Sequence record: PP355768.1
Strand: one strand, 5' to 3'
Length of the DNA: 33,000 nucleotides
Part shown: positions 1-33,000 of the stretch, piece after piece
Position numbering within the stretch: position 1 is the stretch's first letter
Layout of the letters: each line of letters starts with the position of its first letter
The notes under the pieces: generated by a model
The model's input: the letters and a program-made list of their open reading frames with translations, nothing else
Told to the model about the DNA's origin: nothing
Databases searched by the model: none
Translations under genes and position numbers: made by a program

Positions 1-1
1 C

Positions 2-175
2 GGTGACCGTACTTATGACGACTGGACTGTTACCATCTATAACGATGATAAACATGAAGTACGTAAGGCAATTATTGCTTGGCAGGCTCAGGCCCACGCC
101 CAAGGCAATGATATCTCTGGTATGACTCCAGCTGATTACAAAAAGGTTGCTACTGTACGCCAGTTTAGTCGTGAT
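2..175 (+). CDS. gp19: Tail tube protein, internal fragment
   Basis: Translates GDRTYDDWTVTIYNDDKHEVRKAIIAWQAQAHAQGNDISGMTPADYKKVATVRQFSRD, matching T4 gp19 GDRTFDDWTVT...VRQYARD. Confidence 0.92.
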
Positions 176-299
176 TTGTGCACAAATTTTCAAATAATTT
201 TAGGGAATCTGGAAGGACTTTATGGAGGGTAGAATGGATTTATACAGCTTGGTATATAGAAATGCCCAGACGACCTCTAGAAGGCATCTGGGCTATAAA

Positions 300-833
300 T
301 TACAGTTTCTTATAATGGCGACCAACATCACCAACGTAGTGTGTCAGTTGCTTCAAACGATTACCGAAATCTTCTGTTTTAGAACTAGTGCTTAAACCAT
401 ACAGTACTGCATATAAATCAGGGGTATCACGTACGTTAACTTTAGATGCGATTGACGGGTCAACAGATGCAACTACTTTTGCATGGAGTTTAGCAGATAA
501 TGCCGCAGCTTTTTCGTATGCAGTGTGAACATCATCCCATGCTTTATTCAGTGCTTTAACATCAGCGTCGCTAAGAACAGATGACTTTTTAGCAGCTTTA
601 GGTTTAGCAGTGCCTGACTTTGGTTTAGTAAAAATTTCACCAGTTACAACCATTGATTTCCATGCGTTTGTAACATCGTTGCCGCGGAATCCAAGTTCTT
701 TCATATCACGTGCGAATTGGAATCGTGATTCATCGGAAGTATCTTTGTATGAGTATTTTCCAGCTTCCATAGCTGATATAGCCGCAGCTTTAACATCAGA
801 AGAAGCTTCTATTAAAAATTCTTTAAATTTCAT
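300..833 (-). CDS. Putative capsid-targeted internal head protein (177 aa)
   Basis: N-terminus MKFKEFLIEA resembles the T4 capsid targeting sequence (MKTYQEFIAE, cleaved after E). Late promoter upstream; K/A-rich linker. Confidence 0.6.
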   Translation of the reverse strand: MKFKEFLIEASSDVKAAAISAMEAGKYSYKDTSDESRFQFARDMKELGFRGNDVTNAWKSMVVTGEIFTKPKSGTAKPKAAKKSSVLSDADVKALNKAWDDVHTAYEKAAALSAKLHAKVVASVDPSIASKVNVRDTPDLYAVLYGLSTSSKTEDFGNRLKQLTHYVGDVGRHYKKL

Positions 834-868
834 TATAATTCCCTAAGTAATAGTGTCGATTGCTATAC

Positions 869-876
869 TATTTATA
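869..876 (-). promoter_or_regulatory. T4 late (gp55) promoter TATAAATA
   Basis: Exact TATAAATA on the minus strand about 36 nt upstream of the ATG at 833. Confidence 0.85.
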
Positions 877-900
877 CTAAAAAGCCCCGTCCGAAGACGG
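877..900 (-). terminator. Rho-independent terminator with cUUCGg loop, 5' arm truncated by a junction
   Basis: Minus strand reads CCGTC-TTCG-GACGG-GGCTTTTT, a typical T4 UUCG terminator. Confidence 0.75.
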
Positions 901-957
901 CTATTATAGGTGACTTCCACTCACTTGATAAGGGTTCGATTCCCTTTGGATGCTCCA
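899..957 (+). tRNA. tRNA-Gly(TCC), 3' two-thirds only
   Basis: Anticodon arm GTGA-CTTCCAC-TCAC, T loop GGTTCGATTCC, ends GGATGCTCCA. 5' acceptor strand is missing at the junction. Confidence 0.8.
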
Positions 958-980
958 AATTGTGACTCGTCGAGAGACGC

Positions 981-1003
981 TCGGTTCTTTTAATAGGAAC
1001 TGA
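981..1003 (+). promoter_or_regulatory. Hairpin occluding the RBS of the downstream endonuclease
   Basis: TCGGTTCTT(981-989) pairs with AGGAACTGA(995-1003): 9 bp including G-U pairs, covering the AGGA Shine-Dalgarno. Confidence 0.5.
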
Positions 1004-1004
1004 T

Positions 1005-1654
1005 ATGCATTACTATCTTTATAAAATTACAAATAAAATAAATCAAAAGTTTTATATTGGAGTTCATTCTACTTCTAAGTTGGAAGATGGATACATGGGT
1101 TCTGGTAAGAATTTAAAGCGTGCTATTAAAAAGTACGGCAAAGAAAATTTTGAAAAAGAAATTCTCGAAACTTTTGATAATGCTAAAGATATGTATGATG
1201 CGGAAAGACACCTAGTAAATGAAGAATTTATTAAAAGGCCTGATACATATAACTTAAAGCTTGGTGGTGAAGGCGGATGGGACCACATATGTAATAATGA
1301 AATCTTGTCCGAACAACGAAGAACTAATATGTCAAAAGTTGGAAAATCTTGTGCTAATAAACCTTTATCAGATGAGCATAAGAAAAAGATTTCAAAATCA
1401 GTGAAATCCTTGGATTTACCTACATGGAAAGATAATATGGCTGGTAAGCCAAGCGGATTTGCAGGAAAACACCATTCGGCTGAATTCAAGAAAAAGATAT
1501 CCGAATTAAACTTAGCTAGAGTTAGTACAGATGAAAGAGCTTACAGAATGGAAATTTCTAAATTATATGATTTTTCTAAAAGAGGCGAATTATCTAAATA
1601 TGCTAAACACATTGGTGTAAGTCACACTCAAGCAAGAAGAATTTTAAATCACAT
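1005..1654 (+). CDS. Seg-like GIY-YIG homing endonuclease with NUMOD3-type repeats (3' end lost at a junction near 1654)
   Basis: YLYKITNKINQKFYIGVH...GYMGSG...YNLKLGGEGG; SDEHKKKIS and GKHHSAEFKKKIS motifs; sits directly after tRNA-Gly. Confidence 0.88.
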
Positions 1655-1678
1655 ATACACCTCATCAGTTAGTAATAG

Positions 1679-1686
1679 TATTTATA
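1679..1686 (-). promoter_or_regulatory. T4 late promoter TATAAATA (probably for rI, whose ATG at 1654 is cut by the junction)
   Basis: TATAAATA, then GAGG (1660-1663) and ATG (1654-1652), downstream of the rI.-1-like gene as in T4. Confidence 0.75.
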
Positions 1687-1700
1687 TAAGTATGTGTTAC

Positions 1701-2084
1701 TTAATCCCAAAGCCATTCGCAGATGCCTTGCTCAATAGTTCTAGCACCAGCTTCGTCCCAGTTATATTCTTCGTCATACTTCAATGCGCGTTTAATTTCG
1801 GCTTTATGAAATAAACGCGGAATCGGCATAGCATAACGGGTCCAACGTAGAGTTTTCCAGAATCCATCGCGCTTTGATTTAGCAATCAGTTTCTTGGCCT
1901 CTAGCGGTCTTTCCCGATTTTCAGAAATACGCAGTTCAACATATTTCTGTTGGGTTTCTTTATCTTTCTGAGTTTTAACGTATTCGTTATAGCTTTTAAT
2001 ATAAGCAAATTCGTTATTATTCTGATCGTTCCATTTGGAAGATTTTACTACATGCCAGCCTTTACGGCGAATTGTTCTAGACAT
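1701..2084 (-). CDS. Conserved T4-like hypothetical protein, rI.-1-like
   Basis: MSRTIRRKGWHV...FWKTLRW...YNWDE, with RBS GAGG; recalled similarity to T4 rI.-1. Confidence 0.75.
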   Translation of the reverse strand: MSRTIRRKGWHVVKSSKWNDQNNNEFAYIKSYNEYVKTQKDKETQQKYVELRISENRERPLEAKKLIAKSKRDGFWKTLRWTRYAMPIPRLFHKAEIKRALKYDEEYNWDEAGARTIEQGICEWLWD

Positions 2085-2147
2085 TATTACCTCGTTAAGT
2101 TAAAGTACCTCAACGATAGTAAAATCCTGATTTAAAAAATTTAATAT

Positions 2148-2282
2148 TCATGAATAGATTACCTTACATTTACATTTTGGACATTCAGGTTCTTTATTTT
2201 TAAGACGCTTGGTAGCTGTCTTTGGAGCAGTGTTGTAATCATATACATGAAGACAACGGTAGCACATCACATATTTTTTCAT
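2148..2282 (-). CDS. Small zinc-ribbon protein (44 aa)
   Basis: MKKYVMCYRCLHVYDYNTAPKTATKRLKNKEPECPKCKCKVIYS has two CxxC pairs. Confidence 0.7.
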   Translation of the reverse strand: MKKYVMCYRCLHVYDYNTAPKTATKRLKNKEPECPKCKCKVIYS

Positions 2283-2283
2283 A

Positions 2284-2376
2284 TTAAACCATCAACGAAA
2301 GCAATATTACGTACAGCAAGAATCCAATTATGAGTACTAGTACTATACCACTTGCTATGGCAAATAAGCTACTCAT
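2284..2376 (-). CDS. Small single-pass membrane peptide (30 aa)
   Basis: MSSLFAIASGIVLVLIIGFLLYVILLSLMV; tightly packed between its neighbours. Confidence 0.55.
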   Translation of the reverse strand: MSSLFAIASGIVLVLIIGFLLYVILLSLMV

Positions 2377-2394
2377 GTTTAATATAACACCCAT

Positions 2395-3111
2395 TCAATT
2401 TTCTCTCAATTTAAATTCGTTTATCATAGAACCATACGGCTCATCTGGATAACCATTCTTTACAGCTAACTTATTAAATCTTCTATACCCAACTTTACCA
2501 TTATTTTTCCATAGCAAATACAGCTCTTCGAAAAATTTCCAATTCTCGAGGTGTGCACGTTTAGCTGCCTTAATTCCTGCGATATGCCGTGCCTTTACGT
2601 CACTTCTTGCTAATGCCTTAATTGTATTATTTCTTTGTTTTTCTTTTACTTCTGGACGCTGTTGGGATAACTTAGACGCCATCCCATTACGAGCTTTTAC
2701 TATAGGATTTGATAAAGTTTTCTTCATTGAAGCTGACACTTTATCTCTATGGCCAGGAGTAGCCCAAAGCTTTTTAGCATGATTAGAATTCTTTACGCGA
2801 GTACTTTTATAAACAGTTCCACCTTCACCGCCATCAGATAAATTCATACATAATGAACCATACTTAATTTTACCAGCTTTAATGTATAATGCTTCTGCGT
2901 TAGAAGCAAGTTCATACGTACTAAAGAATTCAAGTTTTCTTACACTAATCTTATATCGTTCAGGATACTTTTTAACATGCCGCATATAATATCCTGAACC
3001 TGAATATGAATCGTTTAATCTATTACTTCTGTGTTTTCCGAAGTAGTGTTTAACTACTCCGGTCTTAAGATTTTCTATCTCAGTGTGATAAATGTAATTA
3101 TATTTTTTCAT
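2395..3111 (-). CDS. Seg-like GIY-YIG homing endonuclease (probable start 3111)
   Basis: MKKYNYIYHTEIENLKTGVVKHYFGKH...YSGSG...CMNLSDGGEGG; basic DNA-binding C-terminus. Confidence 0.82.
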   Translation of the reverse strand: MKKYNYIYHTEIENLKTGVVKHYFGKHRSNRLNDSYSGSGYYMRHVKKYPERYKISVRKLEFFSTYELASNAEALYIKAGKIKYGSLCMNLSDGGEGGTVYKSTRVKNSNHAKKLWATPGHRDKVSASMKKTLSNPIVKARNGMASKLSQQRPEVKEKQRNNTIKALARSDVKARHIAGIKAAKRAHLENWKFFEELYLLWKNNGKVGYRRFNKLAVKNGYPDEPYGSMINEFKLREN

Positions 3112-3702
3112 AATATTGCTGAATACTGCATTGGTCATTGGGAGCTTAATGGCTTTTATTTTTATAAAGGAATGAAATCTCATGGGCTGGAACCAGATTT
3201 CCTCAAAAAGTACAAACAAGTATGGTCTGGGCACTTCCACACCATATCAAGCGCAGCAAACGTTAAGTACATCGGAACGCCTTGGACGCTTACAGCGGGT
3301 GACGAGAACGACCCACGCGGCTTCTGGGTTCAAGACACTGAATTATCAACCTTTGATTTCGTCCCTAATGAAATCACTTGGCACAGAAAACTGATTTATC
3401 CTGTTACTGGAAAAATTGACTTTGAAGAGTTTCGTAATCTCGCAGTACGCATTATTATCACTGCGGTCGATGAAGACCTTCCTAAGTTTGAATCAGAACT
3501 TGAAAAGGTAGTACATGAATTAAGAACTGTTTCTAAAGTTGACAACTCGGTTGAGTCTGAAGATGGTGAAGAAGTAGAAGTTAAAAGCTTATTGGATTTA
3601 ATGGAAGAATATATCCAAGCACTTGAAGACCTATCCGCAGATGATATCAAAGCCTTAAAGGTTATGTCTAAACAGTTATACATTGAGGCACAAAATCAGT
3701 GA
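3112..3702 (+). CDS. gp47: Recombination endonuclease subunit (Mre11-like), C-terminal fragment
   Basis: GHWELNGFYFYKGMKSHGLEPDFL...WSGHFHT...GDENDPRGFW, as in T4 gp47. Confidence 0.95.
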   Translation, partial: NIAEYCIGHWELNGFYFYKGMKSHGLEPDFLKKYKQVWSGHFHTISSAANVKYIGTPWTLTAGDENDPRGFWVQDTELSTFDFVPNEITWHRKLIYPVTGKIDFEEFRNLAVRIIITAVDEDLPKFESELEKVVHELRTVSKVDNSVESEDGEEVEVKSLLDLMEEYIQALEDLSADDIKALKVMSKQLYIEAQNQ

Positions 3703-3750
3703 AGACTTTTAAACTAAACCGTGTCAAATATAAGAATATAATGTCAGTTG
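3699..3750 (+). CDS. gp46: Recombination ATPase subunit (Rad50-like), first 17 codons
   Basis: GTG start overlapping the gp47 stop; MKTFKLNRVKYKNIMSV; then a junction. Confidence 0.85.
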
Positions 3751-4438
3751 ATTATGTTGGCGCTGATGGCGGTGGTGAACCTGAAGACATCGAGCGTATT
3801 CGTGAGCTCGCCCAGATTAAGCGCGAATCTCAAATGCGTTGCGTGTCTAAAACTGACTATGAATCATTCGTTAGTTCACGCTTTGGTTCTATCGTACAAG
3901 CAGTACAGTGCTTTACCGACCAAGATAAGCCAGGGTATGCGTTTATTGCAATTAAGCCAAAATCTGGACTGCAGTTAACCGCTGTTCAAAGAGAAGACAT
4001 CCAAGATTATCTTCGTCCATTCTGTCTTGCTCCCATTACCCCTTCGGTAATGAGCCCAGATTACTTATTCATTCGTCATAATATTAAAGCCTCTTATGCG
4101 CTGAATAAGTTACAAGAATCAGAACAGTGGTTACAGTCAAAAATTATAGACTCAATTAATAGATATTACGTTGATGAAGTTGAAATGTTCAACAAAAATT
4201 TCAGTAAATCTAAGTTGTTGACTTACATTGATGACACTGACCATTCAATCATTGGTTCTTCTGTGGATATTCAGATGGTTCGTGAAATTGTCAACTATTT
4301 CACTCTTCCTAGCGCAGGTATTAAATACTATAATACTATTACTCCGCGGACGTTACGTTCTGGTGATTTGGTCTTTACTGTTACCCCAACTGCTGAACCG
4401 TATTCAGTTAATATCGTTGGAACTGACCCAGATAAAAA
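3748..4438 (+). CDS. gp6: Baseplate wedge subunit, internal fragment
   Basis: GADGGGEPEDIERIREL...KPGYAFIAIKPKSG...LQESEQWL, as in T4 gp6. Confidence 0.95.
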
Positions 4439-4439
4439 T

Positions 4440-4635
4440 GTGGAGTTGGGTCGTTAATAGTAATGATTTTGTTTGTCAGCAAATCAATTACGGCAGTAAT
4501 TCCACACATTTCAAGGTCATCTTCATTAAGTACAGAAATGACTTGGAACTTAAATCCCGGAATGAACATAGGAAATTGTTCGCTCAGTTCATCATCATTC
4601 TCAATAACTTCAAACTGCTTACCAATAAGTCCCAT
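4440..4635 (-). CDS. Hypothetical protein, N-terminal fragment
   Basis: MGLIGKQFEVIENDDELSEQFPMFIPGFKFQV; overlaps the upstream stop; cut at a junction near 4440. Confidence 0.6.
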
Positions 4636-4777
4636 TCACTTTGTCCTCATAATCAAGTAATTCGTTTATAGTAGGTTCAGAGGTATTATAATCCTCTTCA
4701 GGAATAGCATCTTCCTCTGGCTCGACAGTTTCCCATCGAGCCGCATACCAGGGTTTTAGACCTTTGCTACTTTGCAT
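4619..4777 (-). CDS. Small acidic protein, modA.4-like (52 aa)
   Basis: MQSSKGLKPWYAARWETVEPEEDAIPEEDYNTSEPTINELLDYEDKVNGTYW; recalled PWYxARWETVEPEE motif. Confidence 0.65.
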   Translation of the reverse strand: MQSSKGLKPWYAARWETVEPEEDAIPEEDYNTSEPTINELLDYEDKVNGTYW

Positions 4778-4945
4778 GGTGTTGGTTCAGAATCATTAGC
4801 AGAATCATGTTCAATACGCCATTCAACTTCAGTGCGAGTAACCACTTTTTCATGACGAGTAACGATATCTACTTCAGGAGGACTATAATACCAATCAGTA
4901 TGATATGAACCTGAACGGGATTCTGATACCATGAAATGAACAGGA
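4756..4945 (-). CDS. modA.3-like hypothetical protein, C-terminal fragment
   Basis: VSESRSGSYHTDWYYSPPEV motif; upstream pieces are at 26205-26495. Confidence 0.6.
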
Positions 4946-4956
4946 AATAGAAGAAG

Positions 4957-5226
4957 ATGTTCACGGTTTTTGGTTACGACAGCAGCATCCATAAATGTGT
5001 ATTTTGTGATAATGCAAAACGACTACTCGATGTTAAGAAGCAAGAATATGCATTCATCAATGTAATGCCAGAAAAAGGCGTATTTGATGAAGTTGTTATC
5101 AGTGATTTGCTTCGCCGTTTAGGTCGTGAATCACAGGTTGGATTAACTATGCCTCAGATTTTTGCTCCTGACGGTACACATATCGGCGGTTTTGATGAAC
5201 TCCGTAAATTCAAATTCAATGCATGA
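4957..5226 (+). CDS. nrdC: Glutaredoxin/thioredoxin
   Basis: MFTVFGYDSSIHKCVFCDNAKRLL...TMPQIFAPDGTHIGGFDEL; CxxC active site; matches T4 NrdC. Confidence 0.95.
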   Translation: MFTVFGYDSSIHKCVFCDNAKRLLDVKKQEYAFINVMPEKGVFDEVVISDLLRRLGRESQVGLTMPQIFAPDGTHIGGFDELRKFKFNA

Positions 5227-5407
5227 TTATCGTGGAACCCTCCTTCGGGAGGGTGATATTGTAGCCCTTTATTATGGCTATGGTGGATTAGAAACCGGCG
5301 AGATTAAACAAATCAAAAATCATCGGGCAAAGGTAGAGGTAACTTACTCTAATGGAGTTAAAGTTATGTCTAAATGGAAATACGGCGAGTGTATGGTTAA
5401 ATTATGA
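5219..5407 (+). CDS. Hypothetical protein (62 aa)
   Basis: MHDYRGTLLREGDIVALYYGYGG...; ATG overlaps the nrdC 3' end. Confidence 0.7.
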   Translation: MHDYRGTLLREGDIVALYYGYGGLETGEIKQIKNHRAKVEVTYSNGVKVMSKWKYGECMVKL

Positions 5408-5425
5408 TTAACATGAGGAAGAACT

Positions 5426-5596
5426 ATGAGTTATGATATTGGCGATTTAAAAGCTCCACGCATGGTAACTATTTCAGCAGAAGAGCTTGAACGCTTGCAA
5501 GCAATTGAAGAATTGCTGTGGGAAATTGAATGTGCGCTTCCGTCTGGTTTAGAAAGCTGGATTGATGATGAAGATTTACAGAAGCTGCGAGGTTAA
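5426..5596 (+). CDS. Conserved T4-like hypothetical protein (56 aa)
   Basis: RBS GAGG; MSYDIGDLKAPRMVTISAEELERLQAIEELLWEIECALPSGLESWIDDEDLQKLRG. Confidence 0.7.
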   Translation: MSYDIGDLKAPRMVTISAEELERLQAIEELLWEIECALPSGLESWIDDEDLQKLRG

Positions 5597-5659
5597 AATG
5601 ACTAACGCTGAATTAGTAAAAGAAATCAAGCATATCGCTGGCGTCACTGGTGGATATTT

Positions 5660-5746
5660 GCGTCGATGTTGGAATTGGTAGACAAAGGAGACTTAAAATC
5701 TCCCGGGATTAAACCCGTACGAGTTCGAGTCTCGTTCGACGCACCA
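5660..5746 (+). tRNA. tRNA-Leu(TAA)
   Basis: GCGTCGA/TCGACGC acceptor, GGAGA-CTTAAAA-TCTCC anticodon arm, long variable arm, CCA end. Confidence 0.95.
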
Positions 5747-5748
5747 AA

Positions 5749-5825
5749 GCCCTTATAGTGTAATGGATTAGCACACGATCGTTCTAAGGTCGGTAGTCCG
5801 GGTTCGAGTCCTGGTAGGGGTACCA
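5749..5825 (+). tRNA. tRNA-Arg(TCT)
   Basis: CGATC-GTTCTAA-GGTCG anticodon arm, GGTTCGAGTCC T arm, CCA end. Confidence 0.93.
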
Positions 5826-5844
5826 AATTTATGAGGATAAAATT

Positions 5845-6378
5845 ATGAGAAATGACATAGATTGGAATCAAATTAAATTAGCTATTGATTCTGGATTAAT
5901 AAGTCATACAAACTTTGATGTAACTACTAAGCTAATTGAAAGTGTGGCAATGCTTAAACTCCACAATATTAAAGAATTTGAAAATAAAAAATTATCTAAA
6001 AAGAAAACATTGTGGAATTTGTACTGTCGTACCGCCGCGTTAAACTTGCTAAAATTTAAAGACTGTTTTGACATAAGCAAAAATTACAATCAAGCCTTCA
6101 TTTATATAATGGTTGATACTCGTCATCCAAATTTATATAAGATCGGTCGTTCTATAGAGCCCGATCAGCGAGCAGCAACCGCTAATACATTCTCACCCGG
6201 AAGAACGTATAAAATACTGTCATTTAGATATTCTCAAGAAGCTATTAAGCTGGAAAAGTATTTCCATGATAAATATAAAAATAATTTAGAAGGTGGAGAG
6301 TGGTTTTTCTTTCATGACATTCTCCCAGTTATTAAAGACCTGAATAATAACTGCACTAGATTTAAATTGGCAGAATTA
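5845..6378 (+). CDS. T5orf172/MUG113-type GIY-YIG-superfamily protein (C-terminus cut at a junction near 6378)
   Basis: FIYIMVD...LYKIGRS...QRAATANTFSP...LEKYFH...GEWF motif set; RBS GAGGA; directly after tRNA-Arg. Confidence 0.75.
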
Positions 6379-6600
6379 CTCACACATAAAATCAGCTACT
6401 TCCCAGAAGTCATTTTTAACTGCTACTTTAACCACCGGAGAAATTTCAGATGTTTTAATAGAAACAATTACATCACCTGCGACAGTTTCTACCAGACCAA
6501 CGATTTTCTCGCTGCGAGCAACAAATTTACTCACCGGATGAAATTTACCGGTAGCAGCGAACATAGCTTCTTGGTCAACAATCAGTGCGATACGTTTCAT
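6376..6600 (-). CDS. Hypothetical protein (74 aa)
   Basis: Complete ORF MKRIALIVDQEAMF... with a GGA-containing RBS. Confidence 0.7.
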   Translation of the reverse strand: MKRIALIVDQEAMFAATGKFHPVSKFVARSEKIVGLVETVAGDVIVSIKTSEISPVVKVAVKNDFWEVADFMCE

Positions 6601-6654
6601 TCTTTTTCCTTGTTTGTTTTGATGTAGTAATAATAACAGGTTATTCTTGTAGCA

Positions 6655-6867
6655 TTAAATCTCGAAAATCGTTCCGTTTTCCCACATTGTTGCGAACATA
6701 GGAGAAACCTTAACGAATGATTTGCTTCGCATTGCAACGTAGTCGTTATCTACTTTAGCCAATCCTGAAGCAATATCAGTAATACGACCACCTTTATTGT
6801 ATGTGCGTTCTCCGTAGAAAACGATATCACCAACTTGTACTTCTCGACCTTTAGAATCTTTCATCAT
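6655..6867 (-). CDS. Hypothetical protein (about 70 aa)
   Basis: MMKDSKGREVQVGDIVFYGERTYNKGG... Confidence 0.7.
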   Translation of the reverse strand: MMKDSKGREVQVGDIVFYGERTYNKGGRITDIASGLAKVDNDYVAMRSKSFVKVSPMFATMWENGTIFEI

Positions 6868-6874
6868 ATTTCGC

Positions 6875-7525
6875 CTGAAAAATAATAGCTTCGACGTTAG
6901 TACCAGTTGAGTCAAATTCCAACCTGTAATCTTGGTTAGAATTTACCCATTGACCACCGTTGTTTATACAGTCTTCTGCATATCCACCTTCTGCGCCTTC
7001 GCAATAAAATAAAGGAAGACCTGCAGTTCCAGCTTCGAGTAATTCCTTTCCGTTCAATGAAATTTCAAGTGAATTAGGATTTACCCCTACGCCTGGAAGT
7101 ACACCCATGTCATCCAGAGTGATTCTGCGGAGAGTAGCAAGGTTATCTACTATCATTGACCCAGGAATCGTCTGGGATGTAGTCTGGGCTGAATCTCGTA
7201 TCTGGATAGCTAACTTGTTGTATGAAGAACGATATACACCAATTCCATCTAAGAAGGTTTCGAATGTTATTACTTCCCCTTCAACACACGGAACTTTTAA
7301 ACGAATGTCTTTGCCGTTTAATTCTACCAATTGACCTGCTACTGTTCCAGGAGAACCGTAATCGGCATTGGCTTTATCCATAACGCTGGTTTCACCGTAG
7401 TATAAAATATTACCACGACGATATACGTTAAGTGAGTCTTCGTTATAGTCTACGCCATCAAAAATGTTAAGAAAGTCAGTCTGACCCGCAGTAGCAATAA
7501 TTGATTTTTTCGCTACAGTACTTAA
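6875..7525 (-). CDS. gp10: Baseplate wedge/tail pin protein, internal fragment
   Basis: GQTDFLNIF...EGEVITFETFLDG...VNPNSLEISLNG...AGTAGLPLFYC, as in T4 gp10. Confidence 0.9.
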
Positions 7526-7527
7526 GT

Positions 7528-7535
7528 TATAAATA
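7528..7535 (+). promoter_or_regulatory. T4 late promoter TATAAATA for gp13
   Basis: Exact motif, followed by GAGGAG RBS and ATG 7556. Confidence 0.9.
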
Positions 7536-7555
7536 GAATATAAAGAGGAGCTTAT

Positions 7556-8141
7556 ATGTCATACAACACATACAACCCAAAAACGCTTAAAGACGCTATA
7601 CTTCGACGTCTAGGAGCGCCGGTAATTAATGTCGAAGTAACTGAAGACCAAATTTATGATTGTATTCAACGAGCATTAGAGTTGTATGGTGAATACCACT
7701 TTAACGGATTGAATAAAGGCTATCAAGTTTTTTATATTGGAAAAGATGAAGCTGACAACGCAAGATTTTTAAATGGTGTGTTTGATTTGCGTGGTCGTAA
7801 TGTATTTGCTGTCACTCAAATCGTTAGAACAAATGTAGGTTCATTAACTTCAATGGATGGTAATGCTACCTATCCGTGGTTTACTGACTTTTTAATGGGA
7901 ATGGCCGGAATTAATGGCGGAATGGGGTCAAGCTGTAATAAGAGTTATGGACCAAACGCTTTCGGTGCTGACCTGGGCTATTTTACTCAATTAATGACTT
8001 ATTGGTCAATGATGCAGGATTTGCTTGCCCCACTTCCAGACTATTGGTATAACTCTGATAATGAAATGCTTAAAGTAATGGGCAACTTCATGAAGGGAGA
8101 CATCATTGTTTGTGAATGCTGGACTAAATCATTTATGAATA
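7556..8141 (+). CDS. gp13: Neck protein, N-terminal fragment
   Basis: [38 protein letters not shown]...YPWFTDFL, as in T4 gp13; cut after SFMNT. Confidence 0.95.
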
Positions 8142-8157
8142 CATTCTATGGAGACCA
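8141..8157 (+). tRNA. 3' remnant of a tRNA, probably tRNA-Pro
   Basis: ...TTCTATGGAGACCA resembles the T4 tRNA-Pro 3' end; only the acceptor 3' strand is present. Confidence 0.45.
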
Positions 8158-8163
8158 AATTAT

Positions 8164-8307
8164 CGGTATGACACAATACAAGATGGCGTAAGCTGAGTAG
8201 CGGGATTGCAGTCTCGTTCAGATATGCTATCGAGTATGGGTGATATATTAAACACATGGATTCTGCAAAGTCCATGTGACTCGGTTCGAGGCCGGGCATA
8301 CCGTCCA
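8164..8307 (+). ncRNA. tRNA-like stable RNA, T4 species I (rnaC)-like, 144 nt
   Basis: CGGTATG/CATACCG acceptor + T + CCA; T arm CTCGG-TTCGAGG-CCGGG; CGTAAGCTGAGTAGCG...CGTTCAGATATG motif recalled from T4 species I RNA. Confidence 0.75.
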
Positions 8308-8332
8308 ATCACTTGCCATTGAGAATTATATT

Positions 8333-8485
8333 ATGAAATATTACGGCTTCAAAACATCCCATTTCGGGAAAGCATATCGTACAGAAAACATTGATAGACG
8401 TCGAGCATATTACGAATCACTGCATAAAGCAGGACGTTCTCGTGCACGACAAGAAGGCCAAAAACAAGCGAAGGAAATAGAATGA
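8333..8485 (+). CDS. Small basic hypothetical protein of the tRNA region (50 aa)
   Basis: [50 protein letters not shown]. Confidence 0.7.
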   Translation: MKYYGFKTSHFGKAYRTENIDRRRAYYESLHKAGRSRARQEGQKQAKEIE

Positions 8486-8650
8486 ATATTTTTATTGGTG
8501 TATCAAATGACGTAAATGCTATTACGGTGAAATTACAATGGAATCGTCCAACTAATTTTGCTTTAGGATTATGTAAATCTGAACGTGATTTAATGCTTCA
8601 TGCTGATTTTGCATATACTTTTGATGAACGCAAAGGTATGTGGGTCTGGG
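8482..8650 (+). CDS. tRNA-region conserved hypothetical protein, N-terminal fragment
   Basis: [37 protein letters not shown]...WVW; apparent continuation WIKCRYEAL... at 22555. Confidence 0.7.
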
Positions 8651-8651
8651 T

Positions 8652-8853
8652 GATTGTTATATTCGCGAGGAAGGAAATAAAACTCAATTCCTCTCATTTG
8701 AATAGCCTCAGCTGATAAAACATCTGCTAACGTTTGGCTATTTCTGTGATTATAAAAATTCACATAAGGATTGAGAATTTCTGTCTCATTAGTTTTATTG
8801 TATCCTCGGTAATCCTCAAGGCGAGCGAATAAACTAGAATTAAATGTAGTCAT
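8652..8853 (-). CDS. gp14: Neck protein, N-terminal fragment
   Basis: [13 protein letters not shown]...[13 protein letters not shown]...PREY, as in T4 gp14. Confidence 0.92.
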
Positions 8854-8856
8854 CTT

Positions 8857-9066
8857 TTACCCCAACAGAATAGGACAACCTGGGTCAAGTAAATCAAGTT
8901 CCTCTCGGAGCCTCTCGATTTCTTCTTGGGCCTCTACCTTAAGTGTTTGACCATCAACTGTAACGCCGCCGGCTAATTGTAGCCCTTGGTGTTTAAAAAG
9001 AATTTCACCCCACAGCTTTTTAGTTAATGCTGTAGCATAATCTTTTACCCAACGATTATTATACTG
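8857..9066 (-). CDS. gp13: Neck protein, C-terminal fragment
   Basis: [13 protein letters not shown]...GGVTVDGQ...[10 protein letters not shown]...LLG*, immediately upstream of gp14. Confidence 0.93.
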
Positions 9067-9067
9067 A

Positions 9068-9441
9068 AACAAGCGGTACAATCTGAAGTTAATATTGCTG
9101 CTGTGACTATTCCAGATGTCCGAGCAGAAGTTAAGAAGCAAGTTCAGCAGATGTTCCATACTCGCGGTTGGAATGATATGTCTGCTAAAGAAGAAATGTC
9201 ACAGATGATGCGTAACGCTGCCCAATCATGCGCTAAAAATGCTATTGATGATATGGTTCGTCAAACTATTGATGACGCTGTTAAGCAAGCTGAAGGTCGT
9301 ATTAAGATGTCTATTGAAAGAGCTAATCTCCGAATTCAAGAAATCATTGTTAACGCAATGAATAAGAATTTCGCTGATCAAATTAACGCTGCCATTGCTG
9401 CTAAATTGGCAGAACACTTCCCGGTAACTGCTAATGGATAA
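9068..9441 (+). CDS. Ala-rich helical hypothetical protein, allele A (C-terminal part)
   Basis: [23 protein letters not shown]...[19 protein letters not shown]; near-copy at 9628-9995. Confidence 0.75.
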
Positions 9442-9607
9442 AATTGATTTTAGCAAATTAAATATTCCTCGCATGGGAATTCCTGATGATATTGCCAAGC
9501 AATTAGCTAGCGTTCAACCAATGCCAGATAATTGCATCAAAGATATTCTCGATGCTTTAGATGGTAAAACATTAGTTATAACTACTAAGGCTGAAAATGG
9601 CTCGTAA
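9434..9607 (+). CDS. Hypothetical protein, allele A (57 aa)
   Basis: [31 protein letters not shown]...; followed by MARKRYMEEA (nrdC.1-like start), then a junction. Confidence 0.7.
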   Translation: MDKIDFSKLNIPRMGIPDDIAKQLASVQPMPDNCIKDILDALDGKTLVITTKAENGS

Positions 9608-9627
9608 ACGATATATGGAAGAAGCCC

Positions 9628-9995
9628 AAGCAGTACAATCCGAAATTGCTATTGCTGCTATTGATGTTCCTGATGTACGAGCAGAAGTCCGTAAGCAACT
9701 CAATGAATTATTCCATTCGCGTGGTTGGAATGATACATCCGCTAAACCTGAAATGTCTCAGAAGATGCGAAACGCTGCTCAAGCCAGTGCCAAAGAAGCT
9801 ATTGATGAAATGGTTCGTCAGACTATTGAAGATGCAGCTAAAGCAGCAGAAGGTCGTATTAAAATGACTATTGAAAGCGCTAATCGCAGAATTCAAGAAA
9901 TCATCGTCCAAGCAATGAATAAAAACTTTGCTGACCAAATCAATGCCGCCATCGCAGCTAAACTAGAAGAACACTTTCCGGTAAAGGCAAAATGA
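9628..9995 (+). CDS. Ala-rich helical hypothetical protein, allele B (C-terminal part)
   Basis: AVQSEIAIAAIDVPDVRAEVRKQ...[19 protein letters not shown]. Confidence 0.75.
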
Positions 9996-10150
9996 ATAAA
10001 ATCGATTTCAGCAAACTAAAAGTGCCACGGCAAGCAATTCCTGAACATATCTCTAAAGAACTAATTAGCGTTCAACCTATACCAGGCGATATTATTAAAG
10101 ATGCACTGGCAGCACTCCGTGAAGAAGAATCTAAATCTAAGGTGGAATAA
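9992..10150 (+). CDS. Hypothetical protein, allele B (52 aa)
   Basis: MNKIDFSKLKVPRQAIPEHISKELISVQPIP...; again followed by MARKRYMEEA. Confidence 0.7.
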   Translation: MNKIDFSKLKVPRQAIPEHISKELISVQPIPGDIIKDALAALREEESKSKVE

Positions 10151-10184
10151 TGGCACGCAAACGCTATATGGAAGAAGCTTGAAT

Positions 10185-10707
10185 TCAAAACAGCAGGATT
10201 AGTAATAGGAACATATTCTGCGCACAGAAAAACAAAGCCAAACTACACGGAAGGCTTTTCTGATCCTACAGGTCAATATCCTAGACAGGTGGGATCAGAT
10301 ACTAACCCACTAGTTCAAGGCGATGAAACTGGGTATAGTGCTGTACCAAATATAATCCAGGACAGAAACCTGGATATTGGCATTAATCCTGACGATGCTG
10401 ACATAAGTGATATTCCTGAAGACCCAAATCCTGCAATTACAATAACAGATATGCTTAATAGGGATGAAGGTCTTAGATTGAAGGTCTATTGGGACACAGA
10501 AGGATATCCTACTATAGGTATTGGGCATCTTATCATGGCGCAAAAAGTACGTGATATGTCTGTCATCAATAAAACATTATCAAATCAGGTTGGTCGTACC
10601 GTTACAGGAAATCCTGGTATCATTACAATGGACGAAGCAGTTGCACTATTTAAGAAAGACCGTGATAAAATGCTTTCTGACATTAAAACAAATTCACGGG
10701 TAGGACC
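10185..10707 (+). CDS. gp5: Baseplate hub/tail lysozyme, internal fragment
   Basis: GFSDPTGQYPR...MLNRDEGLRLKVYWDTEGYPTIGIGHLI, the T4 gp5 lysozyme domain start. Confidence 0.95.
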
Positions 10708-10783
10708 GCCGGTTTAGCTCAGTAGGTAGAGCAACTCACTTGTAATGAGAAGGTCGGCGGTTCGATTCCGTCAACCGGCACCA
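10708..10783 (+). tRNA. tRNA-Thr(TGT)
   Basis: GCCGGTT/AACCGGC acceptor, CTCA-CTTGTAA-TGAG anticodon arm, CCA end. Confidence 0.95.
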
Positions 10784-10789
10784 AATTCT

Positions 10790-10867
10790 GGTATGTGATA
10801 GCTCAAATAGGTAGAGCGTGAGGCCCTGGCGCTGAATGGTTTGTAGGTTCGATTCCTACCCATACCA
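10790..10867 (+). pseudogene. Degenerate tRNA-like element
   Basis: Intact D arm (TAGCTC...GAGC), T arm (GTAGG-TTCGATT-CCTAC) and CCA; acceptor register is shifted and the anticodon stem pairs poorly. Confidence 0.6.
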
Positions 10868-10885
10868 AAAATTTATGAGGAAAAT

Positions 10886-11059
10886 ATGAAAGTATATGTT
10901 GTAGTAGAAACTAACTGGAATTTAGAATATGGATATGACGAGTTTTCTTTACCTAGGAAAATTTTTCATACTAAGCATGAAGCTGAAGAGTATAAAGACG
11001 AACTAAAAGCAAATAACTCTTATTCCGAATATCTAGTTGAAGAATATGATGTAATGTAA
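10886..11059 (+). CDS. Acidic hypothetical protein (57 aa)
   Basis: RBS GAGG; MKVYVVVETNWNLEYGYDEFSLPRKIF... Confidence 0.7.
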   Translation: MKVYVVVETNWNLEYGYDEFSLPRKIFHTKHEAEEYKDELKANNSYSEYLVEEYDVM

Positions 11060-11063
11060 GTTT

Positions 11064-11174
11064 TAGGAAGAGTTGCAGCTCTCCTATTAAGACGTCGTGT
11101 TAGAAGAGAAGGTTAGCCCTTGCCGGCAAGGTTCTGAGGAGTCCTCCGGTTGTTAATCACCCTGCAAGGTGACA
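11064..11174 (+). ncRNA. Candidate structured RNA in the tRNA region
   Basis: Three hairpins; loops TTGCAG (11073-78) and CTGCAA (11161-66) are complementary. Confidence 0.4.
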
Positions 11175-11179
11175 CCTCC

Positions 11180-11580
11180 ACATATCCATCAGCTGCTTTT
11201 TGCAACAGCGGGCTTGGAGTCAGTTTGATAAAATCTGCGCCCATATATAACCAAACTAACTTAGTAAATTCTATTAGAGAATCTGTGCTATCAATGATAA
11301 CCTTTTTGCCTCTAGAAATTATATCATTTTCGTATTCATATAAGCTAGTTTCATGACATACATTGGTGTATCCTTTCAAGTGGAGAGCATGCAGTATAGA
11401 AACAGGACTTCCTGGAACTGTATCTACGTCAAAGACATGAGCAGTCTTAATAATGCCATAATCTTCAGAAGGACACCAACCAAACGCCTCGAATTTATTA
11501 ATTAAGTCTTTGAAATCTTTGTCGAACGTACTGTATAGAGCAACAGTAAAAATTCTATCTTGGTCTAGACGCAAAGCTCC
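11180..11580 (-). CDS. Hypothetical protein fragment, allele A
   Basis: IFTVALY...FEAFGWCP...LHLKGYTN...LLQKAADGY; homologous to 11595-12035. Confidence 0.7.
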
Positions 11581-11594
11581 TTTTGCATCACTTC

Positions 11595-12035
11595 TTGATT
11601 GAACTGCACGTGCGCAAACTAAAAGAAGGTTTTGATTCTGATAAAGTATTCACTGTAGCAATTTACAATTATTCTTATGACGAGTTTAAAGAACTGGTCA
11701 ATAAATTTGAAGCACGCGGGTGGTGTCCTAATAGTAAATATGGACTTGTCAAAACAGCCCATACTTTTGATGTTTCACACATGCCAGGAAGTCCAATTAA
11801 TATTTTAGGTGCTTTACACCTTAAAGGATATACCAATGCATATCATGAGACCGATCTGTTTGAATATGCAAATGATAAAATCGTTAACGGCAAAAGTATC
11901 GTCATTGACAGTGAAGACGCTTTTATAGTATTTACTCAGTTAGTATGGTCATTTATGCAAGCTGATTTCGCCAGATTTACTCCGAGCGATTTGCTTCAAA
12001 AAGCTGCTGATGCATATAATAATAGTAACAGTCAA
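11595..12035 (+). CDS. Hypothetical protein fragment, allele B
   Basis: VFTVAIY...FEARGWCP...LHLKGYTN...LLQKAADAY. Confidence 0.7.
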
Positions 12036-12460
12036 TATCGTCGGATGTTAATACCCCAGCGCTTTGCTGAAGCTATTCTTAAATTTTCTTTATGCTCTTC
12101 AGTGAATTCCTTTCCTTTAGATTTATTCTTTCTTGAATTCATCTTACATGCTTCTTCGTATCCATATTTATCAACAAGACGTTCCCATGGATTTTTCCAA
12201 GTGCCAAATTTTGTTCCATCGTGGCATATGTTTTCTTTATAAGTAGCCCAATATAAATGAAGCGGATTTGAACAGTCTCCATTATTGCAAGCATGTGCTA
12301 ATACTACTTTACGTCCTGTTACCCATGTTCCAAGAAATTGTGCTAAAACGCCTCTATGATTAGTTGAATTTCCTCCACGTTCTAAACATGGTGAGTTCAA
12401 ATCTATATGAGAAGTTCTTAATTCTTTTGGCTGGGTAATGTATTCTTCTAATTTAATCAT
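12032..12460 (-). CDS. HNH/His-Me-finger putative homing endonuclease with a NUMOD3-like tail
   Basis: VLAHACNNGDCSNPLHLYWATYKEN motif; C-terminal GKEFTEEHKENLR. Confidence 0.75.
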   Translation of the reverse strand: MIKLEEYITQPKELRTSHIDLNSPCLERGGNSTNHRGVLAQFLGTWVTGRKVVLAHACNNGDCSNPLHLYWATYKENICHDGTKFGTWKNPWERLVDKYGYEEACKMNSRKNKSKGKEFTEEHKENLRIASAKRWGINIRRY

Positions 12461-12493
12461 ATCATATCATTACAGAGGATTTCCCCTGAGCCC

Positions 12494-12521
12494 ATTATAC
12501 CACATCGATTTTTAAAGCAAT
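12494..12521 (-). promoter_or_regulatory. T4 middle (MotA-dependent) promoter
   Basis: ATTGCTTTA, 13-nt spacer, TATAAT, upstream of the HNH gene. Confidence 0.75.
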
Positions 12522-12847
12522 TAATATCCGCTTGGAACAAAGCGGTACACTAACTGGTCATGTTTATTTCGCATGATTTCAAATTGATTTTTAGGTCCAA
12601 CTTCTAATACTAATGGAACGTTTACATCCATTAGCATCCAATCAATTTTTCCATACCGTTCTTTAATCAAATCAGAGATTTTGCGAGCGCCATTTTTATA
12701 ATAAGTGCTATCAAATATTCGAGCCATCATGTTATCAACAAATCTCGAAGCAGAGCGCCAATCATTAATACTGCTTGCAGCAGGAGCAAACTTACGCTCT
12801 AGGAACATCTCAAATTTCTCTACTACTCTTTTATCTACTTTAGACAT
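12521..12847 (-). CDS. Hypothetical protein (108 aa)
   Basis: Complete ORF with GAGGA RBS. Confidence 0.75.
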   Translation of the reverse strand: MSKVDKRVVEKFEMFLERKFAPAASSINDWRSASRFVDNMMARIFDSTYYKNGARKISDLIKERYGKIDWMLMDVNVPLVLEVGPKNQFEIMRNKHDQLVYRFVPSGY

Positions 12848-12898
12848 TATAAAGTCCTCATGTGTTTAACAAGTTTCTTATGACGAGATTTTATAATA

Positions 12899-13268
12899 TT
12901 AAGGATAGATAATACCTGCTTCCAGCGCAGTACGATGAACAATGTATCCATTTCTAGATTCTTGTACATCGACTTCTGGATAATCATCTAGCATTTTAGC
13001 CAGAGTATACCGATGCAGGTAATAATCGCTGTCAGGGTCGTCGAGTTTCCAATCTTTGCCCTCAACAGTCATTCGCTGGATTTCATCCATTACCCACCAA
13101 CCGCACCAGATATAAGCTGTTCCGCGGAACGGTAGAGGATGAATATATGGAAGTTCTCCGTCTGGCTCAGGGGCTACTCTTTTGGTAATAGTTACATTAC
13201 CGGTTGTAGTGACTGTAATCGGAGTGTAATCTTCTGCGGAAACATCAACAGAAACACCAATCACTTGG
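12899..13268 (-). CDS. hoc: Highly immunogenic outer capsid protein, C-terminal fragment
   Basis: YIHPL...AYIWCGWWVMDEIQ...YPEVDVQESRNGYI, as in T4 Hoc. Confidence 0.93.
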
Positions 13269-13995
13269 TACTCATGATGAGTTTTAATTTCATTGGTTAA
13301 TGCTTCACGACGAACATCATTAACTTGAATTTGCTGGTTAATTTCTCTGATTTGGGTTTTATTCAGTTTGTCCATATCAGCCAGGAGAGACACCTCAAGC
13401 AAGTCTTCAACGAGCTTACGTCTATTCCCAGTGGACAATCCCATGAATGGAGTATATCCAGCAGTTCCTAGCACAACAATTTGCTTAAATGATGAGTATG
13501 ACATTCCGATGAGGCTTTCAAAGTATGATTGGAAATCCTTTGAGCTTGCAGCCTCATCAAGCTTGTTTCCGTCTCGTAAAATTTCAAAGACGTTTGGTTT
13601 CTGTCCGCGCTTTATGTAGAAACTATGGATACTCGTGATGAGTTTTAATTTCATTAGTCAACGCTTCACGCTGAACATCATTAACCTGGATTTGCTGATT
13701 GATTTCTCTTATCTGTGTCTTGTTCAGTTTGTCCATATCAGCTAAAAGAGACACTTCAAGCAAATCTTCAACGAGTTTTCGTCTGTTGGCAGTTGATAAC
13801 CCCATGAACGGAGTATATCCTGCCGTTCCTAATACGACAATCTGCTTAAACGATGTGTATGACATGCCGATGAGACTTTCAAAGTAGGATTGAAAATCCT
13901 TTGAACTTGCGGCTTCATCAAGCTTATTGCCATCTCGTAAAATCTCAAAGACATTCGGTTTTTGCCCACGTTTAATGTAGAAACTATGACTATGT
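13268..13995 (-). CDS. gp46: gp46 internal fragment, two tandem alleles (about 13268-13632 and 13628-13995)
   Basis: Both read YIKRGQKPNVFEI...SFKQIVVLGTAGYTPFMGLST.NRRKLVEDLLEV; differences are mostly synonymous. Confidence 0.93.
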
Positions 13996-14155
13996 GATTG
14001 ATAACATTGCTCAGCGCAGAAGCGCTGACATCGAGATGATTGATAAAGAACAAGAAAGGATGCTACCGATGGGAACTAAGTTCAAAGTGGTGGGTCATAA
14101 CAAAGTTGAAAAATCTGGTTTACTTATGGACTACTTTAGTGTTACTATAGCTTAG
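13995..14155 (+). CDS. Mod-type ADP-ribosyltransferase, C-terminal fragment
   Basis: MIDKEQERMLPMGTKFKV carries the ExE motif (cf. ModA SDEQEVMIP, ModB REQEWMIP). Confidence 0.6.
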
Positions 14156-14235
14156 TCAACTAGTGATTATCTAGAACTAGGGACCTAGACCCATTATACC
14201 GTCCGTAAGACGAAAGCATTTTTGAGGAAAACATA

Positions 14236-14357
14236 ATGAAATTCACTGCTGAAACCGCTAAAGTTTATACTCGTTTAATTACAACTTTAGGTTCTGCTCA
14301 ACGTCGGCACAAGGAGTTCAATCTCACCCCAGAATATCTGTTTAACATCATGCAGCA
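14236..14357 (+). CDS. srd: Srd anti-sigma factor, N-terminal fragment
   Basis: RBS GAGG; LGSAQRRHKEFNLTPEYLFNIM (T4 Srd SAKRRSKEFNL). Confidence 0.75.
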
Positions 14358-14700
14358 GTAATTAAAAGTGATTTCATGTTGGTATGATAATCAAATGATT
14401 GCTGGCAATTATTGACTTCAATGACTACAAAGGTCGAGTAATGCCATTTGCCTGCAAACTCTCGGGCGATCGTTTCATCTGTTGTGAATGACGCCACCTT
14501 TCCAAAGTCAAATTGCTCTCCTTTAATAAGAGCTTCATAAAAGGCTTTAGCCTCACGGCATGATAGACCTCTATAGAGAGTGTCTCTGTTATCAATTTGA
14601 TGGCGCCTAACGATAGAGTCAAGTTTCTTATGAAATTCTTCGCCAATCTTATTGTTCATGCACTGCCACAGAATTGACTGTTCTTTGCAGTCAAAACGAT
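14352..14700 (-). CDS. ModA/ModB-family ADP-ribosyltransferase, internal fragment
   Basis: EQSILWQCM...LYRGLS...VASFTTD (T4 ModB EQSVLWQCM...LYRGIS...VDSFTTS). Confidence 0.85.
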
Positions 14701-14702
14701 TC

Positions 14703-14986
14703 TGAACTGCACCTTCTGAACAATCTGCGTCTAAACATGCTCCCATTGGAACTGTTCCTGCAGAGTTAGCATCACCAAATTTTACCTTTTGATAATAGCT
14801 TGTTGCATGAATTTTTTGACTTCCTTCTCCAGATCCTGCAGCAAATAGCCGCTGGTCTCCAAATGCGTTATAAATGGCGTCATAGTTTTGATTTATTTTA
14901 ACACCGCCAGCGTATAAAATGTCGCCCGTAGAAGCGTTACCTACTTCACCGACGTCAATAACCTGTTTACCTTCATCTACATACAT
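14703..14986 (-). CDS. gp9: Baseplate tail-fibre connector, N-terminal fragment, allele A
   Basis: IDVGEVGNASTGDILYAGGVKIN...IYNAFGDQR...IHATSYYQK. Confidence 0.92.
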
Positions 14987-15015
14987 AGTAGTAACCTCTT
15001 ATCAAAGTATAGTCC

Positions 15016-15023
15016 TATTTATA
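15016..15023 (-). promoter_or_regulatory. T4 late promoter TATAAATA (gp9 allele A)
   Basis: Exact motif upstream of GAGG RBS and ATG 14986. Confidence 0.85.
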
Positions 15024-15024
15024 T

Positions 15025-15057
15025 AAAAATGGGGAGCCTTTTTGGCTCCCCATTTTT
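15025..15057. terminator. gp8/gp9 intergenic terminator hairpin, centre of a fold-back join
   Basis: AAAAATGGGGAGCC-TTTTT-GGCTCCCCATTTTT. Confidence 0.8.
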
Positions 15058-15058
15058 A

Positions 15059-15066
15059 TATAAATA
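15059..15066 (+). promoter_or_regulatory. T4 late promoter TATAAATA (gp9 allele B)
   Basis: Exact motif upstream of GAGG RBS and ATG 15095. Confidence 0.85.
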
Positions 15067-15094
15067 AGACTATACTTTGATATGAGGTTAACCT

Positions 15095-15379
15095 ATGTAT
15101 ACAGATAAGGGTAAAAAAATAATTGACGTCGGTGAGATTGGTAATGCTTCTACCGGCGACATTCTGTATGATGGCGGTGTGAAAATTAATGATAACTTCG
15201 ACGCCATTTATAACGCCTTCGCTGATCAACGATTATTTGCAGCTGGTGGTGGAGCTTTAAACCAAAAAATCCACGCAACAAGTTATTACCAAAAGATAAA
15301 ATTTGGTGATGCTAACTCGGCCGGTACAGTTCCGATGGGTTCATGCATAGATGCTGATTGCTCAGAAGGGGCAGTTCAA
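15095..15379 (+). CDS. gp9: Baseplate tail-fibre connector, N-terminal fragment, allele B
   Basis: IDVGEIGNASTGDILYDGGVKIN...IHATSYYQK. Confidence 0.92.
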
Positions 15380-15410
15380 GTCGCCCTTGAACAGCGTCTT
15401 GGAGTTAATC

Positions 15411-16040
15411 ATGTCTAATACTTGCATTTCTAAATCAATTAAGGTTAAACTCCTAGACCAGTCTGAGTTGCATCGCCAGATTAAAAGCATCTTTAAAGAC
15501 CATGGAATTAAAGTTGGAGATATCATTGAATTTTCAGATGGTTATTATGAAGATGAAATTGACGGAATGGCATGGAAAAGCGTCAAACTTGTAGATGCGA
15601 ATAGCAACGAAGTCTATAGTTATCATACAGATAATATCACTGGAATTTTTGCGTTCTGCACCTCATACTGTATTAAAGAATCATCTAAAAATATGTATGG
15701 TAGTTACTCGGTATGCGTCGCCCTTGAACAGCGTCTTGGAGTTCGCCATGCCTAAATCGTGCATTACTAAAACTATTACAGTAAAAATTCTCGATTTCGC
15801 TGATATTCATCGTGTTACAAGAGAAATTTTACGCAGTCATTGGTATGAAGTTGGCGATATAGTAGAATTTAGTGGAGGCTATTACGACGATGACATCAAT
15901 GGAATGGCTTGGACTAAAATGAGTCTTCTTCATGAAGAAACTAATTCATACATTGAGTTCACTGTAGACGATTATGAAGGCATATATGCTTTCTGTACTT
16001 CATTCTGCATCAAAGAATCTAATCATAATGTATATACTAT
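15411..16040 (+). CDS. Hypothetical protein, two divergent tandem alleles (starts 15411 and 15748, both truncated)
   Basis: Shared motifs VGDIxEFSxGYYxDxIxGMAW and AFCTSxCIKES; each preceded by the same upstream gene end VALEQRLGV. Confidence 0.75.
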
Positions 16041-16064
16041 CATCAACATATTTTTTATTTGTTA

Positions 16065-16357
16065 AGTGAGCATTATCTGTGGGGGCTTGACCCGCTATAA
16101 CAAATTTACCTGAAGCAACGGAAATGTTACCTTTAGTTTTAATATCGCCATTGCGTAGATTAAAGACGATAGTTACACCTTCAGTACCATATGAAGACCC
16201 AAATCCTAACCCATACCATGTTTGTATTTTTGCGTTAACTGTGGTATAATCAGCCCCATCTCCTGGACCTGGTATAAACTCAGCTGACCCGCCGCGAGCA
16301 TTAAGGCTTAAGCCTTCTACAAAATGAACATTTTTAGCATACTCGCCACCACGAGCT
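16065..16357 (-). CDS. gp36: Long tail fibre hinge connector, internal fragment
   Basis: GDGADYTTVNAKIQTWYGLGFGSSYG...FNLRNGDIKTKG (T4 gp36 GDGATF...SWYGVGF...NTRNGDINTKG). Confidence 0.85.
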
Positions 16358-16581
16358 TATTCAGCGCCAGCGGCTTTTAAAAGCTTTTTAAGATTAGCAG
16401 AACCTCGGGCTGAAAAAGTTACCTTACCATCTTTTTCACCGATGCTGCCAGTCAATTTAGAAAGTTTATCACTAGGAACTTTTTTAAAATCGGCTAATGT
16501 CCCGTCAACGGTTTTTGTAACAATCGGCAGTTCATCATCCTGTCTTTTAGCTTCTGTAATAAATTCTTGGTACGTTTTCAT
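16357..16581 (-). CDS. Internal head protein, IPI-like (74 aa)
   Basis: Canonical capsid targeting sequence MKTYQEFITE; small and basic; early promoter upstream. Confidence 0.85.
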   Translation of the reverse strand: MKTYQEFITEAKRQDDELPIVTKTVDGTLADFKKVPSDKLSKLTGSIGEKDGKVTFSARGSANLKKLLKAAGAE

Positions 16582-16618
16582 GTTGCTTCCGTTTTGTTAG
16601 TTTGTTTTTGATGGAGCT

Positions 16619-16648
16619 ATAGTATCACCACTAGGACCGGTTGTAAAC
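16619..16648 (-). promoter_or_regulatory. T4 early promoter
   Basis: GTTTAC, 18-nt spacer, TACTAT. Confidence 0.8.
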
Positions 16649-16654
16649 AACTGC

Positions 16655-16967
16655 CTTGATTTAGATTTTTTGCCGGATTTTTGGGGTCTTTGGATTGAGT
16701 GACAACATTTTTAAGGGTTTTAACACGAACCCACTTACGTTCAAAGCTTTCTTTAACATTGTTAGTGTCTTTAAACTTCAAATGTTTTGCAGGAACTACA
16801 AATTTTTCTAAGCAATGAATATAATCACCATAATCAGAATGAATTTTATAACCTGCTTTACCATCATTACGATTAGCAACTTTAACGATCACACCAGTAT
16901 GACCAACCCACTTGCCACCAGTAACTTCTACAGCATCGCCTACAATTGGGTTTAATGAAATAGCCAT
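16655..16967 (-). CDS. KOW-like hypothetical protein, N-terminal fragment, allele A
   Basis: IVGDAVEVTGGKWVGHTGVIVKV; homologous to 19452-19717. Confidence 0.7.
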
Positions 16968-16995
16968 GATATTCTCCATTTTGGTTACGAGAGGT

Positions 16996-17025
16996 ATCAT
17001 ATCATGGCTTTTTAGAAGAGTAAAC
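16996..17025 (-). promoter_or_regulatory. T4 early promoter
   Basis: GTTTAC, 18-nt spacer, TATGAT; GGAG RBS before ATG 16967. Confidence 0.8.
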
Positions 17026-17037
17026 TACTTTGTGAAA

Positions 17038-17238
17038 TTATTTTGCCCACGGAGACCAGGGCGGCGGGTCAGACCAGATTGAAGCTAGTTCGTCTAGAAG
17101 AGCTTCTGGGGCTTTAATACCATACTTCTGTATAATTATACGGTATTCGTCTTTGATGTCCTTAGAAATCACTGGATGAACTTGAACCTCTTCCTGAGGC
17201 TCTTCCATCATTTCAAACAAATCCATCACATGAACCAC
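17038..17238 (-). CDS. Conserved T4-like hypothetical protein (about 62-66 aa)
   Basis: KAPEALLDELASIWSDPPPWSPWAK C-terminus. Confidence 0.65.
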   Translation of the reverse strand: MVHVMDLFEMMEEPQEEVQVHPVISKDIKDEYRIIIQKYGIKAPEALLDELASIWSDPPPWSPWAK

Positions 17239-17240
17239 TC

Positions 17241-17402
17241 TCTATTATAGAAAATGAAAAACTGCGCCAAATAAACATTATCAATCCTAGTGATATTGAA
17301 GCATTTCTTTCTGATATTATACGAGAAATGGAAAAGGCTCCTGACAGTGAATATGAATCAGGTCGGTACAAATCCCAGACTACAATCGGAGAAGTTTTAT
17401 GA
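17241..17402 (+). CDS. gp53: Baseplate wedge subunit, C-terminal fragment
   Basis: SIIENEKLRQINIINPSDIEAFLSDIIREMEKA; stop overlaps the gp5 ATG. Confidence 0.85.
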   Translation, partial: SIIENEKLRQINIINPSDIEAFLSDIIREMEKAPDSEYESGRYKSQTTIGEVL

Positions 17403-17515
17403 TTGAAATGAACGATTCAGTAAAATGGTTTACTGGTGTTGTTGAAGACAGACAAGACCCGTTAAAGCAAGGAAGAGTGCGAGTACGCGTTTACGGCCTT
17501 CATCCGTTTGAAAAT
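17399..17515 (+). CDS. gp5: gp5 N-terminal fragment
   Basis: WFTGVVEDRQDPLKQGRVRVRVYGLHP. Confidence 0.92.
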
Positions 17516-17555
17516 CCAAATGAATAGCATACCTACAATTAGCATCAGGATAGTG

Positions 17556-17805
17556 TTATACGTTCTTGGCTTCATTATAAACACCTACCAGTTCGCACCA
17601 GTGTTTACGACAAAGAGAAACGTATTTGTCTTCACCACCAAGTTCTACTACTTCACCATCGGTAATAGCATTTCCGTTTTCGTCAATACGAGCTACCATT
17701 GTAGCCTTACGCCCACAGTGGCAAACGCCCTTGAGCTCAACAAGTTTATCGGCTACAGAAAGAAGAGCTTTAGAACCTTCGAATAACTCGCCACGAAAAT
17801 CTGAA
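17556..17805 (-). CDS. tk: Thymidine kinase, C-terminal fragment
   Basis: [35 protein letters not shown]...YVSLCRKHW. Confidence 0.93.
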
Positions 17806-18069
17806 AAAGCATTAGACGTAGTCTTTAAGAATAAAGATGAATCAGCGGAAACTGTACCGCATTGTGGTATGGTAGTTGGAAGCAAAGTAGTTAAATCTCC
17901 ATATGCTAATCTGCGTTGTGATGGCGTAGTACGAAAAGCATTAGATGAAGGCGATACAGTTTTAGTAGTTGTTGAGCCATTCAAAAACACTGATGGCAAT
18001 GTGTCAATGTTAGTATACGCAAACGGTGATTATCGCCTGATTTCTGCTCTTAACGTACAAGCTGCTTGA
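17805..18069 (+). CDS. Hypothetical protein, C-terminal fragment
   Basis: Open frame [21 protein letters not shown]...NVQAA*. Confidence 0.55.
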
Positions 18070-18074
18070 GGAAA

Positions 18075-18362
18075 CCAAAGCGTTAGTAGCACCTGTACCA
18101 CCTCGGTTAACCGGAAGAGTACCTGTAGTATCGCCGAAATCTGGCTTTGAGTAACTGTCAAAAATTTGTTTCATCGAAACAAGAATACTTCCAGACGGTC
18201 CGGTGGCACCAATATCTTGGTTAGTTTCATAGATGACTACGCTTCCAGAATCCTGTCCGTTATACCCAGATGTGTTTAGTACTGTGACATAAAGGTCATT
18301 GGAGTATCGAGGAACCTTAGCGTAAAAATCAAATGAAGCATCAGCATCGGAGGCAGAATCAT
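18075..18362 (-). CDS. gp37: Long tail fibre distal subunit fragment
   Basis: FDFYAKVP...SMKQIFDSYSKPDFGDTTGTLPVNRGGTGAT; allele at 28640-28790. Confidence 0.7.
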
Positions 18363-18371
18363 GATGGAGCT

Positions 18372-18401
18372 ATAGTATCATTCTACAGCTCCAAAGTAAA
18401 C
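18372..18401 (-). promoter_or_regulatory. T4 early promoter
   Basis: GTTTAC, 18-nt spacer, TACTAT. Confidence 0.75.
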
Positions 18402-18411
18402 TACTTTTTAA

Positions 18412-18627
18412 TTATTTTTCTAAAATTTCATTGATGTAGTAAGGACGAACCTTTGAACCGAGATAGAAGTCATCAACAAAATCAATCAAGTTGTCAGTTT
18501 CACCGCGGATGATAGCAAGTTTAGAGAACGCTTCTCCTACCATCATCGGTTCAAATTCTACGCCGTGAGCCTCAGCAGCTTTAAAGGCTTTATCAATGTT
18601 GTTTACGACGATTTCTAAAGTTTTCAT
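18412..18627 (-). CDS. Hypothetical protein downstream of regA (71 aa)
   Basis: GGAG RBS; MKTLEIVVNNIDKAF... Confidence 0.75.
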   Translation of the reverse strand: MKTLEIVVNNIDKAFKAAEAHGVEFEPMMVGEAFSKLAIIRGETDNLIDFVDDFYLGSKVRPYYINEILEK

Positions 18628-18643
18628 TTTATTCTCCGTTATC

Positions 18644-18917
18644 TTACGCACCGATTGTGTACTTAGATTTTAAAGTCCATTCATGCTTCTGTTTGAATGT
18701 AATTACCCGGAAGTTATTCTGCATCTGGGCAAGAGTTTGACCACGATTAATACTCAGTAGACCCCAGTCAGCGAGCAGTTGTGCGATTGAGTCTCGACGA
18801 ATTTCATCTTCCAAATCAATAGTAACAGGACGACCATCAAGCTTCAACATTTCTTTAAAATGGACGATATAGTAACGACCTTGTTTCTGAAGAATGTGGC
18901 AGCTTTGATATAGTACC
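18644..18917 (-). CDS. regA: Translational repressor, C-terminal fragment
   Basis: VLYQSCHILQKQGRYYIVHFKEMLKLDGR...RRDSIA...KQKHEW. Confidence 0.95.
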
Positions 18918-18998
18918 GGAATAGTTGCTTAAACTTAGTGAGGAATTCAACGGCAGATACGTCTGTGCAACTACATAAGGTTCGAATCCTTATTTCCG
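18915..18998 (+). ncRNA. 5'-truncated tRNA-like RNA of unresolved identity
   Basis: T arm ATAAGG-TTCGAAT-CCTTAT; TAGTTGC/GCAACTA stem; GCAGA-TACG-TCTGT hairpin; no CCA. Confidence 0.45.
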
Positions 18999-19004
18999 TC
19001 TTAT

Positions 19005-19080
19005 GCCGATTTAGCTCAGCTGGTAGAGCGCTTCACTTGTAATGAAGATGTCGCGGGTTCGACTCCTGCAATCGGCACCA
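19005..19080 (+). tRNA. tRNA-Thr(TGT), second variant
   Basis: GCCGATT/AATCGGC acceptor, CTTCA-CTTGTAA-TGAAG anticodon arm, CCA end. Confidence 0.95.
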
Positions 19081-19082
19081 AA

Positions 19083-19200
19083 TTCGAAGGGAAACTTGCG
19101 TATGCCCTCGTTGAGTCGTCAGATAGAAGAGAATGGTTCGTCCATTGCCGCTAGTCGGTTGTTCCCTGTCGCAAGCATAACCTCCTACTATTTCTCCGAA
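19083..19200 (+). ncRNA. Candidate stable RNA, possibly T4 species II (rnaD)-like, about 118 nt
   Basis: Non-coding, GC-richer; CTTGCG/CGCAAG long-range stem; AATGG-TTCGT-CCATT hairpin; directly after the tRNA. Confidence 0.4.
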
Positions 19201-19452
19201 TAAAGCAATCAATTTTGAAACTACTGATTTAAGCGGTGAAATAACTCGTCACATCGTTGGTAAATGTGCTACTAATGATGGCTGGTACATTGGTGCCGGC
19301 GGTACAAGCAACAGTGGTATTCTTGAAATCGGTACTATTGACGATGGTGCTGAAACCATTCAATTCGTACAACGCGGTGCAGGCAACGTTGAAGCCCGAA
19401 AATTGGTCTTGCTTGACGGCTCGGGTAATACGACTCTTCCTGGCGATTTAAG
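19200..19452 (+). CDS. Long tail fibre fragment (gp34 or gp37)
   Basis: DGWYIGAGGTSNSGILEIGTIDDGAETIQFVQRG...LLDGSGNT tail-fibre motif. Confidence 0.7.
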
Positions 19453-19717
19453 AATGCAGCGACAGATTAGTGGCTGAATTAGTAGAACTCACCGATTGGG
19501 TAATAACATTGTCAAGTGAATTCACATGTACCCACTTGCGCAGATAGCTTTCACTAGATTCAACGAATTTTTTCAAGCAGTGGATGTAATCACCAAAATC
19601 TTCACGGTAAATCTTATACCCAGATTTACCGTCATTACGATTAACTACTTTAACGATTACACCATTGTGACCAACCCACTTACCACCAATTACTTTAACG
19701 TTTTCGCCTACAACCAT
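19452..19717 (-). CDS. KOW-like hypothetical protein, allele B fragment
   Basis: MVVGENVKVIGGKWVGHNGVIVKV. Confidence 0.7.
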
Positions 19718-19721
19718 ACTC

Positions 19722-19950
19722 AGGCGAAAAGTTTGGAACCGTCAAAGGAAACCATCCTGACAGCATGACGCTTGAACGCTGGAATAATGACTTGGGATAT
19801 GTAGTAGGGAATGTTATTCCTGTCAAGCAAAAGTATAACACTTTGCGTGGAAATAATACGATTGAAGGCCTTGAACGAAAAGCGAATGAAATTGCGGCAC
19901 GCATAGTTCGCTCTTCTGATTCTGTTAAGCCAACAAGTGATAAAGAAGCG
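19722..19950 (+). CDS. srd: Srd internal fragment
   Basis: MTLERWNNDLGYVVGNVIPVKQKYNTLR (T4 LSLERFDNNVGYIKGNVIAVKKKYNTFR). Confidence 0.8.
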
Positions 19951-19951
19951 G

Positions 19952-20162
19952 AAATACTGGGTTTAGGCAGTTGTCAATTATAACTAATCCGCTTGAAGTT
20001 AAGCCAATGCCAAATTCTCCTAACGTTAAGGCTGAAAAAGGTTGGTATAGCGCTTCTGGTCTTGAAAGACAGTCAGGTGAAATGATTTACATGGAAAATC
20101 GACAACCTATTATTCGTTCAATGGACCAAACGGAAGAATTAAACTTAATTTTCGAGTTTTAA
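19952..20162 (+). CDS. gp8: Baseplate wedge subunit, C-terminal fragment
   Basis: GNTGFRQLSIITNPLE...SGEMIYMENRQPII...DQTEELNLIFEF*; followed by half of the gp8 terminator. Confidence 0.93.
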
Positions 20163-20182
20163 TTATGGGGAGCCCCACGGGC

Positions 20183-20260
20183 TACGATATCTGCACCTGG
20201 TGCTTTATTCTCTGTGCTAGTTCTTTTAAATTGTATTTGTTTTAAGTTTTGATCGGCCAT
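20183..20260 (-). CDS. gp37: Long tail fibre distal subunit, N-terminus
   Basis: GAGG RBS; MADQNLKQIQFKRTSTENKAPGADIV; directly after the gp36 stop. Confidence 0.85.
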
Positions 20261-20269
20261 GGCTACCTC

Positions 20270-20385
20270 TTAGTATGTGCCAAAATCTATTGTTACCCCG
20301 CGTGAAATAACCTGATCTAATCTAGGAGCGTATTCACCGGATGTTGCTTTATTTACTATAACTACGCCAGCATTAGCCCTAAGTA
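20270..20385 (-). CDS. gp36: gp36 C-terminal fragment
   Basis: APRLDQVISRGVTIDFGTY* (T4 VPRFDQIVIKDSVQDFGYY*). Confidence 0.85.
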
Positions 20386-20387
20386 CA

Positions 20388-20802
20388 GTTTGAAGCAGTT
20401 AAAGCTGGTGATGCTCTGACTGTTGGTGATATCGTTGTTCACGATTTCGCACAGACCGGTCGTGCTCATCTGCAGGTTGTTGAAGATTTCACTGTAGACG
20501 CTGGTGCTACCGATGCTGCTAAACTGGACGCTGCAGTTACTGCCGCTCTGGAAGCTGGTAAAGTTGTAGAAATCGCCGAAGGTATGGCTACCTCTATTTG
20601 AAGCAGTTAAAGCTGGTGCTTCTCTGGATGTTGGTGATATCGTAGTTCATGATTTCGCACAGACTGGTCGTGCTCACCTGCAGGTTGTAACAGCCTTTAC
20701 AGTTGATGCTGCTGCTACTGATGCTGCTAAACTGGATGCTGAAGTCACTAAGCGTCTGGAAGCTGGCGAAGTAGTTGAAATCGCCGAAGGTATGGCTACT
20801 TC
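20388..20802 (+). CDS. gp23: Major capsid protein, two tandem allelic fragments (20388-20598, 20598-20802)
   Basis: VGDIVVHDFAQTG...DAAKLDA...VVEIAEGMATS, twice. Confidence 0.92.
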
Positions 20803-21215
20803 CTGATGATATTGCTCAGCCTTGGATGTCACCAGCTGGATATCGTCGTGGTCAGATTTTAAATTGTATCAAACTGGCAATTGAACCGCGTCAGGCACAT
20901 CGTGACCGCATGTACCAAGCAGGTATTAACCCAGTGACTGGTCAAGGTACAGGTGAAGGTTTCATTCTGTTCGGTGATAAGACTGCAACCACTGTTCCAA
21001 CACCGTTTGACCCAACAAGATGATGTTGCTCAACCTTGGATGTCACCGGCTGGTTATCGTCGTGGTCAGATTCTGAACTGCATTAAACTTGCGATTGAAC
21101 CTCGTCAAGCACATCGTGACCGTATGTATCAAGCAGGTATTAACCCGGTAACGGGTCAAGGTACCGGTGATGGTTTCATTCTGTTTGGCGATAAGACTGC
21201 AACTACTGTTCCAAC
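20802..21215 (+). CDS. gp18: Tail sheath, two tandem allelic fragments
   Basis: AQPWMSPAGYRRGQILNCIKLAIEPRQAHRDRMYQAGINPVTG...GFILFGDKTAT, twice. Confidence 0.92.
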
Positions 21216-21239
21216 GGCAGATTTCTGGAATTTCGCTAT

Positions 21240-21420
21240 TTACATTACGCATTTGACTAACTTCTCGTTAAAGGTTTTAATAACTTCACGGCCATGGTCT
21301 GCACCTTTCTTACAGTCTGCAATTGTCCATGCTTCACCGTTTTGGTATTTGTGAAGAGCCCGGGTATTAATATCTTTCACAAGATTCATAATCAAATCAT
21401 TAATTTCTTGTTCAGTCGTT
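21240..21420 (-). CDS. Hypothetical protein, C-terminal fragment
   Basis: TTEQEINDLIMNLVKDINTRAL...EKLVKCVM*. Confidence 0.55.
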
Positions 21421-21436
21421 CAGCGTGTGAGGAGTT

Positions 21437-21616
21437 ATGAAAACCATTCTCGTTAGAATTGACATGTATTTCAATTATTGCGACAGAAATTTAACTGACC
21501 ATGATTTAGAACACGGGTTTGGATTAAATCCTATTCAATTATTCTTGTTGAAAAGTGGTCAACAGATTGTTCTTAAAGAATATACCTTAGAACGAATAGA
21601 TATGAGGAATGTATAA
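21437..21616 (+). CDS. Hypothetical protein (59 aa)
   Basis: GAGGAG RBS; MKTILVRIDMYFNYCDRNL... Confidence 0.7.
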   Translation: MKTILVRIDMYFNYCDRNLTDHDLEHGFGLNPIQLFLLKSGQQIVLKEYTLERIDMRNV

Positions 21617-21623
21617 TGAAAGA

Positions 21624-21818
21624 ATTTGGCACAAGGACGTATTATTCGTACTCAATTGTCATATGACCCGAAGAAACCTATTGTTATTCGTGATCAGTCG
21701 ATTGACCGTAAGCTGGTTAAGCTGTGGGTTGATGGCGCTGAATGGACTAACTGGACAGACAAGTCAATGGTTCATGCTTCATCCATTTCAACGATTTATT
21801 ATATGCGTGAAACTGTCG
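21624..21818 (+). CDS. gp6: gp6 internal fragment
   Basis: LAQGRIIRT...VDGAEWTNWTDKSMVHASSISTIYYMRETV. Confidence 0.92.
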
Positions 21819-22200
21819 AACGCTCATGTGCTAAATCAAATTCTTTGTCGCTCATTGTGCTAACATCTAAATTCATGTATTTTTCAACATGCTCTTCTTC
21901 TAATGCTTTAAAAATTAATCCAAGACGAATTTCCGCGTCTTTGATAGCATTTACTTTACCAATCTTTTCATCGGTATGTGGCTTATATCCTTTGATATCT
22001 TCAATTGCAATTGCGCGTTCATTAGCCAAGTCAAATTCCTTGTCGCTCATTGTACTAACATCTAAGCTCATGTACTTTTCAACATGTTCTTCTTCCAACG
22101 CTTTGAAAATTAATCCAAGACGGACTTCTGCGTCTTTGATAGCATTCACTTTACCAATTTTTTCATTGGTATGTGGCTTGTATCCTTTAATATCTTCAAT
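21818..22200 (-). CDS. acb2: Anti-CBASS Acb2 (T4 Vs.4) homologue, two tandem N-terminal allelic fragments (22006-22200, 21818-22008)
   Basis: IEDIKGYKPHTDEKIGKVNAIKDAEIRLGLIF matches recalled T4 Vs.4 MIEDIKGYKPHTEEKIGKVNAIKDAEVRLGLIF. Confidence 0.85.
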
Positions 22201-22202
22201 TG

Positions 22203-22373
22203 AGCAGGGTTGTTACCTGAAATAGTTATACTAGCATTCCAGACGTTTCTTCCTATCATACTAGACATCATAAATGGTGTTCCCAACCTTAATTTTGCTC
22301 CAGCTGCAATCATTGAAGATTCTCCTGTTACAGCTTTAGCTGAGCTTCCTACATTAGGACCTGTTACTGCCAT
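22203..22373 (-). CDS. gp38: T2/T6-type tail-fibre adhesin, N-terminal fragment
   Basis: MAVTGPNVGSSAKAVTGES...LRLGTPFMMSSMIGR, like MAVxGPWVGSS...PFWMSxMIGR of T-even adhesins. Confidence 0.75.
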
Positions 22374-22378
22374 GATAT

Positions 22379-22555
22379 CAGGTACTCTTCCGGTTAACCG
22401 TGGTGGTACAGGTGCTACTAATGTAGGAGATGCCCGAAACAACCTGGGCCTTAGAACTGCGGCTGTTCGCGATGTTGGTGAATCCAGCGGAAACGTGATG
22501 GAAGTTGGTGCATTTGGTGTCGGTGGTAACGGAAAATCACTGGTAAATATTACGC
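22379..22555 (+). CDS. gp37: Long tail fibre fragment
   Basis: GTLPVNRGGTGAT...DARNNLGLRTAAVRDVGESSGNVMEVGAFG; overlaps the end of 18075-18362; allele at 28790-28905. Confidence 0.7.
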
Positions 22556-22900
22556 TGGATTAAATGCAGATACGAAGCATTAATCAAATATGAGTACTTC
22601 AGTGAGCGTGATATTCAAGAAGTTATTGCTTATCATTCTGGCTGTAAAGTAAGTAAACTGCGTCAAGTTATTCCGTTTACTAATGCTTCAAATGTAGAAG
22701 AGCTAATTACTGATTTTAAACGAATTTATGCAAATTTGTTTAAAATCTAATACAAGTTGCTCTACATTAGTATCAGCGGTTAACGGAGTAACTTGCCGCA
22801 GTTTATTAATTTTACACCCAGAGTGATAAGCAATAATTTCTTGAATATCACGTTCACTAAAGTACTCATATTTGAGTAATGTGTCGTATCGATATTTAAT
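22555..22900. CDS. tRNA-region hypothetical protein, C-terminal alleles (22555-22750 on +, 22750-22900 on -)
   Basis: WIKxRYxxLxKYEYFSERDIQExIAYHSGCK on both strands; continues the gene starting at 8482. Confidence 0.7.
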
Positions 22901-22907
22901 CCAATCT

Positions 22908-22984
22908 CGGGGCATAGCTCAGTGGATAGAAGCAACAGTCTTCTAAACTGTGGGTCGAAGGTTCGAATCCTTCTGCCTCGACCA
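22908..22984 (+). tRNA. tRNA-Arg(TCT), second variant
   Basis: CGGGGCA/TGCCTCG acceptor, ACAGT-CTTCTAA-ACTGT, CCA end. Confidence 0.95.
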
Positions 22985-22988
22985 TTTC

Positions 22989-23073
22989 GCATCGATGGTG
23001 GAACTGGTATACACATAGCACTTAAAATGCTACGCCGCAAGGATTGAGGGTTCGAATCCCTCTCGGTGCACCA
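22989..23073 (+). tRNA. tRNA-Leu(TAA), second variant
   Basis: GCATCGA/TCGGTGC acceptor, TAGCA-CTTAAAA-TGCTA, variable arm, CCA end. Confidence 0.95.
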
Positions 23074-23076
23074 AAT

Positions 23077-23250
23077 TACGTGGTGATGCAAATGGTACTG
23101 TCGATTTGGGCGATGGATATCTTTGGGAATATCTATATGAAATTCCAGCCGACGTATCAATTAACAGATGTACAAATGAATATATCGTAGTTCCTTGGCC
23201 AGAAGAGATTGAAGAATCTCCAGCTCGTTGGGGATTTCAAAACAACTTAA
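23077..23250 (+). CDS. gp8: gp8 internal fragment
   Basis: GDGYLWEYLYEIPADVSINRCTNEYIVVPWPEE. Confidence 0.93.
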
Positions 23251-23560
23251 CCGTATCTAAAGCTAATGGTGGCACATATACAGGTGAAATAAAAATAGCA
23301 TATGGCTCTTCTGGTAAACTGAGCATGGGTCCGTTAAGAGACGTTGGCATTAGAGTTGGTGGTGCTAATGGTGAAGTTCTTGTTATCGGAGGAAATTCAT
23401 CAATCCAATTACGCGCAAACGGGCCTAGGGTTCGTGGCGCTTGGAAAGATAAGAACAGTGCTTCATGGAACGTATTGCTCGATGCGCGTGGGTCTTTATC
23501 AGGAATTTGGGAAACTGGGTTTAATTTAGTTGTCTTTGGATTATCAGAGCCAAGCAAAAC
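23251..23560 (+). CDS. Tail-fibre fragments (VSKANGGTY-type piece, then PRVRGAW piece)
   Basis: Alleles at 25885-26045 (-) and 27390-27535 (+); synonymous changes support the + frame. Confidence 0.55.
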
Positions 23561-23584
23561 GTCTGGTTATAATGACGCAATCTT

Positions 23585-23912
23585 TGAGGTATTTTTCCAG
23601 CTTACGTTTACGGGTATAATCTGCTTTTGAACTGTGCTGACGAATTTCTTCCTGAAGGTGCGAAATACCATGCCCAATCTCACGACGAAGTTCGTCCAGT
23701 TGTTCTACAGTAAGATTACGAAGTTGCTTTTCACTTAAATGCTGAAGCATTTGTCACATAAGCAACTCCGTAATTTGACCATTTCTCAATTAGACGAAAT
23801 TCGACTTGAGGTTGGGCATATTATTTCAGCACTTCGTATTTCTTATAAAGAAACTGATTCTGAAGCGGACTATAAGCGTATGCGTTCTCACGAAAGATAC
23901 CTCGATGCACGT
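23585..23912. CDS. Hypothetical protein, two divergent homologues head-to-head (23585-23750 on -, 23739-23912 on +)
   Basis: MLxHLSxKQLRNLTxxQLDExRxExGH...ADYxRxR. Confidence 0.7.
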
Positions 23913-24075
23913 TCAGAAATTCACAGGTTTATTACGCTATGGATGGAAGAGGTCCTGGTAAATCCGGTACTCTTCTGACGAATGTAGAAAACAACCGTCA
24001 GGCATGGCAATATACTATTTCTGCTGCAACAGCTGGAACTCCACGTTGGGTTAAAGTAGCTACAATGAAACATCC
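23912..24075 (+). CDS. gp37: Long tail fibre fragment
   Basis: [16 protein letters not shown]...RWVKVATM; continues the SNLTFR piece at about 28225. Confidence 0.6.
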
Positions 24076-24238
24076 AAATCCAGAGCCAGCAATAAAAATA
24101 CCTCGTGGAACCAAGTTTTTAGCATATGCGCGGGATTCATCAGTAGACCCATACAACTTTGTTGTTACTGAAAATGTTATTGCGCTAAGAGATACTTCAG
24201 CACCAGAAGGAGTTAATAGGTATCTTCCTATTGTCCAA
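24075..24238 (+). CDS. gp6: gp6 N-terminal-region fragment
   Basis: IPRGTKFLAYARDSSVDPYNFVVTENVIALRD; allele at 26045-26205 (-). Confidence 0.88.
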
Positions 24239-24244
24239 TTCACT

Positions 24245-24560
24245 AAATCCCGGATATAGCTGTTCTGCTATATAATATGCTGATTTTGTATACTCGCCGT
24301 CACCGAAGACATATCGTGATTTCATTAGTATACGCGACATTTTATCTCTAGGATGAAATATGCTAACCCATTTTCCATCGTGAATAAATCGTAGCAATTT
24401 CATTAAATCCTGGACATAACTTTTCTGCCATGTAATACGACGATTTTGCATACTCACTATCACTGAAGACATACCGTGACTTCATTAGTGTACGTGACAA
24501 CTTATCTCGAGGATGAAATATGCTAATCCATCTTCCGTCGCGAACAAATCGTAGTGCAAA
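24245..24560 (-). CDS. Hypothetical protein, two tandem allelic fragments
   Basis: LRFxxDGxWxSIFHPRDKxSRxLMKSRYVF, twice. Confidence 0.65.
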
Positions 24561-24882
24561 TACGCAATGGCCAGTTGCTACAAAAGACGTCCAATCGGCG
24601 TTAGCGTTGATTGGAAGCTGGGCAAGAACTGACACTGGATTACCTGCAGCATCTCCAACCGTAGCAGGTATAATTCGTACAGCTACACAGGCCGAAGTTG
24701 AAGCTGGAACTGTAGGTACTGTAACAAATACACAATGGCCTGTTGCTATAAAAGACGTCCAATCAGCGTTAGAGCTGATTGGTAGCTGGGCAAGAACTGA
24801 TACCGGATTACCTGTAGCATCTCCTACAGTAGCCGGTGTAATTCGCACAGCAACACAGGCTGAAGTTGATGCTGGAACTATT
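24560..24882 (+). CDS. gp12: Short tail fibre, two tandem N-terminal allelic fragments
   Basis: NTQWPVAxKDVQSAL...LPxASPTVAGxIRTATQAEVxAGT (T4 gp12 TNFP..DV.AA...ASSTTKGIL..PTEQEVIDGT). Confidence 0.8.
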
Positions 24883-24884
24883 TC

Positions 24885-25198
24885 AAATTGCTAACAGTTC
24901 CAATCTCAAAGGAGCTATGACCCGTGGAAGAAATTTTGCCCAAGCTGCAATTGATGGCGAAGTCACTAAGCGCCTTGGAATGATTAACGTTTATAAAGCG
25001 TATAAACACCCGAGTTGGAACCAAGTTCAAGCTCAAGTACAAATCGCGGATAACTCTAATCTAAAAGGAGCTATGACCCGCGGAAGAAATTTTGCTCAAG
25101 CAGCTATTGATGGCGAAGTAATGAAGCGTCTTGGTATGACAAATTACGTTAAAGCAGTACGCCATCCAGATTGGAAAACAGTTCAAGCCCAAGTGTGA
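24885..25198 (+). CDS. Hypothetical protein, two tandem C-terminal alleles
   Basis: SNLKGAMTRGRNFAQAAIDGEVxKRLGM, twice. Confidence 0.65.
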
Positions 25199-25530
25199 TG
25201 ATGCTGAGCGTAAAACCGGTGGTATGAACGGTGTCGGTTCTGCGTTAACCAACATCTTTTCAGTATCTTTTACTGGTGCAACATGCGATGGTAAAAATGA
25301 AATCATTGTTCGTTGTTCTAATGGCGCAGAAAATATCTCCTGGGAAGAACATCCAGCAAAAGACAAAGAACACCGATGATGCTGAGCGTAAAACCGGTGG
25401 TATGAACGGTGTTGGTTCTGCATTAACGAATATTTTTTCTGTGACATTTGTGGGTGCAACCTGTGATGGAAAAAATGAAATCGTTGTCCGCTGTTCAAAT
25501 GGCGCAGAGAATGTTTCTTGGGAAGAACAT
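25198..25530 (+). CDS. gp39: Topoisomerase II large subunit, two tandem allelic fragments
   Basis: ERKTGGMNGVGSALTNIFS...VRCSNGAEN (GHKL ATP lid), twice. Confidence 0.92.
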
Positions 25531-25882
25531 CGCTCGTGAAATTGCAGAGTCTCTTGAGAAAGAAGGAATTAACTTAATTACGATCGTCGGAAATCATGAC
25601 ATGCACTACAAGAATACGTTGACGCCTAATGCATCAACCGAAGTTCTTGGTAAGTATAAGCATATTACTGTTATTGAAAAGCCCGTGACTATGGATTTTG
25701 ATGGGACTTTGATTCCCGTTGCTCGTGAAATTGCTGAATCCCTTGAAGGAGAAGGAATTAATTTAATCACTATTGTAGGCAACCATGATATGCACTACAA
25801 GAATACGTTGACACCCAATGCATCAACTGAAATTCTTGGTAAGTATGACCATATCACGGTGATTGATAAACCTACGACTATG
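25528..25882 (+). CDS. gp47: gp47 internal fragment, two tandem alleles
   Basis: ITIVGNHDMHYKNTLTPNA phosphoesterase motif, twice. Confidence 0.92.
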
Positions 25883-25884
25883 CC

Positions 25885-26205
25885 TACCCGCGTAATTGAA
25901 TTGTTGAATTGCCTCCGATGATAAGAACTTCACCATTACTACCGCCGGCTCTAATTCCAACGTTTGCTAATGGACCCATGCTCAGTTTACCAGCGGCGCC
26001 ATAAGCTATTTTTATTTCGCCCGTGTATGTACCGCCGCGGGAAACAATGGGCCAATATTTCTGGTCGTTATCACGAATAGCAACAACGTTTTCAGTAACA
26101 ACGAAGTTATATGGGTTGGCTTTATCGGATTTCGAGTATGCTAAAAATTTAGTCCCTCGCGGAATTACAACTCTCAGTGTGCTGCTTGGGTTCATGGCCG
26201 CGCGC
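25885..26205 (-). CDS. gp6 allele (26045-26205) joined to a tail-fibre allele (25885-26045)
   Basis: IPRGTKFLAYSKSDKANPYNF, then [22 protein letters not shown]. Confidence 0.75.
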
Positions 26206-26495
26206 TGGATAATACCAAATTTGAGTGCGGTCTTGATACTTGTGCTCTTGGGTCCAATCTCCATCTTCTATTAAAACAAAGATTTCTTCTGCATCATCGT
26301 CTGGTGCATTAGGCGGATATTCGAAATCGTAGTTGTCGTCCCAGACCGCGAGCAGGATAATACCAAATTTGAGTACGGTCTTGATACTTATGCTCTTGTG
26401 TCCAGTCTCCATCTTCTACTAAAACAAAGATTTCTTCTGCATCGTCGTCTGGAGCATTTGGCGGATATTCAAAATCATAGTTGTCGTCCCAACGA
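26205..26495 (-). CDS. modA.3-like protein, two tandem allelic fragments
   Basis: EEIFVLxEDGDWTQEHKYQDRTQIWYYP, twice. Confidence 0.6.
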
Positions 26496-26496
26496 C

Positions 26497-26790
26497 ATGA
26501 TGGTAGGTAATACTGCGGGTTACGGCTTCGCTGGTGAACAAACTTCCGACCATTGGGGCTTAGGAGATAGGTATCAGAATCCTAACCTTCGCAATAACGG
26601 CCAATATGCAGGTGAAGGTAATACAAATAGAGAAGGTGCTAGATGCGATGGTAGGCAATACAGCAGGATACGGATTTGCTGGGCCGCAAACTGCTGACCA
26701 TTGGGGATTAGGAGATAGATATCAGAATCCTGACCTTCGTAATAATGGTCAATATGCCGGAGAAGGTAATACAAACAGAGAAGGTGCATC
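26497..26790 (+). CDS. gp13: gp13 middle segment, two tandem alleles
   Basis: MVGNTAGYGFAG...RYQNP...GEGNTNREGA; bridges the 8141 end and the 9066 start. Confidence 0.9.
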
Positions 26791-26792
26791 AA

Positions 26793-27085
26793 CGTTTGTT
26801 AAGCGTTTTCGATATACAACTTTCTCTTTTTGTTTAAACCGCTCATGTGCTTTCTCAACAGAGACCCACAGCTTAGCGGCTTCGGCTGGAGTGATATCTA
26901 ACGCCCTTGCAATTTCTTGAAAATCCTTTCCGTGGTAAAGATTTCCAAGAAATTGCGAGAGCATTAGATATCACTCCAGCAGAAGCTGCTAAATTGTGGG
27001 TCTCAGTTGAGAAAGCACACGAACGGTTTAAGCAAAAAGAAAAAGTCGTTTATCGGAAACGCTTAACAAACGTTGGTATAAAATC
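26793..27085. CDS. srh: Srh-like transcription modulator, two alleles head-to-head
   Basis: GKDFQEIARAL...AKLWV...KEKVVYRKR (recalled T4 Srh REKVVYRKR). Confidence 0.65.
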
Positions 27086-27087
27086 TC

Positions 27088-27240
27088 GTTGGTGGCGGAA
27101 CAGAAGATTCCAGCGGCATAGTTGAAATTGCTAAAAACGGTAACTTAACAGCACAAACCGGTAGAATTACCGCTAACGTATTTACTTCTAAACAACAACC
27201 ATCTGGTGTAGACGATTTAACTCGCAAAGATTATGTTGAT
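27088..27240 (+). CDS. Tail-fibre connector fragment (gp36-like)
   Basis: ...PSGVDDLTRKDYVD. Confidence 0.65.
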
Positions 27241-27395
27241 ATGTACTTGGGTATCGTTTGTCAGATTACCAAGTCCGACGTCAGCCTTAGATGGCTTATT
27301 TGCTGTGCCGTAGAGAACATTAGAATTTACTCTTCCACTTGCTAAACCACTATCGTTTATAGCAAATACTCTGACATTACCAGTTGCGACAGGAC
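27240..27395 (-). CDS. Long tail fibre fragment
   Basis: LYGTANKPSKADVGLGNLTND motif. Confidence 0.7.
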
Positions 27396-27527
27396 CTAAG
27401 GTTCGTGGCGCTTGGATTGATAAGAACAGTGCTTCGTGGAACGTATTACTTGATTCTCGTGGGTCCTTATCAGGTATATGGGAAACAGGCTTTAATTTGG
27501 TTGTTTTTGGGCTAGCAGAGCCTAGTA

Positions 27528-27845
27528 AGCTCAAGGTGATACATTAAAAGGTTCAGCTTCTCCCAAAATTTTCAACACTAACTTCCAAGATTTGGAATTA
27601 GTTTATTGCGCACCTGGCCGCTGGGAATACATTGAAAATAAAACAGTAGACAAGCTAACTAATGGCACCATTAGTTAGCTTATCTACAGTTTTATTTTCA
27701 ATATATTCCCAGCGGCCAGGGGCGCAATAAACCAATTCCAAATCTTGGAAGTTAGTATTGAAAATTTTAGGAGAAGCTGAACCCTTTAATGTATCGCCTT
27801 GAGCAATTGGCGGTACAACATTTAGAGCAAATGTTAAAACCGTAG
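27528..27845. CDS. gp10: gp10 N-terminal region, two alleles (27528-27675 on +, 27670-27845 on -)
   Basis: GDTLKGSASP...FQDLELVYCAPGRWEY; leads into the piece ending at 7525. Confidence 0.92.
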
Positions 27846-28345
27846 ATGACAAGCCTGTGTGGGAAGGCCCAGGGTTTTATTCTCATGGCGCAGGATTCTT
27901 TTCTAGAACTGGCGATACAATGTCTGCGCTTAATATAGATTACACATGGGCGTACTCTTGCCATTTACACTAAAGATGAAGCCGATAACGTTGTTCAGCT
28001 TGCAGGTAAAGGGGTTCCTTTCTTAGATACCTCCGGAACTCTTAGCGTTGATGGAACTACTACATTAAAAGACAACGTACTGGGAACTAATAAGACTGTT
28101 AAAATTAATAGTGGAAGCTCTCTTGTCCTTGAAATGGGCGTAGGTTCTAATGACGCATACATTAAAAACCTGAGAGGAACTGGTGTTCTTCAATTAACCA
28201 ATGACAGTAATCTGACGTTCAGAAAATCTGTAAATTGCTGTCATTAGTTAATTGAAGAACACCAGTGCCTCTTTGGTTTTTAATATAGACGTCGTTAGAG
28301 CCTACACCCATTTCAAGAACAAGAGTGCTTCCACTGTTAATTTTA
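27845..28345. CDS. gp37: gp37 fragments, including an inverted allele pair near 28080-28345
   Basis: GRTLAIYTKDEADNVVQLAGKGVPFLDTSGTL; LVLEMGVGSNDxYIKN on both strands. Confidence 0.75.
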
Positions 28346-28351
28346 ACAGTC

Positions 28352-28905
28352 TTATTGGTAGATAACCCCATTAATAGTTGCTGTACTTGATACAGTCAAA
28401 GCTCTAGAAACTGCTGAGTTTCCATAAACTGTTTGGTTTCCATCTGCGTCAACTTTAAACACATCAGTGTAAGTTTCCGAAGCTGGATTAGCTATGGCGA
28501 TTCCATCAACACTGAGAGTACCAGAAGTATCTAAAAATGGAACACCTTTACCAGCTAACTGTACTACGGCATCATTTTCATCTTTAGTATAAATGGCAAG
28601 AGTACGACCATGTGTGTTCAACGCGATTTCAGTGGTATCACCGAAATCTGGTTTTGCATAACTATCAAAAATCTGTTTCATTGAAACAAGAATGCTTCCA
28701 GATGGTGCAGTAGCACCAGTGTCCTGATTGGTTTCATAGATAATTACTTTACCGCTATCTTGACCGTTGTATCTTGAGTAATATCTACTACTGATTTTCC
28801 GTTACCACCAATACCGAAGGCACCAACTTCCATCACATTTCCGCTAGATTCACCGACATCACGAACAGCTGCAGTACCTAAACCTAAGTTATTTCGAGCG
28901 TCTCC
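28352..28905 (-). CDS. Concatenated long-tail-fibre allelic fragments (gp34/gp37)
   Basis: ASETYTDVFKVDAD; EIALNTHGRTLAIYTKDENDAVVQLAGK; MKQIFDSYAKPDFGD; DARNNLGL. Confidence 0.7.
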
Positions 28906-29165
28906 TCGTTGTTCTGTCCTTTATCGTTGCGGTAGCGCTTGGAATTGTCGCCGTGTTCGGATTCGGAATTTATTTTGCCATTAATGCGATTGATATTATT
29001 CAAACTGATGGCCTTAAATCCTTAGTAGAAACCGTATGTTGTTCTGTCTTTTATCGTTGCGGTAGCGCTGGGAATTGTAGCTATATTCGGGTTCGGAATT
29101 TATTTTGCTATTCAAGCAGTTGATATTATTCAGACCGATGGCCTTAAATCTTTAGTAGAAACCGT
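28905..29165 (+). CDS. Membrane protein (trna.4-like), two tandem alleles
   Basis: FIVAVALGIVAxFGFGIYFAI...IIQTDGLKSLVETV; cf. recalled T4 trna.4 HQNGLKSVVETIW. Confidence 0.6.
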
Positions 29166-29430
29166 GGTCTTCATAAATGTCAACACCAGCTAAAGCCCCA
29201 GTATATTGAGGGTACTGATGATTAAAGTCCCCTTTATCATACCAAATGCCTGAATTTTCAGGATATTGCTCGAGGTTATAATAACGATTGCCGTTTATCT
29301 TCGTAAATGTCAACGCCAGCCAAAGCGCCAGTATATTGAGGATACTGATGATTAAAGTCACCTTTATCATACCAAACACCTGAATTTTCAGGGTACTGTT
29401 CTAGATTGTAATAACGATTGCCGTACGCAT
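29165..29430 (-). CDS. gp53: gp53 fragment, two tandem alleles
   Basis: YYNLEQYPENSGxWYDKGD...YPQYTGALAGVDIYE; continues at 17241. Confidence 0.88.
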
Positions 29431-29439
29431 CCGTACATT

Positions 29440-29695
29440 CACTCAGGCGATTGGCATTTAGGTGTCCGCGCAGATGACCCGTGGGTACAGGATGTACAAC
29501 GACACGGAATTAAGCAGCATATTGATTATGCCAAAAAGCATGGAATTAAAACTATCATTCAATACATACTGAATCCAAGTAGTGATTTCATTTTCTTTTG
29601 AATATTCAATCGCCTGTTGAATTCCATGACGTTGAACGTCTTGAACCCACGGGTCATCGTTGCGGACACCTAAGTGCCAATCGCCAGTATGTAGG
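29440..29695. CDS. gp47: gp47 N-terminus, two alleles (29440-29565 on +, 29568-29695 on -)
   Basis: GDWHLGVRxDDPWVQDVQRHGI on both strands. Confidence 0.9.
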
Positions 29696-30187
29696 GCTAA
29701 TGCTTCCCATACGCTTAAATCATATAAAGGTAATCCTTTGCTTTCTCGCGCGAAGTTAAGAACATCAATGGAACGAATGGGTTCTTCGATAGGAATAACC
29801 TTTGATAATTTTACTGAAATAGACTTGGTGGTACAGTGTTCAGAGCCAACACAGCGAGTGGTTATACTGGGGCTCCTTATTACTCCCATGGCACCGGGTT
29901 TTATGGAAGAGCTTCTGACACAATGGCTGCGCTTAATATAGATTATTCCAGGAGACGCATCTTCGCAACTGGATTTAATGATTACTGGCGGCATTGATTC
30001 CGGACATGGCAAACACTACGTTGATTTTATCACGTTATCTGGTCGCAATTTAACGTCCTGGAGCACTAGGTCTGCATCAACTTTAAACACATCAGTATAA
30101 GTCTCAGAAGCCGGATTACTTATAGCAGTTGCTGACGATTTAGCAACAGTGAATGTTTTTCCTGAAGCAAAGACCAGTTTAGAACCT

Positions 30188-30455
30188 GCACCACGGAACG
30201 GTTTACCAAATAAGGCAAAAGTAATAGCTTCGAGCATAGTACTTTTGCCACCACCATTCTTACCTGTGATTAAGGTCTTTTGGCATTTATCAAGTTGAAT
30301 GTCAATGGCCGCTTGGCCGCTTGGCCAGCCGCTGCGAAATGGTTTTCCAAATAGAGCAAAGGTGATGGCTTCAAGCATAGTACTTTTACCTCCACCATTC
30401 TTGCCCGTGATTAAGGTCTTTTGACATTTATCAAGTTGAATGTCAATAGCCGCCA
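30188..30455 (-). CDS. gp46: gp46 Walker A region, two tandem alleles
   Basis: KTLITGKNGGGKSTMLEAITFALFGKPFR, twice. Confidence 0.93.
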
Positions 30456-30683
30456 TTCGTATTACAAAATGTTTTAGCAATACGAAGTGAATCCGACATT
30501 GAATTTTCAGCATTAACAGAGAATGCCAATACTAATCCAAGAACCGCGGCGTACTTTATCATTATTCCACCTTTAGTTCGTATTGCAAAATGTTTTAGCG
30601 ATACGAAGTGAATCTGTCATTGAATTTTCAGCATTAGCAGAGAATGCCAATACCAATCCAAGAAGCGCGGCGTACTTTACCAT
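30455..30683 (-). CDS. Signal-peptide protein (possibly Vs-like), two tandem N-terminal alleles (starts 30562, 30683)
   Basis: MIKYAAVLGLVLAFSVNAENSMSDSLRIAKTFCNTN. Confidence 0.5.
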
Positions 30684-30694
30684 TATTCCACCTT

Positions 30695-30822
30695 TGTAAT
30701 TGCTCAGCATTCATATACACTTGGTCGGTTTCTGCCATGATATCATCAATATCCATAGTAGTACCGATGTTATTATTGAACCAACGGACGGTAAGAAGGT
30801 CTTTATCTTCAAACGCCGTGTA
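30695..30822 (-). CDS. gp10: gp10 fragment
   Basis: LTVRWFNNNIGT...IMAETDQVY (T4 ITWFNNDLGT...IIDETDNLY). Confidence 0.8.
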
Positions 30823-31060
30823 TTGATGTTCCAAAGGATGGGATGTGTTCAATTGGAAATCTTACAAGCAAAGATGAATGTATTAAGCTTGGAGGTAAAT
30901 GGACACCATCAGCTATTTCAGGTTCAGCTCCTCGTGGTATGTATTGATGTTCCAAAGAATGGAATGTGTTCAATTGGTAATCTTACAAGCAAAGAAGAAT
31001 GTATTAAGCTTGGGGGTAAATGGACACCATCCACTATTTCCGGTTCAGCGCCTCGTGGGA
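30818..31060 (+). CDS. gp8: gp8 fragment, two tandem alleles
   Basis: CIDVPKxGMCSIGNLTSKxECIKLGGKWTPS...SAPRG; continues at 23077. Confidence 0.9.
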
Positions 31061-31297
31061 AGCCAACGTTATCGGTGCTCCAGAAGGTGCAACTGGGGTT
31101 TATTCTTGGACCAAAGACGGTTCACCTGTAGAAGGCTCAACAAGCACGTTAGTGATTGACACATCTGATATAGGGTCTCAGCTGCTGTTACTGGAGCGCC
31201 CGCGGGAGCATCTGTGGCTTACTCATGGACCAAAGACGGTTCTCCTGTAGAAGGTTCTACTAGCACTTTAGTGATTGACACGTCTGATATAGGGTCC
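31060..31297 (+). CDS. hoc: Hoc Ig-like domain, two tandem alleles
   Basis: GAPxGAxxxYSWTKDGSPVEGSTSTLVIDTSDIG, twice. Confidence 0.75.
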
Positions 31298-31404
31298 TAT
31301 AATCTCTAGAGCTGTTAAAATGGAACTGACTTCCATCTTCAATATCAACGCGCCAATTTACATTAAAATTCCCACTGCCTTCTAAAACGATGGCATCATT
31401 ATAA

Positions 31405-31530
31405 CCGTCCCATTCCATGGGCGTACTCTCGCTATCTACACCAAAGATGAAGCTGATAACGTTGTTCAGCTCGCCGGTAAAGGTGTTCCTTTCTTAGATA
31501 CTTCCGGCACTCTTACCGTTAATGGAATTT
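31405..31530 (+). CDS. gp37: gp37 N-terminal region, third allele
   Basis: GRTLAIYTKDEADNVVQLAGKGVPFLDTSGTLTVNG. Confidence 0.8.
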
Positions 31531-31650
31531 AAAGGAAATATGGTCATTGGACCATTTAAACCAGGTGATATTAAAGAGAATACTCATATTCAGCCATATA
31601 CTGAAGACGATTTTGATAGAACTACTAATGGAGAAAGAACTCGTTAAGTT
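31530..31650 (+). CDS. gp6: gp6 fragment
   Basis: KGNMVIGPFKPGDIKENTHIQPYTEDDF; follows the piece ending at 4438. Confidence 0.8.
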
Positions 31651-31651
31651 C

Positions 31652-31870
31652 AGCGATCCAGATGACCAAGCATACGCTGACAGATTAACTCCTATTGAAG
31701 ACTTCCGTCGTCAGAAAGAATTCATGGATTCTTATCTTGATTCCTGTGATTACGACCAAGTTCAGTGACCCAGATGACCAAGCATATGCAGACAGACTGA
31801 CCCCTTCTGAAGATTTCCGCCGTCAACAAGAATTTATGGATTCTTATCTTGACAGTTGTGATTATGATTG
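31652..31870 (+). CDS. Acidic hypothetical protein, two tandem alleles
   Basis: FSDPDDQAYADRLTPxEDFRRQxEFMDSYLDSCDYD, twice. Confidence 0.6.
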
Positions 31871-31871
31871 G

Positions 31872-31978
31872 AAATACAGAATTCTTCTTTGGTGAAGGTG
31901 TGGCAGAAGCATCCGTGGCAGGAGGAGTTCTTGAAAGCAACTTCATTGGTGGATTAAAACCCACTAAAGGCGCGCAAG
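31872..31978 (+). CDS. gp6: gp6 fragment
   Basis: NTEFFFGEG...NFIGGLKPT; follows MRETV at 21818. Confidence 0.85.
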
Positions 31979-32205
31979 TCTAAAGGAATTGAAGACTCAT
32001 ATAAGTTCCTGTTTAAACTTCTTTATAACGAAGACGTCGAAATCGATATTGAGTCAAAGAACACTACCGAATATGACATTATTGTTGAAAGCCAAAGGAA
32101 TTGAAGACTCATACAAGTTCTTGTTTAAACTTCTTTATAATGAAGACGTTGAAATTGACATCGAGTCGAAGAATACGACAGAATATGACATTATTGTAGA
32201 GAGTT
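31978..32205 (+). CDS. gp7: Baseplate wedge initiator, two tandem alleles
   Basis: KGIEDSYKFLFKLLYNEDVEIDIES...EYDIIVES (T4 KGIEASYKFLFKVLYNEEV). Confidence 0.9.
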
Positions 32206-32339
32206 TAGTAAACGTAGTGTTTCAAGGAAACTATGCAGTTCTGCCTAAAGCTGATGTAGAGCCGACAGAATCACAGCGTCAAGGTTTAGTTTAAAAAATT
32301 GTTTACTTTACTACAAGGATGTGCTACATAATTTGTTCA

Positions 32340-32437
32340 AGCATCAGACCAATAATTCAGAACCAAAGGCAGGTGACCTGATTTATTTCCCGATGGATAA
32401 TTCGCTGTTTGAAATTAATTGGGTTCAACCATATGAT
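32340..32437 (+). CDS. gp14: gp14 internal fragment
   Basis: [26 protein letters not shown]. Confidence 0.9.
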
Positions 32438-32439
32438 TT

Positions 32440-32558
32440 CTCGTTTGGAAAAGATTCGTGAGTATGAAAAAACTATCACATCAATTAAAACTAACTTACG
32501 TAATCGCGAAAATCATCTTTCTCAATTTGTGCAAAAAGAAAAGAATGGAAGAATAGTA
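32440..32558 (+). CDS. srd: Srd internal fragment
   Basis: [29 protein letters not shown]; plausibly follows SDKE at 19950. Confidence 0.6.
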
Positions 32559-32670
32559 AATGTGTTCGCGCCGAAGGTTTTAGATTCGTTGCCGATAGCA
32601 TCCCATTGCCCATAACCTGCTTTAGCTGGTGAAGTAATAGTAAATTCAACAGTTAAACCATACTTTTTAT
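32558..32670 (-). CDS. gp11: Baseplate wedge/tail pin fragment
   Basis: KYGLTVEFTITSPAKAGYGQWDAIG (T4 [25 protein letters not shown]). Confidence 0.7.
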
Positions 32671-32674
32671 ATGT

Positions 32675-32900
32675 TACATACCATGGCGAACGCGATTGAA
32701 TATGTTCATCATGATTTGCCTTTACCTGGCGTGGTTTATGATAACAAACGTAAAATACTTGACGGTGATACGATGGAAGTCATCCGTATATGGCGAATGC
32801 TATTGAATATGTCCATCATGATTTGCCTTTACCTGGGGTGGTTTATGATAGCAAGCGTAAAATTCTTGACGGCGATACGATGGAAGTCATCCGTCCAAGC
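32675..32900 (+). CDS. Unassigned protein, two tandem allelic fragments
   Basis: MANAIEYVHHDLPLPGVVYDxKRKILDGDTMEVIR, twice. Confidence 0.55.
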
Positions 32901-33000
32901 TATGTTAGTAGAAAGCGTTCATTCTATTGATATTCTGAATTCCGTGAGGCAGCACAGAGGATTACCTGTGTATGATTTAAGCGCATGGGAAGCATTAGCT

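What the first reader, a model, noticed from the sequence alone, without database searches (positions are those of the whole stretch)
1..33000. The window is a stitched pangenome superstring of T4-like phages, not a genome segment
Seen: genes are shattered and scattered yet reassemble. gp13 = 7556-8141(+) + 26497-26790(+) + 8857-9066(-). gp6 is in at least six places, srd in three, and gp8, gp10, gp46, gp47 and gp53 in several. Joins occur mid-codon-run at micro-overlaps (gp46 to gp6 at CAGTTG 3745-3750; a UUCG terminator runs into tRNA-Gly at about 899). Fragments tend to get shorter along the window. Variant pieces end where alleles become identical. Inference: de Bruijn unitigs or bubbles compacted into a superstring, or a similar in-silico concatenation. 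This governs how every other signal here should be read.
Basis: partly seen in the sequence, partly recalled or inferred. Interest (0 to 1): 0.85.

Follow-up and report, generated by a model that had tools for sequence, protein, structure and literature searches.

The report
Concatenated assembly contigs, not a genome
This 33-kb window is the tail of a GenBank "complete genome" that is really a mixed-phage assembly's leftover contigs pasted end to end roughly by length, so its gene order, joins and many annotated proteins are artefacts.

Summary
The window is identical to the last 33,000 nt of GenBank PP355768.1 (Klebsiella phage vB_Kpn_AM_K6, 261,044 bp, labelled "complete genome"). That record has two parts: about 108.7 kb of a T5-like Sugarlandvirus, then about 152 kb of pieces of T4-like Jiaodavirus.

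The window tiles into about 125 blunt-ended pieces on the reference phage Mineola:
- They lie on both strands and at scattered loci.
- Their length falls from about 750 to about 100 nt.
- At least 29 loci are present twice, as one Mineola-like allele and one about 85% allele, mostly side by side. The arms of three pairs checked base by base start and end exactly on a mismatch.

gp13 reassembles from three pieces into a 314/314-residue match. About 145 other phage genomes carry both halves of each tested join, but only this record spans the joins. A sister record holds the same pieces in a different order.

Three details are not supported: "pangenome", "superstring" and "micro-overlaps". There are two alleles per locus, not many. 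The joins are blunt (mean overlap 0.4 nt). The order roughly follows length.

This is an artefact of low biological interest, but it matters for database hygiene.

The parts
1..175 (+). end of an 821-nt piece that begins before the window (gp18/gp19 region)
   Evidence: Mineola 97718-98535, 98%
175..900 (+). piece: hyp134 plus a terminator cut inside its stem
   Evidence: Mineola 64327-65053, 98%
897..1651 (-). piece: tRNA-Gly lacking its first 14 nt, plus segB lacking its 3' end
   Evidence: Mineola 68273-69027, 99.6%; K4 100%
1652..2397 (+). piece: hyp106-hyp108
   Evidence: Mineola 53313-54059, 99%
2398..3116 (+). piece: homing-endonuclease gene segment absent from Mineola
   Evidence: 100% in K4, 95-96% in 6 other Jiaodavirus records, matching end to end
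3117..3750 (-). piece: gp47/gp46 internal
   Evidence: Mineola 29880-30513, 92%
3749..4440 (+). piece: gp6 internal
   Evidence: Mineola 79344-80035, 93%; only TG shared at the join
4439..4942 (+). piece: pin/49.1/49.2
   Evidence: Mineola 40384-40887, 97%
4942..5653 (-). piece: 49.2 to nrdC.1
   Evidence: Mineola 41035-41746, 95%
5653..6369 (+). piece from the second strain: tRNA-Leu, tRNA-Arg and a T5orf172-domain ORF
   Evidence: K4 tail 4077-3361, 100%; contiguous there with window 10708-11181
6369..6877 (+). piece: hyp273/hyp272
   Evidence: Mineola 66996-67525, 96%
6878..7529 (-). piece: gp10 internal
   Evidence: Mineola 85934-86585, 97%
7528..8142 (+). piece: gp13 5' part (CDS starts at 7556)
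   Evidence: Mineola 91107-91721, 99%; L013 4331-3717
8142..8649 (-). piece: hyp271/hyp270/tRNA-Pro part
   Evidence: Mineola 67695-68205, 93%
8652..9063 (-). piece: gp13 3' part (9063-8857) plus the start of gp14
   Evidence: Mineola 91870-92281, 98%; L013 3568-3153
9064..9635 (-). allele 1 of the nrdC.1/hyp078 locus (572 nt)
   Evidence: 99.5% to vB_KpnM_GF and PMBT63; the 1117-nt query collapses onto about 560 nt in other genomes
9636..10180 (-). allele 2 of the same locus (about 545 nt)
   Evidence: Mineola 41955-42141, 72%
10180..10708 (+). piece: gp5 internal
   Evidence: Mineola 76136-76664, 93%
10708..11181 (-). piece from the second strain: tRNA-Thr and flank
   Evidence: K4 tail 3361-2888, 100%
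11182..11611 (+). mrh allele, Mineola-like
   Evidence: Mineola 12634-13063, 97%; Pfam T4_MRH
11612..12048 (-). mrh allele, divergent, in the opposite orientation
   Evidence: Mineola 12611-12969, 69%; K4 100%; Pfam T4_MRH
12049..12472 (.). unassigned stretch, no match to Mineola or the K4 tail
   Evidence: ORF 12032-12460 has no Pfam hit
12473..12895 (+). piece: hyp227/hyp226
   Evidence: Mineola 108171-108593, 95%
12895..13267 (+). piece: hoc part
   Evidence: Mineola 108847-109219, 97%
13268..13628 (+). gp46 bubble arm A (361 nt)
   Evidence: Mineola 29317-29677, 99.4%; 100% in K2
13629..13989 (+). gp46 bubble arm B (361 nt)
   Evidence: 85% to Mineola; 100% to KP01; first and last bases mismatch arm A
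13994..14358 (-). piece: srd/modB
   Evidence: Mineola 11437-11801, 100%
14354..14701 (+). piece: modB internal
   Evidence: Mineola 11832-12179, 99%
14697..15053 (-). gp9 arm, divergent
   Evidence: Mineola 84486-84839, 81%
15029..15379 (+). gp9 arm, Mineola-like, in the opposite orientation
   Evidence: Mineola 84486-84834, 98%
15395..15713 (-). hyp070/pin arm, Mineola-like
   Evidence: Mineola 39833-40151, 98%
15716..16036 (-). hyp070/pin arm, divergent
   Evidence: Mineola 39970-40167, 68%; K4 98.9%
16037..16358 (.). piece absent from Mineola
   Evidence: K4 tail 31091-31412, 100%
16357..16652 (+). piece: internal virion protein gene
   Evidence: Mineola 71570-71864, 98%
16653..16946 (+). 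piece: divergent motB-like allele
   Evidence: K4 100%; Mineola 7825-7975, 78%
16947..17246 (+). piece: modB end/modA.2/mrh start
   Evidence: Mineola 12309-12609, 98%
17240..17514 (+). piece: gp53 end/gp5 start
   Evidence: Mineola 75714-75988, 94%
17513..17801 (+). piece: tk part
   Evidence: Mineola 54163-54451, 88%
17802..18080 (.). piece absent from Mineola
   Evidence: K4 98.9%
18081..18360 (-). piece: gp37 tail fibre
   Evidence: Mineola 154461-154740, 92%
18362..18640 (+). piece: hyp091
   Evidence: Mineola 47568-47846, 95%
18636..18917 (+). piece: regA part
   Evidence: Mineola 24983-25264, 96%
18918..19186 (-). piece: tRNA-Thr (Mineola-like) and flank
   Evidence: Mineola 65153-65334, 99%; K4 99.6%
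19186..19453 (+). piece: gp37
   Evidence: Mineola 153689-153956, 96%
19454..19714 (+). piece: motB-like
   Evidence: Mineola 7716-7976, 99.6%
19715..19950 (-). piece: srd internal
   Evidence: Mineola 11191-11426, 94%
19950..20174 (+). piece: gp8 3' end
   Evidence: Mineola 84271-84495, 98%
20175..20387 (-). piece: gp36/gp37
   Evidence: Mineola 153323-153535, 98%
20388..20595 (+). gp23 arm A
   Evidence: Mineola 102985-103190, 99.5%
20596..20804 (+). gp23 arm B
   Evidence: Mineola 102984-103191, 85%
20805..21016 (+). gp18 arm B
   Evidence: Mineola 97515-97725, 88%
21017..21216 (+). gp18 arm A
   Evidence: Mineola 97514-97712, 100%
21217..21420 (+). piece: arn.3/hyp146
   Evidence: Mineola 160876-161079, 97%
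21424..21635 (-). piece: hyp275/hyp274
   Evidence: Mineola 66630-66843, 98%
21623..21819 (+). piece: gp6 internal
   Evidence: Mineola 78916-79112, 91%
21820..22014 (+). vs.4 arm 1
   Evidence: Mineola 57413-57528, 84%
22015..22203 (+). vs.4 arm 2
   Evidence: Mineola 57414-57529, 86%
22204..22380 (.). unassigned piece
   Evidence: no Mineola match
22381..22553 (+). piece: gp37
   Evidence: Mineola 154698-154870, 92%; K4 100%
22556..22726 (-). hyp272/hyp271 divergent piece
   Evidence: Mineola 67529-67697, 84%
22779..22903 (+). hyp271 divergent piece
   Evidence: Mineola 67574-67697, 80%
22902..23074 (-). piece: tRNA-Arg and tRNA-Leu
   Evidence: Mineola 65335-65507, 90%
23079..23251 (+). piece: gp8 internal
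   Evidence: Mineola 83995-84167, 98%
23252..23415 (+). gp36 arm
   Evidence: Mineola 152942-153105, 85%
23416..23744 (.). one or two pieces absent from Mineola
   Evidence: 23581-23744 is 99.4% in K4
23743..23909 (-). piece: rI.1
   Evidence: Mineola 53148-53314, 98%
23909..24075 (+). piece: gp37
   Evidence: Mineola 154092-154258, 89%
24071..24240 (+). piece: gp6 internal
   Evidence: Mineola 78751-78919, 96%
24236..24395 (+). hyp123 arm A
   Evidence: Mineola 60349-60508, 96%
24394..24554 (+). hyp123 arm B
   Evidence: Mineola 60348-60507, 83%
24557..24721 (+). gp12 arm B
   Evidence: Mineola 88018-88182, 87%
24723..24882 (+). gp12 arm A
   Evidence: Mineola 88016-88175, 100%
24884..25194 (-). 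nrdC.1 divergent pieces (two copies) plus an unassigned 83 nt
   Evidence: Mineola 41751-41906 at 72% and 41835-41906 at 81%
25195..25370 (-). gp39 arm B
   Evidence: Mineola 5093-5268, 86%
25375..25531 (-). gp39 arm A
   Evidence: Mineola 5110-5266, 100%
25532..25714 (-). gp47 arm B
   Evidence: Mineola 30579-30761, 85%
25719..25882 (-). gp47 arm A
   Evidence: Mineola 30600-30763, 100%
25888..26036 (-). gp36 arm
   Evidence: Mineola 152958-153106, 89%
26037..26197 (-). weak gp6-like piece with unassigned flanks
   Evidence: 26080-26166 maps to Mineola 78777-78863, 76%
26198..26344 (+). 49.2 arm 1
   Evidence: Mineola 40888-41041, 93%; K4 100%
26345..26492 (+). 49.2 arm 2
   Evidence: Mineola 40887-41035, 95%
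26493..26640 (+). gp13 middle segment, arm A (148 nt)
   Evidence: Mineola 91722-91869, 100%; completes gp13 at 314/314 aa
26641..26788 (+). gp13 middle segment, arm B (148 nt)
   Evidence: 85% to Mineola; first and last bases mismatch arm A
26789..26932 (+). hyp226 arm A
   Evidence: Mineola 108593-108737, 96%
26934..27089 (-). hyp226 arm B, in the opposite orientation
   Evidence: Mineola 108581-108736, 89%
27091..27240 (+). piece: gp36
   Evidence: Mineola 153105-153254, 94%
27245..27387 (-). piece: gp37
   Evidence: Mineola 155028-155170, 98%
27388..27528 (.). unassigned piece
27529..27665 (+). gp10 arm B
   Evidence: Mineola 85797-85933, 93%
27667..27805 (-). gp10 arm A, in the opposite orientation
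   Evidence: Mineola 85796-85934, 99%
27806..27937 (.). unassigned piece
27938..28910 (.). seven gp37 tail-fibre pieces of 122-143 nt, on both strands
   Evidence: Mineola 153537-156844, 79-98%
28907..29038 (-). hyp139 arm A
   Evidence: Mineola 164621-164752, 96%
29038..29165 (-). hyp139 arm B
   Evidence: Mineola 164624-164751, 91%
29167..29296 (-). gp53 arm A
   Evidence: Mineola 75585-75714, 99%
29298..29432 (-). gp53 arm B
   Evidence: Mineola 75579-75713, 88%
29446..29564 (-). gp47 arm B
   Evidence: Mineola 30814-30932, 76%
29565..29694 (+). gp47 arm A, in the opposite orientation
   Evidence: Mineola 30812-30941, 100%
29695..29823 (+). piece: modB internal
   Evidence: Mineola 12180-12308, 100%
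29824..30188 (.). three gp37 pieces
   Evidence: Mineola 154266-156763, 84-98%
30194..30318 (+). gp46 second bubble, arm B
   Evidence: Mineola 29756-29880, 86%
30334..30454 (+). gp46 second bubble, arm A
   Evidence: Mineola 29755-29875, 99%
30455..30575 (+). vs arm A (121 nt)
   Evidence: Mineola 56075-56195, 99%
30576..30696 (+). vs arm B (121 nt)
   Evidence: 93% to Mineola; first and last bases mismatch arm A
30697..30817 (-). piece: gp10 internal
   Evidence: Mineola 86591-86711, 99%
30819..30937 (+). gp8 arm B
   Evidence: Mineola 83875-83993, 92%
30939..31059 (+). gp8 arm A
   Evidence: Mineola 83874-83994, 98%
31060..31180 (-). hoc arm A
   Evidence: Mineola 109218-109338, 98%
31187..31296 (-). 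hoc arm B
   Evidence: Mineola 109221-109330, 84%
31297..31415 (.). piece absent from Mineola
   Evidence: K4 100%
31416..31527 (+). piece: gp37
   Evidence: Mineola 153555-153666, 90%
31530..31645 (+). piece: gp6 internal
   Evidence: Mineola 80037-80152, 100%
31646..31756 (-). hyp102 arm 1
   Evidence: Mineola 51868-51978, 87%
31757..31867 (-). hyp102 arm 2
   Evidence: Mineola 51869-51979, 85%
31869..31980 (+). piece: gp6 internal
   Evidence: Mineola 79113-79224, 93%
31980..32091 (+). gp7 arm A
   Evidence: Mineola 82579-82690, 100%
32092..32204 (+). gp7 arm B
   Evidence: Mineola 82581-82691, 88%
32206..32327 (-). piece: cef/motB-like
   Evidence: Mineola 7548-7669, 92%
32329..32437 (+). 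piece: gp14 internal
   Evidence: Mineola 92439-92547, 100%
32439..32550 (-). piece: srd internal
   Evidence: Mineola 11079-11190, 97%
32539..32678 (-). piece: gp11 internal
   Evidence: Mineola 87807-87942, 95%
32683..32787 (-). gp1 arm 1
   Evidence: Mineola 72946-73050, 92%
32776..32895 (-). gp1 arm 2
   Evidence: Mineola 72945-73065, 96%
32903..33000 (-). last and shortest piece of the record (about 98 nt), a divergent modB allele
   Evidence: Mineola 12181-12270, 80%

Best explanation
The window is the last 33 kb of GenBank record PP355768.1. That record is not one genome. It is the full output (all pieces of about 100 nt or more) of one de novo assembly of a mixed phage preparation, pasted end to end in roughly descending length order and deposited as a 'complete genome'.

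The preparation held a T5-like Sugarlandvirus, which assembled cleanly into one contig of about 108.7 kb and forms the head of the record. It also held two variants of a T4-like Jiaodavirus. Because the two variants alternate between identical and roughly 85%-identical stretches, their co-assembly broke into an overlap-free graph. Shared segments appear once. Bubble arms appear twice, one per variant, each running exactly from the first to the last differing base.

Length ordering puts the shortest pieces last, and the window is that tail. It also puts most pairs of equal-length arms next to each other. The joins are blunt and have no biological meaning.

Shown: the identity with the record, the tiling, the allele pairs, the blunt joins, the approximate length order, and the absence of the joins from all other genomes. 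Inferred: the exact software and steps. These include a de Bruijn word size near 25, a 100-nt minimum length, and scaffold gaps closed without N. It is also only inferred that the two variants were really in the lysate rather than coming from cross-sample carry-over.
For: - Source record. The window is byte-identical to PP355768.1 228045-261044. Record positions 1 to about 108.7 kb are 97% identical to 109.6-111 kb Sugarlandvirus genomes. The T4-like matches begin at 108,789.
- Tiling. The window splits into about 125 pieces: 67 on the plus strand and 54 on the minus strand of Mineola. Only 2 of 120 neighbouring pairs are collinear, while 28 of 120 are the same locus twice.
- Length order. Spearman rho is -0.95 within the window and -0.92 across the 168 blocks of the T4-like part. 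Sizes run 18.9 kb, 4.3 kb and so on down to 98 nt, after the 108.7-kb Sugarlandvirus head.
- Bubble arms. In the three pairs checked in exact register, arms are equal in length, start and end on a mismatch, and abut with no spacer.
- Both gp46 arms are real alleles. Arm A is 99-100% identical to K2, KP1079 and Mineola. Arm B is 100% identical to KP01 and 99% to KP17 and TNG87. Each of those genomes has only one copy.
- Reference depth is 1x over 129 kb, 2x over 5.8 kb, 3x over 137 nt, with 31 kb absent.
- Joins are blunt: mean overlap 0.375 nt at 16 clean joins.
- True adjacency. The three gp13 pieces join to 314/314 aa. They lie contiguously in an independent 97-kb metagenome contig.
- Joins 3750, 8142 and 14703: about 145 records match both halves at separate places, and only PP355768.1 spans them.
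- Sister records. K4 carries the same pieces at 100% identity in a different order and orientation, with its tail falling from 1286 to 105 nt. K5 also has appended allele pairs.
- Coding signal. The longest ORF is 269-281 aa (by start-codon rule), and 48% of the window lies in ORFs of 100 aa or more, against 62-97% elsewhere. 39 of 67 annotated CDS span a join.
Against: - The length order is not strict. Early in the window the sizes run 722, 754, 746, 719, 634, 690, 502, 711. A plain sort of final contig lengths therefore does not fully explain the order.
- In the record's larger blocks, collinear pieces are butt-joined with 100-1,100 nt of the reference missing. This needs an extra step that I can only guess at, such as scaffold gaps closed without N.
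- I could not match the behaviour to one named assembler. For example, as I recall Unicycler's behaviour (not checked here), it trims half the overlap from each piece end, which would leave identical flanks on the arms. None are seen.
- No methods paper and no reads were available.
Confidence: 0.93

Rival explanations
1. The window is a pangenome superstring: unitigs from many T4-like genomes compacted by suffix-prefix overlaps into a shortest common superstring.
For: The pieces are overlap-free graph nodes, and variant arms end where the alleles converge. A few joins share 2-4 nt: TG at 3750 and ACGG at 897-900.
Against: - There are at most two alleles per locus nearly everywhere; 3x depth covers only 137 nt.
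- Mean overlap at clean joins is 0.375 nt, and most are 0. That is no more than chance extension would give.
- The order follows length, which overlap-driven merging would not produce.
- The string sits behind an unrelated 108.7-kb Sugarlandvirus contig in a single isolate's GenBank record.
- 31 kb of the reference is missing altogether.
Confidence: 0.03
2. It is the same concatenation artefact, but the second Jiaodavirus variant (and perhaps the Sugarlandvirus) was never in the K6 lysate. It entered through cross-sample carry-over or index hopping among the K1-K6 libraries.
For: Pieces are 100% identical to the sister records K4 and K2, which come from the same laboratory and host but from different water sources. 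K4 also contains a Sugarlandvirus, at 97.7% identity.
Against: The K4 Sugarlandvirus is only 97.7% identical to K6's, so that part is not simple carry-over. Without reads and depths, the two cases cannot be separated.
Confidence: 0.3
3. The window is a real, heavily rearranged or defective phage genome, or a recombinant concatemer packaged in vivo.
For: Only that the order exists in a database entry labelled 'complete genome'.
Against: - Essential genes (gp5, 6, 7, 8, 10, 13, 18, 23, 46, 47, 53) are cut into internal fragments on both strands.
- Internal gene fragments are duplicated as about 85% alleles side by side.
- Lengths are ordered.
- The record is 261 kb, while related genomes are 162-170 kb.
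- It fuses two virus families.
- No other genome shares any tested join.
Confidence: 0.01

Closest known systems
Multi-contig assembler output (length-sorted contigs or scaffolds of a de Bruijn-graph assembly) concatenated into one sequence
   Same: - Roughly descending length, a cut-off near 100 nt, and random strand.
- Blunt joins.
- Shared segments present once and bubble arms present twice.
- The same pieces in a different order in a sister assembly.
   Different: - The order is only approximately sorted.
- The arms carry no k-mer flanks at all. By my understanding of de Bruijn assemblers (not tested here), raw graph edges would overlap their neighbours by about k. So the overlaps were removed, or the assembler writes non-overlapping nodes.
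- Larger blocks look like scaffolds whose gaps were closed without N.
Strain-mixture fragmentation in co-assembly (two closely related genomes collapsing into shared nodes and bubbles)
   Same: - Identical and roughly 85%-identical stretches alternate.
- One arm is Mineola-like (96% or more) and the other divergent in about 21 of 28 pairs.
- Identical runs inside the arms stop at 24 nt, with one exception of 38 nt, as expected for a word size near 25.
   Different: Normally such contigs stay separate in a multi-FASTA file. Here they were fused and annotated as one genome.
Genuine Jiaodavirus genomes (for example Mineola NC_055748.1, 166,130 bp)
   Same: Every assignable piece is 68-100% identical to a Mineola locus. 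The pieces reassemble into normal genes, as gp13 does.
   Different: There is no synteny. Core genes are shattered, alleles are duplicated, 31 kb is missing, and the record is 261 kb long.

Membership tests
Contiguous segment of a Jiaodavirus (T4-like) genome | Collinear gene order with relatives | tested here: not met
   Only 2 of 120 neighbouring pieces are collinear on Mineola. Strands are mixed, 67 plus and 54 minus.
Contiguous segment of a Jiaodavirus (T4-like) genome | Intact core genes | tested here: not met
   gp5, 6, 7, 8, 10, 13, 18, 23, 46, 47 and 53 are present only as internal fragments. The longest ORF is 269-281 aa (by start-codon rule), against a median longest ORF of 902 aa in Mineola 33-kb windows.
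Contiguous segment of a Jiaodavirus (T4-like) genome | One allele per locus | tested here: not met
   At least 29 loci are present twice at about 85% against about 99% identity. Other genomes carry one copy.
Contiguous segment of a Jiaodavirus (T4-like) genome | Genome length within the range of the genus (about 162-170 kb in the records seen) | tested here: not met
   The source record is 261,044 bp and includes 108.7 kb of Sugarlandvirus.
Contiguous segment of a Jiaodavirus (T4-like) genome | Joins supported by independent sequences | tested here: not met
   At joins 3750, 8142 and 14703, only PP355768.1 spans, out of about 145 matching records. The 8142 junction 40-mer is absent from the metagenome collection, while the control 40-mer is present.
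Length-ordered concatenation of assembly contigs | Piece length decreases along the sequence down to a cut-off | tested here: met
   Spearman rho is -0.95 in the window and -0.92 across the T4-like blocks of the record. The last piece is about 98 nt. The decline is not strictly monotone.
Length-ordered concatenation of assembly contigs | Blunt joins with no more overlap than chance | tested here: met
   Overlaps at 16 clean joins are -1 to 4 nt, mean 0.375.
Length-ordered concatenation of assembly contigs | Pieces are nodes of an assembly graph (shared segments abut bubble arms exactly) | tested here: met
   Mineola coordinates abut at 91721|91722 and 91869|91870. Arms begin and end on mismatches.
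Length-ordered concatenation of assembly contigs | Reads do not span the joins | not testable with these tools
Shortest-common-superstring or compacted pangenome | Joins made at suffix-prefix overlaps exceeding chance | tested here: not met
   Mean overlap is 0.375 nt. The claimed CAGTTG is only TG.
Shortest-common-superstring or compacted pangenome | Many alleles per locus drawn from many genomes | tested here: not met
   Depth is 2x or less except for 137 nt.

The most novel reading that the evidence does not exclude
The artefact may preserve a real biological picture. One effluent sample would have yielded a Sugarlandvirus and two co-occurring Jiaodavirus lineages on the same Klebsiella host. 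The two lineages would be identical over tracts of up to several kb but about 15% divergent in interspersed tracts: the gp37 tail fibre, gp46/47, mrh, and a tRNA cluster with Leu and Arg in swapped order. That would be a recent recombination mosaic between co-circulating T4-like phages.
Probability: 0.35. Interest if true: 0.2.

Novelty: not a real feature. Interest (0 to 1): 0.1.

Why it matters
The window holds no biological discovery, but the finding matters for data hygiene.

- A 261-kb entry labelled "complete genome" and filed under Straboviridae fuses two phage families with shattered contigs.
- In this 33-kb tail alone, 39 of 67 deposited proteins read across artificial joins. They are therefore chimeric or truncated sequences now sitting in protein databases.
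- The record inflates apparent genome size, tRNA counts and gene duplications.
- The sister record K4, built the same way, is already reported as an abundant "species" in a virome study (PMC13589070).
- Any repeat, promoter, duplication or novel ORF signal found in this window should be discounted unless it lies wholly inside one piece.

Tried and rejected
- Exact 40-mer scans of IMG/VR found neither the 8142 junction nor an in-piece control, so they are uninformative. The metagenome collection did hold the control but not the junction.
- Paper searches for the K1-K6 names, their accessions, and the host plus region found no methods paper, only two downstream users.
- I tried to name the assembler and could not. 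A strict length sort does not fit the early part of the window. Half-overlap trimming, as I recall Unicycler does it (not checked here), would leave identical flanks on the arms, and none are seen. Sorting by span including removed gaps fits the order no better by the measures computed (Spearman -0.92 for both, 70 ascents for both).
- A word size near 25 is only suggested, by identical runs inside the arms stopping at 24 nt with one exception of 38 nt.
- I considered a real rearranged or defective genome and rejected it (see rival explanations).
- Pfam scans of ORFs in the stretches Mineola does not cover gave only T4_MRH (two alleles), GIY-YIG/SegE (SegB) and T5orf172 hits. There was nothing unusual.

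Full report
**Source of the window**

A megablast of window 1-25000 against 50,697 phage records found one full-length 100% match. It is GenBank PP355768.1, Klebsiella phage vB_Kpn_AM_K6, "complete genome", 261,044 bp, at positions 228045-253044. Window 25001-33000 matches 253045-261044. A direct string comparison shows the window equals record 228045-261044, the last 33 kb of the record. The best other genomes are all 162-170 kb Klebsiella T4-like phages. They cover only 21-25% of the query, in 12-20 separate pieces each.

**What the record is**

I fetched the whole record and the RefSeq Jiaodavirus Mineola, NC_055748.1, 166,130 bp.
- Record 20001-45000 is 97% identical, over its whole length, to 109.6-111 kb Sugarlandvirus genomes (T5-like) such as Roth49 and Sugarland.
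- T4-like matches start only at record position 108,789.
- The entry is therefore about 108.7 kb of one phage family followed by about 152 kb of pieces of another.
- Chaining collinear pieces gives 168 blocks in the T4-like part. After the 108.7-kb Sugarlandvirus head, their sizes fall from 18.9 kb through 4.3 kb, about 3.5 kb and about 2 kb to about 100 nt (Spearman -0.92).
- Mineola is covered once over 129 kb, twice over 5.8 kb, three times over 137 nt, and not at all over 31 kb.

**Checking the observation in the window**

Blastn against Mineola tiles the window into about 122 pieces. About 5.7 kb is left untiled. A test for alignments spanning each position, using Mineola, the K4 and K5 tails and the rest of K6, gives about 125 pieces.
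- The pieces map to scattered loci, 67 on the plus strand and 54 on the minus strand.
- Only 2 of 120 neighbouring pairs are collinear in the reference, while 28 are the same locus twice.
- Piece length falls from about 750 to about 100 nt (rho -0.95, p about 1e-61). The early part is noisy: 722, 754, 746, 719, 634, 690, 502, 711.
gp6 has five solid pieces and one weak one. srd has three. gp8, gp10, gp46, gp47 and gp53 have several each.
- gp37, the tail fibre, is the most fragmented, with about 16 pieces.
- gp13 maps as 7528-8142 to Mineola 91107-91721, 26493-26640 to 91722-91869, and 8652-9063(-) to 91870-92281. The three pieces abut exactly on the reference.
- Joining the coding parts gives 942 nt, no internal stop, and 314/314 residues identical to Mineola gp13.
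- The same three pieces are contiguous in an independent 97-kb metagenome contig, ERZ1026872 NODE_23 (L013 4331 to 3153).

**Allele pairs**

Neighbouring equal-length pieces are two versions of one locus. Typically one is 96-100% identical to Mineola and the other about 85% (about 21 of 28 pairs).
- In exact register the arms are equal in length, their first and last bases are mismatches, and they abut with no spacer. Examples are 26493-26640 with 26641-26788, 13268-13628 with 13629-13989, and 30455-30575 with 30576-30696.
- Both gp46 arms are natural alleles. Arm A is 99-100% identical to K2, KP1079 and Mineola. Arm B is 100% identical to KP01 and 99% to KP17 and TNG87. Each of those genomes has a single copy.
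- Window 9064-10180 is another such pair, 572 + 545 nt. In other genomes the whole 1117 nt collapses onto about 560 nt.
- Identical runs inside the arms stop at 24 nt, with one run of 38 nt. Shared stretches of 30-99 nt between bubbles are simply missing from the record. Together these suggest a graph with a word size near 25 and a 100-nt output cut-off. This is an inference.

**The joins**

At 16 joins where both sides match Mineola at 95% or better, the BLAST overlaps range from -1 to 4 nt. The mean is 0.375, and most are 0. I estimate that chance extension alone would give about 0.7 nt.
- At 3745-3750 only TG is common to the gp46/47 path and the gp6 path, not CAGTTG.
- At 897-900 ACGG is shared. 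By my estimate about one overlap of that length is expected by chance among roughly 125 joins.
- The "micro-overlap" sub-claim, and with it superstring compaction, is therefore not supported.
- The terminator-to-tRNA-Gly join is real. The hairpin's right arm is cut after GACGG, and the tRNA lacks its first 14 nt. ARAGORN does not call it.

**Independent support for the joins**

I queried 300 nt centred on each of joins 3750, 8142 and 14703. Each query matches 144-146 phage records, usually with the two halves at two separate places. Only PP355768.1 covers 80% or more of the query. The 8142 junction 40-mer is absent from the metagenome collection, while a control 40-mer 20 nt upstream is present. 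The IMG/VR scans were uninformative because the control was also absent.

**Sister records**

- The last 50 kb of K4 (PP355766.1, 288,685 bp) contains many of the same pieces at 100% identity, with the same ends but in a different order and orientation.
- Two K6 pieces that lie 4.3 kb apart in the window (5653-6369 and 10708-11181) are contiguous in K4.
- K4's tail also falls from 1286 to 105 nt over 120 pieces. K5 (174,364 bp) ends in appended allele pairs.
- K4 also starts with a Sugarlandvirus.
- The construction is therefore a habit of this submission series, not a property of a phage.

**Consequences for annotation**

- The longest ORF in the window is 269-281 aa, depending on the start-codon rule. 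The median longest ORF in Mineola 33-kb windows is 902 aa.
- Only 48% of the window lies in ORFs of 100 aa or more, against 62-97% elsewhere.
- 39 of the 67 deposited CDS in the window span at least one join. For example, 1005-1814 is SegB (GIY-YIG domain) running into an unrelated piece.

**Verdict**

It is wrong in the labels "pangenome" and "superstring".

The best explanation (confidence about 0.93) is as follows. The contigs or scaffolds from one assembly of a mixed lysate were concatenated in approximate length order and deposited as one genome. The lysate held a Sugarlandvirus and two Jiaodavirus variants.

Three things remain unknown:
- the exact software;
- why the order is only approximately sorted;
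- whether the second variant was really in the lysate or came from cross-sample carry-over.

No methods paper was found.

Biological interest is low. The value lies in flagging the record and its chimeric proteins. The sister record K4 is already cited as an abundant "species" in a virome study.

Noticed in passing
PP355768.1 1-108,700 (L002-L004): The head of the source record is a near-complete T5-like Sugarlandvirus genome, 97% identical to Roth49 and Sugarland. The record is filed under Straboviridae.
   Followed up: partly
L012 (PP355766.1 238686-288685) and L011 (PP355767.1 150001-174364): Sister records K4 and K5 are built the same way. K4's tail holds 120 pieces falling from 1286 to 105 nt, and K5 ends in appended allele pairs. 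K4 is reported as an abundant 'species' in a virome paper (PMC13589070). K1 and K2 were not tiled.
   Followed up: partly
window 5660-5825 vs 22908-23073; 10708-10783 vs 19005-19080: tRNA-Leu(taa), tRNA-Arg(tct) and tRNA-Thr(tgt) each occur twice. The order is Leu-Arg in one copy and Arg-Leu in the other. These look like two variants' versions of the tRNA cluster, with a real difference in gene order between the lineages.
   Followed up: partly
window 1005-1814 and 38 other annotated CDS: 39 of the 67 deposited CDS in the window span at least one artificial join. For example, WWS25347.1 is the N-terminal part of SegB fused to an unrelated tail. These chimeric proteins are now in public protein databases.
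   Followed up: yes
window 2398-3116: A 719-nt homing-endonuclease gene segment is found in only 10 phage records and is absent from Mineola. It forms a piece of its own, consistent with a presence/absence polymorphism between the two variants.
   Followed up: partly
window 5845-6627: An ORF with a T5orf172/MUG113 domain sits next to the second variant's tRNA genes and runs across the join at 6369. The real gene is cut by the end of its piece.
   Followed up: no
PP355768.1 about 109,000-228,000 (e.g. record 112,295-112,298 inside nrdA): In the larger blocks, collinear pieces are butt-joined with 100-1,100 nt of the reference missing; nrdA lacks 434 nt, for example. This looks like scaffold gaps closed without N. 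In all, 31 kb of the Jiaodavirus reference is absent from the record.
   Followed up: partly
window-wide (28 allele pairs): Identical runs inside the bubble arms stop at 24 nt, with one exception of 38 nt at 25195-25531. Shared stretches of 30-99 nt are missing from the record. Together these hint at a word size near 25 and a 100-nt output cut-off.
   Followed up: partly
window 18081-31527 (about 16 pieces): The gp37 long-tail-fibre gene is the most fragmented locus. This fits its being the most divergent region between the two co-assembled variants.
   Followed up: no
window 12049-12472, 22204-22380, 27388-27528, 27806-27937: Short stretches with no match to Mineola or the K4 tail. I did not trace their origin. 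They are probably divergent arms or accessory segments of the second variant.
   Followed up: no

Follow-up and report, generated by a model that had tools for sequence, protein, structure and literature searches.

Stable RNAs of the T4 tRNA cluster and related systems

The species 1 RNA of bacteriophage T4 was sequenced in the 1970s. In GenBank, the T4 genome carries it as rnaC (139 nt) together with rnaD (119 nt), both annotated after segB and tRNA-Arg, and these entries agree with the lengths (about 140 nt for species I and about 120 nt for species II) that the initial annotation of the present locus had given. Both RNAs are late and stable, and their function is unknown (PMC3014915, PMC9697503). 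In the case of T4 rnaC, a discrete stable RNA was seen by northern blot during infection (PMC9697503), and a convergent SNP in the neighboring rnaD was found in a T4-like phage during host adaptation (PMC12685909).

A tRNA acceptor/T-arm module placed on a non-tRNA body is also found in the tRNA-like domain of tmRNA and in bacterial YrlA/Y-RNA-like RNAs. These tRNA-like domains are processed or modified by tRNA enzymes. A different relationship to tRNA is represented by phage tRNAs that act against tRNA-cleaving defenses, such as T5 tRNA-Lys against PARIS (PMC11464382) and phage tRNAs against retron effectors (PMC11555353).

The locus analyzed here lies in a 33-kb stretch of DNA (the window), which is identical to part of PP355768.1 (Klebsiella phage vB_Kpn_AM_K6). 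As judged from sequence and gene order, its 144-nt element (8164-8307, plus strand) is the Jiaodavirus orthologue of T4 rnaC (species 1 RNA), i.e., presumably a stable non-decoding tRNA-like RNA from the tRNA cluster.

Parts and predicted fold of the 144-nt element

The element had initially been described as having an acceptor stem, a CCA end, a T arm and two hairpins whose loops, TTGCAG and CTGCAA, are exact reverse complements. We found all of these parts at the positions given below. Both hairpins do bear such a loop, although the 5' one is in fact a long arm of about 70 nt composed of five helices. The features of the element and its immediate surroundings are as follows.

8142-8157, plus strand: 3' remnant of tRNA-Pro, its last 16 nt ending in CCA (matches to intact genomes start at 8142; the full tRNA-Pro is present in Mineola)
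8158-8163, plus strand: AATTAT, the 6 nt that separate tRNA-Pro from the RNA (T4 rnaC is preceded by an identical spacer, AAUUAU)
8164-8170, plus strand: acceptor stem, 5' strand CGGTATG, paired with 8297-8303 (pairs 3:70 and 6:67 covary among homologues)
8172-8242, plus strand: long arm P2 of five helices (MFE fold; independent folds of 21/22 homologues; compensatory changes in every helix)
8172-8174 with 8240-8242, plus strand: P2 helix 1 (basal), CAC/GTG (MFE fold)
8176-8179 with 8234-8237, plus strand: P2 helix 2, ATAC/GTAT (MFE fold)
8182-8190 with 8223-8231, plus strand: P2 helix 3, GATGGCGTA/TATGCTATC (MFE fold)
8193-8196 with 8218-8221, plus strand: P2 helix 4, CTGA/TCAG (MFE fold)
8197-8199, plus strand: GTA bulge of P2 (MFE fold)
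8200-8205 with 8212-8217, plus strand: P2 helix 5, GCGGGA/TCTCGT (MFE fold)
8206-8211, plus strand: loop L1, TTGCAG, 5' partner in the putative loop-loop helix (6/6 Watson-Crick with 8263-8268; covariation at positions 4 and 5)
8238-8239, plus strand: conserved GG within the basal internal loop of P2, which may imitate G18/G19 of tRNA and dock on the T loop
8243-8252, plus strand: A/U-rich single-stranded linker ATATATTAAA (terminal AAA conserved, two positions in 22/22 and one in 21/22)
8253-8278, plus strand: hairpin P3, 10-bp stem CACATGGATT/AGTCCATGTG capped by L2 (9/10 pairs changed on both sides among homologues)
8263-8268, plus strand: loop L2, CTGCAA, 3' partner in the putative loop-loop helix and complement of L1
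8280-8296, plus strand: T arm, with a 5-bp stem CTCGG (8280-8284)/CCGGG (8292-8296) and the 7-nt loop TTCGAGG (8285-8291) (stem 100% paired; two pairs covary)
8297-8307, plus strand: acceptor stem, 3' strand CATACCG (8297-8303), discriminator T (8304) and encoded CCA (8305-8307), read from the sequence
8334-8485, plus strand: native downstream neighbor, a 50-codon ORF homologous to Mineola gp270, outside the RNA and within the native fragment

The predicted fold is a cloverleaf-like four-way junction, in which P2 takes the D-arm position and P3 the anticodon-arm position. The MFE of the 144 nt is -57.6 kcal/mol (z = -5.2), and none of 200 dinucleotide-preserving shuffles was as stable. CTGCAA is the sole complement of L1 within the element, and the chance that two random 6-mers of the same composition are complementary is about 2e-4.

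When compared with the canonical tRNA family (RF00005), the element shows the 7-bp acceptor stem, the T arm (5-bp stem with the loop UUCGAGG), the discriminator followed by CCA (the NCCA end) and the four-way junction, and its GG could act as G18/G19. Acceptor stem, T arm and U-N-C-A tail all agree with the initial description of the element as a tRNA mimic. Unlike a tRNA, however, the element lacks a normal-sized D arm and an anticodon arm with a 7-nt loop, the loop at the anticodon position very probably being taken by L1; it is also about twice as long as a tRNA and is missed by tRNA models. From tmRNA and YrlA the element differs in topology and in the absence of G3·U70, of a tag reading frame and of a Ro-binding stem. 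A tmRNA reading was considered and rejected: pair 3:70 is G-C, there is no tag frame, and on the element neither ARAGORN called a tmRNA nor Rfam matched one.

An intact element in a patchwork assembly

The source record is 261 kb and its sister PP355766.1 is 288 kb, with relatives of about 166 kb. Within the 33-kb window, the longest ORF has at most 281 codons, tRNA sets are repeated, and normal Jiaodavirus genomes align in short pieces only. Six ordinary tRNAs were called by both ARAGORN and Rfam. From about 20 kb on, and especially at 20389-32203, the window contains adjacent imperfect direct and inverted duplicates (77-93%), and some of the inverted arms are just 2 nt apart. The duplicates look like the signature of error-prone chimeric reads, and PP355768.1 itself like a chimeric patchwork assembly.

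One assembly junction is located near the RNA element, at about 8141/8142, and matches to intact Jiaodavirus genomes begin at window position 8142. In Roth17, window 7528-8141 corresponds to the neck-protein gene (91.0-91.7 kb, plus strand), and the RNA element maps to 68.2 kb on the minus strand, so that the sequences meeting at the junction lie 23 kb from each other there and on opposite strands. The native fragment around the element extends from 8142 to about 8651, and the 144-nt element is intact in the window and 100% identical to the copy of phage KMI11. By these matches, the flanking context of the element in the window, including the upstream part, is an assembly artefact and the element is not. 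The idea that the whole element is an artefact was thus rejected, and the artefact is limited to the flanks.

Because of this junction, just 16 nt of tRNA-Pro are left in the window, and ARAGORN made no tRNA call at the remnant (8142-8157). The junction also makes an artificial fusion of the annotated 211-codon CDS at 7556-8191 (plus strand), which joins a fragment of the neck-protein gene to 16 nt from the 3' end of tRNA-Pro and 28 nt from the 5' end of the RNA.

Relationship to T4 rnaC and occurrence of the family

T4 rnaC (NC_000866 70908-71046) resembles the element in its place in the tRNA cluster downstream of segB, in its acceptor stem, long arm, 10-bp hairpin and T arm, and in having the blocks CGUAAGCYGAGUAGCG and CGUUCRGAUAUG, U73 and complementary 6-nt loops. 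It contains CGTAAGCCGAGTAGCG, CGTTCGGATATG and the loops TTGACG/CGTCAA; both the shared blocks and the differing loop pair had been given correctly when the locus was first annotated. An alignment of the element with T4 rnaC is anchored by CGTAAGCYGAGTAGCG, CGTTCRGATATG and the T arm. On the other hand, little sequence is shared outside the T arm and the conserved blocks, and the two RNAs differ in loops (UUGACG/CGUCAA in T4 versus UUGCAG/CUGCAA), in the acceptor stem (two U·U mismatches in T4 versus full pairing), at the 3' end (ACA in T4 versus encoded CCA), in length (139-140 nt in T4 versus 144 nt) and in that rnaD adjoins T4 rnaC, whereas none is found beside the element.

Because blastn gave no link between the Jiaodavirus-type and T4-type copies, covariance models were built. 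The models R1 and R2 had the window in their seed, and their scores for the window are therefore circular. Model R3 was made from 21 copies of T4, Teguna, Moon, Gelderland and Karam type only, with zero Jiaodavirus sequences. When searched against the 33-kb window, it matched 8164-8307 end to end over all 140 positions (83.6 bits, E ~1e-18), and there was no second match anywhere in the window. Gene order was compared in intact genomes. In Mineola, segB is followed by tRNA-Pro, a 6-nt spacer, the element and small ORFs; Metamorpho similarly has tRNA-Pro, 6 nt and then the element; and in T4, segB is followed by tRNA-Arg, rnaD and rnaC. The element accordingly occupies, in intact Jiaodavirus genomes, a same-strand place in the tRNA cluster directly after a tRNA. 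The proposal that the locus is a homologue of rnaC/species I was thus borne out by the alignment, by synteny in intact genomes and by the Jiaodavirus-free model.

Rfam 15 contained no family that reached the gathering score on the element, and at E up to 10 the one match was a chance opposite-strand hit to ctRNA (17 bits versus a threshold of 45). The element is therefore a divergent new copy of the known but uncurated T4 rnaC family, which is absent from Rfam 15.

Homologues were found in Tequatrovirus, Mosigvirus (RB69), Dhakavirus, Gaprivervirus, Karamvirus, Moonvirus, Gelderlandvirus, Tegunavirus and Jiaodavirus. By blastn, 748 records had the T4 type, 138 the Jiaodavirus type and 6 the TG1 type, and a TG1-seeded search returned the same record set as the T4 query. 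The family is retained in about 890 of about 1,490 T4-like phage records with a gp3 match. When the tRNA regions of more distant T4-like phages were searched with a covariance model (E up to 1, default filters), no match was obtained in the two Acinetobacter phages Acj61 and Lazarus or in Proteus Bragavirus, Serratia Muldoon, Slopekvirus M1, a Pseudotevenvirus or Mosigvirus ESCO47. In IMG/VR, the pattern CGAGGA...GGYTCGAATCC gave 120 loci, with no homologue and only tRNA-driven scores of at most 21 bits among the 99 that were searched with the model; narrower patterns yielded further T4-type and TG1-type copies and no other type. A metagenome scan produced 102 chance matches, unrelated on inspection, and no model match in the 100 loci searched. 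From the genomes covered, the family looks confined to enterobacterial Tevenvirinae, with the reservation that divergent copies could escape the model.

A common four-helix layout

For analysis of covariation, we used 22 distinct homologues from about nine Tevenvirinae genera in a structure-guided alignment. This alignment replaced a first MAFFT/RNAalifold structure, which was dropped as it misaligned the base of P2 and contained a spurious 3-bp hairpin. Folded independently, 21 of the 22 homologues gave one four-helix layout, consisting of a 7-bp acceptor stem, P2 with L1, a linker, 10-bp P3 with L2, one A, the T arm, the acceptor 3' strand, U73 and N-C-A. Across the family, P2 has five helices, internal loops, a GUA bulge and the 6-nt L1 at its tip, and the P2-P3 linker is 8-10 nt long, A/U-rich and ends in a conserved AAA. 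The element of the window has this family fold throughout (acceptor stem, multi-helix long arm, 10-bp hairpin, T arm and complementary 6-nt loops).

In this alignment, 93.9% of the cells were paired, versus 80.2% after column shuffles and 35-42% when the partners were slid by 1-3 columns, and 26 pairs showed changes on both sides. In the basal helix of P2, for example, all three pairs are exchanged, with AGG/CCU in the T4 type and CAC/GUG in the element. At the 3' end, U73 and the final CA are invariant (22/22) and position 74 is C, A or U, so that T4-type copies end in UACA, TG1 copies in UUCA and Jiaodavirus copies in UCCA; CCA is encoded in Jiaodavirus only. The T4-type acceptor stem has two conserved U·U mismatches, at pairs 4:69 and 5:68, in 18/22 distinct sequences, whereas the Jiaodavirus and TG1 stems are fully paired at both. 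The copies with these mismatches are those of T4 (L003 2907-3046) and 17 other distinct T4-type copies.

A further variation was observed in Gelderlandvirus and some Moonvirus copies (L017 1429-1568, L018 1406-1548, L252 5145-5286), in which the interior of P2 is replaced and the GUAAGC...GAGUAG block is missing. Despite the altered interior, these rewritten copies keep the UUGACG L1 hairpin, and they still have the basal helix, GG, P3 and the T arm. Both types of P2 interior are present within Moonvirus.

Probable pairing between L1 and L2

Lack of loop covariation among homologues had been named in the initial annotation as an outcome that would refute the predicted loop-loop contact. Instead, the six L1-L2 pairs are all Watson-Crick in 22/22 distinct sequences. 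Individual pairs and the resulting loop variants are as follows.

Loop pair 1: U-A, invariant
Loop pair 2: U-A, invariant
Loop pair 3: G-C, invariant
Loop pair 4: A-U in 19 sequences, C-G in 3
Loop pair 5: C-G in 18 sequences, A-U in 3, U-A in 1
Loop pair 6: G-C, invariant
T4 and most genera: L1 UUGACG, L2 CGUCAA
Jiaodavirus: L1 UUGCAG, L2 CUGCAA
Tegunavirus: L1 UUGAUG, L2 CAUCAA

Compensatory changes occur at two of the six loop pairs and generate three loop-pair variants, so that the covariation rests on about three independent events, the other four pairs never varying and being uninformative either way. The pairing gains further support from polymorphisms in six additional copies, which affect stems and the T loop but leave L1 and L2 untouched, and from the Gelderlandvirus and Moonvirus copies with an altered P2 interior, in which the UUGACG hairpin is retained. 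A nearest-neighbor calculation for the hexamer duplex gave -4 to -6 kcal/mol. By a rough, non-phylogenetic estimate, loops that evolve independently would arrive at matching bases with a chance of about 1/135 in the Jiaodavirus lineage and about 1/18 in the TG1 lineage. These data suggest that L1 and L2 very probably pair with each other. The searchable literature, outside of which are the sequencing and processing papers of the 1970s-80s and the 2003 T4 genome review, contains no description of such a covariation-backed loop-loop helix or of the cloverleaf reading.

A candidate elbow contact

The GG at 8238-8239 is also highly conserved: its first G is present in 20/22 and its second in 22/22 distinct sequences, and C56 of the T loop is, like the second G, invariant. 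A C in place of the first G occurs solely in the lineage of L004 (5958-6098), L014 and L263, and in this lineage the T loop reads UGCAUGC versus UUCGAAU, with a U to G change at position 55 plus other alterations. It may be that GG docks on the T loop as in the elbow of tRNA (G18:psi55 and G19:C56), which, coming from a single lineage, is a lead only.

Ends and processing

The acceptor/T-arm minihelix is recognized by RNase P, by the CCA-adding enzyme and by T-loop modification enzymes. The element begins 6 nt after tRNA-Pro, a spacing that fits release by RNase P, and a cut by this enzyme is expected after 8163. The element would be co-transcribed with the neighboring tRNAs, RNase P would free its 5' end at C8164, and the 3' end would be trimmed to the encoded CCA, since the acceptor stem and the T arm form a standard tRNA minihelix. 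We infer, in this way, that tRNA enzymes process the element. It should be noted that tRNA-like end processing is not guaranteed family-wide because the T4 type has two U·U mismatches and ACA.

The motif CACTTGCC comes right after the RNA both in Jiaodavirus (window 8308-8325) and in T4 (L003 ~2880-2906, minus strand), the flanks being otherwise unrelated. This motif could be a processing or termination signal.

Possible roles of the RNA

The explanation that we find probable, if far from certain, is that the element is an rnaC orthologue which undergoes tRNA-type processing, adopts a cloverleaf-like fold closed by L1-L2 and serves as a non-decoding tRNA mimic. The long bent arm at the D-arm position would carry the tRNA-like GG near its base and L1 at its tip, and the 10-bp hairpin at the anticodon-arm position would bear L2. 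The 6-bp L1-L2 helix would then join both arms into a compact closed shape with no free anticodon-like loop. Such an RNA would show the acceptor/T-arm/elbow face of tRNA without the ability to decode. No aminoacylation identity elements are evident in the element (C1-G72, G3-C70, U73 and no anticodon). The initial annotation had put forward, purely as possibilities, a decoy for tRNA-targeting nucleases and a ligand of a synthetase or the ribosome; the analysis gave no support for aminoacylation. A point against the favored explanation is that T4 phages which have lost the entire tRNA region can still grow on laboratory hosts.

With regard to function, our best guess, and a tentative one, is that the RNA occupies or titrates a host or phage protein that reads the acceptor/elbow face, such as a processing, repair or defense factor. 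We also considered that the rnaC family might act as a tRNA decoy, in which the equivalent of the anticodon arm is locked by the kissing loop (or multimers form via the loops) and which neutralizes a host tRNA-directed factor (a defense nuclease or a processing or repair enzyme). The idea of a decoy against defense is attractive because phage tRNA clusters counter tRNA-cleaving defenses, and the tRNA-shaped element, like the anti-defense phage tRNAs, comes from such a cluster; however, those are decoding tRNAs that replace a cleaved host tRNA, and the element cannot decode. We regard the decoy as rather doubtful. If true, it would explain the retention of the family in about 890 of about 1,490 T4-like records with a gp3 match.

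The contact between the loops could also be made between molecules, with reciprocal kissing loops that give a dimer or a larger functional assembly. The covariation fits intermolecular and intramolecular pairing equally. Furthermore, both Jiaodavirus loops contain the palindrome UGCA, and P2 (about 26 bp plus internal loops) is about 2.5 times as long as the 10-bp P3, so that an intramolecular contact needs the long arm to bend back sharply. The T4-type loops, however, are not palindromic, and a geometric estimate indicates that the linker of 8-10 nt, the bulge and the internal loops provide slack, so that a closed intramolecular triangle is possible. We consider an intermolecular contact unlikely, though it deserves attention, and the topology adopted in the favored explanation, that of an intramolecular L1-L2 contact, is one that we infer. 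Less likely still is a purely cis-acting role within the tRNA operon, in which the element would be a structured spacer that guides processing or shields the precursor from exonucleases and has no role once released. The element invariably neighbors tRNAs encoded on its own strand, spacers elsewhere in these clusters are likewise conserved and structured, and the T4 operon transcript is thought to end just past rnaC (PMC2330249). Yet its position in the cluster varies among genera, at the end in T4, within the cluster in Karam- and Gelderlandvirus and before ORFs in Jiaodavirus; its loops, GG and linker AAA are invariant or nearly so; and in T4 the RNA builds up in stable form (PMC9697503).

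Two further readings have hardly any probability left. The acceptor stem, T arm and CCA end might suggest a real decoding tRNA, either intron-bearing or oddly shaped, but neither ARAGORN nor Rfam (even at E up to 10) called a tRNA on the element, and it has no 7-nt anticodon loop, the 6-nt loop at the anticodon-arm position very probably being paired with L1; the absent calls and the absent loop effectively refute this reading. As for a protein-coding region, ORFs do exist (7556-8191 on the plus strand, 8129-8308 and 8160-8312 on the minus strand), and CDSs for hypothetical proteins overlap the element in several GenBank records. However, the ORF at 7556-8191 was created by the junction, the substitutions among homologues are compensatory in RNA stems and the T4 orthologue is an RNA gene, and the coding reading was rejected on these grounds. 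A CDS for a 'hypothetical protein' corresponding to window 8129-8312 (minus strand) lies over the RNA gene in many Jiaodavirus records (Roth, 15882 and others); it is probably spurious, since the substitution pattern is of the RNA type.

Other RNAs in the tRNA clusters

Several other regions of these clusters were noted. In Mineola (L001), the inter-tRNA spacers at 1766-1926 and 2084-2179, and also 1437-1689, are conserved across genera and have stable folds; none of them occurs in the window. The Asp-Met spacer (161 nt) has a 10-bp closing stem and shares 83% identity with L004 and 76% with Karamvirus, and the Gln-His spacer (96 nt) shares 86% identity with L009 and L142. These conserved Jiaodavirus spacers may be further stable RNAs. 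In Mosigvirus ESCO47 (L140 3871-3985), there is a homologue of rnaD (species 2) that is 86% identical to T4, and the rnaC model finds nothing. Because ESCO47 has rnaD with no detected rnaC and Jiaodavirus has rnaC with no rnaD, the two RNAs occur independently.

An unannotated stretch in the tRNA cluster of Serratia phage Muldoon (L147 5153-5446, minus strand) has an acceptor-like CCAGAUG...CAUCUGG-U-CCCA around a long insert, and L050 gave a weak 136-nt model match (6025-6160, 17 bits). Both stretches may be unrelated tRNA-like RNAs.

Significance

The divergent Jiaodavirus copy reveals the conserved core of the family, namely the acceptor/T-arm module, a possible elbow contact and a putative six-bp loop-loop helix, the last of which appears to have been maintained through at least three compensatory changes. 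The alignment can serve as a seed for this family, for which Rfam has no entry, and the CDS annotated across the RNA in many Klebsiella phage records can be flagged as probably spurious. T4 species 1 RNA has been known for about 50 years without a known job, and the element sharpens this old question rather than representing a new kind of element: the positions of the loops and of GG are precise experimental handles on the structure, and thereby on the function, of this RNA.
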